DNA from: Nannocystis bainbridge
GTDB lineage: Bacteria > Myxococcota_A > Polyangia > Nannocystales > Nannocystaceae
Direction: 5' to 3'
DNA length: 64,000 bases
Assembly: GCF_028368995.1 (NCBI RefSeq)
Contig: NZ_JAQNDL010000003.1
Coordinates: 1,696,001-1,760,000 of the forward strand
The translations under genes were made by a program, and so were the position numbers. Positions within the stretch are counted from its first letter, which is position 1. Each line of letters starts with the position of its first letter. Under the pieces are notes generated by a model. It had not been told where the DNA came from and ran no database searches. It saw nothing but the letters and a program-made list of their open reading frames with translations. Shown one piece after another: positions 1 to 64,000 of the stretch.

Positions 1-1145
1 GCCGTCCACGCGTGGTCCTCGTCGTCGCCGCCGAGCGTGTCGATGTCGATCCGCAGGTCCTCGACCCCGACCTCGGTCACCAGCCCCGCGCGGTCGGCCC
101 TGTACACGTACGCCTGCGACAGCGCGCGATCGAGGTGGTTGAACACCGGCGCGTCGACCGTCAACGCCGGCCCGTCGATCGCCATGACCTGCCGCTTGAA
201 CACCAGCGGCTGCGAATCGACAGTCCACGGCCCGTCGGCCCCGGTGCCGCCGTGGTCGACCGCGGCCAGCCACGCCTCGGTGCACGGGTGCACGATCACC
301 ACGTGATCGCCGACCGCGTAGAGCGACGGGTCGGCGACCTCGAAGGTCCGCGCCCCGACCGGCACCCGCGCGCTGACGATGTCGCTGCGGCTGTTCGGAA
401 GCTCGGGCTGCCAGCGATCGTTGTCCCCGCTGCCGACCACCAGCACCGGGCGCTGGTGCGGCTCGTCGCCGATCGCCCGCAAGATCGTGCTGGTCGCCGG
501 ATCGTCGCCGTCGCCCGCGCCGCGCAGCACCACCCCGCTGTGCCGCAGTCGCACGGTGCCGTGGATCTCGTACTCGCCGGGTCCCAGCAGCACCGCGCCG
601 CGCAGGCCGTCGACCCCGGCCGGCATCGCCCCGAGCTCGTCGATCGCCTGCTGCAGATGCTCGGTGTTGTCGCCGGCGACCGGGCCGATGCCGAGCACCG
701 TCGGCACGTCGGGGATCGGCGCTTCGCTGCGGTGATAGCCGGCGTAGCTGAAGTCGGCGATCCGGTTGTCCTGCTCGTCGGCGACGTAGGTCAGCGCGTC
801 GTCCTCGACCGGCACGATCTGCGAGGTCCAGCTGCCCGGCGGCTGCGCGAGCGGCGGAGGACACTGCGCGGCGCCGGTGGTGCTGTCGTCGCCGGTGCTG
901 CTGTCCGTCGCCGCGCCGCCGAGGTCGGGCGCGGGCGCTCCGGTCGACGTGCCAGTGATCGTGACGACGCCATCGGTCGGGTCGGTGCCGGTGGTCGGCG
1001 CGCCGCCGGTGCCCGTCGTCCCGGTGGTCGTCGTCGTCGTCTCGCCGCCGCTGGTGCCGGTGGTCGCGCCGCCGCCCGCAGGACAGGCGGTGACCGCCGT
1101 GAGGAGGATGCCGCCCAACACAGCGCCGCGGACCGGGATCGTCAT
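1..1145 (-). CDS. Secreted lipoprotein with Thr/Gly-rich linker and pectate-lyase-like (beta-helix) domain; runs off the window
   Basis: ATG at 1145 reads MTIPVRGAVLGGILLTAVTAC (lipobox-like), then a T/G/D-rich linker, then DFSYAGY...DNTEHLQQAID...GAVLLGPGEY...SGVVLRGAG, typical of pectate_lyase_3-like N-termini. Absent from the ORF track because there is no stop in the window. Confidence 0.75.
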   Translation of the reverse strand, partial: MTIPVRGAVLGGILLTAVTACPAGGGATTGTSGGETTTTTTGTTGTGGAPTTGTDPTDGVVTITGTSTGAPAPDLGGAATDSSTGDDSTTGAAQCPPPLAQPPGSWTSQIVPVEDDALTYVADEQDNRIADFSYAGYHRSEAPIPDVPTVLGIGPVAGDNTEHLQQAIDELGAMPAGVDGLRGAVLLGPGEYEIHGTVRLRHSGVVLRGAGDGDDPATSTILRAIGDEPHQRPVLVVGSGDNDRWQPELPNSRSDIVSARVPVGARTFEVADPSLYAVGDHVVIVHPCTEAWLAAVDHGGTGADGPWTVDSQPLVFKRQVMAIDGPALTVDAPVFNHLDRALSQAYVYRADRAGLVTEVGVEDLRIDIDTLGGDDEDHAWT

Positions 1146-3099
1146 TGGTAGATCCTACCCTTCCTCTGCTTGAGCCGGAGGAAGGGCAGGACCCCCGTTC
1201 AAACCGTGCATGCGGATTTCCCGCACACGGCTTACCGGTGGTCTCTCGAGCCGCCGCATTACGCGGCCTCCGGGTACTGCACGGTCCCCCGTAGACGGTG
1301 GAGACCGTGGTTGTGGAAGAAGTCGCGCGTCCAGCTCTCGACCTCACCTGCGCGGAGGTGCCGGCCCTTGCGCCTCATCATGAAGCGACGAAGGCGAGAC
1401 CACACGTAGGTGTCGATCCGGTTGAATTTCACGGCGGCGTTCCCGGTGCGGAAGTAGTTACCCCAGCCACGCAGCACCGGGTTGATGTCACGGATGATCA
1501 CCCGCACATCTTTGGCCCCGTTGCGGTTCGAGCCGGTCAGCTCCTTCACGCGCTGCCGCGCCCGCGTCATGCTACGCGTCGAGGGCCAGCGCTGGAGGAA
1601 GTACACCCTGCGATGTTCCTTCTCCCAGATCGGCCCGGACATGCGCTTGCGCAGGTGGCAGCCGAGGAAGTCGAAGCCTTGCCGTCCCCAGCTCAGCTCG
1701 ACTCGCCTCGTCTTCTCGGGATGCAGTTCCAGCTTGAGACGCCGCAGGATCTCGCGGACCCTGACCTCGGCCTCCTCGCACGCCTTCCTGGTCCCGCACA
1801 GGATCACGAAGTCGTCGCAGTAGCGCACGAGCTCGCCCAGATGGGCGTGCCGTCGCTGCCACAGCTTGTCGAGGACGCCGAGGTAGATGTTCGACAGCAG
1901 CGGTGAGATCACGCCGCCCTGGGGTGTCCCCGAGAGCATCGCCGTCACCTGGCCGTCTTCCATCACGCCGGCTTCGAGCCATTGCCGCACCAGCTTGAGG
2001 ACCCTTCGATCCGAGATCCGCATCTCGACGAGCTTCATCAGTCGCTCGTGATCGATGCTGCCGAAGTAGTCGCGGATGTCGGCGTCGAGCACATGGTTCC
2101 CACCTCGAGCTCCCAGCACGCGCAGTCGCTCGAGCGCCTGCGTCGCGCTGCGCTTCGGCCGGAAGCCGTACGAGCACGGAAGGAAATCCGCCTCGAAGAT
2201 CGGCTCCAGCACCAGCTTCGCCGCCATCTGCACCACTCGGTCCCGGACTGTCGGGATCCCCAGCGGCCGCTTCTTCCCGTCCGCCTTCGGGATGTACCGC
2301 CGCATGACCGCGCTCGGTCGGTATGTCCCGCCCTTGAGTTCGTCGGCGATCTCTTCGAGGAAGCGATCGACGCCGTACTGCTCCACCTCGGCCAGCGTTT
2401 GTCTGTCGACGCCCGCTGCCCCCCTGTTCTTCTTGACCCGCCTCCATGCTTCCTTCAGGACGTCACGCCTGAAGATGCGGTCGTACAGCGCATGGAAGCG
2501 TCGACCCGGTTGCCGCTTGGCTGCGGCCCACAGTCGGCGTCGAAGTTCTCGCACTTTGTCACGCGGCCTGCGCCGCGTGGGGTGGTTGGGACCTGTCCTG
2601 CAGGCCATGCCCTCGCGCTTACCTTCTTCTCCGACACGACCACCCCAGGGGTCCTTCCCTCCGACGGCGTTGTTCTGCGCCGCCATCGCCGGTACTACGA
2701 CCCCCTCGGACTCCCGCTGCACAGCGCTCGACTTCGCCTTCGGCTTATACGAGTCGCATCGCCCCGACACGGGCCGTGCAGACGGGCCTCTCCTGTTCCG
2801 CATCGCTCCTTGAACGCGTGCTGCGCCCCATACCCCGGGAGGACCCATCGCGCTTTCTGCTCCGGATGACTGCGCGGTGGGCGTGGCCTTCGCCGTGAGA
2901 TGAGCGGCTCGGCTCCCCCATTGTTCATCTGTCGAGGCTGCAGGCTTCACTTGATGTTGCGGCCCGCGTTCTTGCTCCCTCCGCAGAGGCTCTTGACGCC
3001 CCGCTCGGGCCGCGAGAATCTCTCCTCGCGCCTGGGGCCTGCTACCGGGCGCTCCGGCGCCTACCCGGGCGGGACTTTCACCCGCTGGAACGGTGCAGC
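1144..3099 (-). mobile_element. Group II intron (IIB-like ribozyme, RT/maturase without endonuclease domain)
   Basis: Domain V AAGCCGTGTGCGGGAAATCCGCATGCACGGTTT (1233-1201, AGC triad), long domain VI hairpin ending ...CTACCAAT (1144), GGGTGAAAGTCCC motif near the 5' end and an internal RT ORF. 5' boundary most likely 3099; the alternative is the GTGCG at 3157. Confidence 0.9.
1259..2608 (-). CDS. ltrA: Group II intron reverse transcriptase/maturase
   Basis: [61 protein letters not shown] and domain X ([12 protein letters not shown]). Likely start ATG 2608 after GAGGG; the frame stays open up to 3160. Confidence 0.95.
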
Positions 3100-3278
3100 A
3101 TGACGCGGCCGAGCCGCCCCCTCCGGGGCCGAGCTCGTCCGCGTCGTCAGGACGCACCATCGAGCCACGCTATCAACCGCCCCGGCGCCGAACAAGGCGC
3201 GCGCCTGCTCGCTGGCTGGGGGCGCGGGTCCGCCGAGGTCGTCACGCGCATGCCGAGGACGCACACCTCGCGCGCAAT

Positions 3279-3338
3279 CACATGTCCGATCGACCATGCT
3301 CGACACGACATGTCCTCATGGACATGTCCTAAACGACA
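3279..3338. repeat. 14-bp-phased TGTC-N6-GACA array (4 units)
   Basis: TGTC 3283, TGCT 3297, TGTC 3311, TGTC 3325; GACA at 3307, 3321, 3335. Confidence 0.85.
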
Positions 3339-3672
3339 TAAAATGCGCGAAGCCGATCCTGCACCCGGGTCGAGGTTCGGGACCGCCCGCGCGTTGGCTC
3401 CCGGTGGGACCGCCGCACCGTCCGGCCGCGCGCGAGCGGGGTCCTCGCGGATGAAATGGCGGGCAGGGGTGTGGGGTAGATCTCCGCGGCGCCAGCCCTG
3501 GGCGCCGTTCGGCGGGGTCGTTCGTTCGCCCGACAGGAGCAGGTCCGACGCAGCCCGGCAGGCCGGGTCGGGCTCGGGCTAGTATCCTTGTCACGTGCGC
3601 CGGACCGCCGCCGACCCGACCTGACGCGCGCTCCTGCGACCTCCCACCGCGCCCCCCTCGCGGCCCTCGACG

Positions 3673-6060
3673 ATGTCCCCTCCCAAGATCCCCTCCGTGG
3701 TGGTTCGCGGCCTCGAGCCCGAGGCCGCGGTCAGCTCGATCGCGCGCGACCGGCCGTCCCAGCCGCCGTGGTCGCGGATCTTGCTCGGCCTCGCGGTCGC
3801 GGGGCCGGCGCTGTGGCTCGGTGGGGTGCCGTCGATCGTGGTCCCGGGCTTCTGCGCGCTGGTGCTGGCGCTGTGGATCCGCCTGTGCACGCGCAGCGAG
3901 CAGCCGCTGCGCGTGCCGTCGGGCGCCTTCATCGGCCTGTTCGCCGCCGGGCTGACGCTGCTGCAGTGGATGCCGCTGCCGCTGTTCCTGCGCGAGCTGG
4001 TGGCCCCGGGCCTGACCGCGCGGGTCGGCGCGGCGCTGGCCGACAGCGGCGCGAGCCCGTGGCCGGGGCTGTCACCTGTCCCCGGGGACAGCGCGCTGGA
4101 GGCCGCGCGCCTGCTCGCGCTCACCGGCCTGTTCGTCGGCGCGGCCCAGCTGTCGTGGCGCGTCAGCGCCGGCCTGGTCGCGCTGGCCGGCTCGCTGGTG
4201 GCGCTGATCGGCCTGGCGCAGGCGGCGTTCGGCCTCGAGGCGATCTACGGGCTTTATCAGCCGCTGCAGGTCGACCCGACGGTCACGCCGGCGCTGCTGA
4301 CGACCTTCGTCAACGCCAACCACCAGGCCGGCCTGTTCCTGCTCGGGATCTTCAGCGCCGGCGCGCTGGCGGTGCACATGCGGCTGCAGGGCCGCACGGC
4401 CACCGACCCGGCGCTGGTCAGCCGCCTGCGCGAGCGCCGATTGGCGGCTCTGGCGGCCCTGGCGATCCAGGGCGCGGCGCTGCTGCTGTCGCTGTCGCGG
4501 GCGGCGATCGTCGCCCTGGCGATCGTCGCTCCGGTGGCGCTCATGCTCGCCTGGCGCAACGGACCTGTCCCTGTGGGCAGGTCGCGCGCGCGCGAGCCGG
4601 AGGGCCGGCTGTGGCTGCAGCGCGGCGCCCTGGCGCTCGGGCTCGGACTGCTCGCGGTGGTGGTCGCGCGCCAGGGCGCGTGGGCCGAGCTGTCGACGCT
4701 GTGGCGCGTCAACGAGGCCGAGACCAAATTTCGCATCGCCTCCGACGCGGTGGCGCTGATCGATCTGTCGCCGGTGCTCGGCGTGGGTCGCGGCGCCTTC
4801 CTCGACCTGTTCCCCGCGGTCGACTCGCGCCCGCTCGGCGTGGTCCACACCCACCTCGAGTCGGCCCCGGCGGCGATGCTCGTCGAGTGGGGCCCGGTCG
4901 GCGGCGGCCTGGTCGCGCTCGGCCTCATCTGGTGGTGGATCGCCGCCGTCTACACCACCGGCAGCGGCCGCCACGTCAGCGCCCGCCGGGTCGCCCTGTG
5001 CGGCCCGCTGGCCCTGGCGATCCACAACCTCGCCGACTTCAACCTCGAGTTCCTCGGCGTCGCCGCGCCGCTGTGCGCCCTCGCTGGCGCGCTGTCCGAG
5101 CGCCGCGGCTTCTTCCGCGCCCCGGCCCGCCCGGCCATCCTCGTCGGCGGCCTCAGCCTCGCCGGCGCGGCCGCGCTGGCGCTGTGGGCCCAGCCGTACA
5201 CCTGGCAGAACCGCACCGCCGGCGACGGGGCGATCGGCGCCGGCGACATGTCCCCCGAGGCAGCCCAGCGGATGCGCCCGCTCGACGCCTCGCTGCACAT
5301 CCTGCTGGCCCAGCGCGCGCTCGAGATCGAGGACTGGGCGCAGGCGCGGGCGCAGGCGACGGTGGCGAGCGAGCTGCAGCCGGCCAACTCCGACGCGTGG
5401 CTGCGGCGGGCCCACGCGGCGCGCGAGCTGGGCGACGCGTCCGAGTCGGCGAGCTCGCTGGCGCGGACGCTGGCGACGATGCGCCACCCGCCCGACCTCG
5501 AGCTGACGCGCTACCTGCTGGGCCGCTACCCCAACGCCGAGGAGCTGGCGCCGTTGATGCCGCAGGAGCTGGCGCCGTGGACCGCGGTGATGGAGTCGCT
5601 GATCGCCGAGGCGCCGGCCTACGCGGCGATCCTCGCCGCGGCACGCAGCCAGGTCGACGGCCGCGAGCCGCCGGTGTTGCACATGCAGGTCCGCCTGGCC
5701 CTCGCGCTCGACAACCCGTCACTCGCGCTGCACTACGCCCGCCTGCTCCGCATGCTCGCGCCGCACGAGGTCCACAGCCACCTGCTGCTGGCCCGCGCGC
5801 TCGAGAGCCAGCGGGTCCCGCGCGAGCGCGAGCTGCAGCACGACCTCGAGGAGGCGCTCGCCCAGGGCCTCGTCGCCGAGCCGGCCCACATCGCCCTGGT
5901 CGAGGAGAAGCTGCTCGGCTCGTACCTGCGCGACGGCCAGCCCGACGCCCTCGCCCGCGCCCGCGACCTGCTGCCGCGCCTGCTGGCCCGACCTGGCGAC
6001 CGCGCCGCGCTGCAGCGCCGCCACGCGCTCGAGCGGGCCCTGGCCCAAGCTGTCCGCTAG
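3673..6060 (+). CDS. O-antigen ligase (Wzy_C)-like membrane protein with C-terminal TPR-like helices
   Basis: Multiple TM segments, TFVNANHQAG, LSLSRAA, PVLGVGRGAF and HTHLES motifs; helical repeat C-terminus. Confidence 0.8.
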   Translation: MSPPKIPSVVVRGLEPEAAVSSIARDRPSQPPWSRILLGLAVAGPALWLGGVPSIVVPGFCALVLALWIRLCTRSEQPLRVPSGAFIGLFAAGLTLLQWMPLPLFLRELVAPGLTARVGAALADSGASPWPGLSPVPGDSALEAARLLALTGLFVGAAQLSWRVSAGLVALAGSLVALIGLAQAAFGLEAIYGLYQPLQVDPTVTPALLTTFVNANHQAGLFLLGIFSAGALAVHMRLQGRTATDPALVSRLRERRLAALAALAIQGAALLLSLSRAAIVALAIVAPVALMLAWRNGPVPVGRSRAREPEGRLWLQRGALALGLGLLAVVVARQGAWAELSTLWRVNEAETKFRIASDAVALIDLSPVLGVGRGAFLDLFPAVDSRPLGVVHTHLESAPAAMLVEWGPVGGGLVALGLIWWWIAAVYTTGSGRHVSARRVALCGPLALAIHNLADFNLEFLGVAAPLCALAGALSERRGFFRAPARPAILVGGLSLAGAAALALWAQPYTWQNRTAGDGAIGAGDMSPEAAQRMRPLDASLHILLAQRALEIEDWAQARAQATVASELQPANSDAWLRRAHAARELGDASESASSLARTLATMRHPPDLELTRYLLGRYPNAEELAPLMPQELAPWTAVMESLIAEAPAYAAILAAARSQVDGREPPVLHMQVRLALALDNPSLALHYARLLRMLAPHEVHSHLLLARALESQRVPRERELQHDLEEALAQGLVAEPAHIALVEEKLLGSYLRDGQPDALARARDLLPRLLARPGDRAALQRRHALERALAQAVR

Positions 6061-6098
6061 GACAGGTCGACCGCGAGGCCGATCATTGACGCAATGAA

Positions 6099-6128
6099 AT
6101 GCCTCTCAGGACATGTCCTGAGAGGCAT
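6099..6128. repeat. Perfect 30-bp palindrome made of two 14-bp units
   Basis: ATGCCTCTCAGGACA|TGTCCTGAGAGGCAT between convergent genes; a further single unit TGTC-CGCTAG-GACA at 6051-6064 overlaps the stop codon. Confidence 0.85.
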
Positions 6129-6333
6129 CTTCAAAGCGAGCGCGCCGACGATCCGGGGAGGTGTCCCGCAGGATGTCTCCACTCAGGAAACTCCGCGGGC
6201 GCAGCTGCGAGTCACCCGCTCGGGCGTTCCGGCCCGCTCGTGCCATCGCGCTGCGCGCCCGCCGAAAGCGCCGAGGGCGGCGCGATCGCTCGCACCGCCC
6301 TCGAATGTGCGGACCTTCCGGCCCGCGCGGGCC

Positions 6334-8433
6334 TCAGCCCTTCTTGTTGCCGGCGTACTTCTTGATGAGCTCGTCCTGCACCTGGCGGGGGACCGCCTCG
6401 TAGCGCTCGAACTCCATCGTGTACTCGGCCTTGCCCTGCGACATGCTGCGCAGCTCGGTCGAGTAGCCGAACATCGTCGCCAGCGGGACGTGGGCCTCGA
6501 TGACGCTGATGCCCATGCTCGACTCCGAGTTGATGATGTTGCCGCGGCGGCGGACGAGGCCGCCCTGGATGCCGCCCTGGAACTCCTCGGGCGTCTCGAC
6601 GGCGACCTTCATGATCGGCTCGAGCACCTGCGGACCGGCCTTGGGCATGGTCTCCTTGAAGGCCGCGCGGGCGGCGATCTGGAACGCCATGTCGCTCGAG
6701 TCGACCGCGTGGGCCGCACCGTCGTTGATCTCCATCTCGACGCCGACGACGGGGAAGCCGATGAGCACGCCGCGGTCGAGCGACTGCTTGAAGCCGTTGT
6801 CGCACGACGGGATGTACTCGCGCGGGATCTTGCCGCCGACGACGTTGTCGACGAAGCGGTAGGTCTTGTCCGGCGCGTCCTCGGGCAGCGGCCGCATGGC
6901 GCCGCCGATCTTCGCGTACTGACCGGAGCCGCCGGTCTGCTTCTTGTGGATGTACGTGAAGGGGACCTCTTGCGTGATGGTCTCGCGGTAGGCCACCTGC
7001 GGCTCGCCGACGGTGGTCTCGACCTGGTACTCACGCTTCATGCGCTCGATGTAGATGTCGAGGTGGAGCTCACCCATGCCCTGGATGATGGTCTCGCCCG
7101 ACTCCTCGTCGCGGTGGACGCGGAAGGTCGGATCCTCCTTCGAGAAGCGGTTGAGCGCCTTCGAGAAGTTGGCCAGGCCGTCCTTCTTGGTCGGGGTGAC
7201 GGCGTAGCTGATGACCGGCGCCGGCACGAACATCGAGCGCATCGAGTAGACGACGTCGGACCCGGTGAAGGTGTCGCCCGAGGCGCAGTCGATGCCGAAG
7301 AACGCCGCGATGTGACCCGCGCCGACCTCCTCGATGTCGACCATCTCGTCGGCGTGCATGCGCACGAGCCGGCCGACCTTGTTCTTCTTGCCCGTGCGGG
7401 TGTTGAAGATCGTGTCGCCCTTCTTGACGTGGCCCTGGTAGATGCGGATGTAGGTCAGCTGACCGTACTTGCCCTCTTCGAGCTTGAACGCCAGCGCGCA
7501 CAGCGGCGCGGCCTCTTCGCTCTTGAGGATGACCTCGGTCTCCTTGCCGTCGTTCGCGATCTGGTAGGCGACGTTCTTCACCTCGTAGGGCGCCGGCAGG
7601 TACTTGACCACGCCGTCGAGCAGGTGCTGCACGGCCTTGTTCTTGTAGGCCGAGCCGCAGAACACCGCGGTGAAGTTGAGCGACAGGGTCGCCTTGCGCA
7701 GCACCGGCACGATCTCCTCGGCGGTGACGTTGGCGCCGTCCTCGGCGAGGAAGCGCTCCATCAGGCCGTCGTCGAAGTCGCCGAGCGCCTCGACCAGCTT
7801 CAGGCGGTACTCCTCGACCGCCTCCTTCAGGTGGTCGGGGCACGGCTCGCGGCGGATGTTCTCGCCGTTGTCGCCGTCGAAGTACAGCGCGTCACGGGTG
7901 AGCAGGTCGACGACGCCCTCGAAGTGGTCCTCGGCGCCGATCGGGTAGGTGACGAGGTGCGCGTTGTGACGCAGCTTCTCGCGCAGCTGGCGGGTGACCT
8001 TGAACGGGTCGGCGCCGGAGCGGTCCATCTTGTTGATGAACGCCAGCCGCGGCACGTTGTAGCGCTTCATCTGGCGGTCGACCGTGATCGACTGCGACTG
8101 CACGCCGGCGACCGAGCACAGCACCAGGATGGCGCCGTCGAGGACGCTGAGGGCGCGCTCGACCTCGATCGTGAAGTCGACGTGTCCGGGGGTGTCGATC
8201 AGGTTGAGGAAGTGGTCTTTCCACTCGAGGTAGGTGGCAGCCGACTGGATCGTGATGCCCTTCTCGCGCTCGAGGTCCATCGAGTCCATCGTCGCGCCGA
8301 CGCCCGACTTGCCCTTGACCTCCTCGATCTTGTGGATCTTCCCCGAATAGAACAGGATGCGCTCCGAGAGCGTCGTCTTGCCGGAGTCGATGTGCGCGGA
8401 GATCCCGATGTTTCGGACCTTTGCGAGTTCCAT
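6334..8433 (-). CDS. fusA: Elongation factor G (stand-alone copy, spdEFG1/mtEFG1-like)
   Basis: [55 protein letters not shown]; start MELAKV at 8433. Confidence 0.97.
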
Positions 8434-8735
8434 GGTAGTGCTCTGCTGACCTTGCCGATGACGAGTGCAGGGGTCGGGGTCCGGGTGTCCCGGCAAAAGG
8501 GAGCGGAGTGAACTCCGCCGCCCGGCCCTCCGAGCCTGTTGTGCTGCTCAACCCCGCAAACCTCGGACCTGGATGGCCTCGGCCGGGGGGGTTGAAGTTT
8601 TGCCCTGGAGCCCGAAAGACAACCCCTTGGGGTGCTTTTGAGCGCGCGGAGCATGCCACAAGGTGCCCCGCTTGGCCGCTGGAGGCGGCTCGGCGGGGCG
8701 TGATCGTCCGCACCCGCCTCGCGCGCCTCGGGCGC

Positions 8736-10754
8736 CTAGGGGAGCTCCAGCCAGCGCTTGACCACCGCGGCCGGCGTGAAGCCGAACCGTTCGGCGAGCA
8801 GCTTGCCCGGGGCGCTGGCGCCGTAGTGGTCCAGGCCGTGCTGGTGGGCCGCGAACCGGGCCCACCCGAACGTGGTCCCCGCCTCCACTGACAGGCGGCG
8901 CGAGATCTCGGGCGGCAGGACGCTGTCCTGGTAGGCCTTCGGCTGGGCGAGGAAAGCCTCCCAGCACGGCATCGAGACCACCCGCACGCGCTTCCCGTGG
9001 TCCTTGTGCAGCGTCTGCGCCGCGTCCAGCGCAGTCGCGACCTCGGAGCCGGTCGCCACCAGGATGCCGTCGAGCTCGCCCTCGGGCTGCCACAGCACGT
9101 ACGCGCCTTCGTCGATCGCCTCGCGCGTCTCGGCCATGATCGGCAGGTCCTGGCGCGTCAGCAGGATCGCCGTGGCGCCCTCGCCGTGCCCGCGCTGCAG
9201 CGCCAGCCGCCACGCCGCCGCGGTCTCGCGCGCGTCCGCGGGCCGGACGACGTACAGGTCGGGGATCAGCCGCAGGCTCATCAGCTGCTCGATGGGCTGG
9301 TGGGTCGGCCCGTCCTCGCCGACCCAGAAGCTGTCGTGGCTGAACACGTAGACCACCGGCGCCTTCATCAGCGACGACAGCCGCAGCGCCCCGCGCAGGA
9401 AGTCCGAGAACACCAGGAAGGTCGCGCCGTAGGCCCGCACGCCGCCGTGCAGCGCGAGGCCGTTGCAGATGCCGGCCATGCCGTGCTCGCGCACGCCGAA
9501 GTGCAGCACGCGCCCGTCGGGCTGGGTCTTGCTCTGGGACGGCAGCTTGAGCTCGACGCCGTTCGAGCCGGCGAGGTCGGCGGAGCCGCCGAGGAGCGTC
9601 GGGTGGGCCTTGACCAGCGCCTCGAGGATCTTCTGTCCGGCCTTGCGGGTGGCGACCGCGCCGCCCGGCTTGAAGCTCGGGATCGCGCTGAGCACCTCGG
9701 CCGGGACGACATCGCTCTGCAGCGCCTCGAACTGGGCCGCGAGCTTCGGGTGGGCCTTGCGGTAGGCGTCGAACTTGGCCTCCCACGCGGTGCGCTGCTC
9801 GCCGAGCGCGCGCCGCTGCTGGGCCAGCGCGTCGCGGATCTCGTCGGGCACGCGGAACGACTGGTCGTCGGGCCAGCCCATCGCCTTTTTGGTCGCCACG
9901 ATCTCGGCGTCGCCGAGCGGCGCGCCGTGAGCCCCGTGGGTGCCGGCCTTGTTGGGGCTGCCGGCGGCGATGACCGTACGGCAGGCGATCAGGCTCGGCC
10001 GCGTGGTCTCGCCGCGGGCGAGCACCAGCGCCGCCTCGACCTGCGCCGCGTCGGCGCCGTCGATGCGCTGCACGTGCCAGCCATACGCGGCGAAGCGTCC
10101 CAGGACGTCTTCGGTGAACGCGAGGTCGGTCGAGCCGTCGATCGAGATCTTGTTATCGTCATACAGGAACACCAGCTTGCCGAGGCCGAGGTGGCCGGCC
10201 AGGCTCGCGGCCTCCGAGGCGATCCCCTCCATCAGATCGCCGTCGCTGCAGATCCCGTAGGTGAAGTGATCGACGATGTCGTGTCCCGGCTGGTTGTAGG
10301 TCGCGGCCAGGAAGCGCTCCGCCAGCGCCATGCCGACCGCCGCCGCGAAGCCGGTGCCGAGCGGACCGGTCGTCACCTCGACGCCGACGGTATGTCCGTA
10401 CTCCGGATGCCCCGGGGTCTTGCTGCCCCACTGACGAAACTGCTTCAGCTCGTCGAGCGGCAGATCGTAACCGGTGAGGTGCAGCAGCGCGTACAGCAGC
10501 ATCGACCCGTGGCCGGCGCTCAGCACGAAACGATCGCGGTCGGGCCAACGCGGGTGCTCGGGGTCGTGGACGAGGAATCGCGTCCATAGCACCGAGGCCA
10601 TCACCGCCGCGCCCATCGGCATCCCCGGGTGGCCCGAGTTCGCCTTCTGCACGGCGTCGATGGCGAGGGTCTTGATCGTGTCGACGAGCAGCCCGGAGAG
10701 GCGGGCATCGGGGCTCGTGGTCGCAGGGAACTCGCGGGGCGGCACGGCAGGCAT
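8736..10754 (-). CDS. tkt: Transketolase
   Basis: [55 protein letters not shown]. Confidence 0.97.
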
Positions 10755-11005
10755 GCTCGGGTGCCTATCACGATTGCGACGGCGGGGACCGACCAGGCCG
10801 CGGGGCGGCGACGTGACCGAACGCGGGAACTGCGGACGACGCCGGCGAATCTACCGCATGGCCCGCGAAGTTCGACTCGCGCGGACGCAAACACGGGACC
10901 CGCCGGACGACCGATGGTCCGGACAACTTACGGAACAGCAATGGCGGACCCGGCGCAGCCTCGACCGCGAACGGCAGGCGAAGGCTGACGCCGGAAGTCG
11001 ATTGC

Positions 11006-11575
11006 TCAGACGGCAGTGTAACGAGTGCCGCGAGCCTGACCGGTCCACGACACGAGGCCGCGCTCGATGAGGCGCGCCAGGGCGGTGCGGACCTGCAGCG
11101 GGGTGCCACCGACCACGGCGGACAGATCCGGCGCGGCCTGCGGGCCCGGGGCGGTCTTGAGGGCGTTCAGCATGCCCTGATCGTAGGCGTCGCGGCCGGC
11201 GGGCGTGCGAGTGTCGACGACCGACTTGTTGCTGCCACGCTTGGCAGCCGGCGCCGGCGCCTCCTTGGCGGGTGCAGCAGCACCACGGCCGCCCTTGCGA
11301 CCGACCGGAGCAGCAGGGGCCTTGGCCAGCGCTTGCGGGACCTTGACCGGCTTGCCGGCGCCGCGGCCGCGGGGCGCAGCGGGGGCCGCCGCGCCTCCGC
11401 CCTGACCCAGCAGTTCACCGATCGTGATCCCCTTGAGCAGCGAGCCGAGCTCGCCAGTCGCGAGCTTGCCGAGCTCAGCGAGGCTCATATGGGGAGCTGA
11501 ACGGATCTGTTCGATCATCACGTCGCGCTCGGCATTCGCGACGGCATTGCGGAAGGTCGTCTCGAACCTAGACAT
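11006..11575 (-). CDS. Putative DNA-binding/nucleoid-associated protein (helical N-domain, Ala/Lys/Pro/Arg linker, C-terminal winged helix)
   Basis: C-terminus PDLSAVVGGTPLQVRTALARLIERGLVSWTGQARGTRY resembles a wHTH; basic low-complexity linker with RGR/RKGGRG motifs. Start could be 11593. Confidence 0.7.
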   Translation of the reverse strand: MSRFETTFRNAVANAERDVMIEQIRSAPHMSLAELGKLATGELGSLLKGITIGELLGQGGGAAAPAAPRGRGAGKPVKVPQALAKAPAAPVGRKGGRGAAAPAKEAPAPAAKRGSNKSVVDTRTPAGRDAYDQGMLNALKTAPGPQAAPDLSAVVGGTPLQVRTALARLIERGLVSWTGQARGTRYTAV

Positions 11576-11726
11576 CGTCTTTGCTTTTTGCATGACCCGA
11601 GATCCGAGGTCAATCCATATTCGGCAGTCCCGCGACAAAAATCTTCAGTCCCCGCACTTTTCGTCCTCACTTTTCGTCCGCAGTGGCTGCGTTCGGCCCG
11701 ATCTGGCCAATCTGCGGCGCCTTCAG

Positions 11727-11803
11727 CCGTTCTCCGCAGCTTCGCCCGTTCTCCGCAGTTTCACCCGTTTCTCCGCAGTTGGGGCCCTTCTCCGTAGTTC
11801 CAC
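11727..11803. repeat. 4 x ~19-bp tandem repeat CCGTTCTCCGCAGYTTCRC
   Basis: Units start at 11727, 11746, 11765 and 11785. Confidence 0.85.
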
Positions 11804-11940
11804 CCCCCACTCGGTCGTTCGACCCCCTCGCCTCAGTTCCCCCCACTCCTCTGTTCCCCCCCACTCCGCCGCTCGCCTCAGTCCACCCCCCACTCCCCAG
11901 TTCCCCCAACGGCCCCATCCCCCCAACCTTCGGGTCCCCC
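11803..11940 (-). repeat. G-tract cluster on the minus strand (repeated GAGTGGGGGG)
   Basis: Repeated CCCCCCACTC-type units and other C4-C7 runs on the + strand. Confidence 0.75.
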
Positions 11941-12326
11941 CATCGGAGCGATTGGATGTCCCGCGTTTACACGGCCGTTTCGTCGGCTGCCCGGTTCGCT
12001 TACCCGCGACTCCTCGGCCCCGGCCGCGCCCGCCGTTTCCGGGCTGCTGGAGCGCTTTGGGGCGCTCGCCGGCCCGGCGACGGAAATCGGTAGCGGCCGT
12101 CCGCCTGCGACACTGTTCATATCGTCGGCACTGCCGACTCGTCGGCATCGGGCGGCTACCTGCGCGACGACCCGCGCGCCCCCTGTGCAGTATCCCGCGA
12201 ACGCGGCGATCCGATGTTCGTACTTCGTTTCAGCGGACGCTCGTCCGCTCGACCGCAGCGTATGCGCGGGCGCGCGCAACATTCTCCTGAGGCCGACTCG
12301 CTACTGACTACCTTTTAAGGACCGCA

Positions 12327-12364
12327 CAAAAGCGAAGAGGGGGACGGTCGCAGCCGCCCCCCTC
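12327..12364 (-). terminator. Probable intrinsic terminator after ahcY
   Basis: GAGGGGG...CCCCCTC hairpin followed on the minus strand by TTCGCTTTT, about 45 bp past the ahcY stop. Confidence 0.6.
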
Positions 12365-12409
12365 AGTCGGGACATCAGCGCGCGCCAGGCAGGCCCGGCG
12401 CGCTCCGGA

Positions 12410-13750
12410 TCAGTAGCGGTAGTGCTCGGGCTTGAACGGGCCCTCTTGCGAGACCCCGAGGTATTCGGCCTGCTTGTCGCTGAGGCGGGTGAGCTTGACG
12501 CCGAGCTTTCCGAGGTGGAGGCGGGCGACCTCCTCATCGAGGCGCTTCGGCAGCACGTACACCTTGCCCCGCGCATAACGGCTGCGCTCGGTGTAGAGCG
12601 ACAGCTGGGCGAGCACCTGATTCGTGAAGCTATTGCTCATCACGAAGCTGGGGTGGCCGGTGGCGCAGCCGAGGTTCACCAGGCGGCCGCGGGCCAGCAG
12701 GAGGATCGCGTGGCCGTCGGGGAACACGAACCGGTCGACCTGCGGCTTGATGTTGATCTCCTGGACGCCCTTGTCGGCGACCAGGCCGGCGACGTCGATC
12801 TCGCTGTCGAAGTGGCCGATGTTGCAGACGATCGCCTCGTCCTTCATCTTGCGCATGTGCTCGAGCGTGATGACGTCGCAGCATCCAGTGGCAGTGACGA
12901 AGATGTCGGCGAGGCCGGCGGCCTCGTCCATCGTCGTCACCTGGAAGCCCTCCATCGCCGCCTGCAGCGCGCAGATCGGGTCGACCTCGGTGACGAGCAC
13001 GCGGGCCCCGAAGCCGCGCATCGACTGGGCGCAGCCCTTGCCGACGTCGCCGTAACCGGCCACGACCACGACCTTGCCGGCGACCATGATGTCGGTCGCC
13101 CGCTTGATGCCGTCGGCCAGGCTCTCGCGGCAGCCGTACAGGTTGTCGAACTTGCTCTTGGTCACCGAGTCATTGACGTTGATCGCGGCGATCTTCAGCT
13201 CGCCGCGCTCGGCCATCTGATACAGGCGATGGACCCCGGTGGTGGTCTCCTCGCTGACGCCGAGGCACTGCTCGAGCGAAGCGACGTGCTCCGGGCGGTG
13301 CAGCACGAGCGTCAGGTCGCCGCCGTCGTCGAGCAGGATGTTCGGCGGGCTGCCGTCGGGCCAGCGGATCGTCTGCTCGACGCACCACCAGTACTCCTCC
13401 TCGGTCTCGCCCTTCCACGCGAACACCGGCACGCCGGTGGCCGCGATCGCGGCCGCCGCGTGGTCCTGCGTCGAGAAGATATTGCAGGACGACCAGCGGA
13501 CCTCGGCCCCGAGCTCCGTCAGCGTCTCGATCAACACGGCCGTCTGAATCGTCATGTGGAGGCAGCCGGCGATCTTGGCCCCCTTCAGCGGCTTCTCCGC
13601 CCCGTGCTTGGCGCGCAGCGCCATCAGCCCGGGCATCTCCTTCTCGGCCAGGGCGATCTCCTTGCGGCCCCAATCGGCCAGGCCCATGTCGGCGACCTTG
13701 AAGTCGGGCGTGGTGGGCGGCTTTACCTTCGACACAGTGCTTGCAGTCAT
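12410..13750 (-). CDS. ahcY: Adenosylhomocysteinase
   Basis: [75 protein letters not shown]. Confidence 0.98.
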
Positions 13751-13793
13751 CGTCTACCTTGGTCCTCTCGCGAACAATGCGAATCCAGCGTCA

Positions 13794-14237
13794 TCAAGCG
13801 CGGTACTCCGGCACCCAGCCCGCGGCGTCCTTGAACAGACGCACGCAGCGGATCTGCCGCCGCTCGGTCAAAAAGAAGCGGTGATACAGGTCGGCGGGCA
13901 CGACGATCAGGTCGCCGCGCTCGACCTCGATCCGGATCCACCGCTCGCCCGGCCCGCGGACGTCGAAGATCCCCGCGCCGTCGAGCACGAAGCGGACCTC
14001 GTCGTCGCGGTGCAGGTGCTCGTCCTTGAACTTGCCGAGCAGCCCGTCGAGGTTCGGCGTGTCCGGCCGCAGCTCGATCACGTCCTGGGTGACGTAGCCG
14101 CGGTCGGCCTTGAGGCGGTCCAGCGCGCCCTGAAAGTCGTCGTCGGGCAGGCGCTCGTAGAGCACCCCCACGGCCGCGAGATCGGCCAGCGTCGGCCCCT
14201 CGCCCTGCGAAGCATCCTCGAGCCATTCGAGCCGCAT
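13794..14237 (-). CDS. mtnD: Acireductone dioxygenase (cupin)
   Basis: EHLHRDDEVRFVLDGAGIFDVR...WIRIEVERGDLIVVPADLYHRF. Confidence 0.92.
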   Translation of the reverse strand: MRLEWLEDASQGEGPTLADLAAVGVLYERLPDDDFQGALDRLKADRGYVTQDVIELRPDTPNLDGLLGKFKDEHLHRDDEVRFVLDGAGIFDVRGPGERWIRIEVERGDLIVVPADLYHRFFLTERRQIRCVRLFKDAAGWVPEYRA

Positions 14238-14255
14238 GGTCCCTCCGCCTCCGCG

Positions 14256-14936
14256 TCACGCCCCGCCCAGCGGCAGCCCGAGTCGATGCGACTCGACCAC
14301 CGCGCGGAACAAATAGTCGAAGCTCTCGGCCTGCGTCTTGGCCTGCACCCAGTCGCGGCCCCACACGTACACCCCGTGGCCCGCGACCAGCACCGCGTCG
14401 ACGTCGGGGTACGCCAGCATCGCCTCGGCCATGCTGGCCGTCAGCTGCGACTCGCGCGGGGTGTTGGCGATGATCGGCACCCGCAAGGTGTCGAAGCAGC
14501 CCATCCCGCGCAGGCCCTTCTGCATCTCGAGCCCCTGGCACACGAACTCGCCCGGCCCGCCCTGCGGCGCGAACAGCCGCGCCGCCAGCACCGCCCACAC
14601 CGAGTGCGAGTGCATCACGGCGCCGGCGTCGCGCAGGCGATAGGCGTTGAAGAACAGCGGCCGGCACTCGCTGACCTTGAGCCCCGAGGCCGGCGCGCGC
14701 ACGACCTCGCAGTCGTGCTCGCCGGTGGCGCGGTCGCTCAGCACGAAGATGTCCTCCGGCTGCAGCCGCTCCTTCTGCACCCCCGACGGCGCCATGTAGA
14801 TGCCCTCGGGGCCGCGGATCGAGATGCCGCCGCCGGTGCCGCTGACCCAACCGTGCTGATAAAACAGCCGGCAGAGCTCGCAGATGAGCTCGGGAATCGG
14901 TGGGTTCGACGCGTGATCGCGAGGCGCTGCGGACAT
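14256..14936 (-). CDS. mtnB: Methylthioribulose-1-phosphate dehydratase
   Basis: GWVSGTGGGISI, APSGVQKER, GAVMHSHS, HGVYVWG; class II aldolase/APIP-like. Confidence 0.93.
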   Translation of the reverse strand: MSAAPRDHASNPPIPELICELCRLFYQHGWVSGTGGGISIRGPEGIYMAPSGVQKERLQPEDIFVLSDRATGEHDCEVVRAPASGLKVSECRPLFFNAYRLRDAGAVMHSHSVWAVLAARLFAPQGGPGEFVCQGLEMQKGLRGMGCFDTLRVPIIANTPRESQLTASMAEAMLAYPDVDAVLVAGHGVYVWGRDWVQAKTQAESFDYLFRAVVESHRLGLPLGGA

Positions 14937-15209
14937 CGAGGCGCGGGGAGTCTACCCCCGGGCCTCCAGGGGCGTCACAGCCGGCCGAGTGTGGATCCTC
15001 GCTTCCCGCGCCGGTCCCTCGCAAACCCTCGCCGAACCTTCGCGCCGCCCGCCGCGCGACCCAAAGCCCCGCCGCCAGCCCCGCCCTCGTCGATTGCGCG
15101 GCGCGGCGAATGTCACGCCCGCACGTCGCGGACGTCCGACCGCCCCCGGTCGCAGCCATTGGCCGCCGGCCCCGCTGGCGATTCGCCGGGCCGAACGTCG
15201 ATGTGAAGC

Positions 15210-15227
15210 TGTCTCTCGGGACATGTT
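15210..15227. repeat. TGTC-N6-GACA unit
   Basis: TGTC TCTCGG GACA TGTT. Confidence 0.7.
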
Positions 15228-15885
15228 ATCGCAGCGCCGCCGGCTCGAATCCTCGCAGCGCGGTCTCGCCGCCGGGCCCACCGTCGGCGCGCGGCCGTCG
15301 CGCCGTCGCCGTGAATCCGTCGGGTCGCAGATCTGCCCGGTCGCGGCGAACGGCGATCGCCCGCCGGCAATCGCCGTACTCGTACCTGTCCTCGCGGACA
15401 GCTGGGTGAGTCGCGTCGAATCGCCGCGCCCCGCCGGCCGCCCCGACGAATCGGCGGCGCATTCGTTGTCGCGCGTTCACGGGGCGAATTGCAGCACCGC
15501 GCGCGGACCCCCGCCGCAGACCGGTGTCAGTTCCGGCGGCGCCGACGCGTCGTGGCACCGACGAGGAGCAGGCCGAACGGCGATCGCGGGGCCGCATCGC
15601 TCTCGCACGACACCCGCGCGTCGAGCCCCGCATCCTCCGTCGGCGACCCGTCGGTCGAAACCCCCGACGGACGCCGGGCCGTCGGTCGACGGATGGCGAC
15701 AGAACGCGACTGTCGGCGACCTCGGCCGGCGGCGGCGATTGCATGATGTCCTCGAGCGGGCTCGCCTCATCGACCACCGTCATGCACCACGAGCGTGCGA
15801 TGGTGGTGACGAACTGTCACGCTCGGCGAGCCGGGTGATCGTCGCCAGCGCGCGCCACCTCGCCGATCTGCCAGCGATTCGCCGG

Positions 15886-17070
15886 CTAGCGCGCCCGGGC
15901 TCGCCGGCGCCGCGCCAGCGCCACGAGCCACAGCGCGGCCCAGCCGGCCCCGGCCCCGCCGCTGCGGCAGCCGCACCCGGCCGGCTCCGTGCCGGTGCCC
16001 GGGGCCGTGGTCGCCGCGCCGCCCGTGCTCGTGCTCGTGCCGTCGCTGCTCCCCGCGGTCGTCGGGTCGTCCCCGCTGGTCCCCGTGGTGGTCTCGCTGT
16101 CTCCGCAGGTCCCGTCGCCGCCGCCCGCCAGGAACGAGCCGCTGTCGCTGCAACCACCGCTCGAGGTCTCGCTCGGCTCCAGCACCGACAGCAGCGACAC
16201 CGGGTACGTCGAATAGGTGCGCTGCATCGGGTCGATGACGTCGACCCGCAACACCACCGAGTCGGGCGCGACCTCCGACGGCGGCGTGAAGGCCAGCGCG
16301 ATCGTCTCGCCGACCAGCGGTTCGCTGACGAACTCCTGCCACTCGAGCGCGTCGGCCAGGGCCCAGTAACCCTTCAGCGTCGAGCCCGGCATCGCCCGCG
16401 CGCAGCCCTCGAGCAGGTACGAATCGCCGGGGAACACGAACGCGCCCTCCGGATTGGTAAGCGCCGCCGCCGGCGGGGCCGAGGCTGGATCGGCGTCGTC
16501 GACCACATGCACCACCCCCGGCCGCCGCGACCAGCGGTTGAGCTCGGGCTCCCACGTATAACCGTCGATGCGCCACGCGCCCGCGGCCAGCCCGGTCGTG
16601 TCCCACACCACCGGCTCGGCCGCCTCGGCCTCGGTGATCGGTCGGCGCGCGTCGTCGGCGGTGATGCGGACGAAGCAATCGGCGTAGAGGCCGTTGGTCT
16701 CGAGCACGTCGTCGTCGCCGATGACCGCGGCGTCGATCATCTTCTCGTCGGCCCAATCGAGCCAGGCGTCGGCGTCGGCCCACGACAGCCACACCGGCGG
16801 CGGCGTCTGCGGGCTGTCGTCGCGGCAGAAGGCGACGAATTGGTGGCGCCGGCTGGTCGGCAATTCGTCGGGGGTGAGGTCGGTGTCGGGATAGGGGATC
16901 GCGTAGTCGAATTGCAGCGTGCTCGACTGGCTGCGATCGATCACCGTCATGCACGGCACGCCGTCGGGCCAGACCACCGGAGTACGCGGGTGGCCGCCGT
17001 TGGCCGCGTGCGCGGCCCCGGGCGCCGCGAGACCGACGAACACGAGCGCGACACGAAGAGGACCTCGCAC
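15886..17070 (-). CDS. Secreted surface protein with MYXO-CTERM-like tail (paralog 1)
   Basis: Signal peptide, T/S/G linker, GCGC + hydrophobic + RRRR C-terminus; GTG start 6 nt after TACACT. Confidence 0.8.
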   Translation of the reverse strand: MRGPLRVALVFVGLAAPGAAHAANGGHPRTPVVWPDGVPCMTVIDRSQSSTLQFDYAIPYPDTDLTPDELPTSRRHQFVAFCRDDSPQTPPPVWLSWADADAWLDWADEKMIDAAVIGDDDVLETNGLYADCFVRITADDARRPITEAEAAEPVVWDTTGLAAGAWRIDGYTWEPELNRWSRRPGVVHVVDDADPASAPPAAALTNPEGAFVFPGDSYLLEGCARAMPGSTLKGYWALADALEWQEFVSEPLVGETIALAFTPPSEVAPDSVVLRVDVIDPMQRTYSTYPVSLLSVLEPSETSSGGCSDSGSFLAGGGDGTCGDSETTTGTSGDDPTTAGSSDGTSTSTGGAATTAPGTGTEPAGCGCRSGGAGAGWAALWLVALARRRRARAR

Positions 17071-17122
17071 GCGGCCAGTGTAGCGCGGGCCCGTCGCCGG
17101 CGCCGCGCGCGGCCCGGGCCGC

Positions 17123-18367
17123 TCACGCCCGCGCAGGTGCGAAAACCCCACGTCGTCGCCGGCGCAGCCCCAGCAGCACCAGCCCGGCCCACGCCCACGA
17201 GCCCGCCGACCCGCCGCTGTCACAGCCGCAGCCGTCGCGCGTCGGCAGCTCCTCGGAGGTCGTCGCCGCATCACCGGTGGTATCGCCCGTGCTGCCGGTC
17301 GAGGCCGGCCCGCCCGTCGCCGAGGTGTCGATCGGCGCCTCGCCGCTGCTGCTGCTGACGCTGCCGGTGTCGTCGCTGCCGCCGTCGTCGCCGCAGCTCT
17401 CGTTGCCGATGAACGCGTTGGTGTCGCTGCAGCCGCCGCCGGTGGTGGTGGTGTCGCCGCTGCCCGGCAGCACGACCACCAGCGACCGCGGGAACGCCGA
17501 GAAGGTGCGCTGCATCGGGTCGGTCACGTCGATGCGCAGCGCCACCGTCTCGACCAGCGCCTCGGGCGGCGGCTTGAACGGCAGCTCGAGCGCCTCGCCG
17601 TCGATCGGCACGCCCTCGGCGAACGCATGCCACTCGAGACCGTCGCCGCCGGTCACCGCCCAGAACCCGCTCATCGTCGAGCCCGGCATGGTCCGCACGC
17701 AGCCTTGCAGCATCAGCGTGTCCTCACCGAACATGAAGTCGTCGGTGTTCATGATCGCCGCCGCCGGCGCGACCGCCGAGAGGTCGGGCCCGTCGACCAC
17801 GTGGATCACCCCGGGCCGCTTGCTCCAAATGTTGAACGCCGGCTCCCAGGTGTAGCCCTGCAGGATGTACGGCCCGGGCGCCAGCGCCGAGGTGTCCCAC
17901 TCGAAGCCCTTGTCCGCCTCGGCGAAGGTGATCGGCCGCCGCTCGTCGTCCTCGGTGACGCGGAAGAAGCAATCCTTGTAGATGTCGTGGGTCTCGAGCA
18001 CGTCCTGGTCGGTCGCGTCGGCCTTCTCGGAGATGCCCGCGGCGTCGGCGATGTCGACGTCCTTCCACGACAGCCACACCGGCAGCGGCTCCTGCGGGGT
18101 GTGATTGCGGCAGAAGGCGACGAACTGGTGGCGCCGGCTGTCGGCCACCTCGTCGGCGGTGACCATCGTGTCCTCCGCCGGGATCTCGTAGGGGAAGTGG
18201 ACGACCGCGCCCTGGCTGCGATCGATCACCGTCATGCAGGCGGTCTCGTCCGGCCACTGCACCGGCGTGCGCTCGTGGATCCCGTTGGCGGCCCGGGCCA
18301 GCGTCGGCGTGAGCAGCGCCGCGGCGACGGCGGACAGGCCGAGGATCCGGAGACGGGCGGAGCGCAT
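17123..18367 (-). CDS. Secreted surface protein with MYXO-CTERM-like tail (paralog 2)
   Basis: Collinear with paralog 1 (ANGxHxRTPVxWPD, CMTVIDRSQ, SRRHQFVAFCR, GYTWEP); GCGC...LLGLRRRRR tail. Confidence 0.85.
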   Translation of the reverse strand: MRSARLRILGLSAVAAALLTPTLARAANGIHERTPVQWPDETACMTVIDRSQGAVVHFPYEIPAEDTMVTADEVADSRRHQFVAFCRNHTPQEPLPVWLSWKDVDIADAAGISEKADATDQDVLETHDIYKDCFFRVTEDDERRPITFAEADKGFEWDTSALAPGPYILQGYTWEPAFNIWSKRPGVIHVVDGPDLSAVAPAAAIMNTDDFMFGEDTLMLQGCVRTMPGSTMSGFWAVTGGDGLEWHAFAEGVPIDGEALELPFKPPPEALVETVALRIDVTDPMQRTFSAFPRSLVVVLPGSGDTTTTGGGCSDTNAFIGNESCGDDGGSDDTGSVSSSSGEAPIDTSATGGPASTGSTGDTTGDAATTSEELPTRDGCGCDSGGSAGSWAWAGLVLLGLRRRRRGVFAPARA

Positions 18368-18377
18368 CGCCGACAAT

Positions 18378-18578
18378 CTACTCCTGCGCCGGGCCCGCGG
18401 AAACCTCGCCGGCGACGAAGCGGGCGCAGCGCAGCACCGGCAGGCGCGGGTACTTGGGCCAGCTCGGGTCGTGGTCGTGCTCGGCGCAGCGCCAGAACGT
18501 CGAGCCGCGGGCCGAGTCGACCCGCCGGGCCGACACGCAGCGGGCGCACAGCCCCGGCGACGGTGAGACGACGGTCAC
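18378..18578 (-). CDS. Small Cys-rich putative Zn-binding protein
   Basis: GLCARC...FWRC...KYPRLPVLRC; start overlaps the upstream stop (GTGA). Confidence 0.7.
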   Translation of the reverse strand: MTVVSPSPGLCARCVSARRVDSARGSTFWRCAEHDHDPSWPKYPRLPVLRCARFVAGEVSAGPAQE

Positions 18579-19198
18579 GATCCGCCCCGCTCGGCGGGCG
18601 GCAGGATGAGCTGCTCTTCATGGGCGAGGATCCCGAGCCCCACCGCGAGGCGGGCCGCCAGCATCGTCCGCCCGCTGACCTGCCCGCGCCGCAGCGCCGA
18701 GGCCCCGACCAGCAGGCCGATGCCCCACACCAGCAGCGCCGCCATCTGCGAGCCGCCCTGCAGCAGCGCGAAGCCGATCAGCCCGCTGGCGATCCAGATC
18801 AGCAGCACCATGCGGACCGCGCCCTGGACCGGCTCGCTGGCGTCCGCGGCCTGCCCGGCCACGCGCAGCTCGAACTCGCCCTCGACCACCCGCAGACCGA
18901 TCGAGTCGGGCCCGATCCGCAGGAACCGCAGCATCGGCTTGAGGCTGCGCAGCATCTCCTCGGCCCGCAGCACCGTGCGCCCGCGCAGCACGATCGCCCC
19001 GTCGGCCGGGTCGCGCTCCTGCAGCCCGCGGCGGAACCCCTCGGTGTAGAGGTCGATCGCCGTCTGCCCGACCGGCAGCCCGGCCTCGCGCGCGGCCGCG
19101 ACCTGCAGCGCGTGCTCGTCGCCGCGCCACGGCTGGTCCGTGCGGGCCAGCTGTCCCTTTGAACCTGCCTCTTGCGACATGTCGTTCGAATCATGCAT
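18575..19198 (-). CDS. Hypothetical membrane protein
   Basis: Two C-terminal TM helices; follows coaD. Start 19198 or 19180. Confidence 0.7.
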   Translation of the reverse strand: MHDSNDMSQEAGSKGQLARTDQPWRGDEHALQVAAAREAGLPVGQTAIDLYTEGFRRGLQERDPADGAIVLRGRTVLRAEEMLRSLKPMLRFLRIGPDSIGLRVVEGEFELRVAGQAADASEPVQGAVRMVLLIWIASGLIGFALLQGGSQMAALLVWGIGLLVGASALRRGQVSGRTMLAARLAVGLGILAHEEQLILPPAERGGS

Positions 19199-19217
19199 GA
19201 TCGGACATGTCCTCTCA
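19152..19217. repeat. 14-bp-phased TGTC-N6-GACA array (5 units), overlapping a CDS start
   Basis: TGTC 19152, TGCC 19166, TGTC 19180, TGCA 19194, TGTC 19208. Confidence 0.85.
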
Positions 19218-19739
19218 TTCGCCGCGCATGCGCCCGTGCATCGCCGCCGCCACCGGGCCCGGGACGTAGCGGGCGAAGTCGCCGCCGTGGCCGGCGATCT
19301 CGCGGACCAGCGAGCTCGAGACGAACTGGTGGGCCGGGCCGGGGATGAGGAACACGGTCTCGACCGCCGGCTGGAGGTCGCGGTTGGCGGACGCGATCTG
19401 GAACTCGGGTTCGAAGTCACCGTGCGCGCGCAGGCCGCGGACGATCACTCGCGCGCCCTGCTGCATGCAAAATTCGATCATGAGGCCGTCGAACTTGCTG
19501 GCGCGGGCCCGCGGCAGGTGGGCGATGCACTCGGCGATCAGGGCCACGCGCTCGTCGACGCTGAAGTAGCCGGTCTTGGTCGGGTGGCGCCCGACGGCGA
19601 CGATGACGTGGTCGAACAGCCGCAGCGCGCGCTCGACGATCTCGACGTGTCCGCTGGTGATCGGGTCGAACGAGCCGGGGTACACCGCCGTGAGCGGGCG
19701 CGGGAGTTCGGTCGACGAGCCGGGTTCGGTGGCTGACAC
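19215..19739 (-). CDS. coaD: Phosphopantetheine adenylyltransferase
   Basis: AVYPGSFDPITSGH, IVRGLR, DFEPE, VSSSLVREIA; GTG start at 19739. Confidence 0.96.
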   Translation of the reverse strand: MSATEPGSSTELPRPLTAVYPGSFDPITSGHVEIVERALRLFDHVIVAVGRHPTKTGYFSVDERVALIAECIAHLPRARASKFDGLMIEFCMQQGARVIVRGLRAHGDFEPEFQIASANRDLQPAVETVFLIPGPAHQFVSSSLVREIAGHGGDFARYVPGPVAAAMHGRMRGE

Positions 19740-19745
19740 CGGCGC

Positions 19746-19753
19746 AGTATACT
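19746..19753. promoter_or_regulatory. Palindromic AGTATACT, shared bidirectional -10 element
   Basis: TATACT on both strands, 7 nt from ATG 19761 (+) and 6 nt from GTG 19739 (-). Confidence 0.65.
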
Positions 19754-19760
19754 CCGCCGC

Positions 19761-20624
19761 ATGCTCCGTCCCGCACCGGCCGCCCTCGTCGCCCTGCTCG
19801 CCGCCGCCTGCGGTGGCACGCCGACCCCGCCGCCGCCGACCAAGGTCGAGGTCTCGTCGCACCCCGCGGAGATCCAGCCGCCCGAGCGCGACGTCCGGAA
19901 CCCGTTCCGCCGCGCCGATCGCGACCCGCCGCCGCCGCGCTCCGAGCCGCAGTTGCCCCCGGCCGAGCTCGGCCAGGCCCTCGCCGCCGCCGCCGCCGCG
20001 CGGGCCGCCGGCAACGACGTCGAGGTCACCCAGGCGCTGCTCCCGTGCGCCAACAAGATCCCCAAGAGCACCCGCTGCGAGGGCGAGCTGGCGCTCGTGC
20101 TCGCCAAGTCGGCCGGGCACAAGGCCGAGTCCGACTACTACCTCCAGCACGCGATCGCCGACGACGACCCCGCCGCCGACGCCGATTTTTACGGCCGTCT
20201 GGCCGCGGCGCTGCGGCTGGCGCCGATGCTGCCCGAGGCGGCGGTCGCGCTGCAGCGGCGCATCGCTCGCCTGCCCGAGCCGGCCGCGGCCGACTGGCTC
20301 GCCCTGGCCGAGGTGCTCCAGGGCCTGCCGCGGCGCGAGGCCGAGGCGGCCGAGGCGCTGCAGCGGGCCTTCGAGCGCGACCCCAGTCAGCTCAAGTACC
20401 TGGGCGACGCCGGCGAGCTGCTGTCGCAGGTCCCGGGCCGGGGTGCGGAAGCGCTCACCATCCTTCAACGCTACCGCGAATCGATCCGCACCACCGAGCC
20501 GGAGCTGCTCCCGGGCCTCGATCAGCGGATCGCGCAGGTCCAGGCCGAGTTGAACCCGCCGGCGGTCGCGCCGGGCACGGCGCCTGCGCACGCCAAGAGT
20601 GCGAAGCCAGCCACCCCGAAGTAA
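19761..20624 (+). CDS. TPR-like lipoprotein
   Basis: LLAAC lipobox, Pro-rich linker, helical TPR-like repeats. Confidence 0.8.
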   Translation: MLRPAPAALVALLAAACGGTPTPPPPTKVEVSSHPAEIQPPERDVRNPFRRADRDPPPPRSEPQLPPAELGQALAAAAAARAAGNDVEVTQALLPCANKIPKSTRCEGELALVLAKSAGHKAESDYYLQHAIADDDPAADADFYGRLAAALRLAPMLPEAAVALQRRIARLPEPAAADWLALAEVLQGLPRREAEAAEALQRAFERDPSQLKYLGDAGELLSQVPGRGAEALTILQRYRESIRTTEPELLPGLDQRIAQVQAELNPPAVAPGTAPAHAKSAKPATPK

Positions 20625-20708
20625 TCGCCGTCAATCGCGGCACCAGACCCCGCGGAAAGCGGCTTGTTTGACCAGTCGCCGCGCGGTGTGCGACCCTTGA
20701 GCGCCCCC

Positions 20709-23700
20709 GTGGACAATAAGCGCAACGGTTCCGGTCCTCCTCCGCCGCCGCGGAACGGAGGTCACAAGCCTCCGCCTCCGGGCCGACCGGCGACGTTTCA
20801 GTTCACTGACGACGACGACGACGCGCCCTTCCGCCCGCACGAGGCGGGGGAGAGCCTCCCCGAGCTGGCCGCCGACCTGGTCGACGACGAGGCTGCGCCC
20901 GAGGACGGCGATTTCGCCGATGCCAGCATGAGCCAGGATCGCCGCAGTCAGCCCTCGCCCTCGCCCTTGCGCGAGCGCCGCGGCGCGTTCCTCGACGACG
21001 GCGAGATCGCGCTCCCGCCTGGCCTCTCGCAGGTCGTGCGCAGTCAAGCCAGCCGCTTCCCCTTCCGCGACGTCGCCGACGACGACGACGAGCTGGGGGC
21101 CGCCTTGACCCCCGCCGACGACGAGCCGACCCCGCCGTGGGCCGACGACGACGACGACGACGCCCCGACCACCGCCATGCCGGTCCAGTCGTCGGCCGGC
21201 GCCGGTTCGAGCTGGCCCAAGGCACCTGTCCCGAAGGCCATCCGCGACGACGACGACGACGCCCCGATCGCCGACGCCGTCACCACCGTGAGGCGCCGGT
21301 TCGGCCACGAAGAAGACGACTTCACCGACCTCAACGAGCCCTCGCGCGCCCTCGCGGCCGCGAGGCGGCGCCCGCCTGCCGCCGAGCAGGACGCGCCGAC
21401 GCTCAAGCGCCGGGTCGACTCCGCGGCCGTGGGCGCCGCGCTCGACCGCTCCGGCCTGGCCCCCGCGCTCGAGGTCACCCTGCACCCGGTCGACGACGAG
21501 CCGTTGCCGCCGCCGCCGATCGCCGCCGCGCTCGACGACGACGAGACTCTTTCGCCGCTGATCGCCTCGGCCCAGAGCGGGGTCGCGTTCGCCCGCCCGA
21601 GCCTCGACGAGCCGGCTCCGCCGCCCGAGGAGTCCGAGGTCGACCAGCCGCTGTCCGCCTTGACTGTCCCTCGGGACAGGCGCCCCGGCACCCCGATCCA
21701 CGTCAGCGATCTCGACGACGACGACGACGACGAGCTCGGCGATCCCGGCGACAGCATGCTGGCCGCCCCGGTCAAGCTGGCGCCGCCGCCCCGCGAGCCG
21801 CTCGGCGAGCCGTTCCCGCTCGACCTGTGGAGCGACCCCGACGAGCTGATCGGCCGCGACATCGAGCGCTGGCGGCTCGTCAAGCCGCTCACCCACGGCA
21901 TCACCACCCGCGTCTACGCGGCCATCGACGAGCAGACCGACCGCCGCGTGGCGATCCGCGTGCTCGGCCCCGATCACTCGCCGGCCGGCCGCCGCGGCCG
22001 TCAGTTCCTCTACGAGGCCCAGCAGCTGGCCCGGCTGCGCCACGAATCTCTGGTCGAGGTGATCGACGCCGGCATCACCAGCGACCACCTCACCTACTAC
22101 GTGATGGAGCAGGTCGAGGGCGACTCGCTCGGCGCCGTGCTGCGGGCCGAGGGGCCGCTGCCGTGGCAGCAGGTGGCGATCCTCGTCACCCAGATCTGCG
22201 AGGCCCTGATCGTCGCCGCCGACAAGGGCGTGGTCGCCAGCGACCTCAACCTCGGCAGCGTCATTCGTCTGCACGCCGGCGACGACGAGGCCCGGCGGCG
22301 CCAGCCGATCAAGCTGCTCGACGTCGGCATCGCCCCGGTCGCCAGCATCTACCGCTCGCTCGACGGCAACCTCGTCGAGTCCAAGGGCACCCCGCCCGGC
22401 CACGCCGAGTACATGGCCCCCGAGCTGGCCAGCGGCGGCTTCCCGGGCGAGAGCACCTCGGTCTACGCCCTCGGCGTGATGATGTACGAGCTGCTCACCG
22501 GCCGGACCCCGTTCCGCGGCGACAGCTTCCTCTCGATCATCAAGAAGCAGATGTACGACGAGCCGAACGCGCCGCGGCTGGTCGTCCCGCAGCAGGACAT
22601 CGCCGAGCCGTTCGAGGACGTGGTCCTGCGCGCGCTGGCCAAGGACCCGTCGCGGCGCTACGGCTCGGTCCGCGAGCTGCACGAGGCCGTGCTGGCCGCC
22701 CGCGCCCGCGAGGGCGAGCTGCGCCGCGCCACCGCGATCCTCGCGCTCGACCCGACCGACTGGGACGAGGAGAGCGCCCGCAAGGCGGAGCCGTCCGAGC
22801 CGCGGGCCGCCCACGCCGACCCGACGCCGCTGGCGACCTTCACCGCCGACCTGCGCCAGCGCGACCCGGCCCTCGCCGCCGCCGTGCTCGACGGTCCGCC
22901 GCCACGCGCGGGCCAGGCCGCGCGCAGCGCCCCCGTGCCGCAGACGCGGAGCTCCGCGCGGTCGGAGCCGCGCGCCATCCCGATCCCGACCGCGCTGCGC
23001 AGCGCCTCGCCCTCGGGCTCGATGTCGTCGTCGCGGCCCGAGCCGAGCATGATCCTCGCGCACCTGGCCCCGCCGATCCGCGCGCCCGAGCCGGTGCTGC
23101 CGCGGCCGAAGACCGCGCCGCTGCCGGTCATCGTCGTCGCCCCGCCGTCGGCCGCCGCGCCCGCGCCGAACTTCGTGCGCAACGTCAGCGTCGCCGTCAT
23201 CCTCGGCGCCGCGCTGCTGTTCCTCGTCATCCTCGTGTCGCGGCGTCAGAACCCGCCCCCGCGCAAGGACGACGCCGTCGCCGAGGGCCCGCGGCGGGCC
23301 AAGGACAAGGAAGCCCCGCGGTCGAAGAAATCGGCGCGAGACGCCCGCAAGCAGACCGCCGACGAGCCCGAGCCGATCGTCGTCGGCGCCTCCGGGGTCG
23401 TGCCTCAACCTGTCCCCGAGGCCAGCCCGCCGCAACCTGTCCCCGAGGCCATCCCCGAGCCGTCACCTGTCCCCGAGGCCATCCCGCAGCCGACGGTGGT
23501 GACGCCCGAGCCCCCGCCGCCCGCCAAGGTCGAGCCGCCCCCGCCCGCCAAGGTCGAGCCCCCGCCCCCGGCCAAGGTCGAGCCGCCCCCGCCCGCCAAG
23601 AGCGAGCCGGTCGCCAAGACCGAGCCCAAGCCCAAGCCCAAGCCCAAGCCGCCGGCCAGCGACCTGCCGCTGCGCATCGAGCCCATCCGCCTCAAGTCCT

Positions 23701-23933
23701 ACTTCACAGCGATGGAGCCGCGCGTGGTCAAGGCCTGCTCGACCTTCCCCGGCTCGGCCGGCGCCCGCGTGTCGGTCAAGATCACCGTCGACGTGCACGG
23801 CAACGTCAAGGCCGTCGCCCAGGACAAGGCCAAGGGCACCCCGCTCGGCAACTGCGTCGAGAACTTCGTCGAGTCGAGCCGCTTCAACGAGACGCAACAG
23901 GGCGGCTCACGCCTGCACATGTTCGGGTTCTAG
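20709..23933 (+). CDS. Membrane Ser/Thr kinase-like protein (probable pseudokinase) with acidic disordered N-terminus and TonB-C-like C-terminus
   Basis: YYVMEQVEG, YMAPE, VYALGVMMYELLTGRTPF, RALAKDPSRRY; degenerate catalytic motifs; one TM; PPPAKVEP repeats. Start uncertain (20664 or 20709). Confidence 0.85.
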   Translation: MDNKRNGSGPPPPPRNGGHKPPPPGRPATFQFTDDDDDAPFRPHEAGESLPELAADLVDDEAAPEDGDFADASMSQDRRSQPSPSPLRERRGAFLDDGEIALPPGLSQVVRSQASRFPFRDVADDDDELGAALTPADDEPTPPWADDDDDDAPTTAMPVQSSAGAGSSWPKAPVPKAIRDDDDDAPIADAVTTVRRRFGHEEDDFTDLNEPSRALAAARRRPPAAEQDAPTLKRRVDSAAVGAALDRSGLAPALEVTLHPVDDEPLPPPPIAAALDDDETLSPLIASAQSGVAFARPSLDEPAPPPEESEVDQPLSALTVPRDRRPGTPIHVSDLDDDDDDELGDPGDSMLAAPVKLAPPPREPLGEPFPLDLWSDPDELIGRDIERWRLVKPLTHGITTRVYAAIDEQTDRRVAIRVLGPDHSPAGRRGRQFLYEAQQLARLRHESLVEVIDAGITSDHLTYYVMEQVEGDSLGAVLRAEGPLPWQQVAILVTQICEALIVAADKGVVASDLNLGSVIRLHAGDDEARRRQPIKLLDVGIAPVASIYRSLDGNLVESKGTPPGHAEYMAPELASGGFPGESTSVYALGVMMYELLTGRTPFRGDSFLSIIKKQMYDEPNAPRLVVPQQDIAEPFEDVVLRALAKDPSRRYGSVRELHEAVLAARAREGELRRATAILALDPTDWDEESARKAEPSEPRAAHADPTPLATFTADLRQRDPALAAAVLDGPPPRAGQAARSAPVPQTRSSARSEPRAIPIPTALRSASPSGSMSSSRPEPSMILAHLAPPIRAPEPVLPRPKTAPLPVIVVAPPSAAAPAPNFVRNVSVAVILGAALLFLVILVSRRQNPPPRKDDAVAEGPRRAKDKEAPRSKKSARDARKQTADEPEPIVVGASGVVPQPVPEASPPQPVPEAIPEPSPVPEAIPQPTVVTPEPPPPAKVEPPPPAKVEPPPPAKVEPPPPAKSEPVAKTEPKPKPKPKPPASDLPLRIEPIRLKSYFTAMEPRVVKACSTFPGSAGARVSVKITVDVHGNVKAVAQDKAKGTPLGNCVENFVESSRFNETQQGGSRLHMFGF

Positions 23934-24839
23934 CGGCCCGTCACGCCACGTCCAGGTCGCCGGATCCCACACGGCGGCCTGCGCTTCACGACCCAGCACC
24001 GGTCCGAGGAACGCCCGCACCGCGGCGGTCACCTCGGGCAGCGTGGGCCACGGCAACTCGTGCTGGCGCGCCATCCGGGCGTACGGCGCTTCCCACGGGT
24101 CGGGCGGATCGGGGAACGTCTCCAGCAACGGGTGCGTGCGGCGAAACGAGAACGTCAGCTCGAGCGCCGCGAGCAGGCGGGCCCTTTCGACGGCCCGGAC
24201 GCTCGCCAGCAACGCCAGGTCCGGGAGATCCTTGACCCGCGAGTTCATGCGCGTTCGCGGCAACGTATAAGCATGCAGCTTCTCGGCGACGTGCGTCTCG
24301 AGCGGATAAACCCGGAAGCTCGCCCGCGACACGCCGATGAAGGCCAGCGCGTCCTCGCCGGCGACCACCTCGGGCTCGCCCAGGCTCGGCTCGCCGAAGA
24401 CCACATCGACCCCGAACGGATCGGCGAACGGCTGCCCCGACAGGCTGCATTCGACCCTGAATCGCCTCCCGCCGTGAATCGCCCCGTCCGCCACGATCTC
24501 CGGGTGCTCGGGATCCTCGTGGAGCTCGAAGCGAAAGAAGTCACCCAGATCGTGAACCACCGCGGCGCGGAGCTTCGCCTGCAAATCCTCAGCGTCACCC
24601 ACCCACCGCAGGTCGACGTCCCTCGTCGCCCGCGCGCGTTCGATCCGCAGCTCGAGCGCGAACCCTCCTTTCAAGGTCACGGTCGCGGGGTACGCCGCGA
24701 AGATCCGCGCCAGGAACCGCTCGAACACCAGCCGCTGTCGCTGTCGCGTCAACGGGACCCTTTGGGTCGCCGCGGCCCGCAGCCGCGTGTCCAGGGCCTG
24801 CTTGAAGCCGAGCGCAGAATCGTACTTCTTGACGCTCAT
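23907..24839 (-). CDS. abiEii: AbiEii/AbiGii-family nucleotidyltransferase toxin
   Basis: LKGGFAL, RATRDVD, AEKLHA, SRVKDLPD. Confidence 0.9.
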   Translation of the reverse strand: MSVKKYDSALGFKQALDTRLRAAATQRVPLTRQRQRLVFERFLARIFAAYPATVTLKGGFALELRIERARATRDVDLRWVGDAEDLQAKLRAAVVHDLGDFFRFELHEDPEHPEIVADGAIHGGRRFRVECSLSGQPFADPFGVDVVFGEPSLGEPEVVAGEDALAFIGVSRASFRVYPLETHVAEKLHAYTLPRTRMNSRVKDLPDLALLASVRAVERARLLAALELTFSFRRTHPLLETFPDPPDPWEAPYARMARQHELPWPTLPEVTAAVRAFLGPVLGREAQAAVWDPATWTWRDGPLEPEHVQA

Positions 24840-25414
24840 GGATCGAGCCCGCCGTAGGGGAGCAGCGCTCGCTCGACCTCGCCGATTGCTTCGCGGTCCA
24901 CAAGCCCGCGCCGAAGTGCTTGCATCGCAGCCTGCTTTAGCAGCTCCGGCGAGACAGCGCCCGCCGCACAATCTCGCAGCGTGCGGACCACCGACGTCAC
25001 GGGCACGGCTCCGAACCACTGCCGCTCCTCCGGCGGCACCTCGTCATACGCGACGACCACCCCGTCCGGGCCTCTTCGCCGGCGCCAGCGGATCGGCAAC
25101 GTGATGTGGATGTTCGCGGGCAGGACATCGGAGAGGCGATGCAGCGCCAGCGCGGTCTCATGGGAGAACACGCCCTCGCGATCCGACTGCAACCAGATCT
25201 CTGCCAGCTCCTCGTGCTCGCCCACCGGATAGCGGACGAGGCGGTACACGGCCCGGCGGGGCCGTCGCACGTGCCCGCGGTGGAGATGCGCCTGCAGGTT
25301 CGGCCGCGAAATCCCGGCCGACTGCGCCTGGTCGACCGAAAAGTAGCCGTCCTGCGCGGCCGCGATCTCGAACAGCCGGTCCCAGTCGGGCCCCCCCTCC
25401 TCGCGCCGCCGCAT
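24836..25414 (-). CDS. abiEi: AbiEi-family antitoxin / transcriptional regulator
   Basis: AAAQDGYFS..QA, VFSHETALALH, PVTSVVRTLRD; ATGA overlap with the toxin gene. Confidence 0.88.
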   Translation of the reverse strand: MRRREEGGPDWDRLFEIAAAQDGYFSVDQAQSAGISRPNLQAHLHRGHVRRPRRAVYRLVRYPVGEHEELAEIWLQSDREGVFSHETALALHRLSDVLPANIHITLPIRWRRRRGPDGVVVAYDEVPPEERQWFGAVPVTSVVRTLRDCAAGAVSPELLKQAAMQALRRGLVDREAIGEVERALLPYGGLDP

Positions 25415-25499
25415 GCAGAAACGTTAAATCCGATTGAACTTTTCTGCAAAGCGCGACTCACCCGTGCAGAATTGTTCAATGGCATTTTACTTTTCTGTA
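25414..25499. promoter_or_regulatory. Putative AbiEi operator: four ~16-bp half-sites in alternating orientation
   Basis: TGCAGAAACGTTAAAT (25414), ATTGAACTTTTCTGCA (25433), TGCAGAATTGTTCAAT (25465), ATTTTACTTTTCTGTA (25484); AT-rich. Confidence 0.7.
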
Positions 25500-25617
25500 T
25501 CTCCAAACTCACAAAGCGCAATATCGCGCGTCTACACCCCTGCTCGATATCGCGCTGTGCGCGCCGAGGAATCTGTCCTGGCCGCCTTCGCCACCTGTCC
25601 CGAAGGACATCCCGACT

Positions 25618-25944
25618 TCACGGCCGATCGCGGATCAGCCTGAACACCAGCCGGTGTCCCTCGCCTGCATCCGGTCGCCAGCCGTCTGCCAGCGCCTGCC
25701 TCACCATCACGCGCACCATCCCCGGCTTCACCGCCGTCTTGTGCGAATGCACCTTGTTTTCGCAGCGCATCAATCCCGTGTCGACCATCAGCACTGCCCG
25801 GGACGGCGGCACTACTCGCTGGATCGCCACTGTCATGCCGCCCTGGCCCTCCGCTTGCGCCGGGGTCGGCCCCGGGCGGATCGTCCACGCATAGACCTCC
25901 TCGCCGACCTCGACCTTGCGGCTGCCGCGGGACCTGATGCTCAC
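25618..25944 (-). CDS. Hypothetical protein
   Basis: SRKVEVGEEVYAWTIR...AVKPGMVRVMVRQALADGWRP; natural-looking composition. Confidence 0.65.
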   Translation of the reverse strand: MSIRSRGSRKVEVGEEVYAWTIRPGPTPAQAEGQGGMTVAIQRVVPPSRAVLMVDTGLMRCENKVHSHKTAVKPGMVRVMVRQALADGWRPDAGEGHRLVFRLIRDRP

Positions 25945-25970
25945 CGCACCAGCATCGCCGATGCGCCCGC

Positions 25971-27020
25971 TCAGCGCAGCAGCAGTTCGGCCCGCAGCTC
26001 GCGGGACGCCAGCGTCGCCTGGTGCAGCGCCCACTGGCCCTTCGCGCGGTGCAGGTGATGTTCGCCCGCCGCCGGGAAGCGCTGGGGGTCCCAGCCGAAA
26101 TAGCGCTCGTTCAGCGCGTCGGCGGCGAACCTGGCCGTCAGCTCGAGCGCGATCCACTCGACCCCGTGGACCAGGTTGCGGCGCTCCACTGGCGCGAGCG
26201 GGAACGTCAGCGCCTCCAGCCAGCCGGCCAGCGCCGCCGCGAAGATCTCCGCGTCGAAGCTCGGTGAGCCGCGCTCCTCTCCCGCCGGGTTACACCACGA
26301 GCGCCACGCGTCGCCGAGCTCGTGGTGCAGCGGCATCGGGGCCACCGAGTCGAGGTCGATCAGGCAATGCGCCTGTCCTTCGGGACCTGTCCCATCGAAC
26401 AGCAGATTGTTGAACTTCAGGTCGCCGTGGCCGACCCGCAGCGGCGCCGGGGCCAGCGGCGGCAGCGTCTCGACCGCCGCGAACACCGCTCGCGCCAATG
26501 GTTCGACCTCCGCGAACAGCCGGTGCTCGCGGTGCTGCGCCACCGCCTCGGCCAGCGTGCGCAGGTGGGCCGGCGTGTCGTGGAGCGTGCGGCGGACCGC
26601 GAACGGGTGCTCGAGGTCGGCCAGGGTCGCGTGGAACCTGCCGACCAGCGCCCCGGCCGAGCGCGCCTGCGCCGGGCTCGTCACCGCCTCGAAGCTCACC
26701 CCGGCGATCCGCGTCATCGCCCGCCAGATCCCGCGCTCGCCGAGGTCCGCCCAGCGCTCGCCGCTCGCGGTCGCCAGCAGGCGCGGGCTGACCTCGCCGC
26801 GGCGGCGCAGGTGCTCCGTCACCGCGGCGATGTTGTCGTGGATCTGCGGGGCGAAGATCGGGTGCAGGCGCTGCAGCACGAACGCGCCGGCGGGGGCCTG
26901 CACCGCGAAGGTCGCGTTGATGAGCCCGCCGGTCAGCGGGCTGACCGCGCCGCCGGCGAGCTCGGGGAACCGCGCGAGCGCCTCGGCGATCGCGGCGGCG
27001 TCGGGGGGCGGCCGGCTCAT
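25971..27020 (-). CDS. Aminoglycoside phosphotransferase-family kinase (N-acetylhexosamine-kinase-like)
   Basis: GLINATF, FVLQRL, HGDLKFNNLLF, LIDLD; ATGA overlap with the transporter stop. Confidence 0.85.
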   Translation of the reverse strand: MSRPPPDAAAIAEALARFPELAGGAVSPLTGGLINATFAVQAPAGAFVLQRLHPIFAPQIHDNIAAVTEHLRRRGEVSPRLLATASGERWADLGERGIWRAMTRIAGVSFEAVTSPAQARSAGALVGRFHATLADLEHPFAVRRTLHDTPAHLRTLAEAVAQHREHRLFAEVEPLARAVFAAVETLPPLAPAPLRVGHGDLKFNNLLFDGTGPEGQAHCLIDLDSVAPMPLHHELGDAWRSWCNPAGEERGSPSFDAEIFAAALAGWLEALTFPLAPVERRNLVHGVEWIALELTARFAADALNERYFGWDPQRFPAAGEHHLHRAKGQWALHQATLASRELRAELLLR

Positions 27021-28750
27021 TTGAGGTACTTGTTCATGACCCGGCGCAGGCGCGGCAGCATCAGCACGATCATCAGCGACGCGAGCAGGGCCCCGCCGAA
27101 GTTGATCAGGAACACCGCCGACTTGTGCTCGAACAGGGTGAACAGGCCCGAGAGGATGCCGGACAGCTTGTTGCCGATCGACGTCGAGAGGAACCAGCCG
27201 CCCATCATCAGCGCGGTGAGGCGGGCCGGGCTGAGCTTCGACACCAGCGACAGGCCCATCGGCGACAGGCACAGCTCGCCGATGGTGATCACCCCGTAGG
27301 TGCCGATGAGCCACAGGGCCGTGCCCTTGTCGGCGCCGTTGTGGGTGTAGAAGGTCGCGGCGACCATCACGAGGGTCGAGAGCGCGGTGATCGCCAGGCC
27401 GAGGGCGATCTTGCCCGGCGTCGACGGCTCCTTGTTCTTGCGCCGCATCCACGCGAAGAAGCCGACCACGAACGGGGTCAGGACCACGACGAAGAACGCG
27501 TTGACCGACTGGAACAGCTCGGTCGACACCAGCTTGGTCTGGGCCGCCTTGCAGCTCGCCTCGGTCTCGGGCGTGAGCACCTCGGTCTTGCAGGCGGGGC
27601 TCGGCGGCGGCGGCCACTCGCTCTTCGGCACGTTGTTGAAGTACGGGTCGGGGCCGAGCTCCTTGGCCGGCTTGCCGTCGGGCCCGAGCACGGGGGTGCC
27701 GTGGTCGTCGACGATGGTGACCTCGCGCAGGCTGGTGTCGACGCGCTGGACCCCGCCGACGCCCTCGAGCAGCGGCGCTGCGACTTCGGGGATCTCGCGC
27801 CGGGTGTAGCGGTCGGCCCAGGTGGTGAGGGCGTCGCCGTTCTGGTGGAAGATGGCCCAGAACGCGATCACGGCGGCGAACAGCGGCAGCAGGGCGCCGA
27901 TGCGCTCCTTGTCCTCGCCGTCGGAGCCCTTCCAGAGCTTGTAGTAGAACCAGGTCACCGGCAGGCAGGCGAACAGGAACGCGTCGTTCGACTTGGAGCC
28001 GAACACGGTCCAGCCGTCGCCGCCGAGCAGCGTGGGCACGAACCACCCGAGCGCGGCGAACACCGCCGCCGGCCCGAACACCGCCGCGAGGATCTGCCCG
28101 ACCGGCTGGTCGCCCGGCTTGGTCGGCTTCAGCACGTCGGCCTCGGCCGTGTGCTTCATGCCGGTGAGGAACCAGCCGACGCCGAAGAACATGCCGATGC
28201 CCGCCGCCAAGAAGGCATAGCCCCAGCCGTAGGTGTTGCGCAGGTACGCGGCGACGAAGTTGCAGATGAAGGCACCGATGTTGATGCCCATGTAAAAGAT
28301 GTTGAAGCCGGCGTCCTTGTGCTCTTTGTACTGCTCGTTGTTGTAAAGGTTGCCGACCAGCGTCGAGATGTTGGGCTTGAAGAAGCCGTTGCCGATGATG
28401 ATCAGCAGCAGCGACAGGAAGAACCACGGACCGTAGCCCGGGATCGCCAGGCCCGAATAACCGAGGCCCATCAGCACGCCGCCGATCACGATGGCGCGGC
28501 GATAACCGAGGACCCGGTCGGCCAGCAGACCGCCGATGAACGGGGTCAGATACACCAGCGCGATGTAGGTGCCGTAGATGTCGCTGGCCTGCTGCGGCGC
28601 CAGCCCCAGCCCCGACTTCGCCGGCATCGCCGCGTCCGCACCCGCCTTCATGTACAGGGTGAAGATCCCGAGCATGAGGTAAAAGCCGAAGCGCTCCCAC
28701 ATCTCGGTGAAGAACAGGACCGGCAGGCCGCGCGGGTGGTTCTTGAACAT
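27017..28750 (-). CDS. POT-family proton-dependent oligopeptide transporter
   Basis: LFFTEMWERFGFY, GNGFFKPNIS, FYMGINIGA, GELCLSPMGLS. Confidence 0.95.
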   Translation of the reverse strand: MFKNHPRGLPVLFFTEMWERFGFYLMLGIFTLYMKAGADAAMPAKSGLGLAPQQASDIYGTYIALVYLTPFIGGLLADRVLGYRRAIVIGGVLMGLGYSGLAIPGYGPWFFLSLLLIIIGNGFFKPNISTLVGNLYNNEQYKEHKDAGFNIFYMGINIGAFICNFVAAYLRNTYGWGYAFLAAGIGMFFGVGWFLTGMKHTAEADVLKPTKPGDQPVGQILAAVFGPAAVFAALGWFVPTLLGGDGWTVFGSKSNDAFLFACLPVTWFYYKLWKGSDGEDKERIGALLPLFAAVIAFWAIFHQNGDALTTWADRYTRREIPEVAAPLLEGVGGVQRVDTSLREVTIVDDHGTPVLGPDGKPAKELGPDPYFNNVPKSEWPPPPSPACKTEVLTPETEASCKAAQTKLVSTELFQSVNAFFVVVLTPFVVGFFAWMRRKNKEPSTPGKIALGLAITALSTLVMVAATFYTHNGADKGTALWLIGTYGVITIGELCLSPMGLSLVSKLSPARLTALMMGGWFLSTSIGNKLSGILSGLFTLFEHKSAVFLINFGGALLASLMIVLMLPRLRRVMNKYLK

Positions 28751-29196
28751 CGGGCCCAACGATAGGGCCCGACAAGCCCGCGCGACAAGTGCGAATCCAG
28801 GGCCCGGTGGCCGGACCGCGGCGCGCCCGCAGCGGCCTCGCCGCAATCTCGCCGCCCGACCTGCACAGCGCCGCCCGCAGCGCCCGCGCCGACTCACGCC
28901 GACTCAGACCGAACAGCCGTGCGAAGGCCGGTCCGCCCGCACCACGCCCGCAGCCTGCGAACGTGCATGCACCGTCACCCTCACGAATGATTCGGCCAGC
29001 GGCGAATCACCGCGCACGGCCGAGTACGATGCGATCCCGGCAGGACGGTGGTTCCTTGTCGAGGACAAGCCATCGGCCGCGCTCCACCGATCTCGATCGG
29101 CACGGACTCGCCGCCTCGGGGCCGCGTCGGTTCATCGCAGCGGCGTCCTCTCGCTACACCTCGCCGGCCCGCGCTCACGCCGCGAACGGCCGCGCC

Positions 29197-29970
29197 TCAC
29201 TTCTGCGGCCCGAGCCGGGCCTCGAGCGCACGGATCCGGGCCAGCACGTCGGCGTGCTCGGACGACTTGGCCCAGCCCGGCTGGAGCGACGCCATCTGCT
29301 CGTCGTACTGGCGGTACATCACCCGCGCGCGCCGCAGCCGCTCCGGGTCGGGCGTCACCTCGTAGCTGCGCTCGTAGACCACCGCGAGGTTGAAGATCAC
29401 CGCCCCGAGCACCTCCGGCGCGGCCGGGTCGTTGCTGCTGCGGATCAGCTCGTAGGCCGCGCGGAACTTGGCGATCGCCACGTCGAAGTCGGTCAGCTCG
29501 TAGGCCTTCTGGCCCTCGTCGTAGAGCTTGCGGGCCTTCGCCATCGGGTCACCCGGGCCGGGCGTGACCGTCGTCGGCGGCGGCAGCGGACCGCCGAGCT
29601 GCGGGTCCGGCGGCGCCGCGCCCGGGTCCGGCGGCGTCGGGGCCGGCGGCGGGCTCGGAGCCATGCCGACCACGCGGGCCCCGACCACCTGCCCCGGCTC
29701 GCCGTCGCGGCGCAGGGTGATCTTCGAGTCGCGGTCGATATAGACCTGCGCGGCGACCTGCTTGCCGTCGGGCCACCGCGCCAGCAGCGTCGCCGGCTCG
29801 TCGCCGCCCGACACCGACCAGCGCTGCTCGCGGCTGGTGTTGCCGTCGAGCGTGACCTCGGCCCCGGTCGGGTCGGTGTCGACGCGGACCACGTAGCGCG
29901 CGCAGCCCAGCGTCGCCACCAGCGTGAGGCACCCGAGGGTCGAGGCGATCGCAGAGCGTGGGCCTGGCAT
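29197..29970 (-). CDS. Lipoprotein with PEGA-like and TPR domains
   Basis: ATLGC lipobox, VDTDPTGAEVTLDG, ARKLYDEGQKAY...FRAAY. Confidence 0.75.
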   Translation of the reverse strand: MPGPRSAIASTLGCLTLVATLGCARYVVRVDTDPTGAEVTLDGNTSREQRWSVSGGDEPATLLARWPDGKQVAAQVYIDRDSKITLRRDGEPGQVVGARVVGMAPSPPPAPTPPDPGAAPPDPQLGGPLPPPTTVTPGPGDPMAKARKLYDEGQKAYELTDFDVAIAKFRAAYELIRSSNDPAAPEVLGAVIFNLAVVYERSYEVTPDPERLRRARVMYRQYDEQMASLQPGWAKSSEHADVLARIRALEARLGPQK

Positions 29971-30000
29971 GCGCGAGGTCAGGATACACTCCCGCGGGCG

Positions 30001-30741
30001 ATGGAGAAACCCGGCCCGTGGCCGCCCCGGCCCCAGCTCGACGCCCTGCACGCGCGCTACGTGGTCGAAGTCGTCGAGGAGCTCAGCCTGTGCCCGTTCG
30101 CTCGCAAGTGCCGCGAGCTCGGGCGCCTGCACCGGCCCATCTTCCCGGCCCCGCCGAGCCCGCACGAGGCCGCGCAGGGGCTCGCCGAAGTCGTCAGCGC
30201 GCACCCCGACGCCGAGGTCGTGCTGCTCACCTTCATCACCCGCGGCGCCCTGCCCGGCACCCCGCCGGCCCCGACCCAGGCCGAGCGGGCGTTCGCCGAC
30301 ACCGAGCTTTTTGAGGAATTCGTCCGCGAGGTCCGCGACGCCTACGCCGGCCTCCCGCGCGCCCCCGCGCGCTTCTACATGGTCGCGTTCCACCCGGCCT
30401 ACACGCGCGTCGACACCCGCCGCCCGCTGACCGCGGACTCGCTGGTCCCGCTGCTGCGACGCACCCCCGATCCGCTGATCCAGTGCATCCGCGCCGACCT
30501 GCTCGACCAGATCCGCCGCCAGGCCCAGGCCGCCGCCGAGGTCCGCTTCCGCGAGGAGATGGCCCGCCTCGGCCCCGAGTTCCTGATCCTTGCCGACCGC
30601 GCGATCAAGGCCGACCCAGAGCTCAGCCAGGACATCGCCCGCCACAACTTCGCCAGCGTCGGCGCCGGCCCCGGTCGCGAGCAGCTCGAGGCGACCATCG
30701 CCGACATCCTCGCCCAGCGCCGCGCCCTCGAGCTCGCCTGA
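30001..30741 (+). CDS. Hypothetical protein (DUF1415-like)
   Basis: VVEELSLCPFA, VAFHP, RRTPDPLIQ. Confidence 0.7.
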   Translation: MEKPGPWPPRPQLDALHARYVVEVVEELSLCPFARKCRELGRLHRPIFPAPPSPHEAAQGLAEVVSAHPDAEVVLLTFITRGALPGTPPAPTQAERAFADTELFEEFVREVRDAYAGLPRAPARFYMVAFHPAYTRVDTRRPLTADSLVPLLRRTPDPLIQCIRADLLDQIRRQAQAAAEVRFREEMARLGPEFLILADRAIKADPELSQDIARHNFASVGAGPGREQLEATIADILAQRRALELA

Positions 30742-30826
30742 TCGTTCGGACATGCCCTCTCAGACATGCGCTGAAAGGCATGCCCGATCGGACATGCCTG
30801 ATTAGACATGGTCAAACAATCATATC
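30739..30826. repeat. 14-bp-phased TGYC-N6-GACA array (6 units)
   Basis: GACA/GGCA at 30749, 30763, 30777, 30791, 30805, each followed by TG; ATCA at 30819. Confidence 0.9.
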
Positions 30827-31018
30827 ATCCGCCTGACGCCTCGTTCCGATCCAGAGGCCTCGCCGCCTCACACTCGGCCCGTACGACGCTCTCCTCGCGC
30901 GGCGGGACGGCCGGGTCACGGCCGCGGCAGCCGACCTGACGGCTCGCCGCCCGATCCACGCCCCGCTCGTCCGCAACGACTTCTCCGTGATTATCTCGCC
31001 CGTGGTAGCCTGCGCGGC

Positions 31019-31432
31019 ATGTTGTCCAGCGAGCTCGTCGCCGCGGTCGAGGGTGGTGACATCGAGGCCATCGAGCAGGCCCTGCGCGCCGAGCCGGGCC
31101 TCATCGCCGCCCGCACCGGCGACGAAGACACCCTGCTGCACCTCGCTTGCTGGCAGAAGCAGACCGCGATCGCGGCCTTGCTGCTGGCCCGCGGGGCCGA
31201 CCCCAACGCGCGCGGCTGCTACGGCCGCACGGCCCTCCACTACGCGGTGCACGACGGACGCGCGGTGAGCGTCGAGCTGGTCCGCTCGCTGCTCGCTCGC
31301 GGCGCCGACCCCTGGATCGCCGAGAACAACGGCTTCACCGCCGAGGCTTGGGCGCGCCAGGAGATGTGGGACGAGCCGCTCGCCGCCGTGCTGCAGATGT
31401 TCGCCGCCTCGCGCAGCCGCGCGCCCGGGTGA
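31019..31432 (+). CDS. Ankyrin repeat protein
   Basis: TLLHLAC, LLARGADPNA, GRTALHYAV. Confidence 0.9.
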   Translation: MLSSELVAAVEGGDIEAIEQALRAEPGLIAARTGDEDTLLHLACWQKQTAIAALLLARGADPNARGCYGRTALHYAVHDGRAVSVELVRSLLARGADPWIAENNGFTAEAWARQEMWDEPLAAVLQMFAASRSRAPG

Positions 31433-31604
31433 TCCGACCCCGCTGGCGAGCTCGGCGGTGACGACGTTCCTGGCGAGCTCGACTGTTTCGCCTCTCGCTG
31501 AACGCTGATTGTGCGCACGTTCGCCGCGGCGCCCGCCTCTCCATCGCATCCTCGGGCCGCGCCGGGTTCACCTCGCGCGGCCGGGCGGGCTATCCTCCGC
31601 GTGC

Positions 31605-32402
31605 ATGTCCGAACGCCACGTGCAGTGCAGCACCTGCGGGGTGCTCCGGCCCGAGAGCGAATCGCACAACGTCCCGACCCTCGACGCTGCCTCGGGTCAT
31701 TACGTCGACGGCTACTACTGCAGCGAGCACGCCGGCCCGGCCCTCGCCGGCACCCGGGCCCACGTCGCCGCGCTCGACCTCGAGGACGACGCGCGCGACG
31801 ACATGACGCCGCTCCTCACCCTCGACGCGCTCGTGCGCGCGCGCGGGCTGGCCAGCGAGGCGATCGATCCGCCCGCGACCGGCGACGGCATGGAGCGCGT
31901 GCGCAACGAAGCCCTCGCGCTGCTCGACCTGCTGGTCCACACGCGCCTGCCGATCGTCGAGCCCTCGGCCCTTTGCTCGGGCTGCTACCGCACGGTCCCG
32001 GCCTCGCAGGTCCGCGTGATCCCGTGGTTCAACGACAGCGCCGGCGATTTTGTCACCACCTTCCGCTGCGGCGACTGCTGCGCCTCCTCGCTGGCCGACA
32101 CCCGCGCGCGCCTCGACGCCGGCGGAGCCCGCGAGGTCGGCCAGCTGGCCGAGTTCTTCCAGCGCCACGGCGTCACGATCCTCGAGCACCGCCGCGGCGA
32201 TCCCCCCGAGGTCGTGCGACCGCTGCTGGCGCGCACCCTCGAGCTCGTGGCCGGCGGTCAGCTCCGCCTGCAGATCGGCGAGACCGTGCCGCTGAAGGAC
32301 GTCCTGTCCAGCCCCCAGCCCGAGCCCGCGCCCGCTCCCGAGCCGGCGCCCGCGGGCCCGTCGCTGTGGGGGCGGATCCGCCGGGCCTTCGGCCGCGAGT
32401 GA
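31605..32402 (+). CDS. Hypothetical protein with duplicated Zn-ribbon-like module
   Basis: CSTC...YYCSEH and CSGC...FRCGDC halves align. Confidence 0.75.
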   Translation: MSERHVQCSTCGVLRPESESHNVPTLDAASGHYVDGYYCSEHAGPALAGTRAHVAALDLEDDARDDMTPLLTLDALVRARGLASEAIDPPATGDGMERVRNEALALLDLLVHTRLPIVEPSALCSGCYRTVPASQVRVIPWFNDSAGDFVTTFRCGDCCASSLADTRARLDAGGAREVGQLAEFFQRHGVTILEHRRGDPPEVVRPLLARTLELVAGGQLRLQIGETVPLKDVLSSPQPEPAPAPEPAPAGPSLWGRIRRAFGRE

Positions 32403-32403
32403 T

Positions 32404-32463
32404 TGTCCCTCGGGACATGTCCGAAGAACACTGTCTTTACGGGCATGTCCTGTAAGACATGTA
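32404..32463. repeat. 14-bp-phased TGTC-N6-GACA array (4-5 units)
   Basis: TGTC at 32404, 32418, 32432, 32446; TGTA at 32460. Confidence 0.9.
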
Positions 32464-32594
32464 CTGACCTGCATCCGGTTGTTTTGAGGGTTGCCGGCGA
32501 CACACGCTGCGCCGCAGACGACACGCGCTCGCACTGCGGCGAGTCGCGAGCGGCCGCCTGCGCGAGCAGGCCTCGCGTACACTGCGGCGGGGTC

Positions 32595-33743
32595 ATGGCG
32601 CCGGAAGATTTCGCACCGATGGACGACGATCCGCTGCTCGAGGCCGTGCGCGTCGGCAGCATCGACGACGTCCGGCGGGCCCTGTCGCGGGCGCCGGCCG
32701 ACCTCGACGGTCGCAGCCACGCGTACGACTACACCCCGCTCGAGCTGGCGATCGCGCTGGACCGCGGCGACGTGGTGCGGCTGCTGCTCGACGCCGGCGC
32801 CGATGCCAACGCCCCTTCCGCCAACGACACCGACGCATTGACGGTGGCGATCGAGGAGTACGGCGAGGACACGCGCCCGATGATCGAGCTGCTGCTGGCC
32901 CACGGCGCCCGTCCGACCGACGCGGCGCTGCTGGCCGCGGCCCGGGCCGGCGACCTGTGGGCGGTGGATCGACTGCTCGCCGCGCTGTCGGCCGAGTCGG
33001 CCTCGAGCCGCGACCTCGAGGAGATCGAGGGCGCCCTGCTGGCGGCGGCGGTCCGGCGCGGCGACGCGGCCCTGTTCGAGCGCGTGCGCGCCCGCAGCGA
33101 CGACGTGTCCGGGCCGTACCTGCAATGGGCCTTCGAGGCCGCCGCCGACAGCGGTCAATCGGGCATGTGGGGCCGCCTGCTGCAGCTCGGCGAGCCCGAC
33201 CTGCCGCGCGCGCTGCAGTCGGCCGTGCTCGCGTTCCTGCGCAGCGGCACCCCCGGGCAGTACGAGCTGCTGCGCCAGATCACCCGCGCCGCCGGGCCCG
33301 CCGCCGCCAGCCAGCTGTTCGCGTTCGCCGTCACCTGCGGCCTCGCCGTCTCCGACCGCACCGAGGCCCTGCTCGCGCTCGCCCGCGAGTGCGGCGGCGA
33401 CCTCGAGGCCCGCGACGCCGCCGGCATGACCGCCCTGCTGATGGCCGCCGACCGCCATCACATCGAGCACATGCGCCGGCTGATCGCCCTCGGCGCCGAT
33501 CGCCGGGCCCGCGACGCCTCCGGTCGGGGCCTCAGCGCCCACGTCGAGCGCTGGCCGCAGAGCGTGCGCCTGGCCGAGACCCGCGCCTACCTCGTCGAGC
33601 TCGGCGTGCCGACCGAACGACCGATCGGCGGCGAACCACTCCCCTCGCGCGACCCCGTCGGCCCCGCGCTGGTGGTCGGCTTCGCTCTGGCCGCGGCGAT
33701 CGTCGCGGTCGTGCTGCTGCTGCACGCGCTCGGCCTGCTGTGA
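32595..33743 (+). CDS. Ankyrin repeat protein with C-terminal TM anchor
   Basis: TPLELAI, LLDAGADAN, GMTALLMAA; hydrophobic C-terminus. Confidence 0.85.
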   Translation: MAPEDFAPMDDDPLLEAVRVGSIDDVRRALSRAPADLDGRSHAYDYTPLELAIALDRGDVVRLLLDAGADANAPSANDTDALTVAIEEYGEDTRPMIELLLAHGARPTDAALLAAARAGDLWAVDRLLAALSAESASSRDLEEIEGALLAAAVRRGDAALFERVRARSDDVSGPYLQWAFEAAADSGQSGMWGRLLQLGEPDLPRALQSAVLAFLRSGTPGQYELLRQITRAAGPAAASQLFAFAVTCGLAVSDRTEALLALARECGGDLEARDAAGMTALLMAADRHHIEHMRRLIALGADRRARDASGRGLSAHVERWPQSVRLAETRAYLVELGVPTERPIGGEPLPSRDPVGPALVVGFALAAAIVAVVLLLHALGLL

Positions 33744-33771
33744 TCCCACCGCGGATCGCGGTCACGCGCCG

Positions 33772-34545
33772 TCAGACGATCCCCCCGTTGGCGCGCACGG
33801 TCTGGCCATTGACCCACTCCGCCTCGGGGCCGGCGAGGAAGCTGACCACGCGGGCGATGTCCTCGGGTCGGCCGAGCCGCTCGAGCGGCGCGAGCTTGGT
33901 CAAGTGCTCGATCTGCTCCGGCGTCTTGCCGTCGAAGAACAGGTCGGTGGCGGTGGGGCCAGGGGCGACGGCGTTGACGGAGATCCCGCGGCCGCGCAGC
34001 TCCTTGGCGACGATGCGGGTCATGGTCTCGACGGCCGCCTTGGTGGCCGCGTAGACGGCGTAGCCGGGCAGCGCGAGGCCGACGACGCTGGTCGAGAAGT
34101 TGACGATCCGCCCGCCCTTGCGCAGCCGCTGGACCGCCGCGCGCATCGTGTAAAACGTGCCCTTGATGTTGATCGCCAGCAGGCGGTCGAGCAGCGCGTC
34201 GTCGGTGTCGACCAGCGGCACCAGCCCGGGCTGGATCACCCCGGCGTTGTTGACGACGACGTCGACGCCGCCGAACTCCGCCTCGGCGCGGTCGAACAGG
34301 CGGCCGACCGCGGCCGGGTCGGCGACATCGGCCTGCACCGCGATCGCCCGCCCGCCCGCAGCGACGATCTCGCCGACGACGTGCTCGGCGTCGGCGACCC
34401 GGCCCGCGTAGTTGACCACCACCGCGAAGCCGTCGGCGGCGAGGCGGCGAGCGACGGCTGCGCCGATTCCCCGGGACGAACCGGTGACGATGGCGACGCG
34501 CGTCGCGGTGGGAGCGAGGGTGGAAGGTTCGGCGGCGACGGTCAT
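33772..34545 (-). CDS. SDR family oxidoreductase
   Basis: TGSSRGIG, NNAG, YAATK, VNAVAPG. Confidence 0.95.
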   Translation of the reverse strand: MTVAAEPSTLAPTATRVAIVTGSSRGIGAAVARRLAADGFAVVVNYAGRVADAEHVVGEIVAAGGRAIAVQADVADPAAVGRLFDRAEAEFGGVDVVVNNAGVIQPGLVPLVDTDDALLDRLLAINIKGTFYTMRAAVQRLRKGGRIVNFSTSVVGLALPGYAVYAATKAAVETMTRIVAKELRGRGISVNAVAPGPTATDLFFDGKTPEQIEHLTKLAPLERLGRPEDIARVVSFLAGPEAEWVNGQTVRANGGIV

Positions 34546-34764
34546 GCCGCAAGGATGACGAGCGTCGCCGCCCGCGGGTAGCCGCCCGGCCGTGAAATTC
34601 GCCCGTCCTCCTCCGAACACGCGGCTGCAGCCCGAGCTGTTCGCGGGGCTCCTCCGCGATTGCCCGCGGTGATGTCGAAAGCGCGGGAGACGTCATCGGT
34701 CGCGCGCGAAAGCGGGAGCGGGCGCGCCGCGAACCGGCGCAGCGGCGCGGGCTATGCTCCGGCC

Positions 34765-35496
34765 ATGCAAGGCTCCGCGATCGCGCTGCTCATCCTCGCC
34801 TACCTCGCCGCGCTCGGCGTCGCCGTGTGGAGCGACGTCCCGCCCGGCGTGCTGCTGACCTGGGGCGCCGGCGGGGCCGCGTTGATCTGGCTGGTCGTGC
34901 TGGTGACCTTGCCGTGGAACTTGCACTTCCGGGCCCGCGAGGTCCTGGCGGAGATGCGGCGCTCGCGGGACGCCGGCATCAAGGTCACCGACGAACAGAT
35001 CGCCTTCGCCGAGCGGGTGAAGCGCTGGACCCTGATCACCAGCCTCGCGATTCATTTCGTGTCCGCCGGCGTCGCCCTCGCTGTCGCCGTCTTCACCGGC
35101 GCCGACCTCGGCTATCCGTTCGCCGGCTTCTACTTGCTGTCGTGTCTGGTGCGCCCCGCGATCGCTTCGATGCAGCAGATCCGCCGCCGCCTCGAGGCGA
35201 TCGCCGAGGACACCCGGTTCCCCCGCGACGACGTCATGAAGCTGCGCGGGCAGGTCGCGCACCACGAGAACGTCGTCGTCAAGCTCGAGGAGTCGCTCAA
35301 GACCCTGCGCGAGGAGCACGACCAGCTGGCCGCCCGCACCGACCGCCAGCGCGTCGAGCTCGAGCAGAAGATCGGCGCCCTGGCCCGCAAGTTCGAGGAG
35401 AGCCTCGACCGCCTCACCGACAACCGCGAGCTCATCTCCGGCATCAAGGCGTTCTTGCGGATGATCCGCGGGGGCGACGTCGACGCCAAGGTCTAG
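34765..35496 (+). CDS. Membrane protein with C-terminal coiled coil
   Basis: About 4 TM helices followed by a heptad-rich helix; PWNLHFRAREV motif. Confidence 0.8.
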   Translation: MQGSAIALLILAYLAALGVAVWSDVPPGVLLTWGAGGAALIWLVVLVTLPWNLHFRAREVLAEMRRSRDAGIKVTDEQIAFAERVKRWTLITSLAIHFVSAGVALAVAVFTGADLGYPFAGFYLLSCLVRPAIASMQQIRRRLEAIAEDTRFPRDDVMKLRGQVAHHENVVVKLEESLKTLREEHDQLAARTDRQRVELEQKIGALARKFEESLDRLTDNRELISGIKAFLRMIRGGDVDAKV

Positions 35497-35540
35497 CGCC
35501 CGCTGGCCGCCCCGCGCCCGGGCGGGCTATGCTCGCCGTG

Positions 35541-36182
35541 ATGGACGACCCCGATCGCCGCCTCCTCGATGCCTGGCGCGCCGGCGATCGCCAGGCCGGG
35601 CAAGCGCTGGCCTCGCAGCACTACCCCGCGGTCTATCGCTTCTTCTTCGGCAAGGTCCGCGACTCGGTGTGCGAGGACCTGGCCCAACAGACCTTCGAGG
35701 TCGTGTGCCGCCGGCGCGACGCCTACCGCGGCGACGGCAGCTTCCGCGCCTACCTGTTCGGCGTCGCCCGCTTCGTCCTGATCGGCTGGGCGCGCCGGCA
35801 GCGGCGGTTCGAGCCGACCGAGGACAGCCTGCCCGCCGACGCCGAGCCGCTGCCCGGGCTGCTCGCCGACCGCGAGCTGGTGCGGCTCGTCGCCACCGCG
35901 CTGCGCAGCCTCCCGCTCGACGATCAGCTGATCATCGAGCTCAAGGACTGGGAGCACCTGACCCAGGCCGAGCTCGCGGCGCTGTTCGAGGCCCCGCAGG
36001 CGACCGTCGCGCGCCGGCTGCAGCGCGCGCGCGCGCGCCTGCGCGTCGCGGTCGAGCAGCTCGTGGACGACCCGGCCCTGCGCGACCGCACCCTGCGCGG
36101 CCTCGAGAGCTGCATGGAGAGCATCCGCGTCGAGGTCGAGCGCCGGTTCGGCCCCGAGCCGCGCGGGCGGGACCCGGAGTGA
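35541..36182 (+). CDS. ECF sigma-70 factor
   Basis: DRRLLDAWRAGD, EDLAQQTF, FRAYLFGVAR, region 4 with RLQRARARL. Confidence 0.9.
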   Translation: MDDPDRRLLDAWRAGDRQAGQALASQHYPAVYRFFFGKVRDSVCEDLAQQTFEVVCRRRDAYRGDGSFRAYLFGVARFVLIGWARRQRRFEPTEDSLPADAEPLPGLLADRELVRLVATALRSLPLDDQLIIELKDWEHLTQAELAALFEAPQATVARRLQRARARLRVAVEQLVDDPALRDRTLRGLESCMESIRVEVERRFGPEPRGRDPE

Positions 36183-36265
36183 CGGGCAGCGAAAATAAAT
36201 TCGCTAGCGCCGGGGATCAGCCCGTCGGGTCGCCGCACTTGGCGGCCACACCCACGGAGTTCGTC

Positions 36266-39200
36266 ATGCCCGCCACCGCTCGCCCCCAAGCCCCCGCGTC
36301 CCACGTCGTCCGCGCCGCCCAGGCCCGCCTCGTCGCCCACCTCGGCGAGGCCGACCTCGGCGCCTCGGCCGAGCCGACCCTGACACCCGCCGGCAGCCCC
36401 ACGCGGCTCGCCGACCCGACCTCGTGGCCGGGCCCCTCGCGCGCGCCGCACCAGCCCGCGGACGACGAGCGCTACGAGTTCGGCGAGGCCTTCGCCGCCG
36501 GCGGCCTCGGCGTGGTCCGCCGCGCCCGCGACCGCCGCCTCGGCCGCGACGTCGCCGTCAAGGAGTTGATGCGCACCGACCCGGCCGCCGAGCACCGCTT
36601 CGCGCTCGAGGCGGCGATCACGGCCCGCCTGCAGCACCCCGGCATCGTCCCGCTCTACGACATCGGCCGCCACGCGACCGGCGAGCCGTACTACTGCATG
36701 AAGCTCGTCGAGGGCCAGACGCTCGAGCACGAGATCCGCCGCCGCTCGCAGCCTTACGAGCGGCTGGCGCTGATCGAGCACGTGATCGCGGCCGCCGACG
36801 CCGTCGCCTACGCGCACCGCCACGGGGTCCTCCACCGCGATCTCAAGCCGGCCAACATCCTGGTCGGCGAGCTCGGTGAGGCGGTGGTGATCGATTGGGG
36901 CCTGGCCAAGGACACCACGCAGCCCAGCGCTGACCCGCCCCCGAGCCCGCACGCGCCCACGAGCGGCTTCATCTCGACCGTGACCGAGCACGGCACGGTG
37001 CTCGGCACCCTGCGCTACATGCCGCCGGAGCAGGCCCGCGGCGAGGTCGTCGACGCCCGCGGCGACGTGTTCGCCCTCGGCGCGGTGCTCTACCACGTGC
37101 TCGCCGGTGCCCCGCCCTACGCCGACGTCGACGGCCGCGTGCTCGCCTCGCGCGTGGTCGAGGCCGCGGTCGATGACCTGCGGGAGCGCGCCCCCGAGGC
37201 CCCGCGCGAGCTGGTGGCGATCGCCCAGCGAGCCATGGCCGCGCGCCCCGAAGACCGCTACGCCAGCGCCGAGGCGCTCGCCGAGGACCTGCGCCGCTTC
37301 CTCACCGGCCGCATGGTCGACGCCCACCGCTACTCCGCCGGCGAGGTCGTGCGCCTGTGGCTGCGCCGGCACCGGGCCGCTGTGGGTGTCGCCTCGGCTT
37401 CGCTGGTGGCCCTCGTGGCCGGTGGCGCCTACGCGGTGCAGAACGTCTACCACCAACGCGACGCCGCCGCGGTCGCGCAGGCCCACGCCGAGGCCGCGCG
37501 CGGCGAGGCCGAGTCGGCGCTGGCGACCGCCCGCCAGCAGACCACGGCGTCGCTGCTGGCCCAGGCCCGCGCCGCGCTCAACGGCGACCTCGCCGGCAGC
37601 CTGACCGCGCTGGCGCAGGTCGACCTGTCCGATGAGACATCCGCACGCCGGGCCCGCCTGCTGGCGCTGGCAGCCGAGACCCGCGGGGCGCCGACGCGGA
37701 TCTTGCACGGCCACGCGCGGCCGGTGTCGCAGGTGGTCGCGCTGTCCGACGGCGCGCTGGTCAGCGTCGACGTCGGCGGTGACGTGTGGAAGTGGGACGC
37801 AAAGACCGGGGCCGGGGCGCGCCTGTTCGAGCTGGGCGAGCGCGAGGTGGTCCTGGTCGTGGCCCGCGACGCGCCGATCTTCGCGGCGATCGGCCGCCGC
37901 AGCGCCCGCGTCGAGCGAGCGGGCCATTCGCAGGCGATCGACGTGTCGATGGTCGACCGCGGCGACCACGGGATCCAGCAGTACCGCTGGACGATGTCGG
38001 CCGGCGGCGAGGCGCTGGCGGCCCTCAGCGAGCCGGCCACGTCGAGCGCCGGGTTCGCCGGCGCGCCCGCCTATCGCTGGGACCTGACCCAAGAGCCAGC
38101 CAAGCTCGACGTCGTCCCGGGCACCCGCGGCCGGACCGCGGCCCTCAGCCCCGACGGCCGCACCGTCGCCTACGAGGACGCCGCCCGCGGAGCCTTCCTG
38201 CGCACCGGCGAGCAGTCGCTGGCGACGCCGGCGATCTCCGGCCCGCTCGAGTTCTCGAGCAGCGGCGCGCACCTCGTCAGCTGGGCGGTCGACCAGCCGC
38301 CGCGCCACGTCGCGTACACCCCGGCGACTCAGGAGGTCCACCCGCTCGGGCGCTGGACCCTGGCGATCGCGCCCGACGACCGGGCCCTGGTGCTCGACGT
38401 CGACGACTTCACCGGCATGATCTCGCTGTCGATGCGCTCTCTGGCCGACGCTGCGACGCGCTGGACCGCGACGCCGGTCGAGTCGGGCAACCTCGTCGAG
38501 TGGGGCGACGCGCAGGAGTACGACGTCGTCGTCGACCCGCGCGGCGACAGCCTCGCCGTGCGCACCCCCGATCACTGGCTGCTCGGCTCGCAGACCGACG
38601 GCAGCTTCCCCCGCCGCCTCGACGCCGACAACGCGCGCCACGCCGCCTACGCCGGCGACGGCCGGTTCGCGGTCGCCCACCTCGGCGACATCCACGTGTG
38701 GGAGCCCGCGCCGGTGCCCCCGGCCGCGCAGGGCCTGGCCGGGCTGAACGTCGGCGCCCTGGCGCTCGATGGCCGCCAGGCGATCGTCTACGCCGACCAG
38801 GGCTCGCCCCGCCTTCGGGACATGTTCTCCGGGACATCCACGGCGTCCTGCCACGATCGCCTCACGGTCGAGCAGTTCCTCGACCCCGAGGCCCGGTCGG
38901 CCGTCGGCGGCGGTCGCTCGCTGTTCGTCGACAAGGCCGGCGAGGCCTGCCTCGGCGACGGCGCCGGGCTTCACGAGTTCGCGGTGGGCAAGCCGACCAC
39001 CAGCGTCGCCCTGGCCGACGCCGGCTCCGCGTTCGCGGCCGGCTTCGCCGACGGCACCGTGCTCACCTGGCGCGACGTCGCCGCCACCGCGCGCAAGTGG
39101 GAGCTCGGGGCGCAGGTCGCCGGGCTCGTGCTCACCCGCGCGGGCGACGGCGCGATCGCCTTCACGCCCGCCGGCCAGGTGTTCGCGCTCACCGACGCGG

Positions 39201-39808
39201 CCGACGGCCCGCGCCAGATCGCCGCCATCGATCCGGGCCCGCCGACCACCTACTACCGGCCGCCGCAGACTATCGTCCACCCGCGCGCCGCGATCGCCGT
39301 GGTCCCGCTCATCGGTCACGACGCGATCGCCGTGCACGACTTCGCCAGCGGCGCCACCACGCGCCGACCCGTCGTGCTCCCGGCCGTGCCGACCGCCGCC
39401 TACAGCCCGAGCGGCGAGACCCTCGCGGTCGCTGTCGCCGGTCGCCGCGTCCTCCTGGTGCGCGGCGCCGACGACCCCGGGCGCGAGCTCGCCTTGCCCG
39501 ACGACGCCCGCGCGCTCGCGTTCGTCGGCGAGGACCAGCTCGCCGTGCTCGGCGAGTCCGGCGACCTGCTGCGCCTCGACACCGTGCTCGGCGAGGCCGC
39601 CGTCGTGCGCCGCGCCTGGACCGCCCGCCTCGACGGCTACGCCGCCCTGACCCGCGCCAACCTCGTGGCCGACCCGGACGGCGCCACCGTCGCGTTCACC
39701 CAGGCCGACTTCGACCTCACCGTCCAGCCCGCCGACCCCCTCCCGCGCGAGCCCGCGGCCCTGGCGGGCTGGCTGCAGACCCGTGCGCGTCAGCTCGCCG
39801 GCGGATGA
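36266..39808 (+). CDS. Ser/Thr protein kinase with WD40/beta-propeller domain
   Basis: GGLGVV, VAVKE, HRDLKPANIL, IDWGLAK, GTLRYMPPEQ; TM; LHGHARPV...WKWD and ALSPDG repeats. Alternative GTG start at 36179. Confidence 0.92.
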   Translation: MPATARPQAPASHVVRAAQARLVAHLGEADLGASAEPTLTPAGSPTRLADPTSWPGPSRAPHQPADDERYEFGEAFAAGGLGVVRRARDRRLGRDVAVKELMRTDPAAEHRFALEAAITARLQHPGIVPLYDIGRHATGEPYYCMKLVEGQTLEHEIRRRSQPYERLALIEHVIAAADAVAYAHRHGVLHRDLKPANILVGELGEAVVIDWGLAKDTTQPSADPPPSPHAPTSGFISTVTEHGTVLGTLRYMPPEQARGEVVDARGDVFALGAVLYHVLAGAPPYADVDGRVLASRVVEAAVDDLRERAPEAPRELVAIAQRAMAARPEDRYASAEALAEDLRRFLTGRMVDAHRYSAGEVVRLWLRRHRAAVGVASASLVALVAGGAYAVQNVYHQRDAAAVAQAHAEAARGEAESALATARQQTTASLLAQARAALNGDLAGSLTALAQVDLSDETSARRARLLALAAETRGAPTRILHGHARPVSQVVALSDGALVSVDVGGDVWKWDAKTGAGARLFELGEREVVLVVARDAPIFAAIGRRSARVERAGHSQAIDVSMVDRGDHGIQQYRWTMSAGGEALAALSEPATSSAGFAGAPAYRWDLTQEPAKLDVVPGTRGRTAALSPDGRTVAYEDAARGAFLRTGEQSLATPAISGPLEFSSSGAHLVSWAVDQPPRHVAYTPATQEVHPLGRWTLAIAPDDRALVLDVDDFTGMISLSMRSLADAATRWTATPVESGNLVEWGDAQEYDVVVDPRGDSLAVRTPDHWLLGSQTDGSFPRRLDADNARHAAYAGDGRFAVAHLGDIHVWEPAPVPPAAQGLAGLNVGALALDGRQAIVYADQGSPRLRDMFSGTSTASCHDRLTVEQFLDPEARSAVGGGRSLFVDKAGEACLGDGAGLHEFAVGKPTTSVALADAGSAFAAGFADGTVLTWRDVAATARKWELGAQVAGLVLTRAGDGAIAFTPAGQVFALTDAADGPRQIAAIDPGPPTTYYRPPQTIVHPRAAIAVVPLIGHDAIAVHDFASGATTRRPVVLPAVPTAAYSPSGETLAVAVAGRRVLLVRGADDPGRELALPDDARALAFVGEDQLAVLGESGDLLRLDTVLGEAAVVRRAWTARLDGYAALTRANLVADPDGATVAFTQADFDLTVQPADPLPREPAALAGWLQTRARQLAGG

Positions 39809-39813
39809 TGAGC

Positions 39814-39852
39814 CCGTGATGACATGTCCATATGGACATGTCATCACGGACA
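39814..39852. repeat. Perfect 36-bp palindrome / 14-bp-phased array
   Basis: CCGTGATGACATGTCCAT|ATGGACATGTCATCACGG (39814-39849); GACA at 39821, 39835, 39849. Confidence 0.9.
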
Positions 39853-39990
39853 TTCATGCCTCGCCCAATGTCACGATCGCCAGGCGGAGGTCGTCGCGTG
39901 CGACGGCCCCGCCTGCTCGTGTGAACCGGCCGCTGCCTGACAGCAACGACCGCCCGTCCGACCCCCACGCTGCCGTGGCCGCGCTCGCCC

Positions 39991-40506
39991 TCACTTCCCC
40001 GGCTTGCGCTCCTTCAAGAAGCGGAGGTCGCCGGCGACGTCGTGCAGCGACGTGATCGGCACCACCACGGGCGAGTTCGGCGTCGTCTCGAGCACCTTCG
40101 GGTTGCCGCCCGCCCACGTGATGCGGTTGATGCGGTGCTGGATCCGCCACTTGCCCTTCACCTTCACCAGGCGATCATCATAGTAGCCCTGACCCTCCCA
40201 GAAGTCGCCCCCGGGGGTCCCGGGCTTGATCAGGCGGAAATGCCCGTACGTCAGCGCCCACGCCTCGTTGCCCTGGAAGTCCCACAGCGTGTTCGACATC
40301 GTGTGCTGCGTGCCGCTGTAGACCGCGTGGATGGCGGCGAAGATCTGCTTGAACGTGGCGAGGCCGGTCCACACCGCGCCCTCGCCGTAATCGGCGATCA
40401 CGTCGCTCGTGAACACCTCGTCGAACAGGTGCCACTGCTGGGTATCGATCGCCAGCGCGTAAAGGTGGACCAGAGGCAGGATCGTATCGGCTTCGTTGCT
40501 TGACAT
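39991..40506 (-). CDS. SnoaL-like / NTF2-fold protein
   Basis: YALAIDTQQW...FTSD, TQHTMSN, GYYDDRLVK...WRIQHR. Confidence 0.88.
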   Translation of the reverse strand: MSSNEADTILPLVHLYALAIDTQQWHLFDEVFTSDVIADYGEGAVWTGLATFKQIFAAIHAVYSGTQHTMSNTLWDFQGNEAWALTYGHFRLIKPGTPGGDFWEGQGYYDDRLVKVKGKWRIQHRINRITWAGGNPKVLETTPNSPVVVPITSLHDVAGDLRFLKERKPGK

Positions 40507-40804
40507 GCTTGAACCTCGCGCGAGAACGTCCGCGCACGACGATCGGCCGCGCCGGCCAGAAGTTGCCGCCGCGACGTGTTTTGCAGCTTAACACGCCGCT
40601 GCGACGATTCGACGGGAGAATGCGCGCACCTCCGGCTGTCACGATCGAGACGTCGGCGCGCGCCTTCCAGGCTCACCCGAGTCGCGTCCGCTCGTCGGCG
40701 CGGCGGCGCGACGCCTCGCTCGCGCGCGCCAGGTCGCGGCCCGGAGGTCGGCCGGCGGCCTCGCAGCGCGGCGACGACGGGCCCTGCCACGGAGCGACCT
40801 CAAG

Positions 40805-40874
40805 AACATGACGTTTCGAACATTATCGAAAGGACATGTCCATGTGAGCATATCCCAAAGGACATGTTCTTCGG
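40805..40874. repeat. 14-bp-phased array (5 units)
   Basis: AACA 40805, AACA 40819, GACA 40833, AGCA 40847, GACA 40861, followed by TGAC/TTAT/TGTC/TATC/TGTT. Confidence 0.85.
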
Positions 40875-40902
40875 CCCCGAGCCACCCGGCCCCGGCCGCG
40901 CT

Positions 40903-41337
40903 TTACTTCGGCGCGCGCCGCAGCGCCGGGGCCTCGGCGAGCCACCACAGCAGCGGCAGCGCGACCACCAGCAGCGCCAGCCCGGTGGGCGCCCAGGCGA
41001 ACCGATGCGCCGCCTCGACCAGCGGGCGCAGCGGGCCGGCCGGCGCCGTGACGACGATCCGCAGGCTCACCGCCGCGGCCGCCGCGAACGTCAGCACCTC
41101 GAGCACGATCGCGGGCGTCAGCACCCGGCGCTCGCGGGCTCGCAGGCGGGTCAGCGCCTCGACCAGCGGGGCCCGGCGGATCAGCGTCGACGGATCGATC
41201 ACCCGCGCCCGCGGCTGCGGACTGCGGGCCAGGCTGTCCATGAAGACAGCCACCGCGCGGGCGCGCGGGTCGGCGTCGGCCGGCTCAATCGCGGGAGCCG
41301 GGGCCGCGGGAGGGCGCGAGGATGGGGGCGAACGCAT
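40903..41337 (-). CDS. Small membrane protein (possible anti-sigma)
   Basis: Two hydrophobic helices; overlaps the sigma factor 3' end. Confidence 0.6.
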   Translation of the reverse strand: MRSPPSSRPPAAPAPAIEPADADPRARAVAVFMDSLARSPQPRARVIDPSTLIRRAPLVEALTRLRARERRVLTPAIVLEVLTFAAAAAVSLRIVVTAPAGPLRPLVEAAHRFAWAPTGLALLVVALPLLWWLAEAPALRRAPK

Positions 41338-41833
41338 GGGGGTCTGTGCTTTCGGTTTGCAGGAGGTCGGCCAGCCGCGCGCGCGCGCGGCTCAGCAGCA
41401 CGCGGACGCTCGCGGGCTTCACGTCGAGGATCTCCGCCATCTCGGCGTGATCGTGGCCGTCGACGTACGCGAGCCACAGCAGCGCCGCGTCGCGCCGCGG
41501 CAGGCGGTCGAAGATCGCCTGCAGCTCGCGGCCTTCGCCGGGCTCCGGCGCTCGCGGCGGCGCGGCCTCGTGGGCCAGCAGCAGCTCGCGCAGGCGGGCG
41601 CCGAGGCGGGTGCGGCGGCGGTGGTGATCGGTGACGAGGTTGGTGGCGATCCGGTAGAGATAGGCCCGCTCGGCGCCGGCGCGCACGCGGCCGGCCGGCA
41701 GCTGGAGCAGCCGACAATAGCTGTCCTGGACCAGGTCGTCGGCCACGGCGCGCTCGCCCACGAGGCGGTAGACGTACGCCCACAGGCGCGCGTGGGTGGC
41801 CGCGTAGAGCGCCCGGAATTGGGGTTCGTCCAT
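41285..41833 (-). CDS. ECF sigma-70 factor
   Basis: ADDLVQDSY, YLYRIATNL, EMAEILDVKPASVRVLLSRARARL. Confidence 0.9.
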   Translation of the reverse strand: MDEPQFRALYAATHARLWAYVYRLVGERAVADDLVQDSYCRLLQLPAGRVRAGAERAYLYRIATNLVTDHHRRRTRLGARLRELLLAHEAAPPRAPEPGEGRELQAIFDRLPRRDAALLWLAYVDGHDHAEMAEILDVKPASVRVLLSRARARLADLLQTESTDPHAFAPILAPSRGPGSRD

Positions 41834-41844
41834 GGGTTCCGCGC

Positions 41845-42321
41845 TCACGAGCCCGCGATGTCGCGGTACGGCGAGGCGCTGCGGCCGCGGGCGCGGTCGC
41901 CGAGCAGCTCCCACCGCTGGGCCAACTTGTACGCCACCGCGGCCCCCAACAGAAGCGAAGCGCCGAGGCAGAACAGCAGCGTCCCGGGCACCACCAGGTC
42001 GCCGTAGCCGGCGAAGGCCGACAGCACCAGGAACGCGATCCCGAGGGCCCCGAGGGCGATGCCGCCTTGCACGCTGCGGAGCAGCCGGCGCTGCAGCGGC
42101 GGCTCGCCCTGGTCGAGCAGGCGCAGGAACTCCTGGCCGGCGAGCCCGCCGAGGAATTTTTCCAGCGCCTCGGGCTCGCTGAACCGCTCGAGGGTCCGCA
42201 CCCCGAGCTCGAACCGCCGCTGCGTCTCGTGCTCGGCCCGCAGGCGCGACTGGCGGACGAAGAACCCGATGAGGAAGAAGAAGCTGAGGGGGATCAGGAT
42301 GGCTTCGAGCTCGATGTCCAT
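41845..42321 (-). CDS. Membrane protein upstream of ECF sigma (DUF6249-like)
   Basis: N-terminal TM, LERF...LEKFL, two C-terminal TMs. Confidence 0.75.
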   Translation of the reverse strand: MDIELEAILIPLSFFFLIGFFVRQSRLRAEHETQRRFELGVRTLERFSEPEALEKFLGGLAGQEFLRLLDQGEPPLQRRLLRSVQGGIALGALGIAFLVLSAFAGYGDLVVPGTLLFCLGASLLLGAAVAYKLAQRWELLGDRARGRSASPYRDIAGS

Positions 42322-42468
42322 GGCGACTCCGTGCAGCCAGAGACGCCGGCCCGGGGCCCGAGGTTAACAGCCCCTCGCCTGGACCTGCAGCCAACGGGCA
42401 GGACTGGTCGCATGTCCAGGGCGAGGCAGGCGACGCGGCGGGCCCGACGCCAGCCCGGCCCTCCGACG

Positions 42469-42510
42469 AGTCCCCAAGGACATGTCCATTCCAACATGTC
42501 CCAAGATTCA
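42469..42510. repeat. 14-bp-phased array (3 units)
   Basis: AGTC 42469, TGTC 42483, TGTC 42497. Confidence 0.8.
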
Positions 42511-42658
42511 TCTCGCGCAATCGCGTCGGTGTGACACCGACGCTCGCTCCGGCCGGCCCCGAAACCCGGTCGCGGCCGCCTCCGGTGGCAGTTGGAGCCA
42601 CGGTTCGCGACAGAACAAAGATTCGGCGCCGCTGCGGCGTCGGGGTTAGGCTGCGCCC

Positions 42659-43342
42659 ATGCTCCTTGCTTGTCCTTCTCGCCCCCTCGCGTTCGTCCTC
42701 CTGCTGGCCGCCTGCACCCCCGCGCCAGACAGCGGTGACACCGACACCACCGCGGCCACCGCGGCCACGACCGACCCTGGCACGGGCACCACCGAAACCA
42801 CCGGCGCCGCGAGCACCGACACCACCACTGGCGTCGAACCCGACCCCACGACCACCACCGGCATCACGACCGGGACCACCACCGAAGACCCCACGACGGC
42901 CGGCACCACCGCCGATACCACCACCGGCGACACCACCACCAGCGGCCTCGCCTGCGACCTCGTCCAGATCACCACCGAGCGGGCCCACGTCCTGGGCGGC
43001 GAGGTGATCGACTGCGGGATCGTCGATCCGTGGAACAACACCGTCGAGGAGTGGCAGGCCGCGCACGCCTGCGCCCTCGAGGCCGCCGCCGCCGAGCAGC
43101 AGTTCCAGCTCGTCGTCTGGCTGCAGGGCATCGACAGCGACGTCGGCCGCGGCTACATCGGCACGGCCGCCCGCTCGTACCAGCGCGAGGAGATCCACTT
43201 CGACACCCTCGGCATCCCGATCACCGGCGCCCGCCCCTGCGCCGCCTTCGCCGCGGTCGACGACTGCTACGATTTCCTCGGCACCCCCTGCATCAGCTGC
43301 GAGGGCCCGAGCCCCGGCTACGAGATCTGCGACATCCCGTGA
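42659..43342 (+). CDS. Lipoprotein with Thr-rich linker and Cys-rich C-terminal domain
   Basis: LLAAC lipobox, poly-Thr linker, several Cys. Confidence 0.85.
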   Translation: MLLACPSRPLAFVLLLAACTPAPDSGDTDTTAATAATTDPGTGTTETTGAASTDTTTGVEPDPTTTTGITTGTTTEDPTTAGTTADTTTGDTTTSGLACDLVQITTERAHVLGGEVIDCGIVDPWNNTVEEWQAAHACALEAAAAEQQFQLVVWLQGIDSDVGRGYIGTAARSYQREEIHFDTLGIPITGARPCAAFAAVDDCYDFLGTPCISCEGPSPGYEICDIP

Positions 43343-43375
43343 TCGCCGGGGCGCCCCGGCTCTCGTGAGCCCTCA

Positions 43376-43401
43376 GGGACATGTTCTAAAGAACATGTCC
43401 C
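43376..43401. repeat. Palindromic 14-bp-unit element
   Basis: GGGACATGTTCT-AA-AGAACATGTCCC between convergent genes. Confidence 0.85.
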
Positions 43402-43416
43402 ATCATTTCTCTCGCC

Positions 43417-45063
43417 TCAGTTCGGCGGCGGCTGGTACTTGAGCTGGAAGCGCAGGCGCAGCACGTCCTCGTCGTTCCAGCCGTCGCCGTGCCAGTACTG
43501 CCAGCCGAGCACGTGGAGGATCGCCTCGGGCCCGAGCGCCGAGGCGATCGGCTCATTATGAAAATCACCGGGGCTGCCGAAGCGGGCCTGGCCGAAATCG
43601 CCGCCGGTCGGCGACACCGCGCGGACGCGTGTCTCGCCGCGCCAGTCGTTGCCCAGCTTGCGCTTACCGCGGCCGAGCACCCCGATCGCGCCGTTGGGGA
43701 ACCATACCAGGCGCTCGACGTTCATCGCCGCGTCGCCGCTGAACGTCTTCGTCCAGCTGACCTGCCCGCCGCCGAGCAACAGCGGCTCGGCCAGCTTCGC
43801 CTGCCCGACCTTGCCCAGCGTGTGGACGCCGTCCAGGCCCGAGTCGGCCGGGCCCAGCGGGATCGTCACCCGGCGCAGCCACCACTGGCTGTCGAGCTGA
43901 TCGGTGTCGTCCCAGGCGAAGTAGACCGCGCCGTCGCCCCCGACGGTCGCGTACACGCCCCGCAGGCCGCCGTCGCTCAGCTTGCCCTCCTGCGGCCCGA
44001 GCTTGGCGGTGAAGTTCAGGCGCAGGTCACCGCTGCCGCGCGCGTAACGGCGGACGAACACGAAGTCGTCGCCGCCGCCGTTGTAGGTGCTGCCGGCGAC
44101 GACCAAGTCCCCGTCGGGGGCGAAGAACGCGTGGCGCCCCTTCGGCTTCGCGTACTGCGACGGGGCCGCGAAATCGGAGGTCCAGCGGATCGCGCCGTCG
44201 GCTGCGTACTTGCGCACGCGCATGCCCCCGTCGTCGTCGCCGACGATGTAGATGCTGCCGTCGCCGGCGACGGCCAGCGCGTTGGGGAAATTGTTCTCGC
44301 CGGCGACGTCGTATTTGCTCTCCCAGAGCAGGTCGCCGGCGCCGGAGATCCGCGCAGTATAGAGATCGCGGACCTGGCCGTTGCAGGCCGACAGCAGGGC
44401 CACGCCGCCCTGCGGGTGCGGGGCCATGAAGGTCGGCTCCTTGCCCCACGTGGTGGTGTAGAGCGTCTTCTGCCAGGCCACCGCGCCGGCCCGGGTCACC
44501 TTGACGATCCGCCACTTGTAGCGCGAGGACGAGACCGCGGTGACGTACATGAAATAGAAGTCCCCGGCGACGTCGACGGTCGAGGCCAGCGGCTTGCCCC
44601 ACGCCTCGCCGGAGGCCCACTGAAATTTGGTGCGCCACAGCTCCTGGCCGGCAGCGTCGAATGCCAGCACCAGCGCGTGATCCATGGCGACGTTCTTCTG
44701 CACCTCCCACACCTCGTAGCGCCGGCCCGCGGCGCCGAAGCTCAGCAGCACGCCCCTGTCGATGTTGGCGAACCCGCCGTCGAACAGCGCGCTGTCGAGG
44801 AGGCGCGGCGGCCCGGCCGGCGGGAACTGCTCGGGCACCGTCGGCGCACCGTGAGCGTGGCCGACCTCGACCGGCGGGTGGTCGGACTGCTTCTCCAGCT
44901 TCGGCTTTGAACTCGACGCCGGCCCGAGCTGCGGCGACGCGGAGCCACCCTGCGTCGCCTGCGGCTGCGGCTGCCCCTGGGTCGGCTGAAGCCCCGGCTT
45001 GTTCGCCGTCGGGGCGAGCGTGGAGCCGAGGACGAGGGCGAGGACGAGGCTGAGATCAGGCAT
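43417..45063 (-). CDS. Secreted beta-propeller-like protein
   Basis: Signal peptide; repeats such as FDAAGQELW, VTRAGAVAW, ISGAGDLLW, YAADGAIRW. Confidence 0.8.
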   Translation of the reverse strand: MPDLSLVLALVLGSTLAPTANKPGLQPTQGQPQPQATQGGSASPQLGPASSSKPKLEKQSDHPPVEVGHAHGAPTVPEQFPPAGPPRLLDSALFDGGFANIDRGVLLSFGAAGRRYEVWEVQKNVAMDHALVLAFDAAGQELWRTKFQWASGEAWGKPLASTVDVAGDFYFMYVTAVSSSRYKWRIVKVTRAGAVAWQKTLYTTTWGKEPTFMAPHPQGGVALLSACNGQVRDLYTARISGAGDLLWESKYDVAGENNFPNALAVAGDGSIYIVGDDDGGMRVRKYAADGAIRWTSDFAAPSQYAKPKGRHAFFAPDGDLVVAGSTYNGGGDDFVFVRRYARGSGDLRLNFTAKLGPQEGKLSDGGLRGVYATVGGDGAVYFAWDDTDQLDSQWWLRRVTIPLGPADSGLDGVHTLGKVGQAKLAEPLLLGGGQVSWTKTFSGDAAMNVERLVWFPNGAIGVLGRGKRKLGNDWRGETRVRAVSPTGGDFGQARFGSPGDFHNEPIASALGPEAILHVLGWQYWHGDGWNDEDVLRLRFQLKYQPPPN

Positions 45064-45511
45064 CGGCGACCCCACGATAGGCAAACCACTGCGAGATTGC
45101 GCCGCATGTTTTCGAGCCGGGTCCGCAGCACCCATGCGCATCGCTCCATCACCGCGCCGCGCATGGAGCCGGACCCAATGCCGGCACCTTCTCCCGCGAC
45201 GCGCCAGGCCCCACGGCCTGCGTCCCCGCGACCTCGAGTCGACGGCGAACCTGGGGCCCAACGGTCGCTCGAGCGCCGGTCCCTCGTCACTCCACAGGCC
45301 GCCGCGCGTCGCGTCTGCGCGAGGTGTGAGCCCGCCGAATCGTGACCGTTCGCCGACGCGCCGTGGTACCCGGAGGTGTCGTGCCTCGCCGCCGCACGGG
45401 CGCGCGGGTTCGCCCGAACCCGCGCGACCCCCCCGTCCGCGGCCCTACCCTTGATTTTTCGCCGCCCGCAATTTTTCCGGCGGGTCCGGCGACTCCACCG
45501 ACGGACCGATC

Positions 45512-46420
45512 ATGCTCAGCTCAGTCTTTGACTCTTCGACGACGCGCGCGCGCCTCGTGGCCGCGATGGCCGGCGCGGCGCTGTTCGTCCTGCCCGAGCG
45601 GCCCGCCGCGGCGCTCTCGTGCGACTCCCCGCCGTGGGAAGAAGGAGGGGCCACCAACCTCCTCGACGCCGCCAGGCAGTTCCCGATCGACGCCCAGTTC
45701 TGGGAGCTGCGGAGCTGCACGTACGAGCTCGACATGCCCTCGAACTGTCGACTCGAGCGCGGCGACGACGTGATCCCGGTCGACATCGATCTCGACGGCG
45801 CCGACCACTGCGAAGTCGATCCAACCTACGTCGGCGACGGCAACAACCCCGACGTGATCGTCCGCTACGTGCCGACGCGGTCGATGATCCCGAACCGGGC
45901 CTACGTGCTGGCGTGCGACACCAACGGCCCGCCTGCCAACAACGACTCCTTCCAGCACACGGTGGTGCGCTCGCGCCTCGACCCCGAGCCGGCCGCCGCG
46001 CCGGGCTCGCTCGACGATCTCGTGCTCGAGTACAAGCGCGGCGACGACGGCTGCTGCTCGACCGGCGACTGGATGGAGCTGCAGCTCGATCACGAGCAGA
46101 CGTGGCTGCGCGAGGGCGGCTACGTCGAGGCGATGTACGACGACGGCCAGGTGTTCGTGGTCAACGGGCCCGACCCATGGTCCGAGCGGATCGAGATGCC
46201 ACCGACGAACAAGGGCCTCGCGCTCACCCCGGTCGCCGCGAACGGCGTCCGCGGCGAGACGCTCCGCCTGGAGCGCGGCGACTACGACCGTGAGCTGGTC
46301 TATGTCGCCTGTGCCTTCACCCGCAACCCGTCGCCGCTGGCGCTGTGGCTGATCGCGCCGCTGCTCTGGATCGGCACCCTCGGTCGCCGCCGTCGCCGCG
46401 CCGTCGGAGGTGCGTCATGA
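45512..46420 (+). CDS. Secreted protein with MYXO-CTERM-like tail
   Basis: AAALSC signal; C-terminal AC...LWLIAPLLWIGTLGRRRRR. Confidence 0.8.
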   Translation: MLSSVFDSSTTRARLVAAMAGAALFVLPERPAAALSCDSPPWEEGGATNLLDAARQFPIDAQFWELRSCTYELDMPSNCRLERGDDVIPVDIDLDGADHCEVDPTYVGDGNNPDVIVRYVPTRSMIPNRAYVLACDTNGPPANNDSFQHTVVRSRLDPEPAAAPGSLDDLVLEYKRGDDGCCSTGDWMELQLDHEQTWLREGGYVEAMYDDGQVFVVNGPDPWSERIEMPPTNKGLALTPVAANGVRGETLRLERGDYDRELVYVACAFTRNPSPLALWLIAPLLWIGTLGRRRRRAVGGAS

Positions 46421-47112
46421 TGTTCTCCGCGATCGCTGCCTCTGTTCTTTTGCACATGTCTCTCGCAGCAGGTCTGTTCGGACAGGTGCAAGCACCGACC
46501 GACGGGAGCGTCGCCGTGCCTCCGGCTCCCGCCGCCCCTGCCGATCCCGCAGCGGCCCCGGCCCCGGCCGAGGCCCCCGCCCCGGAAGCGCCGCCCGAAG
46601 CTCCCGCGCCGGCCGTCGAGGCCGCCCCCACGCCGGCGCCGGTCTATGTCCAGCAGGACACGTCCTATCCGCCACCCCCGCCGACGCCCAAGAAGCCGCG
46701 GTTCGTGTTCGCCTTCCTGCCGGGGCCGACCTTCGGCCTCAGCCACCTCCCGTCGGTCAACCTGCCGTTCTTCTTCGGCGGCCGGCTCAAGCACAGCAAC
46801 TGGGCGCTGGGCTTTCAGTTCACGCTCTCGGCCGGCCTCGCCGAGCGCTACTTCTCGGGGCTGCTCACCCACCGCTATCACCTCATGGGCCTGACCCAAT
46901 TCGGCGCGCGCGGCCGCGGCTTCGCCAGCGTCGGCGGCGGCTTCGCCGTCCGCATGTTCTCGCCGATGGTCGAGGTCGAGGGCCGGGTCGGCTTCCGCTT
47001 CGGCAGGCGCGGCGTCGTCGGCGGCATGGTCCGCCTCGGCTACGACTTCGCCCACCGCGAGGGTGCCCCGGTCCCGCAGGTCGGCGCCTTCATCGGCGTC
47101 TGCAACTTCTGA
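46417..47112 (+). CDS. Secreted protein, Pro/Ala linker plus probable small outer-membrane beta-barrel
   Basis: Amphipathic beta-strands, terminal Phe; ATGA overlap with the upstream gene. Confidence 0.7.
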   Translation: MMFSAIAASVLLHMSLAAGLFGQVQAPTDGSVAVPPAPAAPADPAAAPAPAEAPAPEAPPEAPAPAVEAAPTPAPVYVQQDTSYPPPPPTPKKPRFVFAFLPGPTFGLSHLPSVNLPFFFGGRLKHSNWALGFQFTLSAGLAERYFSGLLTHRYHLMGLTQFGARGRGFASVGGGFAVRMFSPMVEVEGRVGFRFGRRGVVGGMVRLGYDFAHREGAPVPQVGAFIGVCNF

Positions 47113-47219
47113 GAGCGACCGCCCGGGCATGGCCGCCGCGCGCGCCATGCCCCAAATCATCTTATTTGGCTTGGCTTGCTGGACAGGCACCGGTCCGTCG
47201 TGGGGCGCCGGCCGGTGCC

Positions 47220-47412
47220 TGTCCTTTCGAACACTTTATGATTGGGAGTTCGTGAACGCTCGCGGGGAATCGCCGACCCGGCGGTTTATGTCCTTTCGGA
47301 CATCTCGCCACCCGCGGACACGGACGTGACGGCGCGCCGCTGCATGTCCTTTCGGACATGCGAAAGCGCCGGTACGGCGTGGCCGTCCGGCGCCTGACCC
47401 TCGGGACATGTC
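47220..47412. repeat. Cluster of TGTC-N6-GACA units (3 x TGTCCTTTCGRACA plus one variant)
   Basis: Units at 47220, 47289, 47345 and 47395 (+TGTC 47409) between convergent genes. Confidence 0.85.
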
Positions 47413-47418
47413 AACCGA

Positions 47419-50400
47419 TCAGGTCGAGAGGAACCAGCTGCTGCCGACGACCGTGCGGACCAGCGCCGCGATCGTCGCCTTCGGGTCCGGGTCGGTCGCC
47501 AGGCGGTAGCCGGGCTCGCGCATGGCAGCGGGCAGCAGCGGGCGGGCCAGGCTGTCGAGCTGCTTCTCGACCTCGCTGGCGATCTTGCCGCGGAGCAGCC
47601 CCGCGAGCACCCCGTCCTTCTCGAGGTCGATGTGGAAGTGGGCGTCGTCGAAGCTGTAGGACACCCCGGCGAACTTGTAGTCGAGCACCGTCGCCCCGTC
47701 GATCTCGATCGGCGGGTCGGCCGTCACCAGCAGGCCGTGCTCGCTGATCCGGACCACCAGCATCGTGTCCGCCGGCAGCAGCACGCGGGCCAGCTTCGAG
47801 TCATAAAGCACGCGGCGGCCCTCGTCGTCGACCGGGAAGCGGTCGAGCACCGCCGCCACCGCCGAATAATCGGACTGCGTCGCGTTCGGCTCGATCCCCG
47901 CCAGCGACTTGCGCACCACCGCTTCGACCAGGGCATTCTCGAGCTGACCGAACTCGCCGAACTGGATCTCGCCCGACTCGAGGTGGTAGCGCGCCCCGTG
48001 GAAATCGACGCGCAGGCGCGGGCCGGGCATGTCGAGCTGCAGCCCGCGCTCGCTCGAGATCGCGGCCTCGCGGCGGTTGGCGCTGACCGTCAGCACGTCG
48101 CCCGGCGCCACGTGGACCCGCACCTGGGCGAACCCGCCGGGCAGCTGCGCCTGCAGCACCGTGATCCGCCCCGGATCCGGCTCGGGCGCCGGCGGCTGCG
48201 GCAAGATCCGCAGGCCTAGCCGCTGCGTCCACGCCGGCATCCGCGGGATCACCAGCATGCGCAGCAGATCGGCCAGCACCTGCTCCGTGCGCGGGCTGAC
48301 CGGCGACGGCTCGCGGTAGTACTTCTCCTCGATCCCCGCCACGCCGACGTGCACCGAGCCGTCGGCGAACCGGTAGGCCGTCTCGTGCAGCGTGAACGAC
48401 GGCATGTCGGCGAACGCCGCCCCGGCCAGGCGGATGCCCTCGGTCGAGCGCAGGGCCACGCCCTCGGCGTCGACGCTCAGCTCGAGCGCGCCGCCCGGGG
48501 CCGTCGTCAGCTCGATCGGACCCCACGAGCTGCTGGCGCCGAAGGCCACCAGCACGTCGTCACCGGCCTCGGTGGTGTGGCGCGCCGGCCAGAACCAGGG
48601 CAGCACGCGGGCCAGCATGCCGCGCACGACGTGGCCGAGCAGCCAGCTGTCGAGCTCGCCCGCCGCCGGCCGCGAGGTCAGCTCGAGCGTGAACGGCATC
48701 AGCGAGATCTTGGCCGCGAGGGCGTCGACGTGGATCCCCAGGTCCGGCATGCGGACCACGCAGCCCTCGCCGAAATCGAGGTGGGCCCCGTCGCGGCGCA
48801 GCTGGACCGCGAACGGGCGCTGGCGGTCGACGTGGATCGTCAGCGGACCGACGACCGGCAGCCCCAGCTCGCCGAGCGGCATCGAGGTCGGCGTCGGCGG
48901 CAGCGGCGGCGGCGGCCAGGCCTGCGGCAGGCCCAGGCGCTCGGCCAGCGCGTGCATGACGATCTTGGGCGTGAAGTGGGCGTGCAGGCGACGGACCAGC
49001 GCGTGCAGCAGCGGACCCGCCGGCGGCTGCGTCACCAGCTCGATCTGCTCGCCGTCGGGGCGCCAGCGGACCGCCTCGACCGCGAACTCGCCGATCAGCG
49101 ACTCGCCGACCGGGCGCACCTGCAGCGGCGCGGTCGCGCCGAGCACCAGCGCGCCGCTGACCCGGGCCACCGTCACCGATGCGCCCGGCGGCAGCGTCAG
49201 ATCGAAGGCGAGGCCGAGCTTCTCGCCGAGGAAGCCGGCGAGGACCTGCCGCAGCACCCAGGTCTTGCTCGGGTCGGCGTCGGGCCACAGCGGCACGACC
49301 TTGCGCAGCAGCGGCAGCGCGAACGCTTCGAGCGCGGCCACCCCGAACGCCTGCAGATAATCACCGGCCGGCGGCGTCGAGTCGATCACCAGCTCGTGCT
49401 TCGGCAGGTCGTAGCGGGCGCTGCGGAGCTCGAGCATCAGCCCGAGGTCGCGCAGGACCAGGAACAAGCCGCGCTCGCTGCGGATCGTCAGCTCGGTCGG
49501 CCCGAGCGAGCCGCCCGCGGTGTCCTGCGGGTCCATGCGCAGCTCGACGCGCCCGAGCACCGGCACCGACAGCCCGAACACCTCGACCGAGAACCGCGCC
49601 AGGCGCTCCTCGTCGAGCTTCGGCCCGCCCTCGCCGCGCATGCCGATCCACTTCGGCGCGCGCGGGGCCCCTTCCTTGCGGGCCAGGCCGGACAGCAAGG
49701 CCTGACCGAACTCGCCGAAGTTCGGGTCGCCGTCGATCTCGAGGGCGCCGTCCTCCCAGCGATAGGCGATCCGCCGCAGCTGCGTCGGCGGCACGTGCCA
49801 GGACCCCGGGAACCCTAGCGACAGCCCGCCCGGGGCGCTCAGCACCAGCGCCTCTTCGGTGTGCCGCAGCTCGACGTACTGGCCGGTCCCGGTGTGCGCG
49901 ACGATCGGCTCGCCGGCGGTCGGCTGACGCCACAGCACGTGCTGCTCGCTGCCGTGGGGCGACGGCAACACGCCGTGGTCGCGCAGCCACGCGGCCGGCA
50001 CGATCGGCGCGAGGTATTGATCGGACACGCGCTGGACCACCGCGTCGAGCAGGGGCCCGAGCGCCGGCTCGGCGCGGAACTCGACGACCGGTTTGTCGTC
50101 GCGGCCCCAGCGGAGCTGCGAGCCCACCAGCCGCAGCTCGGCGAGCTCGGGGAATTGATCGGAGTAGAGGTAGATGCCGCGCGGCGCGTCGATCCGCAGG
50201 CCCTGCTCGTCCTTGATGAAGGCGACGTCGCCGCCGCGATCGGTGGCGACCGCCAGCGAGCTGAACGGCCCCAGCGGGATCGTGAACAGCTTGCGCGTGG
50301 CCTCCGGCGGGTTGTCGGCCGAGATCCGCATGGTCGTCAGCGCGGTCGCCAGCGCCGCCTTGGTGCCCGAGAACAGGCTGGCCGCGCCGCCCTCGCCCTC

Positions 50401-51252
50401 GCGCGCGTTCGGGTGGCCGGGCGTGCCCTCGGCGCCCGCGAGCGGCTCGCCTTGCGGCAGCGCCTTGTCGTCGGCGCGCAGGTTGTGGACCAGCTCGAGC
50501 AGGTGCTCGCGGCGATCGGGATCGGCGAACAGGTCGTAACCGGGCTCGGCCATGGCCGCGGGCAGGCGCTTGCGCAGCCACTTGGTGGCCTGCCGGCCGG
50601 CGACGCGGACCAGCGCCCGCCGCACCGGACCGATCGGGGCGCTGACGACCTCGACCGTGGCGGTGGCAAAATCATAGCGGACGCGCAGCACCGAGAGGCT
50701 GAGCCCGACGGCGCGGATCAGCAGCGGCCGCGACACCGCGACCTCGATCGCGTCGCCGCGCACCTCGACGGAGAGGATCGCCAGTGGGTCCAGGCTGGCC
50801 GATACGCCGGGGAAGCGGCGGCGGAACTTCAGGTTGCTCGCGTCGGGCTGGTCGGGGAACAGCCGCTTCGCCGCCGCGTGCAGCATGCTGCCGCCGGGGG
50901 TCCAGCCGAGCGTGTGCCGCAGGACGCTACACAGCGCGACCGCGACCGCGCGCGGCACGAAGCCGCCGAGGCCGTCGCTGTCGGTCTCGACCACGCCGTC
51001 CACCAGATCGATGTAAAGCCGGCGCAGCCGCGCCGAGGGTAGCTCGACCGGACGCACCTCGAGGCCGCTCCCGAACTGCAGTTCGATGGCGTCGGCGTCG
51101 ATCTCGAGCTTGAGCGGCTGGCCGAGCCCGAGCGCGACATCGACTTCGCCGACGACGGGTACGGTCAATCGCTCGGACTCCTCGTGCGACAATACGGCGG
51201 TCACGAACTCCCTGCTCGGCTCGACCTCGTGGGTGGGCTGCGGTTGCGGCAT
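47419..51252 (-). CDS. Large hypothetical protein of ~10 tandem beta-rich modules
   Basis: Long ORF with natural composition; recurring (R/A)(Y/W)xxxxGx(V/L)E(I/L)...G-helix motif. Confidence 0.85.
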   Translation of the reverse strand: MPQPQPTHEVEPSREFVTAVLSHEESERLTVPVVGEVDVALGLGQPLKLEIDADAIELQFGSGLEVRPVELPSARLRRLYIDLVDGVVETDSDGLGGFVPRAVAVALCSVLRHTLGWTPGGSMLHAAAKRLFPDQPDASNLKFRRRFPGVSASLDPLAILSVEVRGDAIEVAVSRPLLIRAVGLSLSVLRVRYDFATATVEVVSAPIGPVRRALVRVAGRQATKWLRKRLPAAMAEPGYDLFADPDRREHLLELVHNLRADDKALPQGEPLAGAEGTPGHPNAREGEGGAASLFSGTKAALATALTTMRISADNPPEATRKLFTIPLGPFSSLAVATDRGGDVAFIKDEQGLRIDAPRGIYLYSDQFPELAELRLVGSQLRWGRDDKPVVEFRAEPALGPLLDAVVQRVSDQYLAPIVPAAWLRDHGVLPSPHGSEQHVLWRQPTAGEPIVAHTGTGQYVELRHTEEALVLSAPGGLSLGFPGSWHVPPTQLRRIAYRWEDGALEIDGDPNFGEFGQALLSGLARKEGAPRAPKWIGMRGEGGPKLDEERLARFSVEVFGLSVPVLGRVELRMDPQDTAGGSLGPTELTIRSERGLFLVLRDLGLMLELRSARYDLPKHELVIDSTPPAGDYLQAFGVAALEAFALPLLRKVVPLWPDADPSKTWVLRQVLAGFLGEKLGLAFDLTLPPGASVTVARVSGALVLGATAPLQVRPVGESLIGEFAVEAVRWRPDGEQIELVTQPPAGPLLHALVRRLHAHFTPKIVMHALAERLGLPQAWPPPPLPPTPTSMPLGELGLPVVGPLTIHVDRQRPFAVQLRRDGAHLDFGEGCVVRMPDLGIHVDALAAKISLMPFTLELTSRPAAGELDSWLLGHVVRGMLARVLPWFWPARHTTEAGDDVLVAFGASSSWGPIELTTAPGGALELSVDAEGVALRSTEGIRLAGAAFADMPSFTLHETAYRFADGSVHVGVAGIEEKYYREPSPVSPRTEQVLADLLRMLVIPRMPAWTQRLGLRILPQPPAPEPDPGRITVLQAQLPGGFAQVRVHVAPGDVLTVSANRREAAISSERGLQLDMPGPRLRVDFHGARYHLESGEIQFGEFGQLENALVEAVVRKSLAGIEPNATQSDYSAVAAVLDRFPVDDEGRRVLYDSKLARVLLPADTMLVVRISEHGLLVTADPPIEIDGATVLDYKFAGVSYSFDDAHFHIDLEKDGVLAGLLRGKIASEVEKQLDSLARPLLPAAMREPGYRLATDPDPKATIAALVRTVVGSSWFLST

Positions 51253-51521
51253 GGCCACGATGTAGTCGGCAATGTCGACCGCGCTCGTGTCAAAGGCCAC
51301 GTCGCGCCACGAGCGACGCCAGACCGCTTTCACCGCGTCCGGCCGGCCGGCGCCGCCAGGGTGTCGCAAGCTGCGCAGCGCCTCGCCTGCGGAGGTCCGA
51401 TCGCCCTGGCGGCGGCTCGCTTGCGAAGCCGCAAGGATCGGCAATGCTTGCCCGGCGGACCCTCCGCCGGACCGCCCCGCAGACGATCGGCCGCCGCCAC
51501 GGCGACCTGGGCAGCACGCGC

Positions 51522-52487
51522 CTACGACTCGCTCGCGAGCGCTTCCAGGAGCTGCCTCGCTTCCTCGCGCACGTCGGGATCCGGGTCCGCGAGGAATGCC
51601 CGCATCCGCTCGCCGCCATCGGCCGGGTGCCGCCGGGACAGGCCCTGAAGCACGGCGAGGCGGATGTTGGCCGCTTCATCGCCGCGCAACGACCACAGCA
51701 GCTCCAGCGCCCGTGGATGCCGGTTTTCGCCGAGCCCGCGCACGAGCTCGTAGGTGCGGTACATCGGTTCGGCGAGCGCCTGGCCGAGAGCCTCCACCGC
51801 CTCGTCCGTCGCGTGGGGACAGAGCCGCTTCAGCGCCACGAACGACCGCTCCCCGCGGCCCTGCAGCAGCCGCACATAATAAGCGACCACGCGATCGTCT
51901 TCGATCGTGGCGAGCGCCTGGTCGGCCTCTCGCCACGCGGTGTCGTCGGCGGCCAGCATTCGCCCGCCCCATTCGTCGATGATCGCACCCCGCTCGGCCG
52001 GCGAGGAGGGACGGACCTCGAGTTTCGTCGCGACCTGCACGCGCACCTCCGCCGCGGACTCGCGCATACTCGCCGCGGACCACGGCTCCTCGGCGCATCG
52101 CAGCTGCTTGTCGACCGCGATCCGATAGGCGCCGGCGGCGTCGAAGCGGACCCAATGGGCGAGCAACAAACGCCTCCGGAACGGCCTGTCGGCTGAAATA
52201 CGCCGGCCGCCGACGACACCTCCCAGTTGCGGGCCGGCGTCGCGAATCGGAAGACTGCGCCCTCGCTCCACGTCGGTCGCAGTCAGCGCGTAGCTCTCGG
52301 GCCGTCCCAGGTGGTTGCGGTAGTCGCCGCCCTCGATGAGGATGAGTGATTCACCGCGGACGAGCCGCACCTGCAACGAGAGATAGACGGGCTCGTCTTG
52401 CAAGATCTGCCGCCGGTCGGGTTCGAGCGAAACGGCGAGCTCGCGCCCGAGAGCCTCCACGCGCGTCACCGATTCGCCGGGCGTCAT
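51522..52487 (-). CDS. HEAT-repeat-containing protein
   Basis: Ig-like N-terminal part; C-terminal helical repeats (LRGDEAANIR, LADPDPDVREEA). Confidence 0.75.
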   Translation of the reverse strand: MTPGESVTRVEALGRELAVSLEPDRRQILQDEPVYLSLQVRLVRGESLILIEGGDYRNHLGRPESYALTATDVERGRSLPIRDAGPQLGGVVGGRRISADRPFRRRLLLAHWVRFDAAGAYRIAVDKQLRCAEEPWSAASMRESAAEVRVQVATKLEVRPSSPAERGAIIDEWGGRMLAADDTAWREADQALATIEDDRVVAYYVRLLQGRGERSFVALKRLCPHATDEAVEALGQALAEPMYRTYELVRGLGENRHPRALELLWSLRGDEAANIRLAVLQGLSRRHPADGGERMRAFLADPDPDVREEARQLLEALASES

Positions 52488-52533
52488 GCGCCCCGAGGAT
52501 GGCAGACTCGCGAGGCAGCGTCGACCTTCGGAC

Positions 52534-52751
52534 GGCCCGTCGCCGGCCAGGGGCAACAAACCACCGCCTGGCGTCCGCTCGTCGCTCTCGGAGAATCGGG
52601 CCGTTAGGGTCCATCGGCGAGTCGTCGCTCCCGGATCGAGGCCCGTCACCCGCCAGGGGGCAACGAACCATCGCCCGGCGTCGACGCGTCGATCGCGGAG
52701 AACTCGATCAGGTCGGTAGGGCCGATCGGCGAGTCGTCGCTCCCGGCTCGA
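52534..52751. repeat. Imperfect tandem duplication, ~106-112 bp x2
   Basis: Units start GGCCCGTC at 52534 and 52640; both contain GGGGCAAC, GGAGAA and ATCGGCGAGTCGTCGCTCCCGG. Confidence 0.8.
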
Positions 52752-52776
52752 AAACGAAGATCCCAAAAAACATAAA

Positions 52777-52794
52777 TGTCTCTTGGGACAGGTC
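52777..52794. repeat. TGTC-N6-GACA unit
   Basis: TGTC TCTTGG GACA GGTC in an AT-rich patch. Confidence 0.7.
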
Positions 52795-52887
52795 GAACAT
52801 GCGCCGCGCCCCCGGTCACGACCGAACCTGCGTCGTCTGGACGCACCCGCGGTGGGAAGCCGGCCGCGAGGGTGATACATCCTGCAC

Positions 52888-53637
52888 GTGGTCGCCACCC
52901 TCCTGCACCTCCCCATCTCGCCGTGGTCCGAGCGGGCCCGGTGGGTCCTCGACCATCACGGCTTCGCGCATACCCGGGTCGAGCATGTCCCGGTGATCGG
53001 CGAGCGCAAGCTCCGGCGGCTGGTCGGGCGCCGCGACGGGCCGGCGACCGTGCCGGTGCTTATCGACGGCGACCTGGTGATCGCGGACTCGTGGGAGATC
53101 GCGCGTCACGTCGAGCGGCTCGGTTCGGGGGCGCCGCTGCTGCCCGAGGGCCGGCTCGACGAGGTCCGCCGCTGGACCGCCGTCGCCGACGCGGCCATGC
53201 AGAGCGGGCGAGCGATGGCCATCGCGGCCATGCTGCGCGACCCCGCGGCGCTCGACGCCTCGATGCCGCCGCCGATGCCCGGCTGGGTCCGGCGCCTGCT
53301 CCGGCCGGTCAATCGTCAGGCCATGCAATGGTTCGCGCGCAAGTACGGCCTCTCGCTCGCGGACCTGGCCCCCCACGCGGCCCAGCAGCGCGAGGGCCTC
53401 GAAGCCGTGCGGGCCGGGCTCGCCGCCAGCTCGCCCTACTTGCTCGGCAGCTTCAGCTACGCCGACATCGCCGCTGCGACCCTGCTGCAGGGCGTGCAGC
53501 CGGTCGCCGACGACCTCGTCCCCTTCGACCCTGCGACCCGCGCCGCGTGGACGCAGCCCGCGCTGGTCCGCGAATACGCCGACCTGCTGAGCTGGCGCGA
53601 CGAGCTCTATAAAAAGCATCGCCGGCGCTCGACCTGA
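52888..53637 (+). CDS. Glutathione S-transferase family protein
   Basis: SPWSERARWVL, TVPVLIDG, DSWEIA, YLLGSFSYADI. Confidence 0.9.
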   Translation: MVATLLHLPISPWSERARWVLDHHGFAHTRVEHVPVIGERKLRRLVGRRDGPATVPVLIDGDLVIADSWEIARHVERLGSGAPLLPEGRLDEVRRWTAVADAAMQSGRAMAIAAMLRDPAALDASMPPPMPGWVRRLLRPVNRQAMQWFARKYGLSLADLAPHAAQQREGLEAVRAGLAASSPYLLGSFSYADIAAATLLQGVQPVADDLVPFDPATRAAWTQPALVREYADLLSWRDELYKKHRRRST

Positions 53638-53939
53638 GCCGGCCGAGAAAATCCCAACACTCGAGCGAGCCCCTCGAATCACCGCCGCCGCCGATCATCG
53701 CCCCTCGGCCACGCTTCGGCTGCGAATCTACCAATTCTCGCTAGCCCGCCCCGCTCAGCGAATCGCCTCACTTCCGCGAGCCCTGAGTTCGCCCGGCGCA
53801 GCAATCATCACACCTCGGTGCGCGCCGAACCACTCCACGAAGCCGCATACGCGCCAATCACAAGACACCCGCGAGCCTGCCGGACGCGCCGATCGCTCCA
53901 CTTCCGCGGACCCGCCCAGCCCGACGAATCATCCCACTC

Positions 53940-55178
53940 TCAGCGAGCCCGCCGAGACTTCCCGCGCTTGCTTTTGGGCGCTGCCGCCTCGAGCTCGCTC
54001 GCCGCGGCCGTCCGCGCCTCCTCGGCCTCCTCGGCCTGCGAGCGCGCCGCCTCGGCTACGCGCTCCGCCTTGTCCGCGCGTTGCCTCGCCGCCTCGGCCG
54101 CGCGTTCGGCCGTTCGCGCCGCGCGTTCGGCCGCTCGCGCCGCCGTCTCGGCGCGCTTCGCCTGCTGCGCCTGACGCTTCGCCTCTCGCGTCGCCTTCTC
54201 GAGCGCGCTGCGCAGGGTCTCCAGCGCCTTGCGCTCGGCTTGCTCACTGCGCCGGCGCTCCGCCTGCTCGGCCTTCTCGCGCCGGCGCTGTTCGGCGCTC
54301 TCGGCCGCGCGCCCCGCCTTCTCCGCCGCCCGTGCCGCCTTCTCCGCTGACCGGTCGACGCGACGGGCCGGCGGCTTCGCCCGCCCGCGCTTCGTCCCGG
54401 CCTTCGCCCCGCGCTTCCCTCGCGCCGGCTTCGCGACCTCCTCGTCCTCTTCCTCCGCGCGCTCCGCCTTCGCCCCACGCTTCCCTCGCGCCGGCTTCGC
54501 TTCCTCCTCGTCCTCCTCTTCCTCCGCTCGCTCCGCCTCCGCCCCACGCTTCCCTCGCGCCGGCTTCGCTACCTCCTCGTCCTCCTCTTCCTCCGCTCGC
54601 TCCGCCTTCGCCCCACGCTTCCCTCGCGCCGGCTCCGCTTCCTCCTCGCGCACCGCCCCGCCGGCGCGCGCCTCCAGCATCTGCATCACGTCCGCGACAT
54701 CGGCCGGCTCGAGCTCGGTCGCCAGCGTCCCGCGGCGCAGCAGCTCGCGTTCGTGCTCGCTGGCCGTCGGCGCCGATTGCAGGGTGATGCGAATGCTGTC
54801 GAGGTGGTCGCCGGGCGTGCGCACGCCCGCCTCTGCCAGCACGTTGATCGCCCGCTGCAGCAGCTCCCACACCACGTCGTGGTGCGCCTGCATCGCCGCG
54901 CGCAGCCCCGCGGCCCCGTGGGCCTCGCGCAGGCGTTCGCCGGCGCGCAGCAGCGCCTCCATGCGCGCCGGTTCGCGGCGGGCCAGTTGATTGACCGTCC
55001 ACACCGCCGTGCTCGGCTTGCGCAGCGCCTTGACCCGCGTCGCCCCGGCGCTGTCACCCGCCGCACGCAGTTGTTTGGCCAGCGCGTCGCGTTCGGCGGT
55101 GAACTCGTCCAGCGGCGCGGCGTACAGCGCCTCGAGCCCGGCCGTCGCCTCGTCGTCGCTGTTCGCCCGCCGCGCCAT
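53940..55178 (-). CDS. Hypothetical protein with helical N-domain and charged repeat/coiled-coil tail
   Basis: LYAAPLDEFTAERDALAK...LRKPSTAVWTVNQLAR; 23-aa repeats KPARGKRGAKAERAEEEEDEEVA. Confidence 0.8.
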   Translation of the reverse strand: MARRANSDDEATAGLEALYAAPLDEFTAERDALAKQLRAAGDSAGATRVKALRKPSTAVWTVNQLARREPARMEALLRAGERLREAHGAAGLRAAMQAHHDVVWELLQRAINVLAEAGVRTPGDHLDSIRITLQSAPTASEHERELLRRGTLATELEPADVADVMQMLEARAGGAVREEEAEPARGKRGAKAERAEEEEDEEVAKPARGKRGAEAERAEEEEDEEEAKPARGKRGAKAERAEEEDEEVAKPARGKRGAKAGTKRGRAKPPARRVDRSAEKAARAAEKAGRAAESAEQRRREKAEQAERRRSEQAERKALETLRSALEKATREAKRQAQQAKRAETAARAAERAARTAERAAEAARQRADKAERVAEAARSQAEEAEEARTAAASELEAAAPKSKRGKSRRAR

Positions 55179-55542
55179 GGCCCCGTTCTCGTGACAAACA
55201 CAGGGCCCCCGCGCCAGCCCCCGGGCGCTCGCTACGCCGCAGCGCCGGCCTCCACGCGCGCACGAGCGAGCGGCGGAGCCCGCGCAGCCCCCTCTCGAAA
55301 ATCCACGGCTTCGATCCCTCTACCGCGGCCCGCGAGCTCCGAGATCCGCCAGTTCACTGTCGCTATCCCGCGGCCATCACCGTCAAGCTCGCCCGGAGTG
55401 GTGGACACACCGCTTCGGGCGCGCACTCGGAGCCCCCGACTCCGCCGACCCACTGCCACCATTCCGGCGACTCACCCGGGCCCCTCTCGCATGATTCGCC
55501 CACCGAGCTGCCCCGCGCAGCTCCCCCCATTCAAAACTGTCG

Positions 55543-58500
55543 CTATTTCCCGGGCGACGACTCTGCCAGCAGCTTCTTCAGCTCGGCCATCGGCACCGGC
55601 TTGACCAGGTGCAGGTCGCAGCCGGCGGCCTTGGAGCGCGCGCGGTCGCTGTCCTGGCCCCAGCCGGTCAGGGCGATGATGCGAATCGCCTCGCCGCCCG
55701 GTTGCTGGCGGATCTGCCGGGTCGCGTCGTAGCCGTTCAGGCGCGGCATCCCCATGTCCATCAGGATCACCTCGGGCTGGAACGTCTGCGCCGCCGCCAC
55801 CGCTACCAGCCCGTCGTGCGCCGTCTCGACCTGGTGACCGAGCAGCCGCAGCATCATCGCCATCGTCAGCGCCGAGTCCTCGTTGTCGTCGACCACCAGC
55901 ACCCGTCGGCCGCCGCCTGCGCGCTCGCTGCCGGCTTGCCGCGGGCTCGCCGGCTGCGGCTGCGGCTCGGACACCGGCAACTTCACCGTGAACGTGCTGC
56001 CTCGCCCTGGCCCCGGGCTGTCGGCCGTCACCGCCCCGCCGTGCATCTCGACCAGCCCCTTCACCAGCGCCAGCCCGATCCCCAGGCCCCCGTTCGAGCG
56101 CTCGATCGAGCGATCGATCTGCGAGAACATGTCGAAGATGCTCGTCAGCGCCGCCTGAGGGATCCCGATCCCGTCGTCGCGGACCGCCACCCGCACCTCG
56201 CCCTCGCCGCGCTCGGCCGTCAGGCTGATCTTTCCGCCCGGCGGCGTGTACTTGGCGCTGTTCGTCAGCAGGTTGCTGAACACCTGCGCCAGCCGGGTCA
56301 GGTCGGCGTCGAGCGCCACCGGTCGCGGCGGCAGCGAGACCTCGAGCGTGTGGCGGGCCGCGTCGATGAACGGCCGCGCCGTCTCGATCGCCGCGTTGAC
56401 CACGTCGGCCAGCATCACCCGGCCGCGCCGCAGCTCCATCTTGTTGCGGCTGATCCGCGACACGTCGAGCAGGTCGTCGATGAGCCGGACCATGTGCCCC
56501 AGCTGGCGGTCCATCACCGCCTGCGAGTGCTCCTGGACCGCCGGGTCGTCGGTCAGGCGCAGCGCCTCGAGGCCGTTGCGGATCGGCGCCAGCGGGTTGC
56601 GCAGCTCGTGGGCCAGCAGCGCCAGGAACTCGTCCTTGCGCCGGTCCTGCTCGCGCAGCGCCGCGTTGAGGCGGGCGTTCTCGATCGCCACCGAGGTGAT
56701 GTGCGCCAGCTGGACCAGCATCACCTCGTCGCTGTCGCCGAACCCGCCGTCGCGGTCGTCCCACAGCTGGACCAGCCCGAGGTTGTCGCCCTGGCGGTCG
56801 ACGAACGGGGCCGCCAGCCAGCGCCGCGGCCCCCCGCTGCCGCTCGCCGGGCCCTCGGCGGCCAGCCGCAGCGGCCGCTGGCTGCGGCTCACCAGGTCGA
56901 CCAGCACCCCGACGCCCGCGGGCGCCCCGTACTCGCGCCGCACGCCCTCGCCGGTGCTCGTCACCGCCAGCGGGCCGGCCGACTCGTCGCCGCCGCCGTG
57001 CAGGCTCGAGCAGGCGTGACTGGCCCCGATGATCCGCCGCGCCTCCGCGGCCACGGTCTCGAGCACGCTCTCGAGCGACTGCACCGAGTGGATCGCCAGC
57101 GACGCGTCGGCGACCTGGCGCAGCATGTGGCCTTGCTCGCGCTCGCGCTCGAACGCGAGGGCCAGCCGCTGCTCGTCGTGCTTGCGCTCGGTGATGTCGA
57201 CGGTCACCCCGTCGAAGCGGATCGGCGTGCCGTCGCTGCCGCAAACCGTGCCGCCGAGCGCGCGGATCCACTTGATCGCGCCCGAGGCGGGGTCGACCGT
57301 GCGGTAGTCGATGTCGTAGGGCCCGAGGTCGCCGATCGACGCCTCGATCGACGCGCGCGTGCGCTCGCGGTCCTCGGGGTGGATCTTCTCGTAGAACATG
57401 CCGATCGTGACGCGGGCCGTCGGCGGCAACCAGAAGTGCTCCTTGACCCGCGCGTCCCACTGCAGCTCGTCGAACGGCAGGTCGCAGTACCAGAAGCCGA
57501 CGCCCGACAGGCGCACCGCGAAATCGAGGCGCGCGCGGCTGTCGGCCAGGGCCCGCTCGGCGACCGCCCGCTGGGTCACGTCGCGGCTGACCGCCAGGTG
57601 GTGCCAGCCGCCGTCGGGCGCCGGCAGCGGCACCGCCGTGCTCTCCATGTGCCGCCGCGTGCCGGCGAGGCCGACGATGTCGAACGAGAGGTGACCCGGT
57701 TCGCCGCGGCACACCCGGTCGTTGAAGGCGCGGAAGGCCTCGCGGTCCTCGGGCGCGATCACGTCGTAGATGGAGCGGCCATGCACCACCGCCTCGTCGG
57801 CCTCGACCATGCGCATGCCCGACGGGTTCATCTGCAGCAGCGTGCCGTCGGGCCCGAGCAGCTTGACGCACTCCGGCGTGGCCTCGACGATCGCCCGGTA
57901 GCGGGCCTCGCTGTCACGCAGCCGCCGGGCCGCGCGAGTCCGCTCGAGCGCCTCCCAGCAGCGGTCGGCGACCGTGCGCAGCAGCGTGATCTCGTCCTCC
58001 TGCCAGCGCCGCGGGTCCCGGGCGTGCAGCGCCATCGTGGCGATGAACTGGCCTTGCTTGTGCAACGGCACGCACACCCCGGCGCCGATGCGCGCGGCGC
58101 GGTAGGCCGTGAGGTCGGTGCCGACGCGCGGGTCGTGCTCGACGTCGTCGATCACGAACGGCTCGTGGGCCTGCATCACCGCCTGCAACTTCGGCCCGAA
58201 CCCGGCCGCCGGCCAGCGCCCGACCATGCTCGGCACGCCGCGCGTGTAATCGCCGAGGATCACGAACGCCGGCTCCTCGCCCTCGGCGTCGAACTCGGCG
58301 TAGGCGCAGCGGTCGACGCCGACGTACTCGCCCAGCAGGCGGGCCGTGACCGTCAGGACCTCGTCGGGCTCGGTCAGCGGCTGGGTCGCGGCCGCGAGCT
58401 CGGCGAGGAACCGGTGGCGGCCCTCGCTGGCCCGCAGCGCCGCCTCGGCCCGCTTCTGCGCCGTGATGTCGCGGGCGATCTTCGACGCGCCGATGATCCG

Positions 58501-59220
58501 GCCCTCGGGGTCGAAGATCGGCGAGACGGTCAGCGAGATGTCGAGCAGCGTCCCGTCCTTGGCCACGCGCACGGTCTCGAACGACTGGATGCGCTCGCCG
58601 CGGACCAGTCGGGCCAGGATCTGCCGCTCCTCGTCGAGCCGCTCGATCGGGATGAGCATGGTGATCGGGTGGCCCTCGGCCTCGGCGGCGGTCCAGCCGA
58701 ACAGCCGCTCGGCCCCGGCGTTCCAGGTGCGGATGACGCCGTCGAGCGTCTTGCTGACGATCGCGTCCTGCGACGAGGCGACGATCGCCGCCAGGCGCGA
58801 GCTGGCCTCGTCGGACCGCCGGCGCTCGCTGACATCGCGGAACACGAGGACGGCGCCGACGGGCTTGCCGGCGGCGTCGCGGATCGGCGCCGCGCTGTCG
58901 TCGATCGGGCGCTCGACGCCGTCGCGAGCGATGAGACAGGTGTGATTCGCCAGCCCGACCACGATCCCCTCGCGCAGGGCCCTCAGCGCCGGGTTCTCGG
59001 CCGGCTGGCGCGTGTACTCGTGGACGATGTGGAACACCTCGGTGAGCGGGCGCCCCGCGGCCGCGGCCCCGCTCCAGCCGGTCAGCGCCTCGGCGACCGG
59101 ATTGAGGTACGTGACCCGACCGTCGACGTCGGTGCTGATGACGGCGTCGCCGATGCTGGCGAGGGTGATCTGCAGCCGCTCGCGCTCTCTGGCGAGCTCG
59201 TCGTCGTCCTGGCGCATCAT
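55543..59220 (-). CDS. Hybrid sensor histidine kinase (PAS x4, GAF x2, HisKA, HATPase, REC)
   Basis: SIGDAVISTD, LAHELRNPLAP, NLLTNSAKYT, GLGIGL, VLVVDDN, DMGMP. Confidence 0.96.
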   Translation of the reverse strand: MMRQDDDELARERERLQITLASIGDAVISTDVDGRVTYLNPVAEALTGWSGAAAAGRPLTEVFHIVHEYTRQPAENPALRALREGIVVGLANHTCLIARDGVERPIDDSAAPIRDAAGKPVGAVLVFRDVSERRRSDEASSRLAAIVASSQDAIVSKTLDGVIRTWNAGAERLFGWTAAEAEGHPITMLIPIERLDEERQILARLVRGERIQSFETVRVAKDGTLLDISLTVSPIFDPEGRIIGASKIARDITAQKRAEAALRASEGRHRFLAELAAATQPLTEPDEVLTVTARLLGEYVGVDRCAYAEFDAEGEEPAFVILGDYTRGVPSMVGRWPAAGFGPKLQAVMQAHEPFVIDDVEHDPRVGTDLTAYRAARIGAGVCVPLHKQGQFIATMALHARDPRRWQEDEITLLRTVADRCWEALERTRAARRLRDSEARYRAIVEATPECVKLLGPDGTLLQMNPSGMRMVEADEAVVHGRSIYDVIAPEDREAFRAFNDRVCRGEPGHLSFDIVGLAGTRRHMESTAVPLPAPDGGWHHLAVSRDVTQRAVAERALADSRARLDFAVRLSGVGFWYCDLPFDELQWDARVKEHFWLPPTARVTIGMFYEKIHPEDRERTRASIEASIGDLGPYDIDYRTVDPASGAIKWIRALGGTVCGSDGTPIRFDGVTVDITERKHDEQRLALAFEREREQGHMLRQVADASLAIHSVQSLESVLETVAAEARRIIGASHACSSLHGGGDESAGPLAVTSTGEGVRREYGAPAGVGVLVDLVSRSQRPLRLAAEGPASGSGGPRRWLAAPFVDRQGDNLGLVQLWDDRDGGFGDSDEVMLVQLAHITSVAIENARLNAALREQDRRKDEFLALLAHELRNPLAPIRNGLEALRLTDDPAVQEHSQAVMDRQLGHMVRLIDDLLDVSRISRNKMELRRGRVMLADVVNAAIETARPFIDAARHTLEVSLPPRPVALDADLTRLAQVFSNLLTNSAKYTPPGGKISLTAERGEGEVRVAVRDDGIGIPQAALTSIFDMFSQIDRSIERSNGGLGIGLALVKGLVEMHGGAVTADSPGPGRGSTFTVKLPVSEPQPQPASPRQAGSERAGGGRRVLVVDDNEDSALTMAMMLRLLGHQVETAHDGLVAVAAAQTFQPEVILMDMGMPRLNGYDATRQIRQQPGGEAIRIIALTGWGQDSDRARSKAAGCDLHLVKPVPMAELKKLLAESSPGK

Positions 59221-59515
59221 CGATTCGCGCGCACCGCTGGCGAGCAGGTCCGGCCGCACGCGCGGCGGTTGGAGTCGGCAGAACGCGGCGCAAGGGCGAC
59301 CATGCGAGGAGGAGGCTAGGCCGAGGCGGTCTGAGCCGCAAGCGCGATGGGCGAGCGGTCGCGCACTCCGTCAGCCGGCGAGCGCCGCGCAGGTCGCGAA
59401 TCGCGGCAGTCGTGGTCCGCGCCCACCACCGTGTCATCGCGCGACCACCGACGGATCATGGACGACTCGCGTCGTGGATCCAGGAGCCACGCGACCTCCA
59501 CGCGCCACCCTCATC

Positions 59516-60286
59516 TCAGCGCCCACCGAACCGCACCGACAGCCCCGCGAGGATCGCCACCACCAGCGTGCGACGGGCGCGACCGACCAGCACGCCGGCG
59601 TCGAGCGCCACGCGTGGGTGCAGGTGGACCATCAAGCCGCCGTCGCCCGCGAGCTCGGCGAGCTCGGTGTGGGGGAAATCGAGGCGGGCGTACGCCTCGC
59701 CCCACAGGCGCAGGCGCTGGTCGGCGAGGGTGCGCGCGACGGACACTGCGAACAGGTCGCTGATCTCGCAGCAACGTCCGGTATCCGCGGGGGCCGTCTT
59801 GACGCCGGCGTTGACGCTGAAATTCCACTCGCCGGGTTCGACGGTCAGCAGCAGCACCAGCGCCGGCAGCGGGGCCCAGAACGACGCCGGACCGAGCGGC
59901 GGCACCGGCAGCAATTGTGGCTGGAGCCCGAACGAAGTCTTCGTGCGGCTGTCGCGTTCGACCAGCAGGATCTTCGCCCCGATCGAGATCTCTTGCTGCT
60001 GCCGGACCGCCGCCTGCCCGAGGCCCCAGCGCACCGGATCGCCGTCGAACACGCGCAGCTCGACCCGCTCGTGCAGGCCGATGCGGACCACCAGCGGCGT
60101 CGCTACCAGGAACTCGTCATGATCGGCGCGGCCGTACACCTGCGCATCGACGCCAGCCTCGATCTGGACCGCGCCGCGCGGCACCGTCGCGGTCGAATTC
60201 GTGATCGTGGGCCGGTCGGGGTCGACGCGGCGCGCTTCGTCGTCGCCCGCGAGCAGGGCCCAGAGCGTGAGCCACACAATGAACAT
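59516..60286 (-). CDS. Outer-membrane 'transporter' family beta-barrel
   Basis: PDRPTITNSTATVPRGAVQIEAG motif; amphipathic strands; terminal SVRF. Confidence 0.8.
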   Translation of the reverse strand: MFIVWLTLWALLAGDDEARRVDPDRPTITNSTATVPRGAVQIEAGVDAQVYGRADHDEFLVATPLVVRIGLHERVELRVFDGDPVRWGLGQAAVRQQQEISIGAKILLVERDSRTKTSFGLQPQLLPVPPLGPASFWAPLPALVLLLTVEPGEWNFSVNAGVKTAPADTGRCCEISDLFAVSVARTLADQRLRLWGEAYARLDFPHTELAELAGDGGLMVHLHPRVALDAGVLVGRARRTLVVAILAGLSVRFGGR

Positions 60287-60301
60287 AGTCTGCCCTCGCG
60301 G

Positions 60302-60793
60302 TCAGCCGCCGCCGACCGAGCTCGAGCTCTCGCCGCTCGCGTGGCCGCCCGCGCCTTCGCGCGGGATCACCGAAAGCTTGCCGTCGGTCTCGAGCACCAC
60401 CCAGCGCACCTGGGCCAGCTCGTAGAGGCCCACCTTGCGCATCTCGGTGAAGATCTCGTCGGGCGAGATGCGCTCCTTGTTCATGTTCTCGGCCAAAAAT
60501 CGCCCGTCGCTGACCAGCAGGGTCGGCGAGCTCGAGATCGCCGTCTCGAGCGGGCGCACGTGGTGCATCAGCAGCGAGACCACGAACACCAGCGAGAACA
60601 GCGTCGTCGTGCCGACGATCGCGTTCGTCAGCGACGGGTCGTCGCGCACCAGCGCCGGTGACACGATCTCGGGGACGATGAGCAGCGTGACCAGCTCGGC
60701 CGGCGACAGCTGGCCGAACTCCCGCTTGCCGAGGATCCGCAGGCCGGCGATGATGACCGTGTAGAGGATGACGATGCGAATGACGGTTTCCAT
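60302..60793 (-). CDS. DUF421 (YetF-like) membrane protein
   Basis: GKREFGQLS, PTLLVSDG, VLETDGKLSVI. Confidence 0.9.
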   Translation of the reverse strand: METVIRIVILYTVIIAGLRILGKREFGQLSPAELVTLLIVPEIVSPALVRDDPSLTNAIVGTTTLFSLVFVVSLLMHHVRPLETAISSSPTLLVSDGRFLAENMNKERISPDEIFTEMRKVGLYELAQVRWVVLETDGKLSVIPREGAGGHASGESSSSVGGG

Positions 60794-60808
60794 GCGGCCT
60801 CCTCGCAT

Positions 60809-61318
60809 TCACGGCAACACGGTCAGGTGGACCGGCAGCTCGGCCAGCGCCGCCTCGCCGGCCCGCACGCGCACCGCCCCGGTGAGCGCGCCGGCGGCGG
60901 TGCTGCGATAATCGAGGGTGACCGCGCGGGTCGCCCCCGGCGCCATGTCGCCGAGCGGGACCACGTACCAGTCGCCGTCGATCCGGGCCAGCGGCGGCTG
61001 AAACGACGGCCGCGCCACCGCCTCGAGCAGGCCGCGGCTGAACTCGGCCTGCGCGCGCGTCAGCGGCCCCGACGTACGATTGACGACGGTGACGCGCAGG
61101 TGGCCCCAGTCCTCGAGGTGCTCACGCGGCGCGAACTCCACCGCCAGCCCGACCCCTCGCAGATCGATCTCCTCGCGCTGGCGCGGCCCGCCGAGCAGAC
61201 CCAGCGCGGCCACGATCGGCACTGCGAACATCAGCGGCAACAACAACCATTGCTCGCGGTGGAATTGCAGGCGCCGATCGATCTCCGGCGGCGACGGCGG
61301 ACGGTCGTGCGCTCGCAT
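60809..61318 (-). CDS. Hypothetical membrane-anchored protein in operon with DUF421
   Basis: TM ending ALGLLG followed by an Ig-like beta domain. Confidence 0.65.
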   Translation of the reverse strand: MRAHDRPPSPPEIDRRLQFHREQWLLLPLMFAVPIVAALGLLGGPRQREEIDLRGVGLAVEFAPREHLEDWGHLRVTVVNRTSGPLTRAQAEFSRGLLEAVARPSFQPPLARIDGDWYVVPLGDMAPGATRAVTLDYRSTAAGALTGAVRVRAGEAALAELPVHLTVLP

Positions 61319-61748
61319 GCACGCCGTGGGTTGCACGCAATCGGAGTCGCGGCCAATCGATCCGGTGTGATTCGCCGCGACCCGACGATGCAGCCGCAAA
61401 CTTCCTTTTAAAAGGGGAGCCCTGCGAGGCGCAGGCGCAGAATGCGCGGTTTCGCGCTCCTTCTGAATTGGGCGATCGCATGCCCCGGGAATCGGCGCAT
61501 TCGGCGCCACTCCGCAGAAATCATCACACCCTCGAATCGACGCCGAGCCCGCTCTCGTCGCAAATGTCCAGGGTATTTCCTCGTCATCGAATCATCATAC
61601 CGGCCTCGACCGATTCGCGGCGGTCGCCGCCTGCGCCGACGCGGGCGCGCGGACGCCACCTCTGCTCCGGCGGCGCCTCCTGCTCCAGAGGTTCGCCTCG
61701 AGGTTGCCGCCTCGACCCTCGCCGTCAACCTGAGCGACGGAGGCCGCC

Positions 61749-62630
61749 TTGCGCATTCATCACCTCAACTGTGGAACCATGTGCCCCTGGGGCGGGCGGC
61801 TGATGGGGAAGCCCGCCGACGAGCCCGGCCCGGCCCGGCTGACCTGCCACTGTCTGCTGCTCGAGACGGACCGCGGCCTGGTCCTCGTCGACACCGGCCT
61901 CGGCCTCGAGGACATCCGGGACCCGGTGCCTCGCCTCAGCCGCTTCTTCGTCGGCATGATGCGGCCCCGCTTCGACGAGCACGAGACGGCGGTGCGGCAG
62001 GTCGAGCGCCTCGGCTTCTCGCGCGGCGACGTGCGCCACATCCTCCTGACCCACCTGGACTTCGACCACGCCGGCGGGCTCGCCGACTTCCCGCACGCCC
62101 AGGTACATCTGCTCGCCGACGAGGCTCACGCCGCCCAGCGGCGGGCCAGCCCGCTCGCCCGCGGCCGCTACCGCCCGCAGCAGTGGGGGACGGCCGGCGC
62201 GTGGCAGACCTACGCGCCGAGCGAGGGCGAGGAGTGGCTCGGCTTCGCGTGCGTGCGAGCGCTGGTGGGCCTGCCGCCGGAGATCTTGCTGGTCCCGCTG
62301 GTCGGCCACACCGAGGGCCACGCGGGCGTGGCGGTGCACACCGACGAAGGCTGGCTGCTGCACGCCGGCGACGCGTACTTCTACCGCGGCGAGCTGAACG
62401 CCGAGCACCCGCGCTGCCCGGTCGGGCTGCGCGCCTACCAGACGATGATGGAGGTCGACCGACGAGCCCGCCTCGCCAATCAACAGCGCCTGCGCGACCT
62501 GGTGTATCAGCACGGCGAGGCGGTCCGCGTGCTGTGTGCCCACGACCCGGTCGAGTTCGAGACCTGGGCCGCCCGCAGCCCGTACGGCCAATCCCCGCAC
62601 CCGCGCGCGCCCGACCTCGGCGCGGGCTGA
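61749..62630 (+). CDS. MBL-fold metallo-hydrolase
   Basis: HHLNCGTM, THLDFDHAGG, GHTEGH, HAGDA, CAHDP; TTG start after GGAGG. Confidence 0.93.
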   Translation: MRIHHLNCGTMCPWGGRLMGKPADEPGPARLTCHCLLLETDRGLVLVDTGLGLEDIRDPVPRLSRFFVGMMRPRFDEHETAVRQVERLGFSRGDVRHILLTHLDFDHAGGLADFPHAQVHLLADEAHAAQRRASPLARGRYRPQQWGTAGAWQTYAPSEGEEWLGFACVRALVGLPPEILLVPLVGHTEGHAGVAVHTDEGWLLHAGDAYFYRGELNAEHPRCPVGLRAYQTMMEVDRRARLANQQRLRDLVYQHGEAVRVLCAHDPVEFETWAARSPYGQSPHPRAPDLGAG

Positions 62631-62641
62631 GCCGGCGGTCT

Positions 62642-62697
62642 CGCAAAACGTCCTTTGTGACATGTTATTAAAAGCACGCTACAAAGGACGTTTTGCG
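62642..62697. repeat. 17-bp inverted repeat / degenerate 14-bp-phased array
   Basis: CGCAAAACGTCCTTTGT...ACAAAGGACGTTTTGCG; CGTC 62649, GACA-TGTT 62659, AGCA 62673, GACG 62687. Confidence 0.8.
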
Positions 62698-62992
62698 CAA
62701 AGGGCCATAAGCGTCGAGTCGGCACCCCCGAGCCCACAGCGGGCGACCGCCGCCCCCGGCAGTCCACCGCACGAGCACAGGCGCCCGAGCGCCCCGCTCG
62801 CGTTCGCCAGCTTCGCCGTCGACGGTCCGCAGCTCAAACGCAGGCGTGGGCGATGGGAACCTCGCCACGGGGCCAGCCTTATGTCGTTAGCGTCTGGCGC
62901 GCTGCGCCGTGACGCCGGTTACCTTAGACCTACAAGAGGACCTCAGTCGTGCGAATCGTCGAGGACCTCACGCGACCGAGGTGGATCCTTAT

Positions 62993-64000
62993 TCAATGGT
63001 TGGCCAGCACAGCGGCTACGCGAAAACCGCGATTGTTGGAGTAACTCCAGAACACATCTCCGCTTCGCGTAGCGGCCGCTCGCGCTTTGTCGAGGGCCCA
63101 CCCCCCACCGCGCAGCGCCCGCTCCTCAGTCCTCCGGTGTTTGACAACCGGGTCGACGCTCCTTTGACCCGAACGCCCCTCGTACGCCTTCGCCTCCCAA
63201 TCGTCGAGGCACCACTCCCAAACGTTTCCGATCAGGTCGAGATGTCCGAAGGGCCCCCGCCCGGCCGGGCACGAACCAACCGGCGCGGTCGTCAGAGGCC
63301 CGTCGTACTTTCGGCCAAAAACAGCCCGGCTGGCCTCCGGCTTGTCGTTTCCCCACGGATAGCGTCGCCCGTCTGTGCTCCTTGCTGCGAACTCCCACTG
63401 TGCCTCGCTGGGCAACTGCACCCGCACTCCAGCGGTAACTAGCGCCGGGTGGGTCGATAACCAAGCGCAGAACTTGATCGCGTCGTCCCAACTTACCGTC
63501 ACGACCGGTCGCGTGTCGCCAGCGTACCGCTCGTCTCGCCACATTTGCGGCTCCGAATGCCCCCGGTTCGCTGCGAGGAACGCTCCATACTGCGCGTTCG
63601 TCACAGGCGTTTCGGCGAGCCAGTACGGCGAGACCTGTACCCAGTGTATAGGATCAGCTACTCCCTTTTCGGCTATCCCCTTCTCCCCCATCTCGAACGG
63701 TCCCCCCGGTAACCACAGGAAGCGAATCCCCGTCACAGGCTCGATGAACGGCTCGTTGACGACAATGCCTCGCCCTCTGCGCGGCTGCGCCCGAGCGAGC
63801 CACCGCTGCAACTCGCTGAGCCCGTCTCGCCGCTGCAGATTGATGAGCGTCGCTCCGGGCGGCAACTGCGCGGCCACTGTACTCTTCGGCAGCACCACGC
63901 AGGCGACAGCCTTTTCTGCATCGGCGAACAGCGACATACAACTGGCGGCTGCCTCCGTCGCCCATGCTGGCCCCGTCTGGTCGCACAGTGCAGCCACGCC
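62993..64000 (-). CDS. FGE-sulfatase (SUMF1) domain protein, C-terminal part
   Basis: GGPFEMG, TPVTNAQY, PVVTVSWDDA, LPSEAQWEFAAR, GNVWEW, RGGGW, GFRV; begins outside the window. Confidence 0.9.
   Translation of the reverse strand, partial: GVAALCDQTGPAWATEAAASCMSLFADAEKAVACVVLPKSTVAAQLPPGATLINLQRRDGLSELQRWLARAQPRRGRGIVVNEPFIEPVTGIRFLWLPGGPFEMGEKGIAEKGVADPIHWVQVSPYWLAETPVTNAQYGAFLAANRGHSEPQMWRDERYAGDTRPVVTVSWDDAIKFCAWLSTHPALVTAGVRVQLPSEAQWEFAARSTDGRRYPWGNDKPEASRAVFGRKYDGPLTTAPVGSCPAGRGPFGHLDLIGNVWEWCLDDWEAKAYEGRSGQRSVDPVVKHRRTEERALRGGGWALDKARAAATRSGDVFWSYSNNRGFRVAAVLANH

Follow-up and report, generated by a model that had tools for sequence, protein, structure and literature searches.

The window, the whole 64,000-nt stretch of Nannocystis bainbridge DNA that was analyzed, contains on its minus strand a group II intron of a lineage that, with a probability of about four in five in our estimate, homes to the junction of codon 1 and codon 2 in genes with a leaderless-type promoter. 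Judged from the copies compared, insertion is always directly behind codon 1 (ATG or GTG), ahead of codon 2. The presence of a group II intron, already recognized in the preliminary description, was confirmed by matches to Rfam, to the Pfam reverse transcriptase (RT)/maturase domains, and to TIGR04416, as well as by the fold. The intron and its exons are arranged as follows:

1143 to 3157, minus strand: group II intron, 2015 nt, from GUGCG to CUACCAAUG; the insert is missing from orthologues
3158 to 3160, minus strand: host start codon ATG, with which the 5′ exon ends; placed by the flanks of the copies, the orthologues, and EBS1 covariation
1143 to 1145, minus strand: ATG carried by the intron as its final three bases, in the host reading frame when the RNA is unspliced
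3 to 1142, minus strand: 3′ exon, the host ORF from codon 2 (MTIPVRGAVLGGILLTAVTAC...), running off the window start

Rfam matches were found to D1D4-4 (RF02003; 3087–2952, 80.6 bits, E 6e-17, gathering score 49), D1D4-6 (RF02005; 2939–2832, 47.6 bits, just below the gathering score of 49), and domain V/VI (RF00029; 1235–1132, 42.4 bits against a gathering score of 40). The RF00029 alignment of domain VI extends into the exon, so the 3′ end could not be fixed from Rfam. Three copies, 99% identical from GTGCG through CCAATG, are present in the genome, and their flanks diverge at 3160/3161. The first base common to all copies opens the canonical 5′ end GUGCG (3157–3153). Excision of 3157–1143 gives ATG-ACG-ATC, as read in intron-free orthologues. 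At a gene starting with GTG, the empty sites have only GTG, and the occupied site reads GTG[GTGCG...CCAATG]GCC. An assembled contig of public run X5 ends at 3159, exactly where the repeat copies diverge. None of the assembled contigs from public runs linked the two exons, and these contigs speak neither for nor against expression or splicing.

In the preliminary description, the intron occupied 3099–1144, began with a noncanonical GCUGC, and interrupted an ATG made of AT 3101–3100 and G 1143. Excision of that segment also spells ATG-ACG-ATC in the window; nevertheless, this placement is almost certainly wrong. The 58 nt upstream of 3099 are identical in the other two copies of the genome and conserved in relatives, the segment 3157–3100 is likewise missing from intron-free orthologues, and GCUGCAC (3099–3093) is taken by the basal stem of domain I, where it pairs with GUGCAGC (2722–2716). 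The 5′ end had thus been misplaced by 58 nt: the copies are common from GTGCG at 3157, the noncanonical GCUGC end does not exist, and the supposed split AT/G at 3101–3099 is an internal CATG, 56–58 nt inside the intron, between the 5′ hairpin and the basal stem. The host start codon is 3160–3158. On the other side of the intron, the earlier reading was upheld: ATG 1145–1143 opens the lipoprotein ORF, and the 3′ end of the intron supplies the ATG of the downstream gene.

The ribozyme is approximately 665 nt long, and parts of it were located as follows:

3102 to 3145, minus strand: 5′-subterminal hairpin, GACGCGG...CCGCGUC, 44 nt, placed like subdomain Ia
1201 to 1233, minus strand: domain V, from Rfam RF00029 and the fold
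1147 to 1196, minus strand: domain VI, with the bulged branch-point candidate A1149

Across relatives, the stem of the 5′-subterminal hairpin covaries and its loop varies; the hairpin measures 26 nt in L094 and L136 and is absent in L059. Domain VI folds with −61.4 kcal/mol (z −6.0; none of 200 shuffles was as good). The candidate A1149 stands 6 nt before the end at 1143 in this fold and was counted as agreeing with the bulged adenosine expected 7–8 nt from the end. AGGA (1156–1153) was read 7 nt upstream of ATG 1145–1143, at the spacing described earlier. Its proposed role as a Shine–Dalgarno sequence appears weaker, as AGGA is part of the 3′ strand of domain VI, buried in the helix of the fold, and is absent in at least one relative (L077, ending AAUUUCUACCAAUG).

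Regarding exon recognition, covariation identifies two elements of domain I as exon-binding sites:

2896 to 2904, minus strand: EBS1 loop CUCAUCUCA, identified by covariation with the start codon and position −4
2830, minus strand: EBS3, the U in GGGGUA-U-GGGG, pairing with A1142, where the 3′ exon begins

The predicted EBS1–IBS1 and EBS3–IBS3 pairings with the flanking exons are supported by comparison of the copies. EBS1 C2902-A2901-U2900-C2899 pairs with G3158-U3159-A3160-G3161, IBS1 being the host ATG (3160–3158) together with G3161; U2903 is the likely delta position. All five copies with CAC in EBS1 are at GTG starts, and those with CAU are at ATG or GTG. The fourth EBS1 base can pair with exon position −4, as C:G in this genome, G:C in most others, and U:G in the L009 group, with mismatches at this position in L037, L090, and L043; covariation supports an IBS1 length of approximately 4–6 bp. 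In 15 of 17 copies, EBS3 and the opening base of codon 2 form a pair, with all four Watson–Crick types represented; L028 and L029 are mismatched. Shuffling gave a mean of 6.6 pairs, and 15 was reached in none of 100000 shuffles; L104 provides a sixteenth pair. Regarding EBS2, a search by eye of domain I loops (e.g., 2880–2860) against exon positions −5 to −16 revealed nothing convincing or covarying.

Comparison of flanks alone cannot separate a cut after the whole codon (ATG/ACG) from one inside it (AT^G), since TG is common to both ends. Group II introns have the 3′ end consensus AY. A cut inside the codon would give this canonical end in an intron G-GUGCG...CCAAU, with the exon G completing both ATGs, and it is compatible with the flanks. 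It also has a precedent in Avi.groEL, located between positions 2 and 3 of a stop codon (PMC12584367). Such a cut nevertheless seems quite unlikely here. The base covarying with 2830 follows ATG and is not the invariant G, and we know of no +2 exon contact in group II introns. Moreover, such a cut would shift the 5′ end to GGUGCG, deprive the C of CAY of its exon partner, and put the bulged A only 5 nt from the end.

Because EBS3 covaries with the base after ATG, the ATG at 1145–1143 is regarded as wholly intron-borne. Within each subfamily, this codon does not vary (L009 group and L136, GTG; otherwise ATG), whereas the 5′ codon varies with the host gene, and empty sites contain the host codon only. 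The 3′ end read from EBS3 covariation and empty sites is AAUG, i.e., it ends in UG and departs from AY. The spliced junction is most likely ATG/ACG (CGAUG/ACG) rather than AT^G. The earlier junction GUCAU/GACG is thus disfavored, all the more as copies at GTG genes still end in ATG. From the AT^G target proposed earlier, the location at start codons stands for all verified copies, while the position of the cut is moved by EBS3 covariation to after the whole codon.

Targets were surveyed at 40 verified junctions: the 3 full copies in this genome and 37 elsewhere. Intron 5′ ends were picked by a BLAST-based filter (an earlier regex filter had flagged 14 of 120 scan loci), and 93 non-intron matches to the same 16-mer served as controls; junctions with less than 40 nt upstream or less than 120 nt downstream were excluded from both groups. 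The preliminary description had set the location of other copies as a test of its start-codon reading, and every other verified copy lies at a start codon. The codon before GTGCG was ATG at 30 junctions and GTG at 10, never CTG or TTG, which together make up 42 of the 93 controls. TAnnnT was found 4–9 nt upstream of the start codon at 35/40 junctions versus 2/93 controls, these counts including related copies and hence observations that are not fully independent. The spacing was exactly 6 nt at 25 junctions and 6–7 nt in nearly all copies. A perfect TAnnnT was missing at five of the 40 junctions, one of which, L027, looks antisense to the start of another gene. TAnnnT adjoining the start codon is a signature of leaderless genes.

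The hosts of the intron copies encode lipoproteins and assorted unrelated ORFs. Matches were found in 20 of 73 genomes of the order, and members of the lineage occur in records titled Myxococcota, Acidobacteriota, Nitrospirota, Gammaproteobacteria, Trueperaceae, and Eisenbacteria. Two metatranscriptome contigs, skipping 1244–2605 and 1244–2686, were considered as candidates for splicing and rejected, being ORF-less relatives.

The host ORF in the window has a lipoprotein-type signal with a VTAC lipobox, read by eye, and matches no Pfam or NCBIfam family. Two promoter-like elements precede its start codon:

3167 to 3172, minus strand: −10-like hexamer TAGCGT (TAnnnT), followed by 6 nt and then ATG
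3190 to 3195, minus strand: −35-like hexamer TTGTTC, read from the sequence, 17 nt upstream of the −10-like hexamer

TAGCGT is preceded by TGA, containing the TG of an extended −10 element. TTGTTC is conserved in the intron-free orthologues L051, L052, and L054, in which it is followed after 17 nt by TAGCTT (L051, L054) or TAGGTT (L052), then 6 nt and ATG-codon 2. A strict sigma-70 consensus scan of 3100–3400 yielded 0 promoters, TTGTTC and TAGCGT being weak hexamers, so the promoter reading rests on comparative data. No terminator-like site or hairpin was found upstream in a terminator scan of the same segment. From the position of TAGCGT, 6 nt before ATG, transcription is predicted to start at the A of ATG and to yield a leaderless mRNA; the lipoprotein gene thus seems to be transcribed without a leader. 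In the whole genome, start codons in the context TAnnnT-N6/7 are 2–3 times commoner than those at other spacings; an ORF of 150 codons or more begins at 66% of them, versus approximately 33% elsewhere.

It is very unlikely that TAnnnT-N6 is instead a DNA element recognized by the intron protein or by an unseen EBS2, with ordinary leadered genes as hosts. The negative result of the strict promoter scan would suit such an element, but the hexamer is free to vary at its three middle positions, unlike in base pairing, and ORFs with signal peptides begin at the exact start codon, leaving no room for a Shine–Dalgarno sequence. Furthermore, ORF starts without an intron show an enrichment of the same geometry across the genome, and the orthologous empty sites retain the −35/−10 spacing.

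The tie to the −10 hexamer may reflect active targeting, e.g., to promoter DNA melted by RNA polymerase, in addition to any selection once inserted; we give this a little better than an even chance. In the absence of any targeting, the intron would insert at any N-RTG-N fitting EBS1 and EBS3, and survival or spread would be confined to copies at leaderless starts, where the gene remains functional and the intron is expressed. This is consistent with RNA-based recognition spanning only about 5 bases, with the failure to find EBS2 by eye, and with the non-promoter-like site of L027. We still consider it improbable: the genome contains 57030 G-RTG-A sites, of which only 125 have a TAnnnT hexamer, and all three copies use one of the latter. 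By our estimate, neutral intergenic sites should outnumber leaderless starts many-fold, and yet the hexamer is so frequent at the junctions; dead-end copies would also remain visible in genomes.

The intron encodes its own protein, and the reading frame of the latter extends upstream to the host start codon:

1259 to 2608, minus strand: RT/maturase, 449 aa with the conserved internal ATG at 2608 as start; stop codon at 1261–1259
1259 to 3160, minus strand: open frame of 633 codons, from the host start codon through domains I–III into the RT gene

The internal ORF matched RVT_1 (PF00078, 9.5e-34), GIIM (PF08388, 1.4e-16), and TIGR04416 (421 bits against a cut-off of 300), and the YCDD active site of the RT was found at 1822–1811. 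No endonuclease domain was identified in the Pfam scan of the ORF. The best PDB matches of the RT were the IIC enzymes 7uim and 6ar1, which were only marginally ahead; these matches do not separate the classes (1.6e-54 for IIC RTs versus 4.4e-50 for T.el4h).

Upstream of the RT match, the frame of the host start codon has 0 stops, versus 3 and 6 in the other two frames; in L001, L012, L073, L136, L077, and L087, it likewise has 0 stops versus 3–12 elsewhere. The frame thus stays open in the distant relatives L012, L073, L136, L077, and L087, and the indels in L012 (18, 6, and 24 nt) are multiples of three. In L011, L094, L059, and L090, the frame is broken, as it is by a 1-nt deletion in L036 and L037; therefore, the open frame is not essential. 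As read from the sequences, in most lineages the host-start frame is open through ribozyme domains I–III into the RT gene. The odds are about even that ribosomes starting at the host start codon produce a 633-aa fusion RT here; the conserved internal ATG at 2608 would be the alternative start, yielding 449 aa. Neither this open frame from the host ATG nor the promoter-proximal leaderless context had been noticed in the earlier reading.

Covariation shows that the intron RNA reads the start codon and the preceding base via EBS1 (CAU or CAC plus one base) and the first base of codon 2 via EBS3. The data further suggest the following course of events. Transcription would begin at the host start codon, leaving AUG as the entire 5′ exon of the RNA. 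The inserted intron would take over the promoter and the start codon, and ribosomes initiating there would read in frame through domains I–III into the RT. The host gene may be expressed by two routes: splicing would restore pppAUG-ACG, or else translation of unspliced RNA could begin at the AUG of the intron, possibly aided by AGGA. The interrupted gene is probably still readable through this spare start codon of the intron.

A further-reaching formulation, which we regard as possible and rather doubtful, is a fourth bacterial target specificity, namely integration at +4 of leaderless promoters, where the sense strand of the open complex from +1 to +3 would pair with EBS1 (CAY). The intron would then take the promoter and the start codon, translate domains I–III as the RT N-terminus, and repay the host with the terminal AUG, its natural 5′ exon being a single codon. 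The target specificities of bacterial introns given in a 2015 review are three only: homing sites, terminators, and attC sites (PMC4424553). If the targeting is real, a fourth would stand beside the three listed there.

The closest published kind is the specialized IIB1 lineage at initiation and termination codons (Michel, Costa, Doucet & Ferat 2007, Biochimie 89:542), including Avi.groEL and EcKTE56.groEL, as described by Gomes et al. 2025 (PMC12584367). According to the latter paper, these introns carry an insertion of 300–700 nt, reside in proteobacterial housekeeping genes, encode a CL1-type RT, and home to one gene; EcKTE56.groEL is 3228 nt long, and the way in which specialized introns colonize start and stop codons is given there as unknown. 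The present lineage resembles them in its tie to translation signals, in the replacement of the interrupted codon by intron sequence, so that the unspliced gene keeps its signal, and in an additional element at the foot of domain I, closely following the 5′ end (here the covarying hairpin 3145–3102). In contrast to that description, this hairpin occupies 0–44 nt and is no large 5′ (subdomain Ia) insertion, and the intron is 2015 nt long with an RT lacking an endonuclease domain. The present intron also differs in its many unrelated hosts from several phyla, nearly all with a −10 hexamer adjoining the start codon, and in following a whole codon and ending in its own ATG.

The insertion sites of group IIC introns are attC sites or lie behind intrinsic terminators (Zimmerly & Semper 2015, PMC4424553; PMC12584367). 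The lineage resembles these introns in the RT without an endonuclease domain, in the very short IBS1 + IBS3 recognition (with no EBS2 found by eye here), and in the use of many genomic sites sharing a functional DNA motif instead of a long homing sequence. Unlike in group IIC, the motif is a promoter −10 element with a start codon and not a hairpin, and the ribozyme of about 665 nt is larger than the 412 nt given for a IIC intron (PMC3753933).

A continuous frame, running from the upstream exon through the ribozyme domains into the RT gene, is shared with a further system. In the yeast mitochondrial introns aI1 and aI2, the upstream exon and the intron protein share one reading frame. The present case differs in that it is bacterial and leaderless, with a single codon as the exon, and in that the continuity is lost in some relatives. 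No description of leaderless targeting by group II introns was found in the literature searched, with subscription journals outside the scope of the search.

The lineage offers a tractable case, with short RNA contacts defined by covariation, dozens of independent target sites, and a promoter element at a fixed distance. It bears on whether transcription initiation complexes guide the integration of retroelements, whether three bases of 5′ exon suffice for a group II intron to splice, and whether catalytic RNA can double as coding sequence in bacteria. Genome annotation is also affected: 2 kb separate the promoter of the host gene from its true start, and the 633-codon ORF can be miscalled.

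Alignment of the window intron and its flanks with two further full copies of 99% identity from the same genome (G000; 11.05 Mb, 5 contigs) delimited a common sequence running from GTGCG (3157) through CCAATG (1143) on the minus strand; ATG precedes each of the three copies, and the terminal ATG of each leads in frame into an ORF. The preliminary description had set a non-canonical 5′ end at 3099, but this position falls 58 nt within the element, and the "AT|G" taken for the 5′ boundary is an internal CATG flanked by the 44-nt hairpin and the domain I basal stem. Since the shared sequence starts at GTGCG, the actual 5′ end is canonical. The following parts were located:

3145–3102, minus strand: 5′ hairpin of 44 nt
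3099–3093 pairing with 2722–2716, minus strand: basal stem of domain I
3087–2952, minus strand: D1D4-4, group II intron core (Rfam, 80.6 bits)
2939–2832, minus strand: D1D4-6, group II intron core (Rfam)
1235–1132, minus strand: domain V/VI, RF00029 (Rfam, 42.4 bits; gathering score, 40)
1149, minus strand: bulged A, 6 nt before the intron 3′ end (predicted fold)
1145–1143 to beyond the window edge, minus strand: lipoprotein-type ORF starting MTIPVRGAVLGGILLTAVTAC from ATG (signal peptide read by eye)

A domain search of the intron's internal ORF identified RVT_1 and the group II maturase domain, while an endonuclease domain was not found; the ORF also matched TIGR04416 with 421 bits. The active-site motif of this reverse transcriptase (RT) is YCDD (1811–1822); the usual motif is YADD.

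Lipoprotein-gene orthologues from three genomes of the same genus (L051, L052, L054) are free of the insert and read TTGTTC, 17 nt, TAGCTT (TAGGTT in L052), 6 nt, ATG, and codon 2. A copy in a relative (L008) follows a GTG start, its occupied site being GTG[GTGCG...CCAATG]GCC, and three orthologues of its host gene contain only TAnnCT-N6-GTG-codon 2; thus, the 5′ codon is the host's and the 3′ ATG is the intron's. A fourth lipoprotein-gene orthologue (L053) carries a different intron of the same family at the same codon. At L053 (genome G035) and L182 (genome G036, an orthologue of the host gene of L008), the orthologous start codons of a second species hold a different intron subfamily, with a different domain VI or of a GTG-ending type; this suggests that the sites were invaded more than once, or else that the insertions are old and have diverged since.

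Exon recognition was analyzed by aligning eight diverse copies and by tabulating the full set of copies. In both, the hairpin loop 2904–2896 (CUCAUCUCA) acts like the exon-binding site EBS1: copies with CAC were at GTG starts (5/5), and those with CAU were at either ATG or GTG starts. The next base of EBS1 faces exon position −4 as C:G in the three window-genome copies, G:C in most others, and U:G in the L009 group, with mismatches in the copies L037, L090, and L043. The base 2830 in GGGGUA-N-GGGG acts like EBS3: in 15 of 17 copies, it pairs with the base directly 3′ of the intron-borne ATG, with all four Watson–Crick types represented (the misses being L028 and L029; one additional pair comes from L104); shuffled partners gave a mean of 6.6, and 15 was not reached in any of 100000 shuffles. 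The flank comparison on its own is compatible with a cut one base earlier, inside the start codon (AU^G); such a cut is improbable, because the EBS3 covariation places the 3′ splice site behind the final G of the terminal ATG, with the junction CGAUG|ACG. With the splice site after this G, the inferred 3′ end is UG; group II introns usually end in AY.

Intron matches were present in 20 of 73 genomes of the same order. Further copies were retrieved, and a 16-letter 5′-junction pattern was used to scan a named genome collection, yielding at least 120 loci; an intron was regarded as verified when its alignment to domain I of the window intron covered at least 60 of the 460 nt downstream. Among the copies retrieved and the matches listed, 40 distinct junctions were verified, with 93 pattern matches that failed the domain I test used as controls; both groups exclude junctions whose flanks were too short. 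The earlier suggestion of a start-codon target held for this sample: all 40 verified junctions follow ATG (30) or GTG (10), and CTG or TTG precedes GTGCG in 0/40 introns vs. 42/93 controls. Within the same sample, TAnnnT occurs 4–9 nt before the start codon in 35/40 introns vs. 2/93 controls, with a spacing of 6 nt in 25 introns and 7 nt in 6. By record title, members belong to at least Myxococcota (Nannocystaceae, Sandaracinaceae, Myxococcaceae), Acidobacteriota, Nitrospirota, Gammaproteobacteria, Trueperaceae, and Eisenbacteria. In one copy (L027, genome G037), the 5′ flank corresponds to the start of another gene read on the antisense strand (reverse of ATG TCC ACC ...) and lacks the TAnnnT hexamer; CCTGGCGGC-GTG is common to its site and the target of a sister copy, and sequence similarity may have guided L027 to an off-target site.

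A strict sigma-70 consensus scan of 3100–3400 called no promoter. In G000, start codons 6 or 7 nt after TAnnnT are 2–3 times commoner than at other spacings, and ORFs of at least 150 codons begin at 66% of these starts vs. about a third elsewhere; a spacing peak with long ORFs is the signature expected of many leaderless genes. Genome-wide, ATG/GTG starts 6–10 nt after TAnnnT and followed by long ORFs are in strong excess, roughly 1500 sites over background; the sequence pattern suggests that a large share of G000 genes may be leaderless. From the established distance between −10 and +1, we infer that the host transcript would begin with the first base of its start codon, and this codon would thus make up the whole natural 5′ exon. 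Positions 3673–6060 of the plus strand hold a 795-aa ORF that contains many hydrophobic segments and is divergent from the lipoprotein gene, so the 3161–3672 spacer would be a divergent promoter region.

The RNA contacts with the exons span only about five bases. Of 57030 G-RTG-A sites in G000, only 125 have the hexamer at 6–7 nt, and all three intron copies are at such hexamer-bearing sites; neutral intergenic sites are, by our estimate, far more numerous than leaderless starts. This combination leads us to think that integration may be directed by more than selection; promoter DNA that RNA polymerase has opened perhaps guides it.

As previously proposed, the intron-end ATG (1145–1143) opens the lipoprotein-type ORF. 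Splicing would recreate a leaderless host message; if the RNA stays unspliced, the host ORF follows in frame from the terminal AUG of the intron. AGGA does lie 7 nt upstream of this AUG, but the ribosome-binding role assigned to it is doubtful, because it is paired in domain VI in the predicted fold and missing from the copy L077.

The host-start frame on the minus strand stays open over 633 codons, from the ATG at 3160 to the RT stop, with 0 stops upstream of the RT match vs. 3 and 6 in the other two frames. Five copies with 57–73% RT identity to the window copy (L012, L073, L136, L077, L087) also lack stops in the host-start frame, while their other frames contain 4–12; the G+C content of L077 is only 57%, and L012 differs from the window copy by indels of 18, 6, and 24 nt. 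The RT may be made as a fusion from the host start codon in many members. Judging from the copies compared, this route is not obligatory, since the frame is broken in L011, L094, L059, and L090, as well as in L036 and L037, where 1 nt is deleted, and the internal ATG at 2608 is kept in 8/8 aligned copies.

The start-codon intron with its leaderless-type context is well supported as a variant of a known group II type; the preliminary observation is confirmed in part, and its interpretation is supported in part. The accessible text of Gomes et al. (2025; PMC12584367) describes the specialised IIB1 lineage of Michel et al. (2007), with an insertion of 300–700 nt at the domain I base in all members and a colonisation mechanism given as unknown. 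As far as that text goes, the window lineage is likewise linked to a translation signal, and a small covarying hairpin stands at the corresponding place in its domain I base; unlike the IIB1 lineage, it has neither the large insertion nor an endonuclease domain, occurs in many unrelated host genes of several phyla, and is inserted after a whole codon. With group IIC introns it shares short exon pairings and many sites set by a functional motif, but not a hairpin target. The accessible part of Zimmerly and Semper (2015; PMC4424553) gives only three bacterial target specificities, and a literature search, with subscription journals outside its coverage, found no account of leaderless targeting by group II introns. 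The putative promoter-guided integration, the putative one-codon 5′ exon, and the putative translated ribozyme are the most interesting parts of this system.

Derivatives of the family without an ORF, L041 (897 nt), L020 (618 nt), and L104 (about 746 nt), retain both ends and the start-codon position. In environmental RNA, metatranscriptome contigs of ORF-less forms skip window positions 1244–2605 and 1244–2686. A 131-nt fragment in G000 (L004, G000:C5:495445-495575) with 88% identity to part of the intron domain I is probably a remnant of another copy.

Follow-up and report, generated by a model that had tools for sequence, protein, structure and literature searches.

Phased TGYCC-N4-GGRCA arrays of Nannocystis, apparently an undescribed relative of REP-type repeats, probably mark gene ends for a putative sequence-specific protein

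Arrays in the 64-kb window

The window analysed here is a stretch of 64,000 nucleotides from the soil myxobacterium Nannocystis bainbridge (assembly GCF_028368995.1, contig NZ_JAQNDL010000003.1, positions 1,696,001 to 1,760,000) that carries copies of a 14-bp inverted repeat, TGYCC-N4-GGRCA (fuller consensus TGYCC-nWWn-GGRCA). The units abut head to tail with a gap of 0, so that at every junction GGRCA is followed directly by TGYCC, with CATG as the core, and arrays consist of 2 to 11 such cores. The initial annotation of this DNA had described phased TGTC/GACA arrays with freely varying 6-bp spacers. The arrays are real: the window holds 45 units with at most one mismatch, a count that none of 100 dinucleotide shuffles reached (10.3 ± 3.3, maximum 18), and the excess in the genome is far beyond chance. 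However, the true spacer length is 4 bp, the outer two of the six letters being a conserved C and G, and the two central positions are not free to vary, being 63–65 % A/T as against about 28 % in the genome.

A 4-core array with a terminal half-site (3278..3338) adjoins a group II intron insertion, and the syntenic place is occupied by an array in four of four relatives, in which both the spacers and the number of units differ. The single unit TGTCC-N4-GGACA at 6051..6064 overlaps the stop codon of the ORF at 3673–6060, its right half-site region being retained in four relatives. It is followed by a 3-core array (6096..6133) that forms a perfect extended palindrome with mutually reverse-complementary spacers; since this array was not found syntenically in relatives G010, G005 and G007, it was either gained here or lost there. 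Further along lie a single unit at 15210..15223, retained in G010, G005 and G007, two blocks of 2 cores each where two minus-strand ORFs meet (19152..19217), kept in four of four relatives, and a single unit at 25596..25609 for which no counterpart was seen in the relatives. The 5-core array at 30748..30813 begins 7 bp past the stop of the ORF at 30001–30741, and G010, G005 and G007 carry arrays of 4–5 units there whose spacers are unalignable. The 4-unit array at 32404..32464, which begins 2 bp past the stop of the ORF at 31605–32402, is orthologous unit for unit in four relatives, with differing spacers and with the degenerate second unit kept in all; orthologous arrays of this kind bear out the earlier statement that phase is retained at degenerate units.

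The Ser/Thr kinase ORF at 36239–39808 contains a 2-core copy within its coding sequence (38814..38841), the motif DNA of which is identical or nearly so in five species with diverged flanking codons, and 6 bp past its stop there is a 3-core array (39814..39857). The first two cores of the latter, together with their spacers, form a 16-bp perfect hairpin, and 2–3-core arrays occupy the same place in four of four relatives. A 5-core array at 40804..40869 has arrays nearby in G010 and G001 that do not correspond unit for unit, and two cores with a half-site at 42469..42510 are matched syntenically by 2–3 cores in four of four relatives. A 2-core hairpin after the stop of the ORF at 43004–43342 (43376..43401), flagged as terminator-like by a simple scan, is present in this genome only when compared with the relatives. 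The degenerate array of 3–4 units at 46443..46488, which follows the ORF at 45557–46420, has CAGG-type junctions, and it is kept in four of four relatives, deviant junctions included. A further single unit lies at 52777..52790.

The sites that had been placed at 3279, 6099, 19152, 30739, 32404, 39814, 40805, 42469, 43376 and 46443 are thus phased arrays, whereas those at 6051, 15210, 25596 and 52777 are single units. The stretch 47220..47412 is not one array but resolves into four separate single units (47220, 47289, 47345 and 47395, together spanning 47220..47408) that lie among GC-rich hairpins and vary among relatives. Likewise, the stretch 62642..62697 is not a phased array but a different object, an inverted repeat (hairpin) with 16-bp arms that lies after the ORF at 61779–62630 and holds one core-like word.

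Phasing and placement across the genome

The genome (11.05 Mb, 71.5 % GC, five contigs) contains 956 occurrences of GGACATGTCC compared with 9.5 expected, and the 14-bp peak in site spacing that had been predicted was found, with 557 pairs of ACATGT spaced 14 bp apart and only 2 pairs at each of 13 and 15 bp. The series continues with 172, 141 and 69 pairs at 28, 42 and 56 bp (remaining distances, 0–17 pairs up to 41 bp and 2–16 beyond), and for CATG the corresponding pairs number 3736 at 14 bp, 72 at 13 bp and 262 at 15 bp. TGYCC-N4-GGRCA occurs 2828 times in the genome, compared with 23–93 for other spacer lengths within 0–15, and GGRCA-N0-TGYCC 1771 times, compared with 27–84 for gaps of 1–13 and 15; a gap of 14, which represents the next in-phase unit, was found 1107 times. 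Solitary copies make up 1158 of the 2828 units but only 182 of the 1771 junction cores, and at array termini just the proximal half-site is retained. There are 1186 arrays with at least three cores in the whole genome, and contig C5 alone carries 67 real arrays where two order-3 Markov simulations gave 0 and 1. Arrays are present on all five contigs at 5–45 per 250 kb, with no array-free domain and with higher density on contigs C3 and C4.

Complementarity of the arms does not extend past the 14-bp unit, and arm positions are nearly independent: the R/Y position shows Watson–Crick pairing of 0.498 where 0.460 is expected, an excess of about 4 points that is small but real (roughly z=4.5 by hand calculation). 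Neighbouring spacers are identical in 88 of 1708 comparisons (about 15 expected) and are reverse-complementary at lag 2 in 45 cases (about 10 expected), some arrays being extended perfect palindromes. The array flanks contain no T-run or U-tract and have background composition, and no Rfam family was matched at the arrays.

Gene positions were derived with our own crude GC3-based ORF caller, for which stops are reliable and starts less so. Arrays lie directly behind stop codons, chiefly between convergent genes, and often fill the whole spacer. The median distance from array to stop codon is 14 bp, with 606 of 1018 arrays falling between −10 and +20 bp, and 934 of the 8169 genes called carry such a cap. 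Density is about 1.8 per kb in convergent spacers, 0.08 per kb in divergent spacers and 0.02 per kb in coding DNA, the 1186 arrays being divided into 549 convergent, 428 tandem, 49 divergent and 160 (about 13 %) coding. In tandem spacers the array begins 20 bp past the stop and ends 174 bp ahead of the next start, with 328 of 428 closer to the stop. The earlier view that arrays occur regardless of gene orientation is therefore wrong for promoters, array density per kb in divergent spacers being about 20-fold below that in convergent ones, and the same depletion upholds the companion view that they are not a set of promoter operators. In-CDS arrays translate to linker peptides rich in G, A, S and P, and 134 of the 160 stand in an open frame with coding-like GC3 on both sides.

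Conservation and taxonomic range

Arrays were present in nine of ten genomes of Nannocystis and in five of seven from a second genus of the family, and none were found in 55 genomes representing 15 further genera of that family. A search of 185,579 species genomes gave 78 array matches, of which 75 were to Nannocystis, Nannocystaceae or Myxococcales records. Samples of 100 kb from three other genera contained no comparable phased inverted repeat, whatever its sequence.

When 30 arrays from other Nannocystis records were considered, 22 matched a syntenic array of at least three cores in this genome and 28 one of at least two, unit number differing between orthologous arrays. Position, phase and half-sites are kept in related species while the spacers are almost randomised (CATG identity 0.92–0.99; spacer identity 0.44 with a null of 0.35), confirming the expectation that phase but not spacers would be conserved. 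Deviant units are kept unit for unit in five species, which argues against homogenisation. Indeed, since half-sites, phase and unit-specific deviations are kept despite near-saturated spacers, the cores are conserved site by site. Judged from these comparisons, purifying selection maintains the half-sites as well as the spacing, both the 4 bp within units and the absence of a gap at junctions, and the spacer letters drift.

Interpretation of the arrays

We consider it very probable that the arrays are a selected, lineage-specific, REP-like family of gene-end repeats. The initial annotation had called the motif undescribed and, in keeping with this, a full-text literature search found no paper describing phased TGYCC-N4-GGRCA arrays. 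It is an evenly balanced question, weighed here from sequence statistics, whether the arrays act on DNA through a putative sequence-specific protein that would be dimeric. The near-independence of the arms, the lack of extended complementarity and of loop bias, the A/T-rich spacer centre and the lack of excess at 13- and 15-bp neighbours all suggest that sequence rather than structure is read. The cooperative dimer track that had been proposed fits best with the strict N4/N0 spacing, the independent half-sites and the near absence of compensatory change, the binding protein itself being putative. Each unit would then be an operator-like site for a putative sequence-specific dimeric DNA-binding protein, with one dimer per 14 bp and each dimer rotated by about 120 degrees from the previous one, so that three dimers would cover four helical turns and the array would bear a short nucleoprotein coat at the gene end. 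From position alone, we infer that this coat would act locally, as a stop or an insulator for transcription and supercoiling between neighbouring units, and would not constitute a chromosome-wide domain code; the gene-end distribution on all contigs corresponds to a REP/BIME-type pattern rather than to that of macrodomain or partition sites. Observations that count against a protein are the strong predicted RNA folding of the arrays, the extended perfect palindromes among them, the small excess of arm complementarity and the tightness of gene-end anchoring, which is as expected of an RNA 3'-end element.

Pseudomonas REPs are mostly extragenic, lie after stops and are favoured between convergent genes. 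Like the REP/BIME elements of enterobacteria and pseudomonads, the arrays are palindromic repeats that are short, present in many copies and specific to a species or genus; they lie mainly outside genes, past stops, with a preference for convergent pairs, are often clustered and can fold. Passages of the REP/BIME literature propose local action on termination, mRNA stability and supercoiling (10.64898/2026.03.23.713779, PMC3733652, PMC1525189). However, the Nannocystis unit is 14 bp long with 5-bp arms where REPs measure 20–40 nt, its copies abut without linkers in strict 14-bp phase and fit the consensus per half-site rather than as hairpin copies, and the GTAG/CGTC tag is absent from the unit consensus. 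A search for Y1/RAYT genes gave no match in this genome but did in the control genomes. Omega heptads, ParR/parC and the MetJ met-boxes, phased iterons of plasmid partition/repressor proteins, are repeats of words in exact register, intolerant of indels and coated cooperatively by dimers, the 7-bp omega step equalling one half-site of the 14-bp unit. The Nannocystis words also repeat in exact register, but a replicon carries one or a few such iteron arrays, next to the genes under their control, whereas some 1200 arrays are distributed chromosome-wide at gene 3' ends.

High-GC intrinsic terminators, which work both ways between convergent genes, resemble the arrays in their position directly past stops and in their strong predicted fold. 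Unlike these terminators, the arrays have no T-run, their loop and junction lengths are fixed, and their sequence, not pairing alone, is conserved genome-wide; they are also AT-richer than the GC-rich hairpins of array-free spacers. Rickettsia palindromic elements, among other repeats, insert into coding sequence while keeping the frame, and some arrays similarly lie in frame inside ORFs, but the one looked at in detail, in a histidine kinase, lies within a variable linker and is no clean insertion. CdbA of Myxococcus xanthus, a ribbon-helix-helix protein associated with the nucleoid, has hundreds of sites with a sequence preference, and text passages of that report give its motif as a GC-rich direct repeat, 4 bp apart (PMC7156744). 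Set apart by this text description, the Nannocystis unit is an AT-richer inverted repeat, and the same passages report neither 14-bp phasing nor a gene-end bias for CdbA (PMC7156744).

A serious rival, possible though in our view doubtful, is that the arrays are REP-like hairpins of transcribed RNA (or of single-stranded DNA) with no dedicated DNA-binding protein, serving as bidirectional terminators and/or as blocks to 3'-exonucleases that stabilise upstream mRNA. The anchoring after stop codons and within convergent spacers is consistent with this, as are strong predicted RNA folding on both strands (z=−5.2 against shuffles for arrays, −2.0 for array-free convergent spacers), perfect long hairpins such as those at 39814 and 6099, the GC-rich hairpins that array-free convergent spacers bear instead, and the dual role as terminator and stabiliser that passages of a 2026 preprint give to an E. 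coli REP (10.64898/2026.03.23.713779). Of the 491 array-bearing convergent spacers, 188 have no other segment of at least 24 nt, leaving the array as the sole candidate structure. Where residual spacer remains, however, other hairpins usually accompany the array (median window energy of residual spacer −21.4 with an array and −23.1 without, compared with −18.8 in coding DNA). Furthermore, compensatory covariation is almost absent, the excess of G:U over A:C is of similar degree in control pairing, a loop of exactly 4 and a junction of exactly 0 are stricter than hairpins require, single units have stems of just 5 bp without extension, and the lack of an adjacent T-run and the open coding-like frames of most in-CDS arrays, where a terminator would be harmful, also count against such a role. 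Because an inverted repeat is identical on both strands, half-site strand symmetry cannot separate DNA from RNA recognition. The loop letters alone discriminate, and these are unbiased with respect to transcription direction (for example, GAAA 32 and TTTC 23; TTCG 29 and CGAA 26), with no particular tetraloop favoured on the strand that is transcribed.

Beside recognition by a protein, which we favour, it seems unlikely that the arrays are a non-functional selfish or neutral minisatellite, generated and kept by replication slippage and template switching between self-complementary units and accumulating where harmless. The order of locations (convergent, tandem, divergent, coding) is that predicted by tolerance alone, and the excess of identical adjacent spacers, the differing unit numbers of orthologous arrays and obviously recent amplifications such as that at C3:1085839 point the same way. 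Yet the conservation of half-sites, phase and unit-specific deviations across species, the lack of excess of 13- and 15-bp variants and the manner in which tandem-spacer arrays hug the stop codon, instead of spreading through the promoter-free part, all count against this reading, and no mobilising enzyme was found in the genome, which has few insertion sequences. The analogy drawn originally with matS/MatP, SlmA, Noc and parS, that is, a chromosome-organisation code marking domains or excluding or attracting the division or segregation machinery, is in our estimation very improbable. The sites are indeed palindromic and numerous, their density is uneven, and C3, one of the denser contigs, holds by our own reading a GC-skew switch as expected at a terminus. 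Nevertheless, thousands of sites are spread over all five contigs and leave no domain empty, gene ends dictate their placement on a scale of 10–20 bp, arrays are limited to two genera while segregation systems are widely conserved, and copy number is 1–2 orders of magnitude above that of known systems of the matS, Noc or parS type. We would give least credence of all to the arrays being operators in the regulon of an ordinary transcription factor; the 5-4-5 inverted repeat has the classical operator shape, a layout shared by FNR-type boxes, but the sites run to thousands, are depleted from promoter-bearing spacers and, for the majority of the 49 'divergent' arrays, lie hundreds of bp away from both starts.

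The phased unit and its taxonomic range

The window is rich in Ser/Thr kinase genes and belongs to a genome of 11.05 Mb in 5 contigs (C1 to C5) with a GC content of 71.5%; at the window sites that were read directly, words such as GGACATGTCC recur at 14-bp steps. Genome-wide, GGACATGTCC occurs in 956 copies as against 9.5 expected from base composition, and pairs of ACATGT in the whole genome number 557 at a distance of 14 bp but only 2 at each of the neighbouring distances, 13 and 15 bp; the peak is echoed at 28, 42, 56 and 70 bp. For CATG, 3736 pairs fall at 14 bp as against 72 one base pair closer and 262 one base pair farther apart, the last being codon-periodic background. Arrays were called by deriving a profile from in-phase cores, i.e. 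the CATG-centred junctions of abutting units, and then chaining matches that keep the 14-bp register. The result was 1629 two-core arrays and a total of 1186 arrays with at least three cores across the whole genome (456 with three, 301 with four, 245 with five, 143 with six and 41 with more than six, the longest having 11). Contig C5 has 67 arrays of at least three cores whereas two order-3 Markov simulations of it gave 0 and 1, and the window has 45 copies of the unit at no more than one mismatch compared with 10.3 ± 3.3 in shuffles. The 14-bp pair peak, together with the excess over simulations and shuffles, confirms the existence of the phased arrays that the initial annotation had described.

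The unit had been given as TGTC-N6-GACA with freely varying spacers, which is right in kind, except that conservation extends over 5 bp of each arm, which leaves a spacer of 4 bp (TGYCC-N4-GGRCA), and that the spacers are not free in composition, their two central letters being 63–65% A/T against 28% in the genome. TGYCC and GGRCA are found at exactly 4 bp 2828 times, every other spacing within 0–15 giving 23–93 occurrences, and the everted pair GGRCA/TGYCC is found 1771 times without a gap, 1107 times at the gap of 14 that corresponds to the next in-phase unit and 27–84 times at gaps of 1–13 and 15. The arrays are therefore exact-register tandem recognition words. Solitary inverted repeats make up 1158 of the 2828 (41%), only 182 of the 1771 cores (10%) are without a partner half-site, and array termini keep the proximal half-site only.

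The pattern is narrowly distributed. A scan of 185,579 species, each represented by a single genome, with a query of two perfect in-register cores recovered 78 loci; apart from 3 strays, all of them (75) belong to records labelled Nannocystis, Nannocystaceae or Myxococcales. Within the genus, nine of ten other genomes carry the pattern (the tenth being 64% complete), and five of seven genomes of one other genus of the family are positive with low counts. Arrays were absent from 55 genomes of 15 other genera of the family, the reversed-pattern control gave zero in all family genomes scanned, and 100-kb samples of three other genera contained no short inverted repeats in phase, whatever their sequence. 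Viral contigs are essentially array-free (4 matches among 2.9 million). With arrays limited to two genera, genome comparison becomes a clean route to any factor that reads them, and in practical terms the arrays are a genus marker.

Placement at gene ends and evolutionary turnover

Genes were called with our own GC3-based ORF caller, for which stops are reliable and starts crude. The 1186 arrays comprise 549 in convergent spacers (0.30 Mb), 428 in tandem spacers (1.07 Mb), 49 in divergent spacers (0.58 Mb) and 160 in ORFs (about 9 Mb), so that 1026 lie outside called ORFs. The distance from array edge to stop codon has a median of 14 bp, with 606 of 1018 edges within −10 to +20 bp; in tandem spacers the array starts a median of 20 bp past the upstream stop and ends 174 bp before the next start, the stop being the nearer of the two in 328 of 428 cases. 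In divergent spacers the arrays are mostly hundreds of base pairs from starts, and no binder candidate emerged when one was sought through the divergent-spacer arrays of this genome. An array of at least three cores is present at −15 to +40 bp of the stop in 934 of 8169 called genes, and when the unit score is relaxed, roughly one convergent spacer in two contains at least two units. In 188 of 491 array-bearing convergent spacers the array leaves no other segment of at least 24 nt, and elsewhere arrays coexist with other hairpins, a mixed outcome for the idea that arrays replace hairpins. Density ranges from 5 to 45 arrays per 250 kb with every contig covered and no empty domain, although a mild ori/ter gradient could escape detection in an assembly of 5 unordered contigs. 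This distribution is of the REP type and unlike that of macrodomain, nucleoid-occlusion or partition sites.

The arrays were compared by synteny with four congeners, in which gene identity is about 75–94% and the same stop codons are followed directly by arrays. Those at 32404 and 46443 are orthologous unit by unit; their spacers differ freely, and deviant units (e.g. a CATT-type second core or CAGG junctions) are retained by every one of the five species. Such persistence of unit-specific deviations argues for site-by-site purifying selection rather than homogenization. Comparison of 33 pairs of orthologous arrays gave an identity of 0.92–0.99 at CATG, 0.63–0.81 in the outer arm and 0.44 in the spacers, for which the null value, from spacers of non-orthologous arrays aligned by the same procedure, is 0.35. 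The initial annotation had expected related genomes to keep phase and not spacers, and they do; spacers are near saturation, with half-sites and register held. Strict phase combined with drifting spacers is a rare and clear case of selection on geometry over sequence.

Turnover is nevertheless visible, since unit number varies between species at orthologous arrays and the arrays at 6099 and 43376 are private to this genome. Among 30 arrays of other Nannocystis records with mappable flanks, the syntenic place in this genome has at least three cores in 22 cases, two cores in 6 and none in 2. Identical neighbours among the spacers number 88 in 1708 comparisons, compared with about 15 expected, and a few arrays have plainly been amplified in recent times.

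Of the 160 arrays in ORFs, which with other arrays are a cause of assembly and annotation artefacts, 134 are in frames that are coding-like on both sides, and they translate to G/A/S/P-rich linkers. In a histidine kinase gene (C1:186081-188120) the array sits in a variable linker; the four orthologues nearest to it also have the array, whereas in two distant orthologues it has diverged. Its origin as a clean insertion was rejected, as neither clean boundaries nor a duplication were visible. Within the window, one kinase gene contains a two-core copy that five species have conserved. We also observed that C4:257950-259500, a stretch of 81% GC without an ORF call and apparently coding, is itself a long repeat, every copy of which bears the same four-unit array with CAGG-type junctions; larger repeats can therefore passively amplify arrays.

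Candidate readers of the arrays and known systems

The main rival to recognition by a protein is that the arrays act at the RNA level, as a REP-like terminator or stabilizer. Their predicted fold is strong (z = −5.2, n = 120 arrays), giving a stable stem-loop, and a minority of arrays are perfect extended palindromes. However, the arms vary almost independently, with R/Y-position pairing of 0.498 where 0.460 would be expected; complementarity stops at the 14-bp unit boundary; in tandem spacers the loop letters have no preference for the transcribed strand; the loop and junction lengths of the units are invariant; and no T/U-run follows the stem, the flanks being at background (A 0.12 and T 0.12 at −34 to −15 of 2372 array ends). 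The large share of in-ORF copies in coding-like frames also speaks against a hairpin. An excess of G:U over A:C was about equal in control pairing and is uninformative, and a negative association within cores was set aside as probably an artefact of the summed-score threshold used to select them. A simple terminator scan of 29000–48000 found 7 terminator-like sites; the array stem itself forms one only at 43376, and two others borrow unit letters as a T-rich tail.

Several of these tests point to sequence, not structure, being recognized. An inverted repeat of 5-4-5 layout whose centre is rich in A/T is a classical form for an operator bound by a dimer, and independent arms, confined complementarity, lack of loop-strand bias, fixed lengths, lack of a T-run and coding-frame copies together favour a dimeric DNA-binding protein. 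Our favoured reading, based on the pattern of the sites, is that a putative sequence-specific dimer coats the arrays at gene ends, in which case the 14-bp step would rotate successive dimers by about 120 degrees and three units would span four helical turns. The dimeric-protein track of the initial annotation is thus plausible; the chromosome-organization code attached to it is unsupported, arrays being on all contigs at gene ends. We would go further only as a speculation that we think rather unlikely to hold, namely that a candidate lineage-specific protein polymerizes on the sites in their 14-bp phase and so plugs the ends of genes with protein, and that these plugs would be a bidirectional transcription stop or insulator, by analogy a bacterial counterpart of mTERF- or Reb1-type roadblock termination that evolved in one myxobacterial lineage. 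Such a system would operate beside RNA hairpin terminators or replace them. If a dedicated protein does read the arrays, Nannocystis would naturally mark the ends of thousands of genes with a simple, strictly spaced DNA word, and the separation of convergent units could be tested in very GC-rich bacteria with few canonical terminators. If the RNA reading were true, the arrays would be a REP-like family of unusual modular build without RAYT, informative on how repeats of this sort originate and persist.

As palindromic repeats interspersed at gene 3' ends, the arrays come closest to REP/BIME among known kinds, with which they share high-copy extragenic palindromes, location at gene 3' ends with convergent pairs favoured and, likely, a local role. 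They differ in being 14-bp modules in strict register that are read by half-site and lack RAYT. REPs are imperfect hairpins of 20–40 nt that bear a GTAG or CGTC tag (PMC3733652 for the tag); the present unit measures 14 bp, and neither tag is present in the unit or flank profiles. The Y1/RAYT transposase (PF01797) had 0 matches in this genome, which is 90% complete by marker genes, and matches in 6 of 14 control genomes. With intrinsic terminators the arrays share a stem-loop but lack the T/U-run. The sites matS, parS, SlmA-SBS and Noc-NBS number in the tens and are confined to or excluded from domains, whereas arrays are on all contigs, and the motif is unlike what we take to be the consensus sites of MatP, ParB, SlmA or Noc. 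Exact-register tandem words are shared with the omega, ParR and MetJ iterons, but these occur once or a few times beside the cognate operon whereas the arrays are dispersed and number about 1200. We consider the arrays a strong candidate for a new DNA–protein recognition system.

Other candidates were rejected. A MITE, in which terminal inverted repeats enclose an internal segment and the target site is duplicated, does not fit, given the lack of an internal segment, the low proportion of identical neighbouring spacers and the few long repeats in the genome; long repeats and IS elements are few, and none is linked to arrays. The core matches the p53 half-site RRRCATGYYY, yet no p53-type DNA-binding domain was found even at E ≤ 1, and the resemblance is treated as coincidence. 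CdbA, a Myxococcus nucleoid protein, was dismissed because its site is described in PMC7156744 as a GC-rich direct repeat. Full-text searches, which covered the main text of freely accessible papers, found the motif only in p53 papers, with no bacterial description of it and nothing on Nannocystis repeats. As a side observation, a preprint on the bacterial histone HBb (10.1101/2023.02.26.530074) lists Nannocystis exedens, Enhygromyxa and Plesiocystis as having histone-fold homologues.

Other features of the window and genome

A search of the window with Rfam 15 at gathering score matched nothing at arrays, its sole match being a group II intron on the minus strand at 1132–3181 (RF00029 and RF02003, at 1132–1235 and 2952–3087), whose ORF at 1259–2386 encodes the domains RVT_1 and GIIM. 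The genome contains the intron three times (on C2, at C1:3393915 and at C3:906534), the copies being about 99% identical. The syntenic gap is a few hundred base pairs in three congeners and about 2.2 kb here, which makes the intron a recent insertion; targeting of arrays by it was rejected, the other two copies not adjoining arrays.

The feature at 62642–62697, initially listed among the arrays or units, is not a phased array but a perfect inverted repeat with 16-bp arms and a 21-nt loop, directly 3' of an ORF at 61779–62630, and looks like a terminator-type hairpin. An ankyrin-repeat ORF of 137 aa (31019–31432) lies between two conserved genes in this genome only, and its relatives sit elsewhere in other Nannocystis, e.g. 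at C2:10068011 of the congener G007 with 86% identity. Two adjacent paralogous ORFs of 363 and 417 aa (15886–18376; about 70% BLAST cross-matches) have extra tandem copies in relatives, up to four in the congener G001. Larger tandem repeats are located at 54400–54648, 52534–52751 and 23402–23650, namely 69 bp × 3.7, 107 bp × 2 and, within a kinase ORF (20967–23933), proline-rich coding repeats of 24, 27, 30 and 48 bp. Contigs from three soil-metagenome sets, all fragmentary, were compared with 39000–48000; in one contig, 61 other letters take the place of 42424–42521, a segment that includes an array. The contig ends C1:4515656-4536530, C2:3021502-3033751 and C5:707284-720618 recur elsewhere in the genome and are probably assembly overlaps or rRNA-type repeats. 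Finally, ACTAGT is present in 20 copies compared with 581 expected, which indicates strong avoidance of CTAG in this genome.
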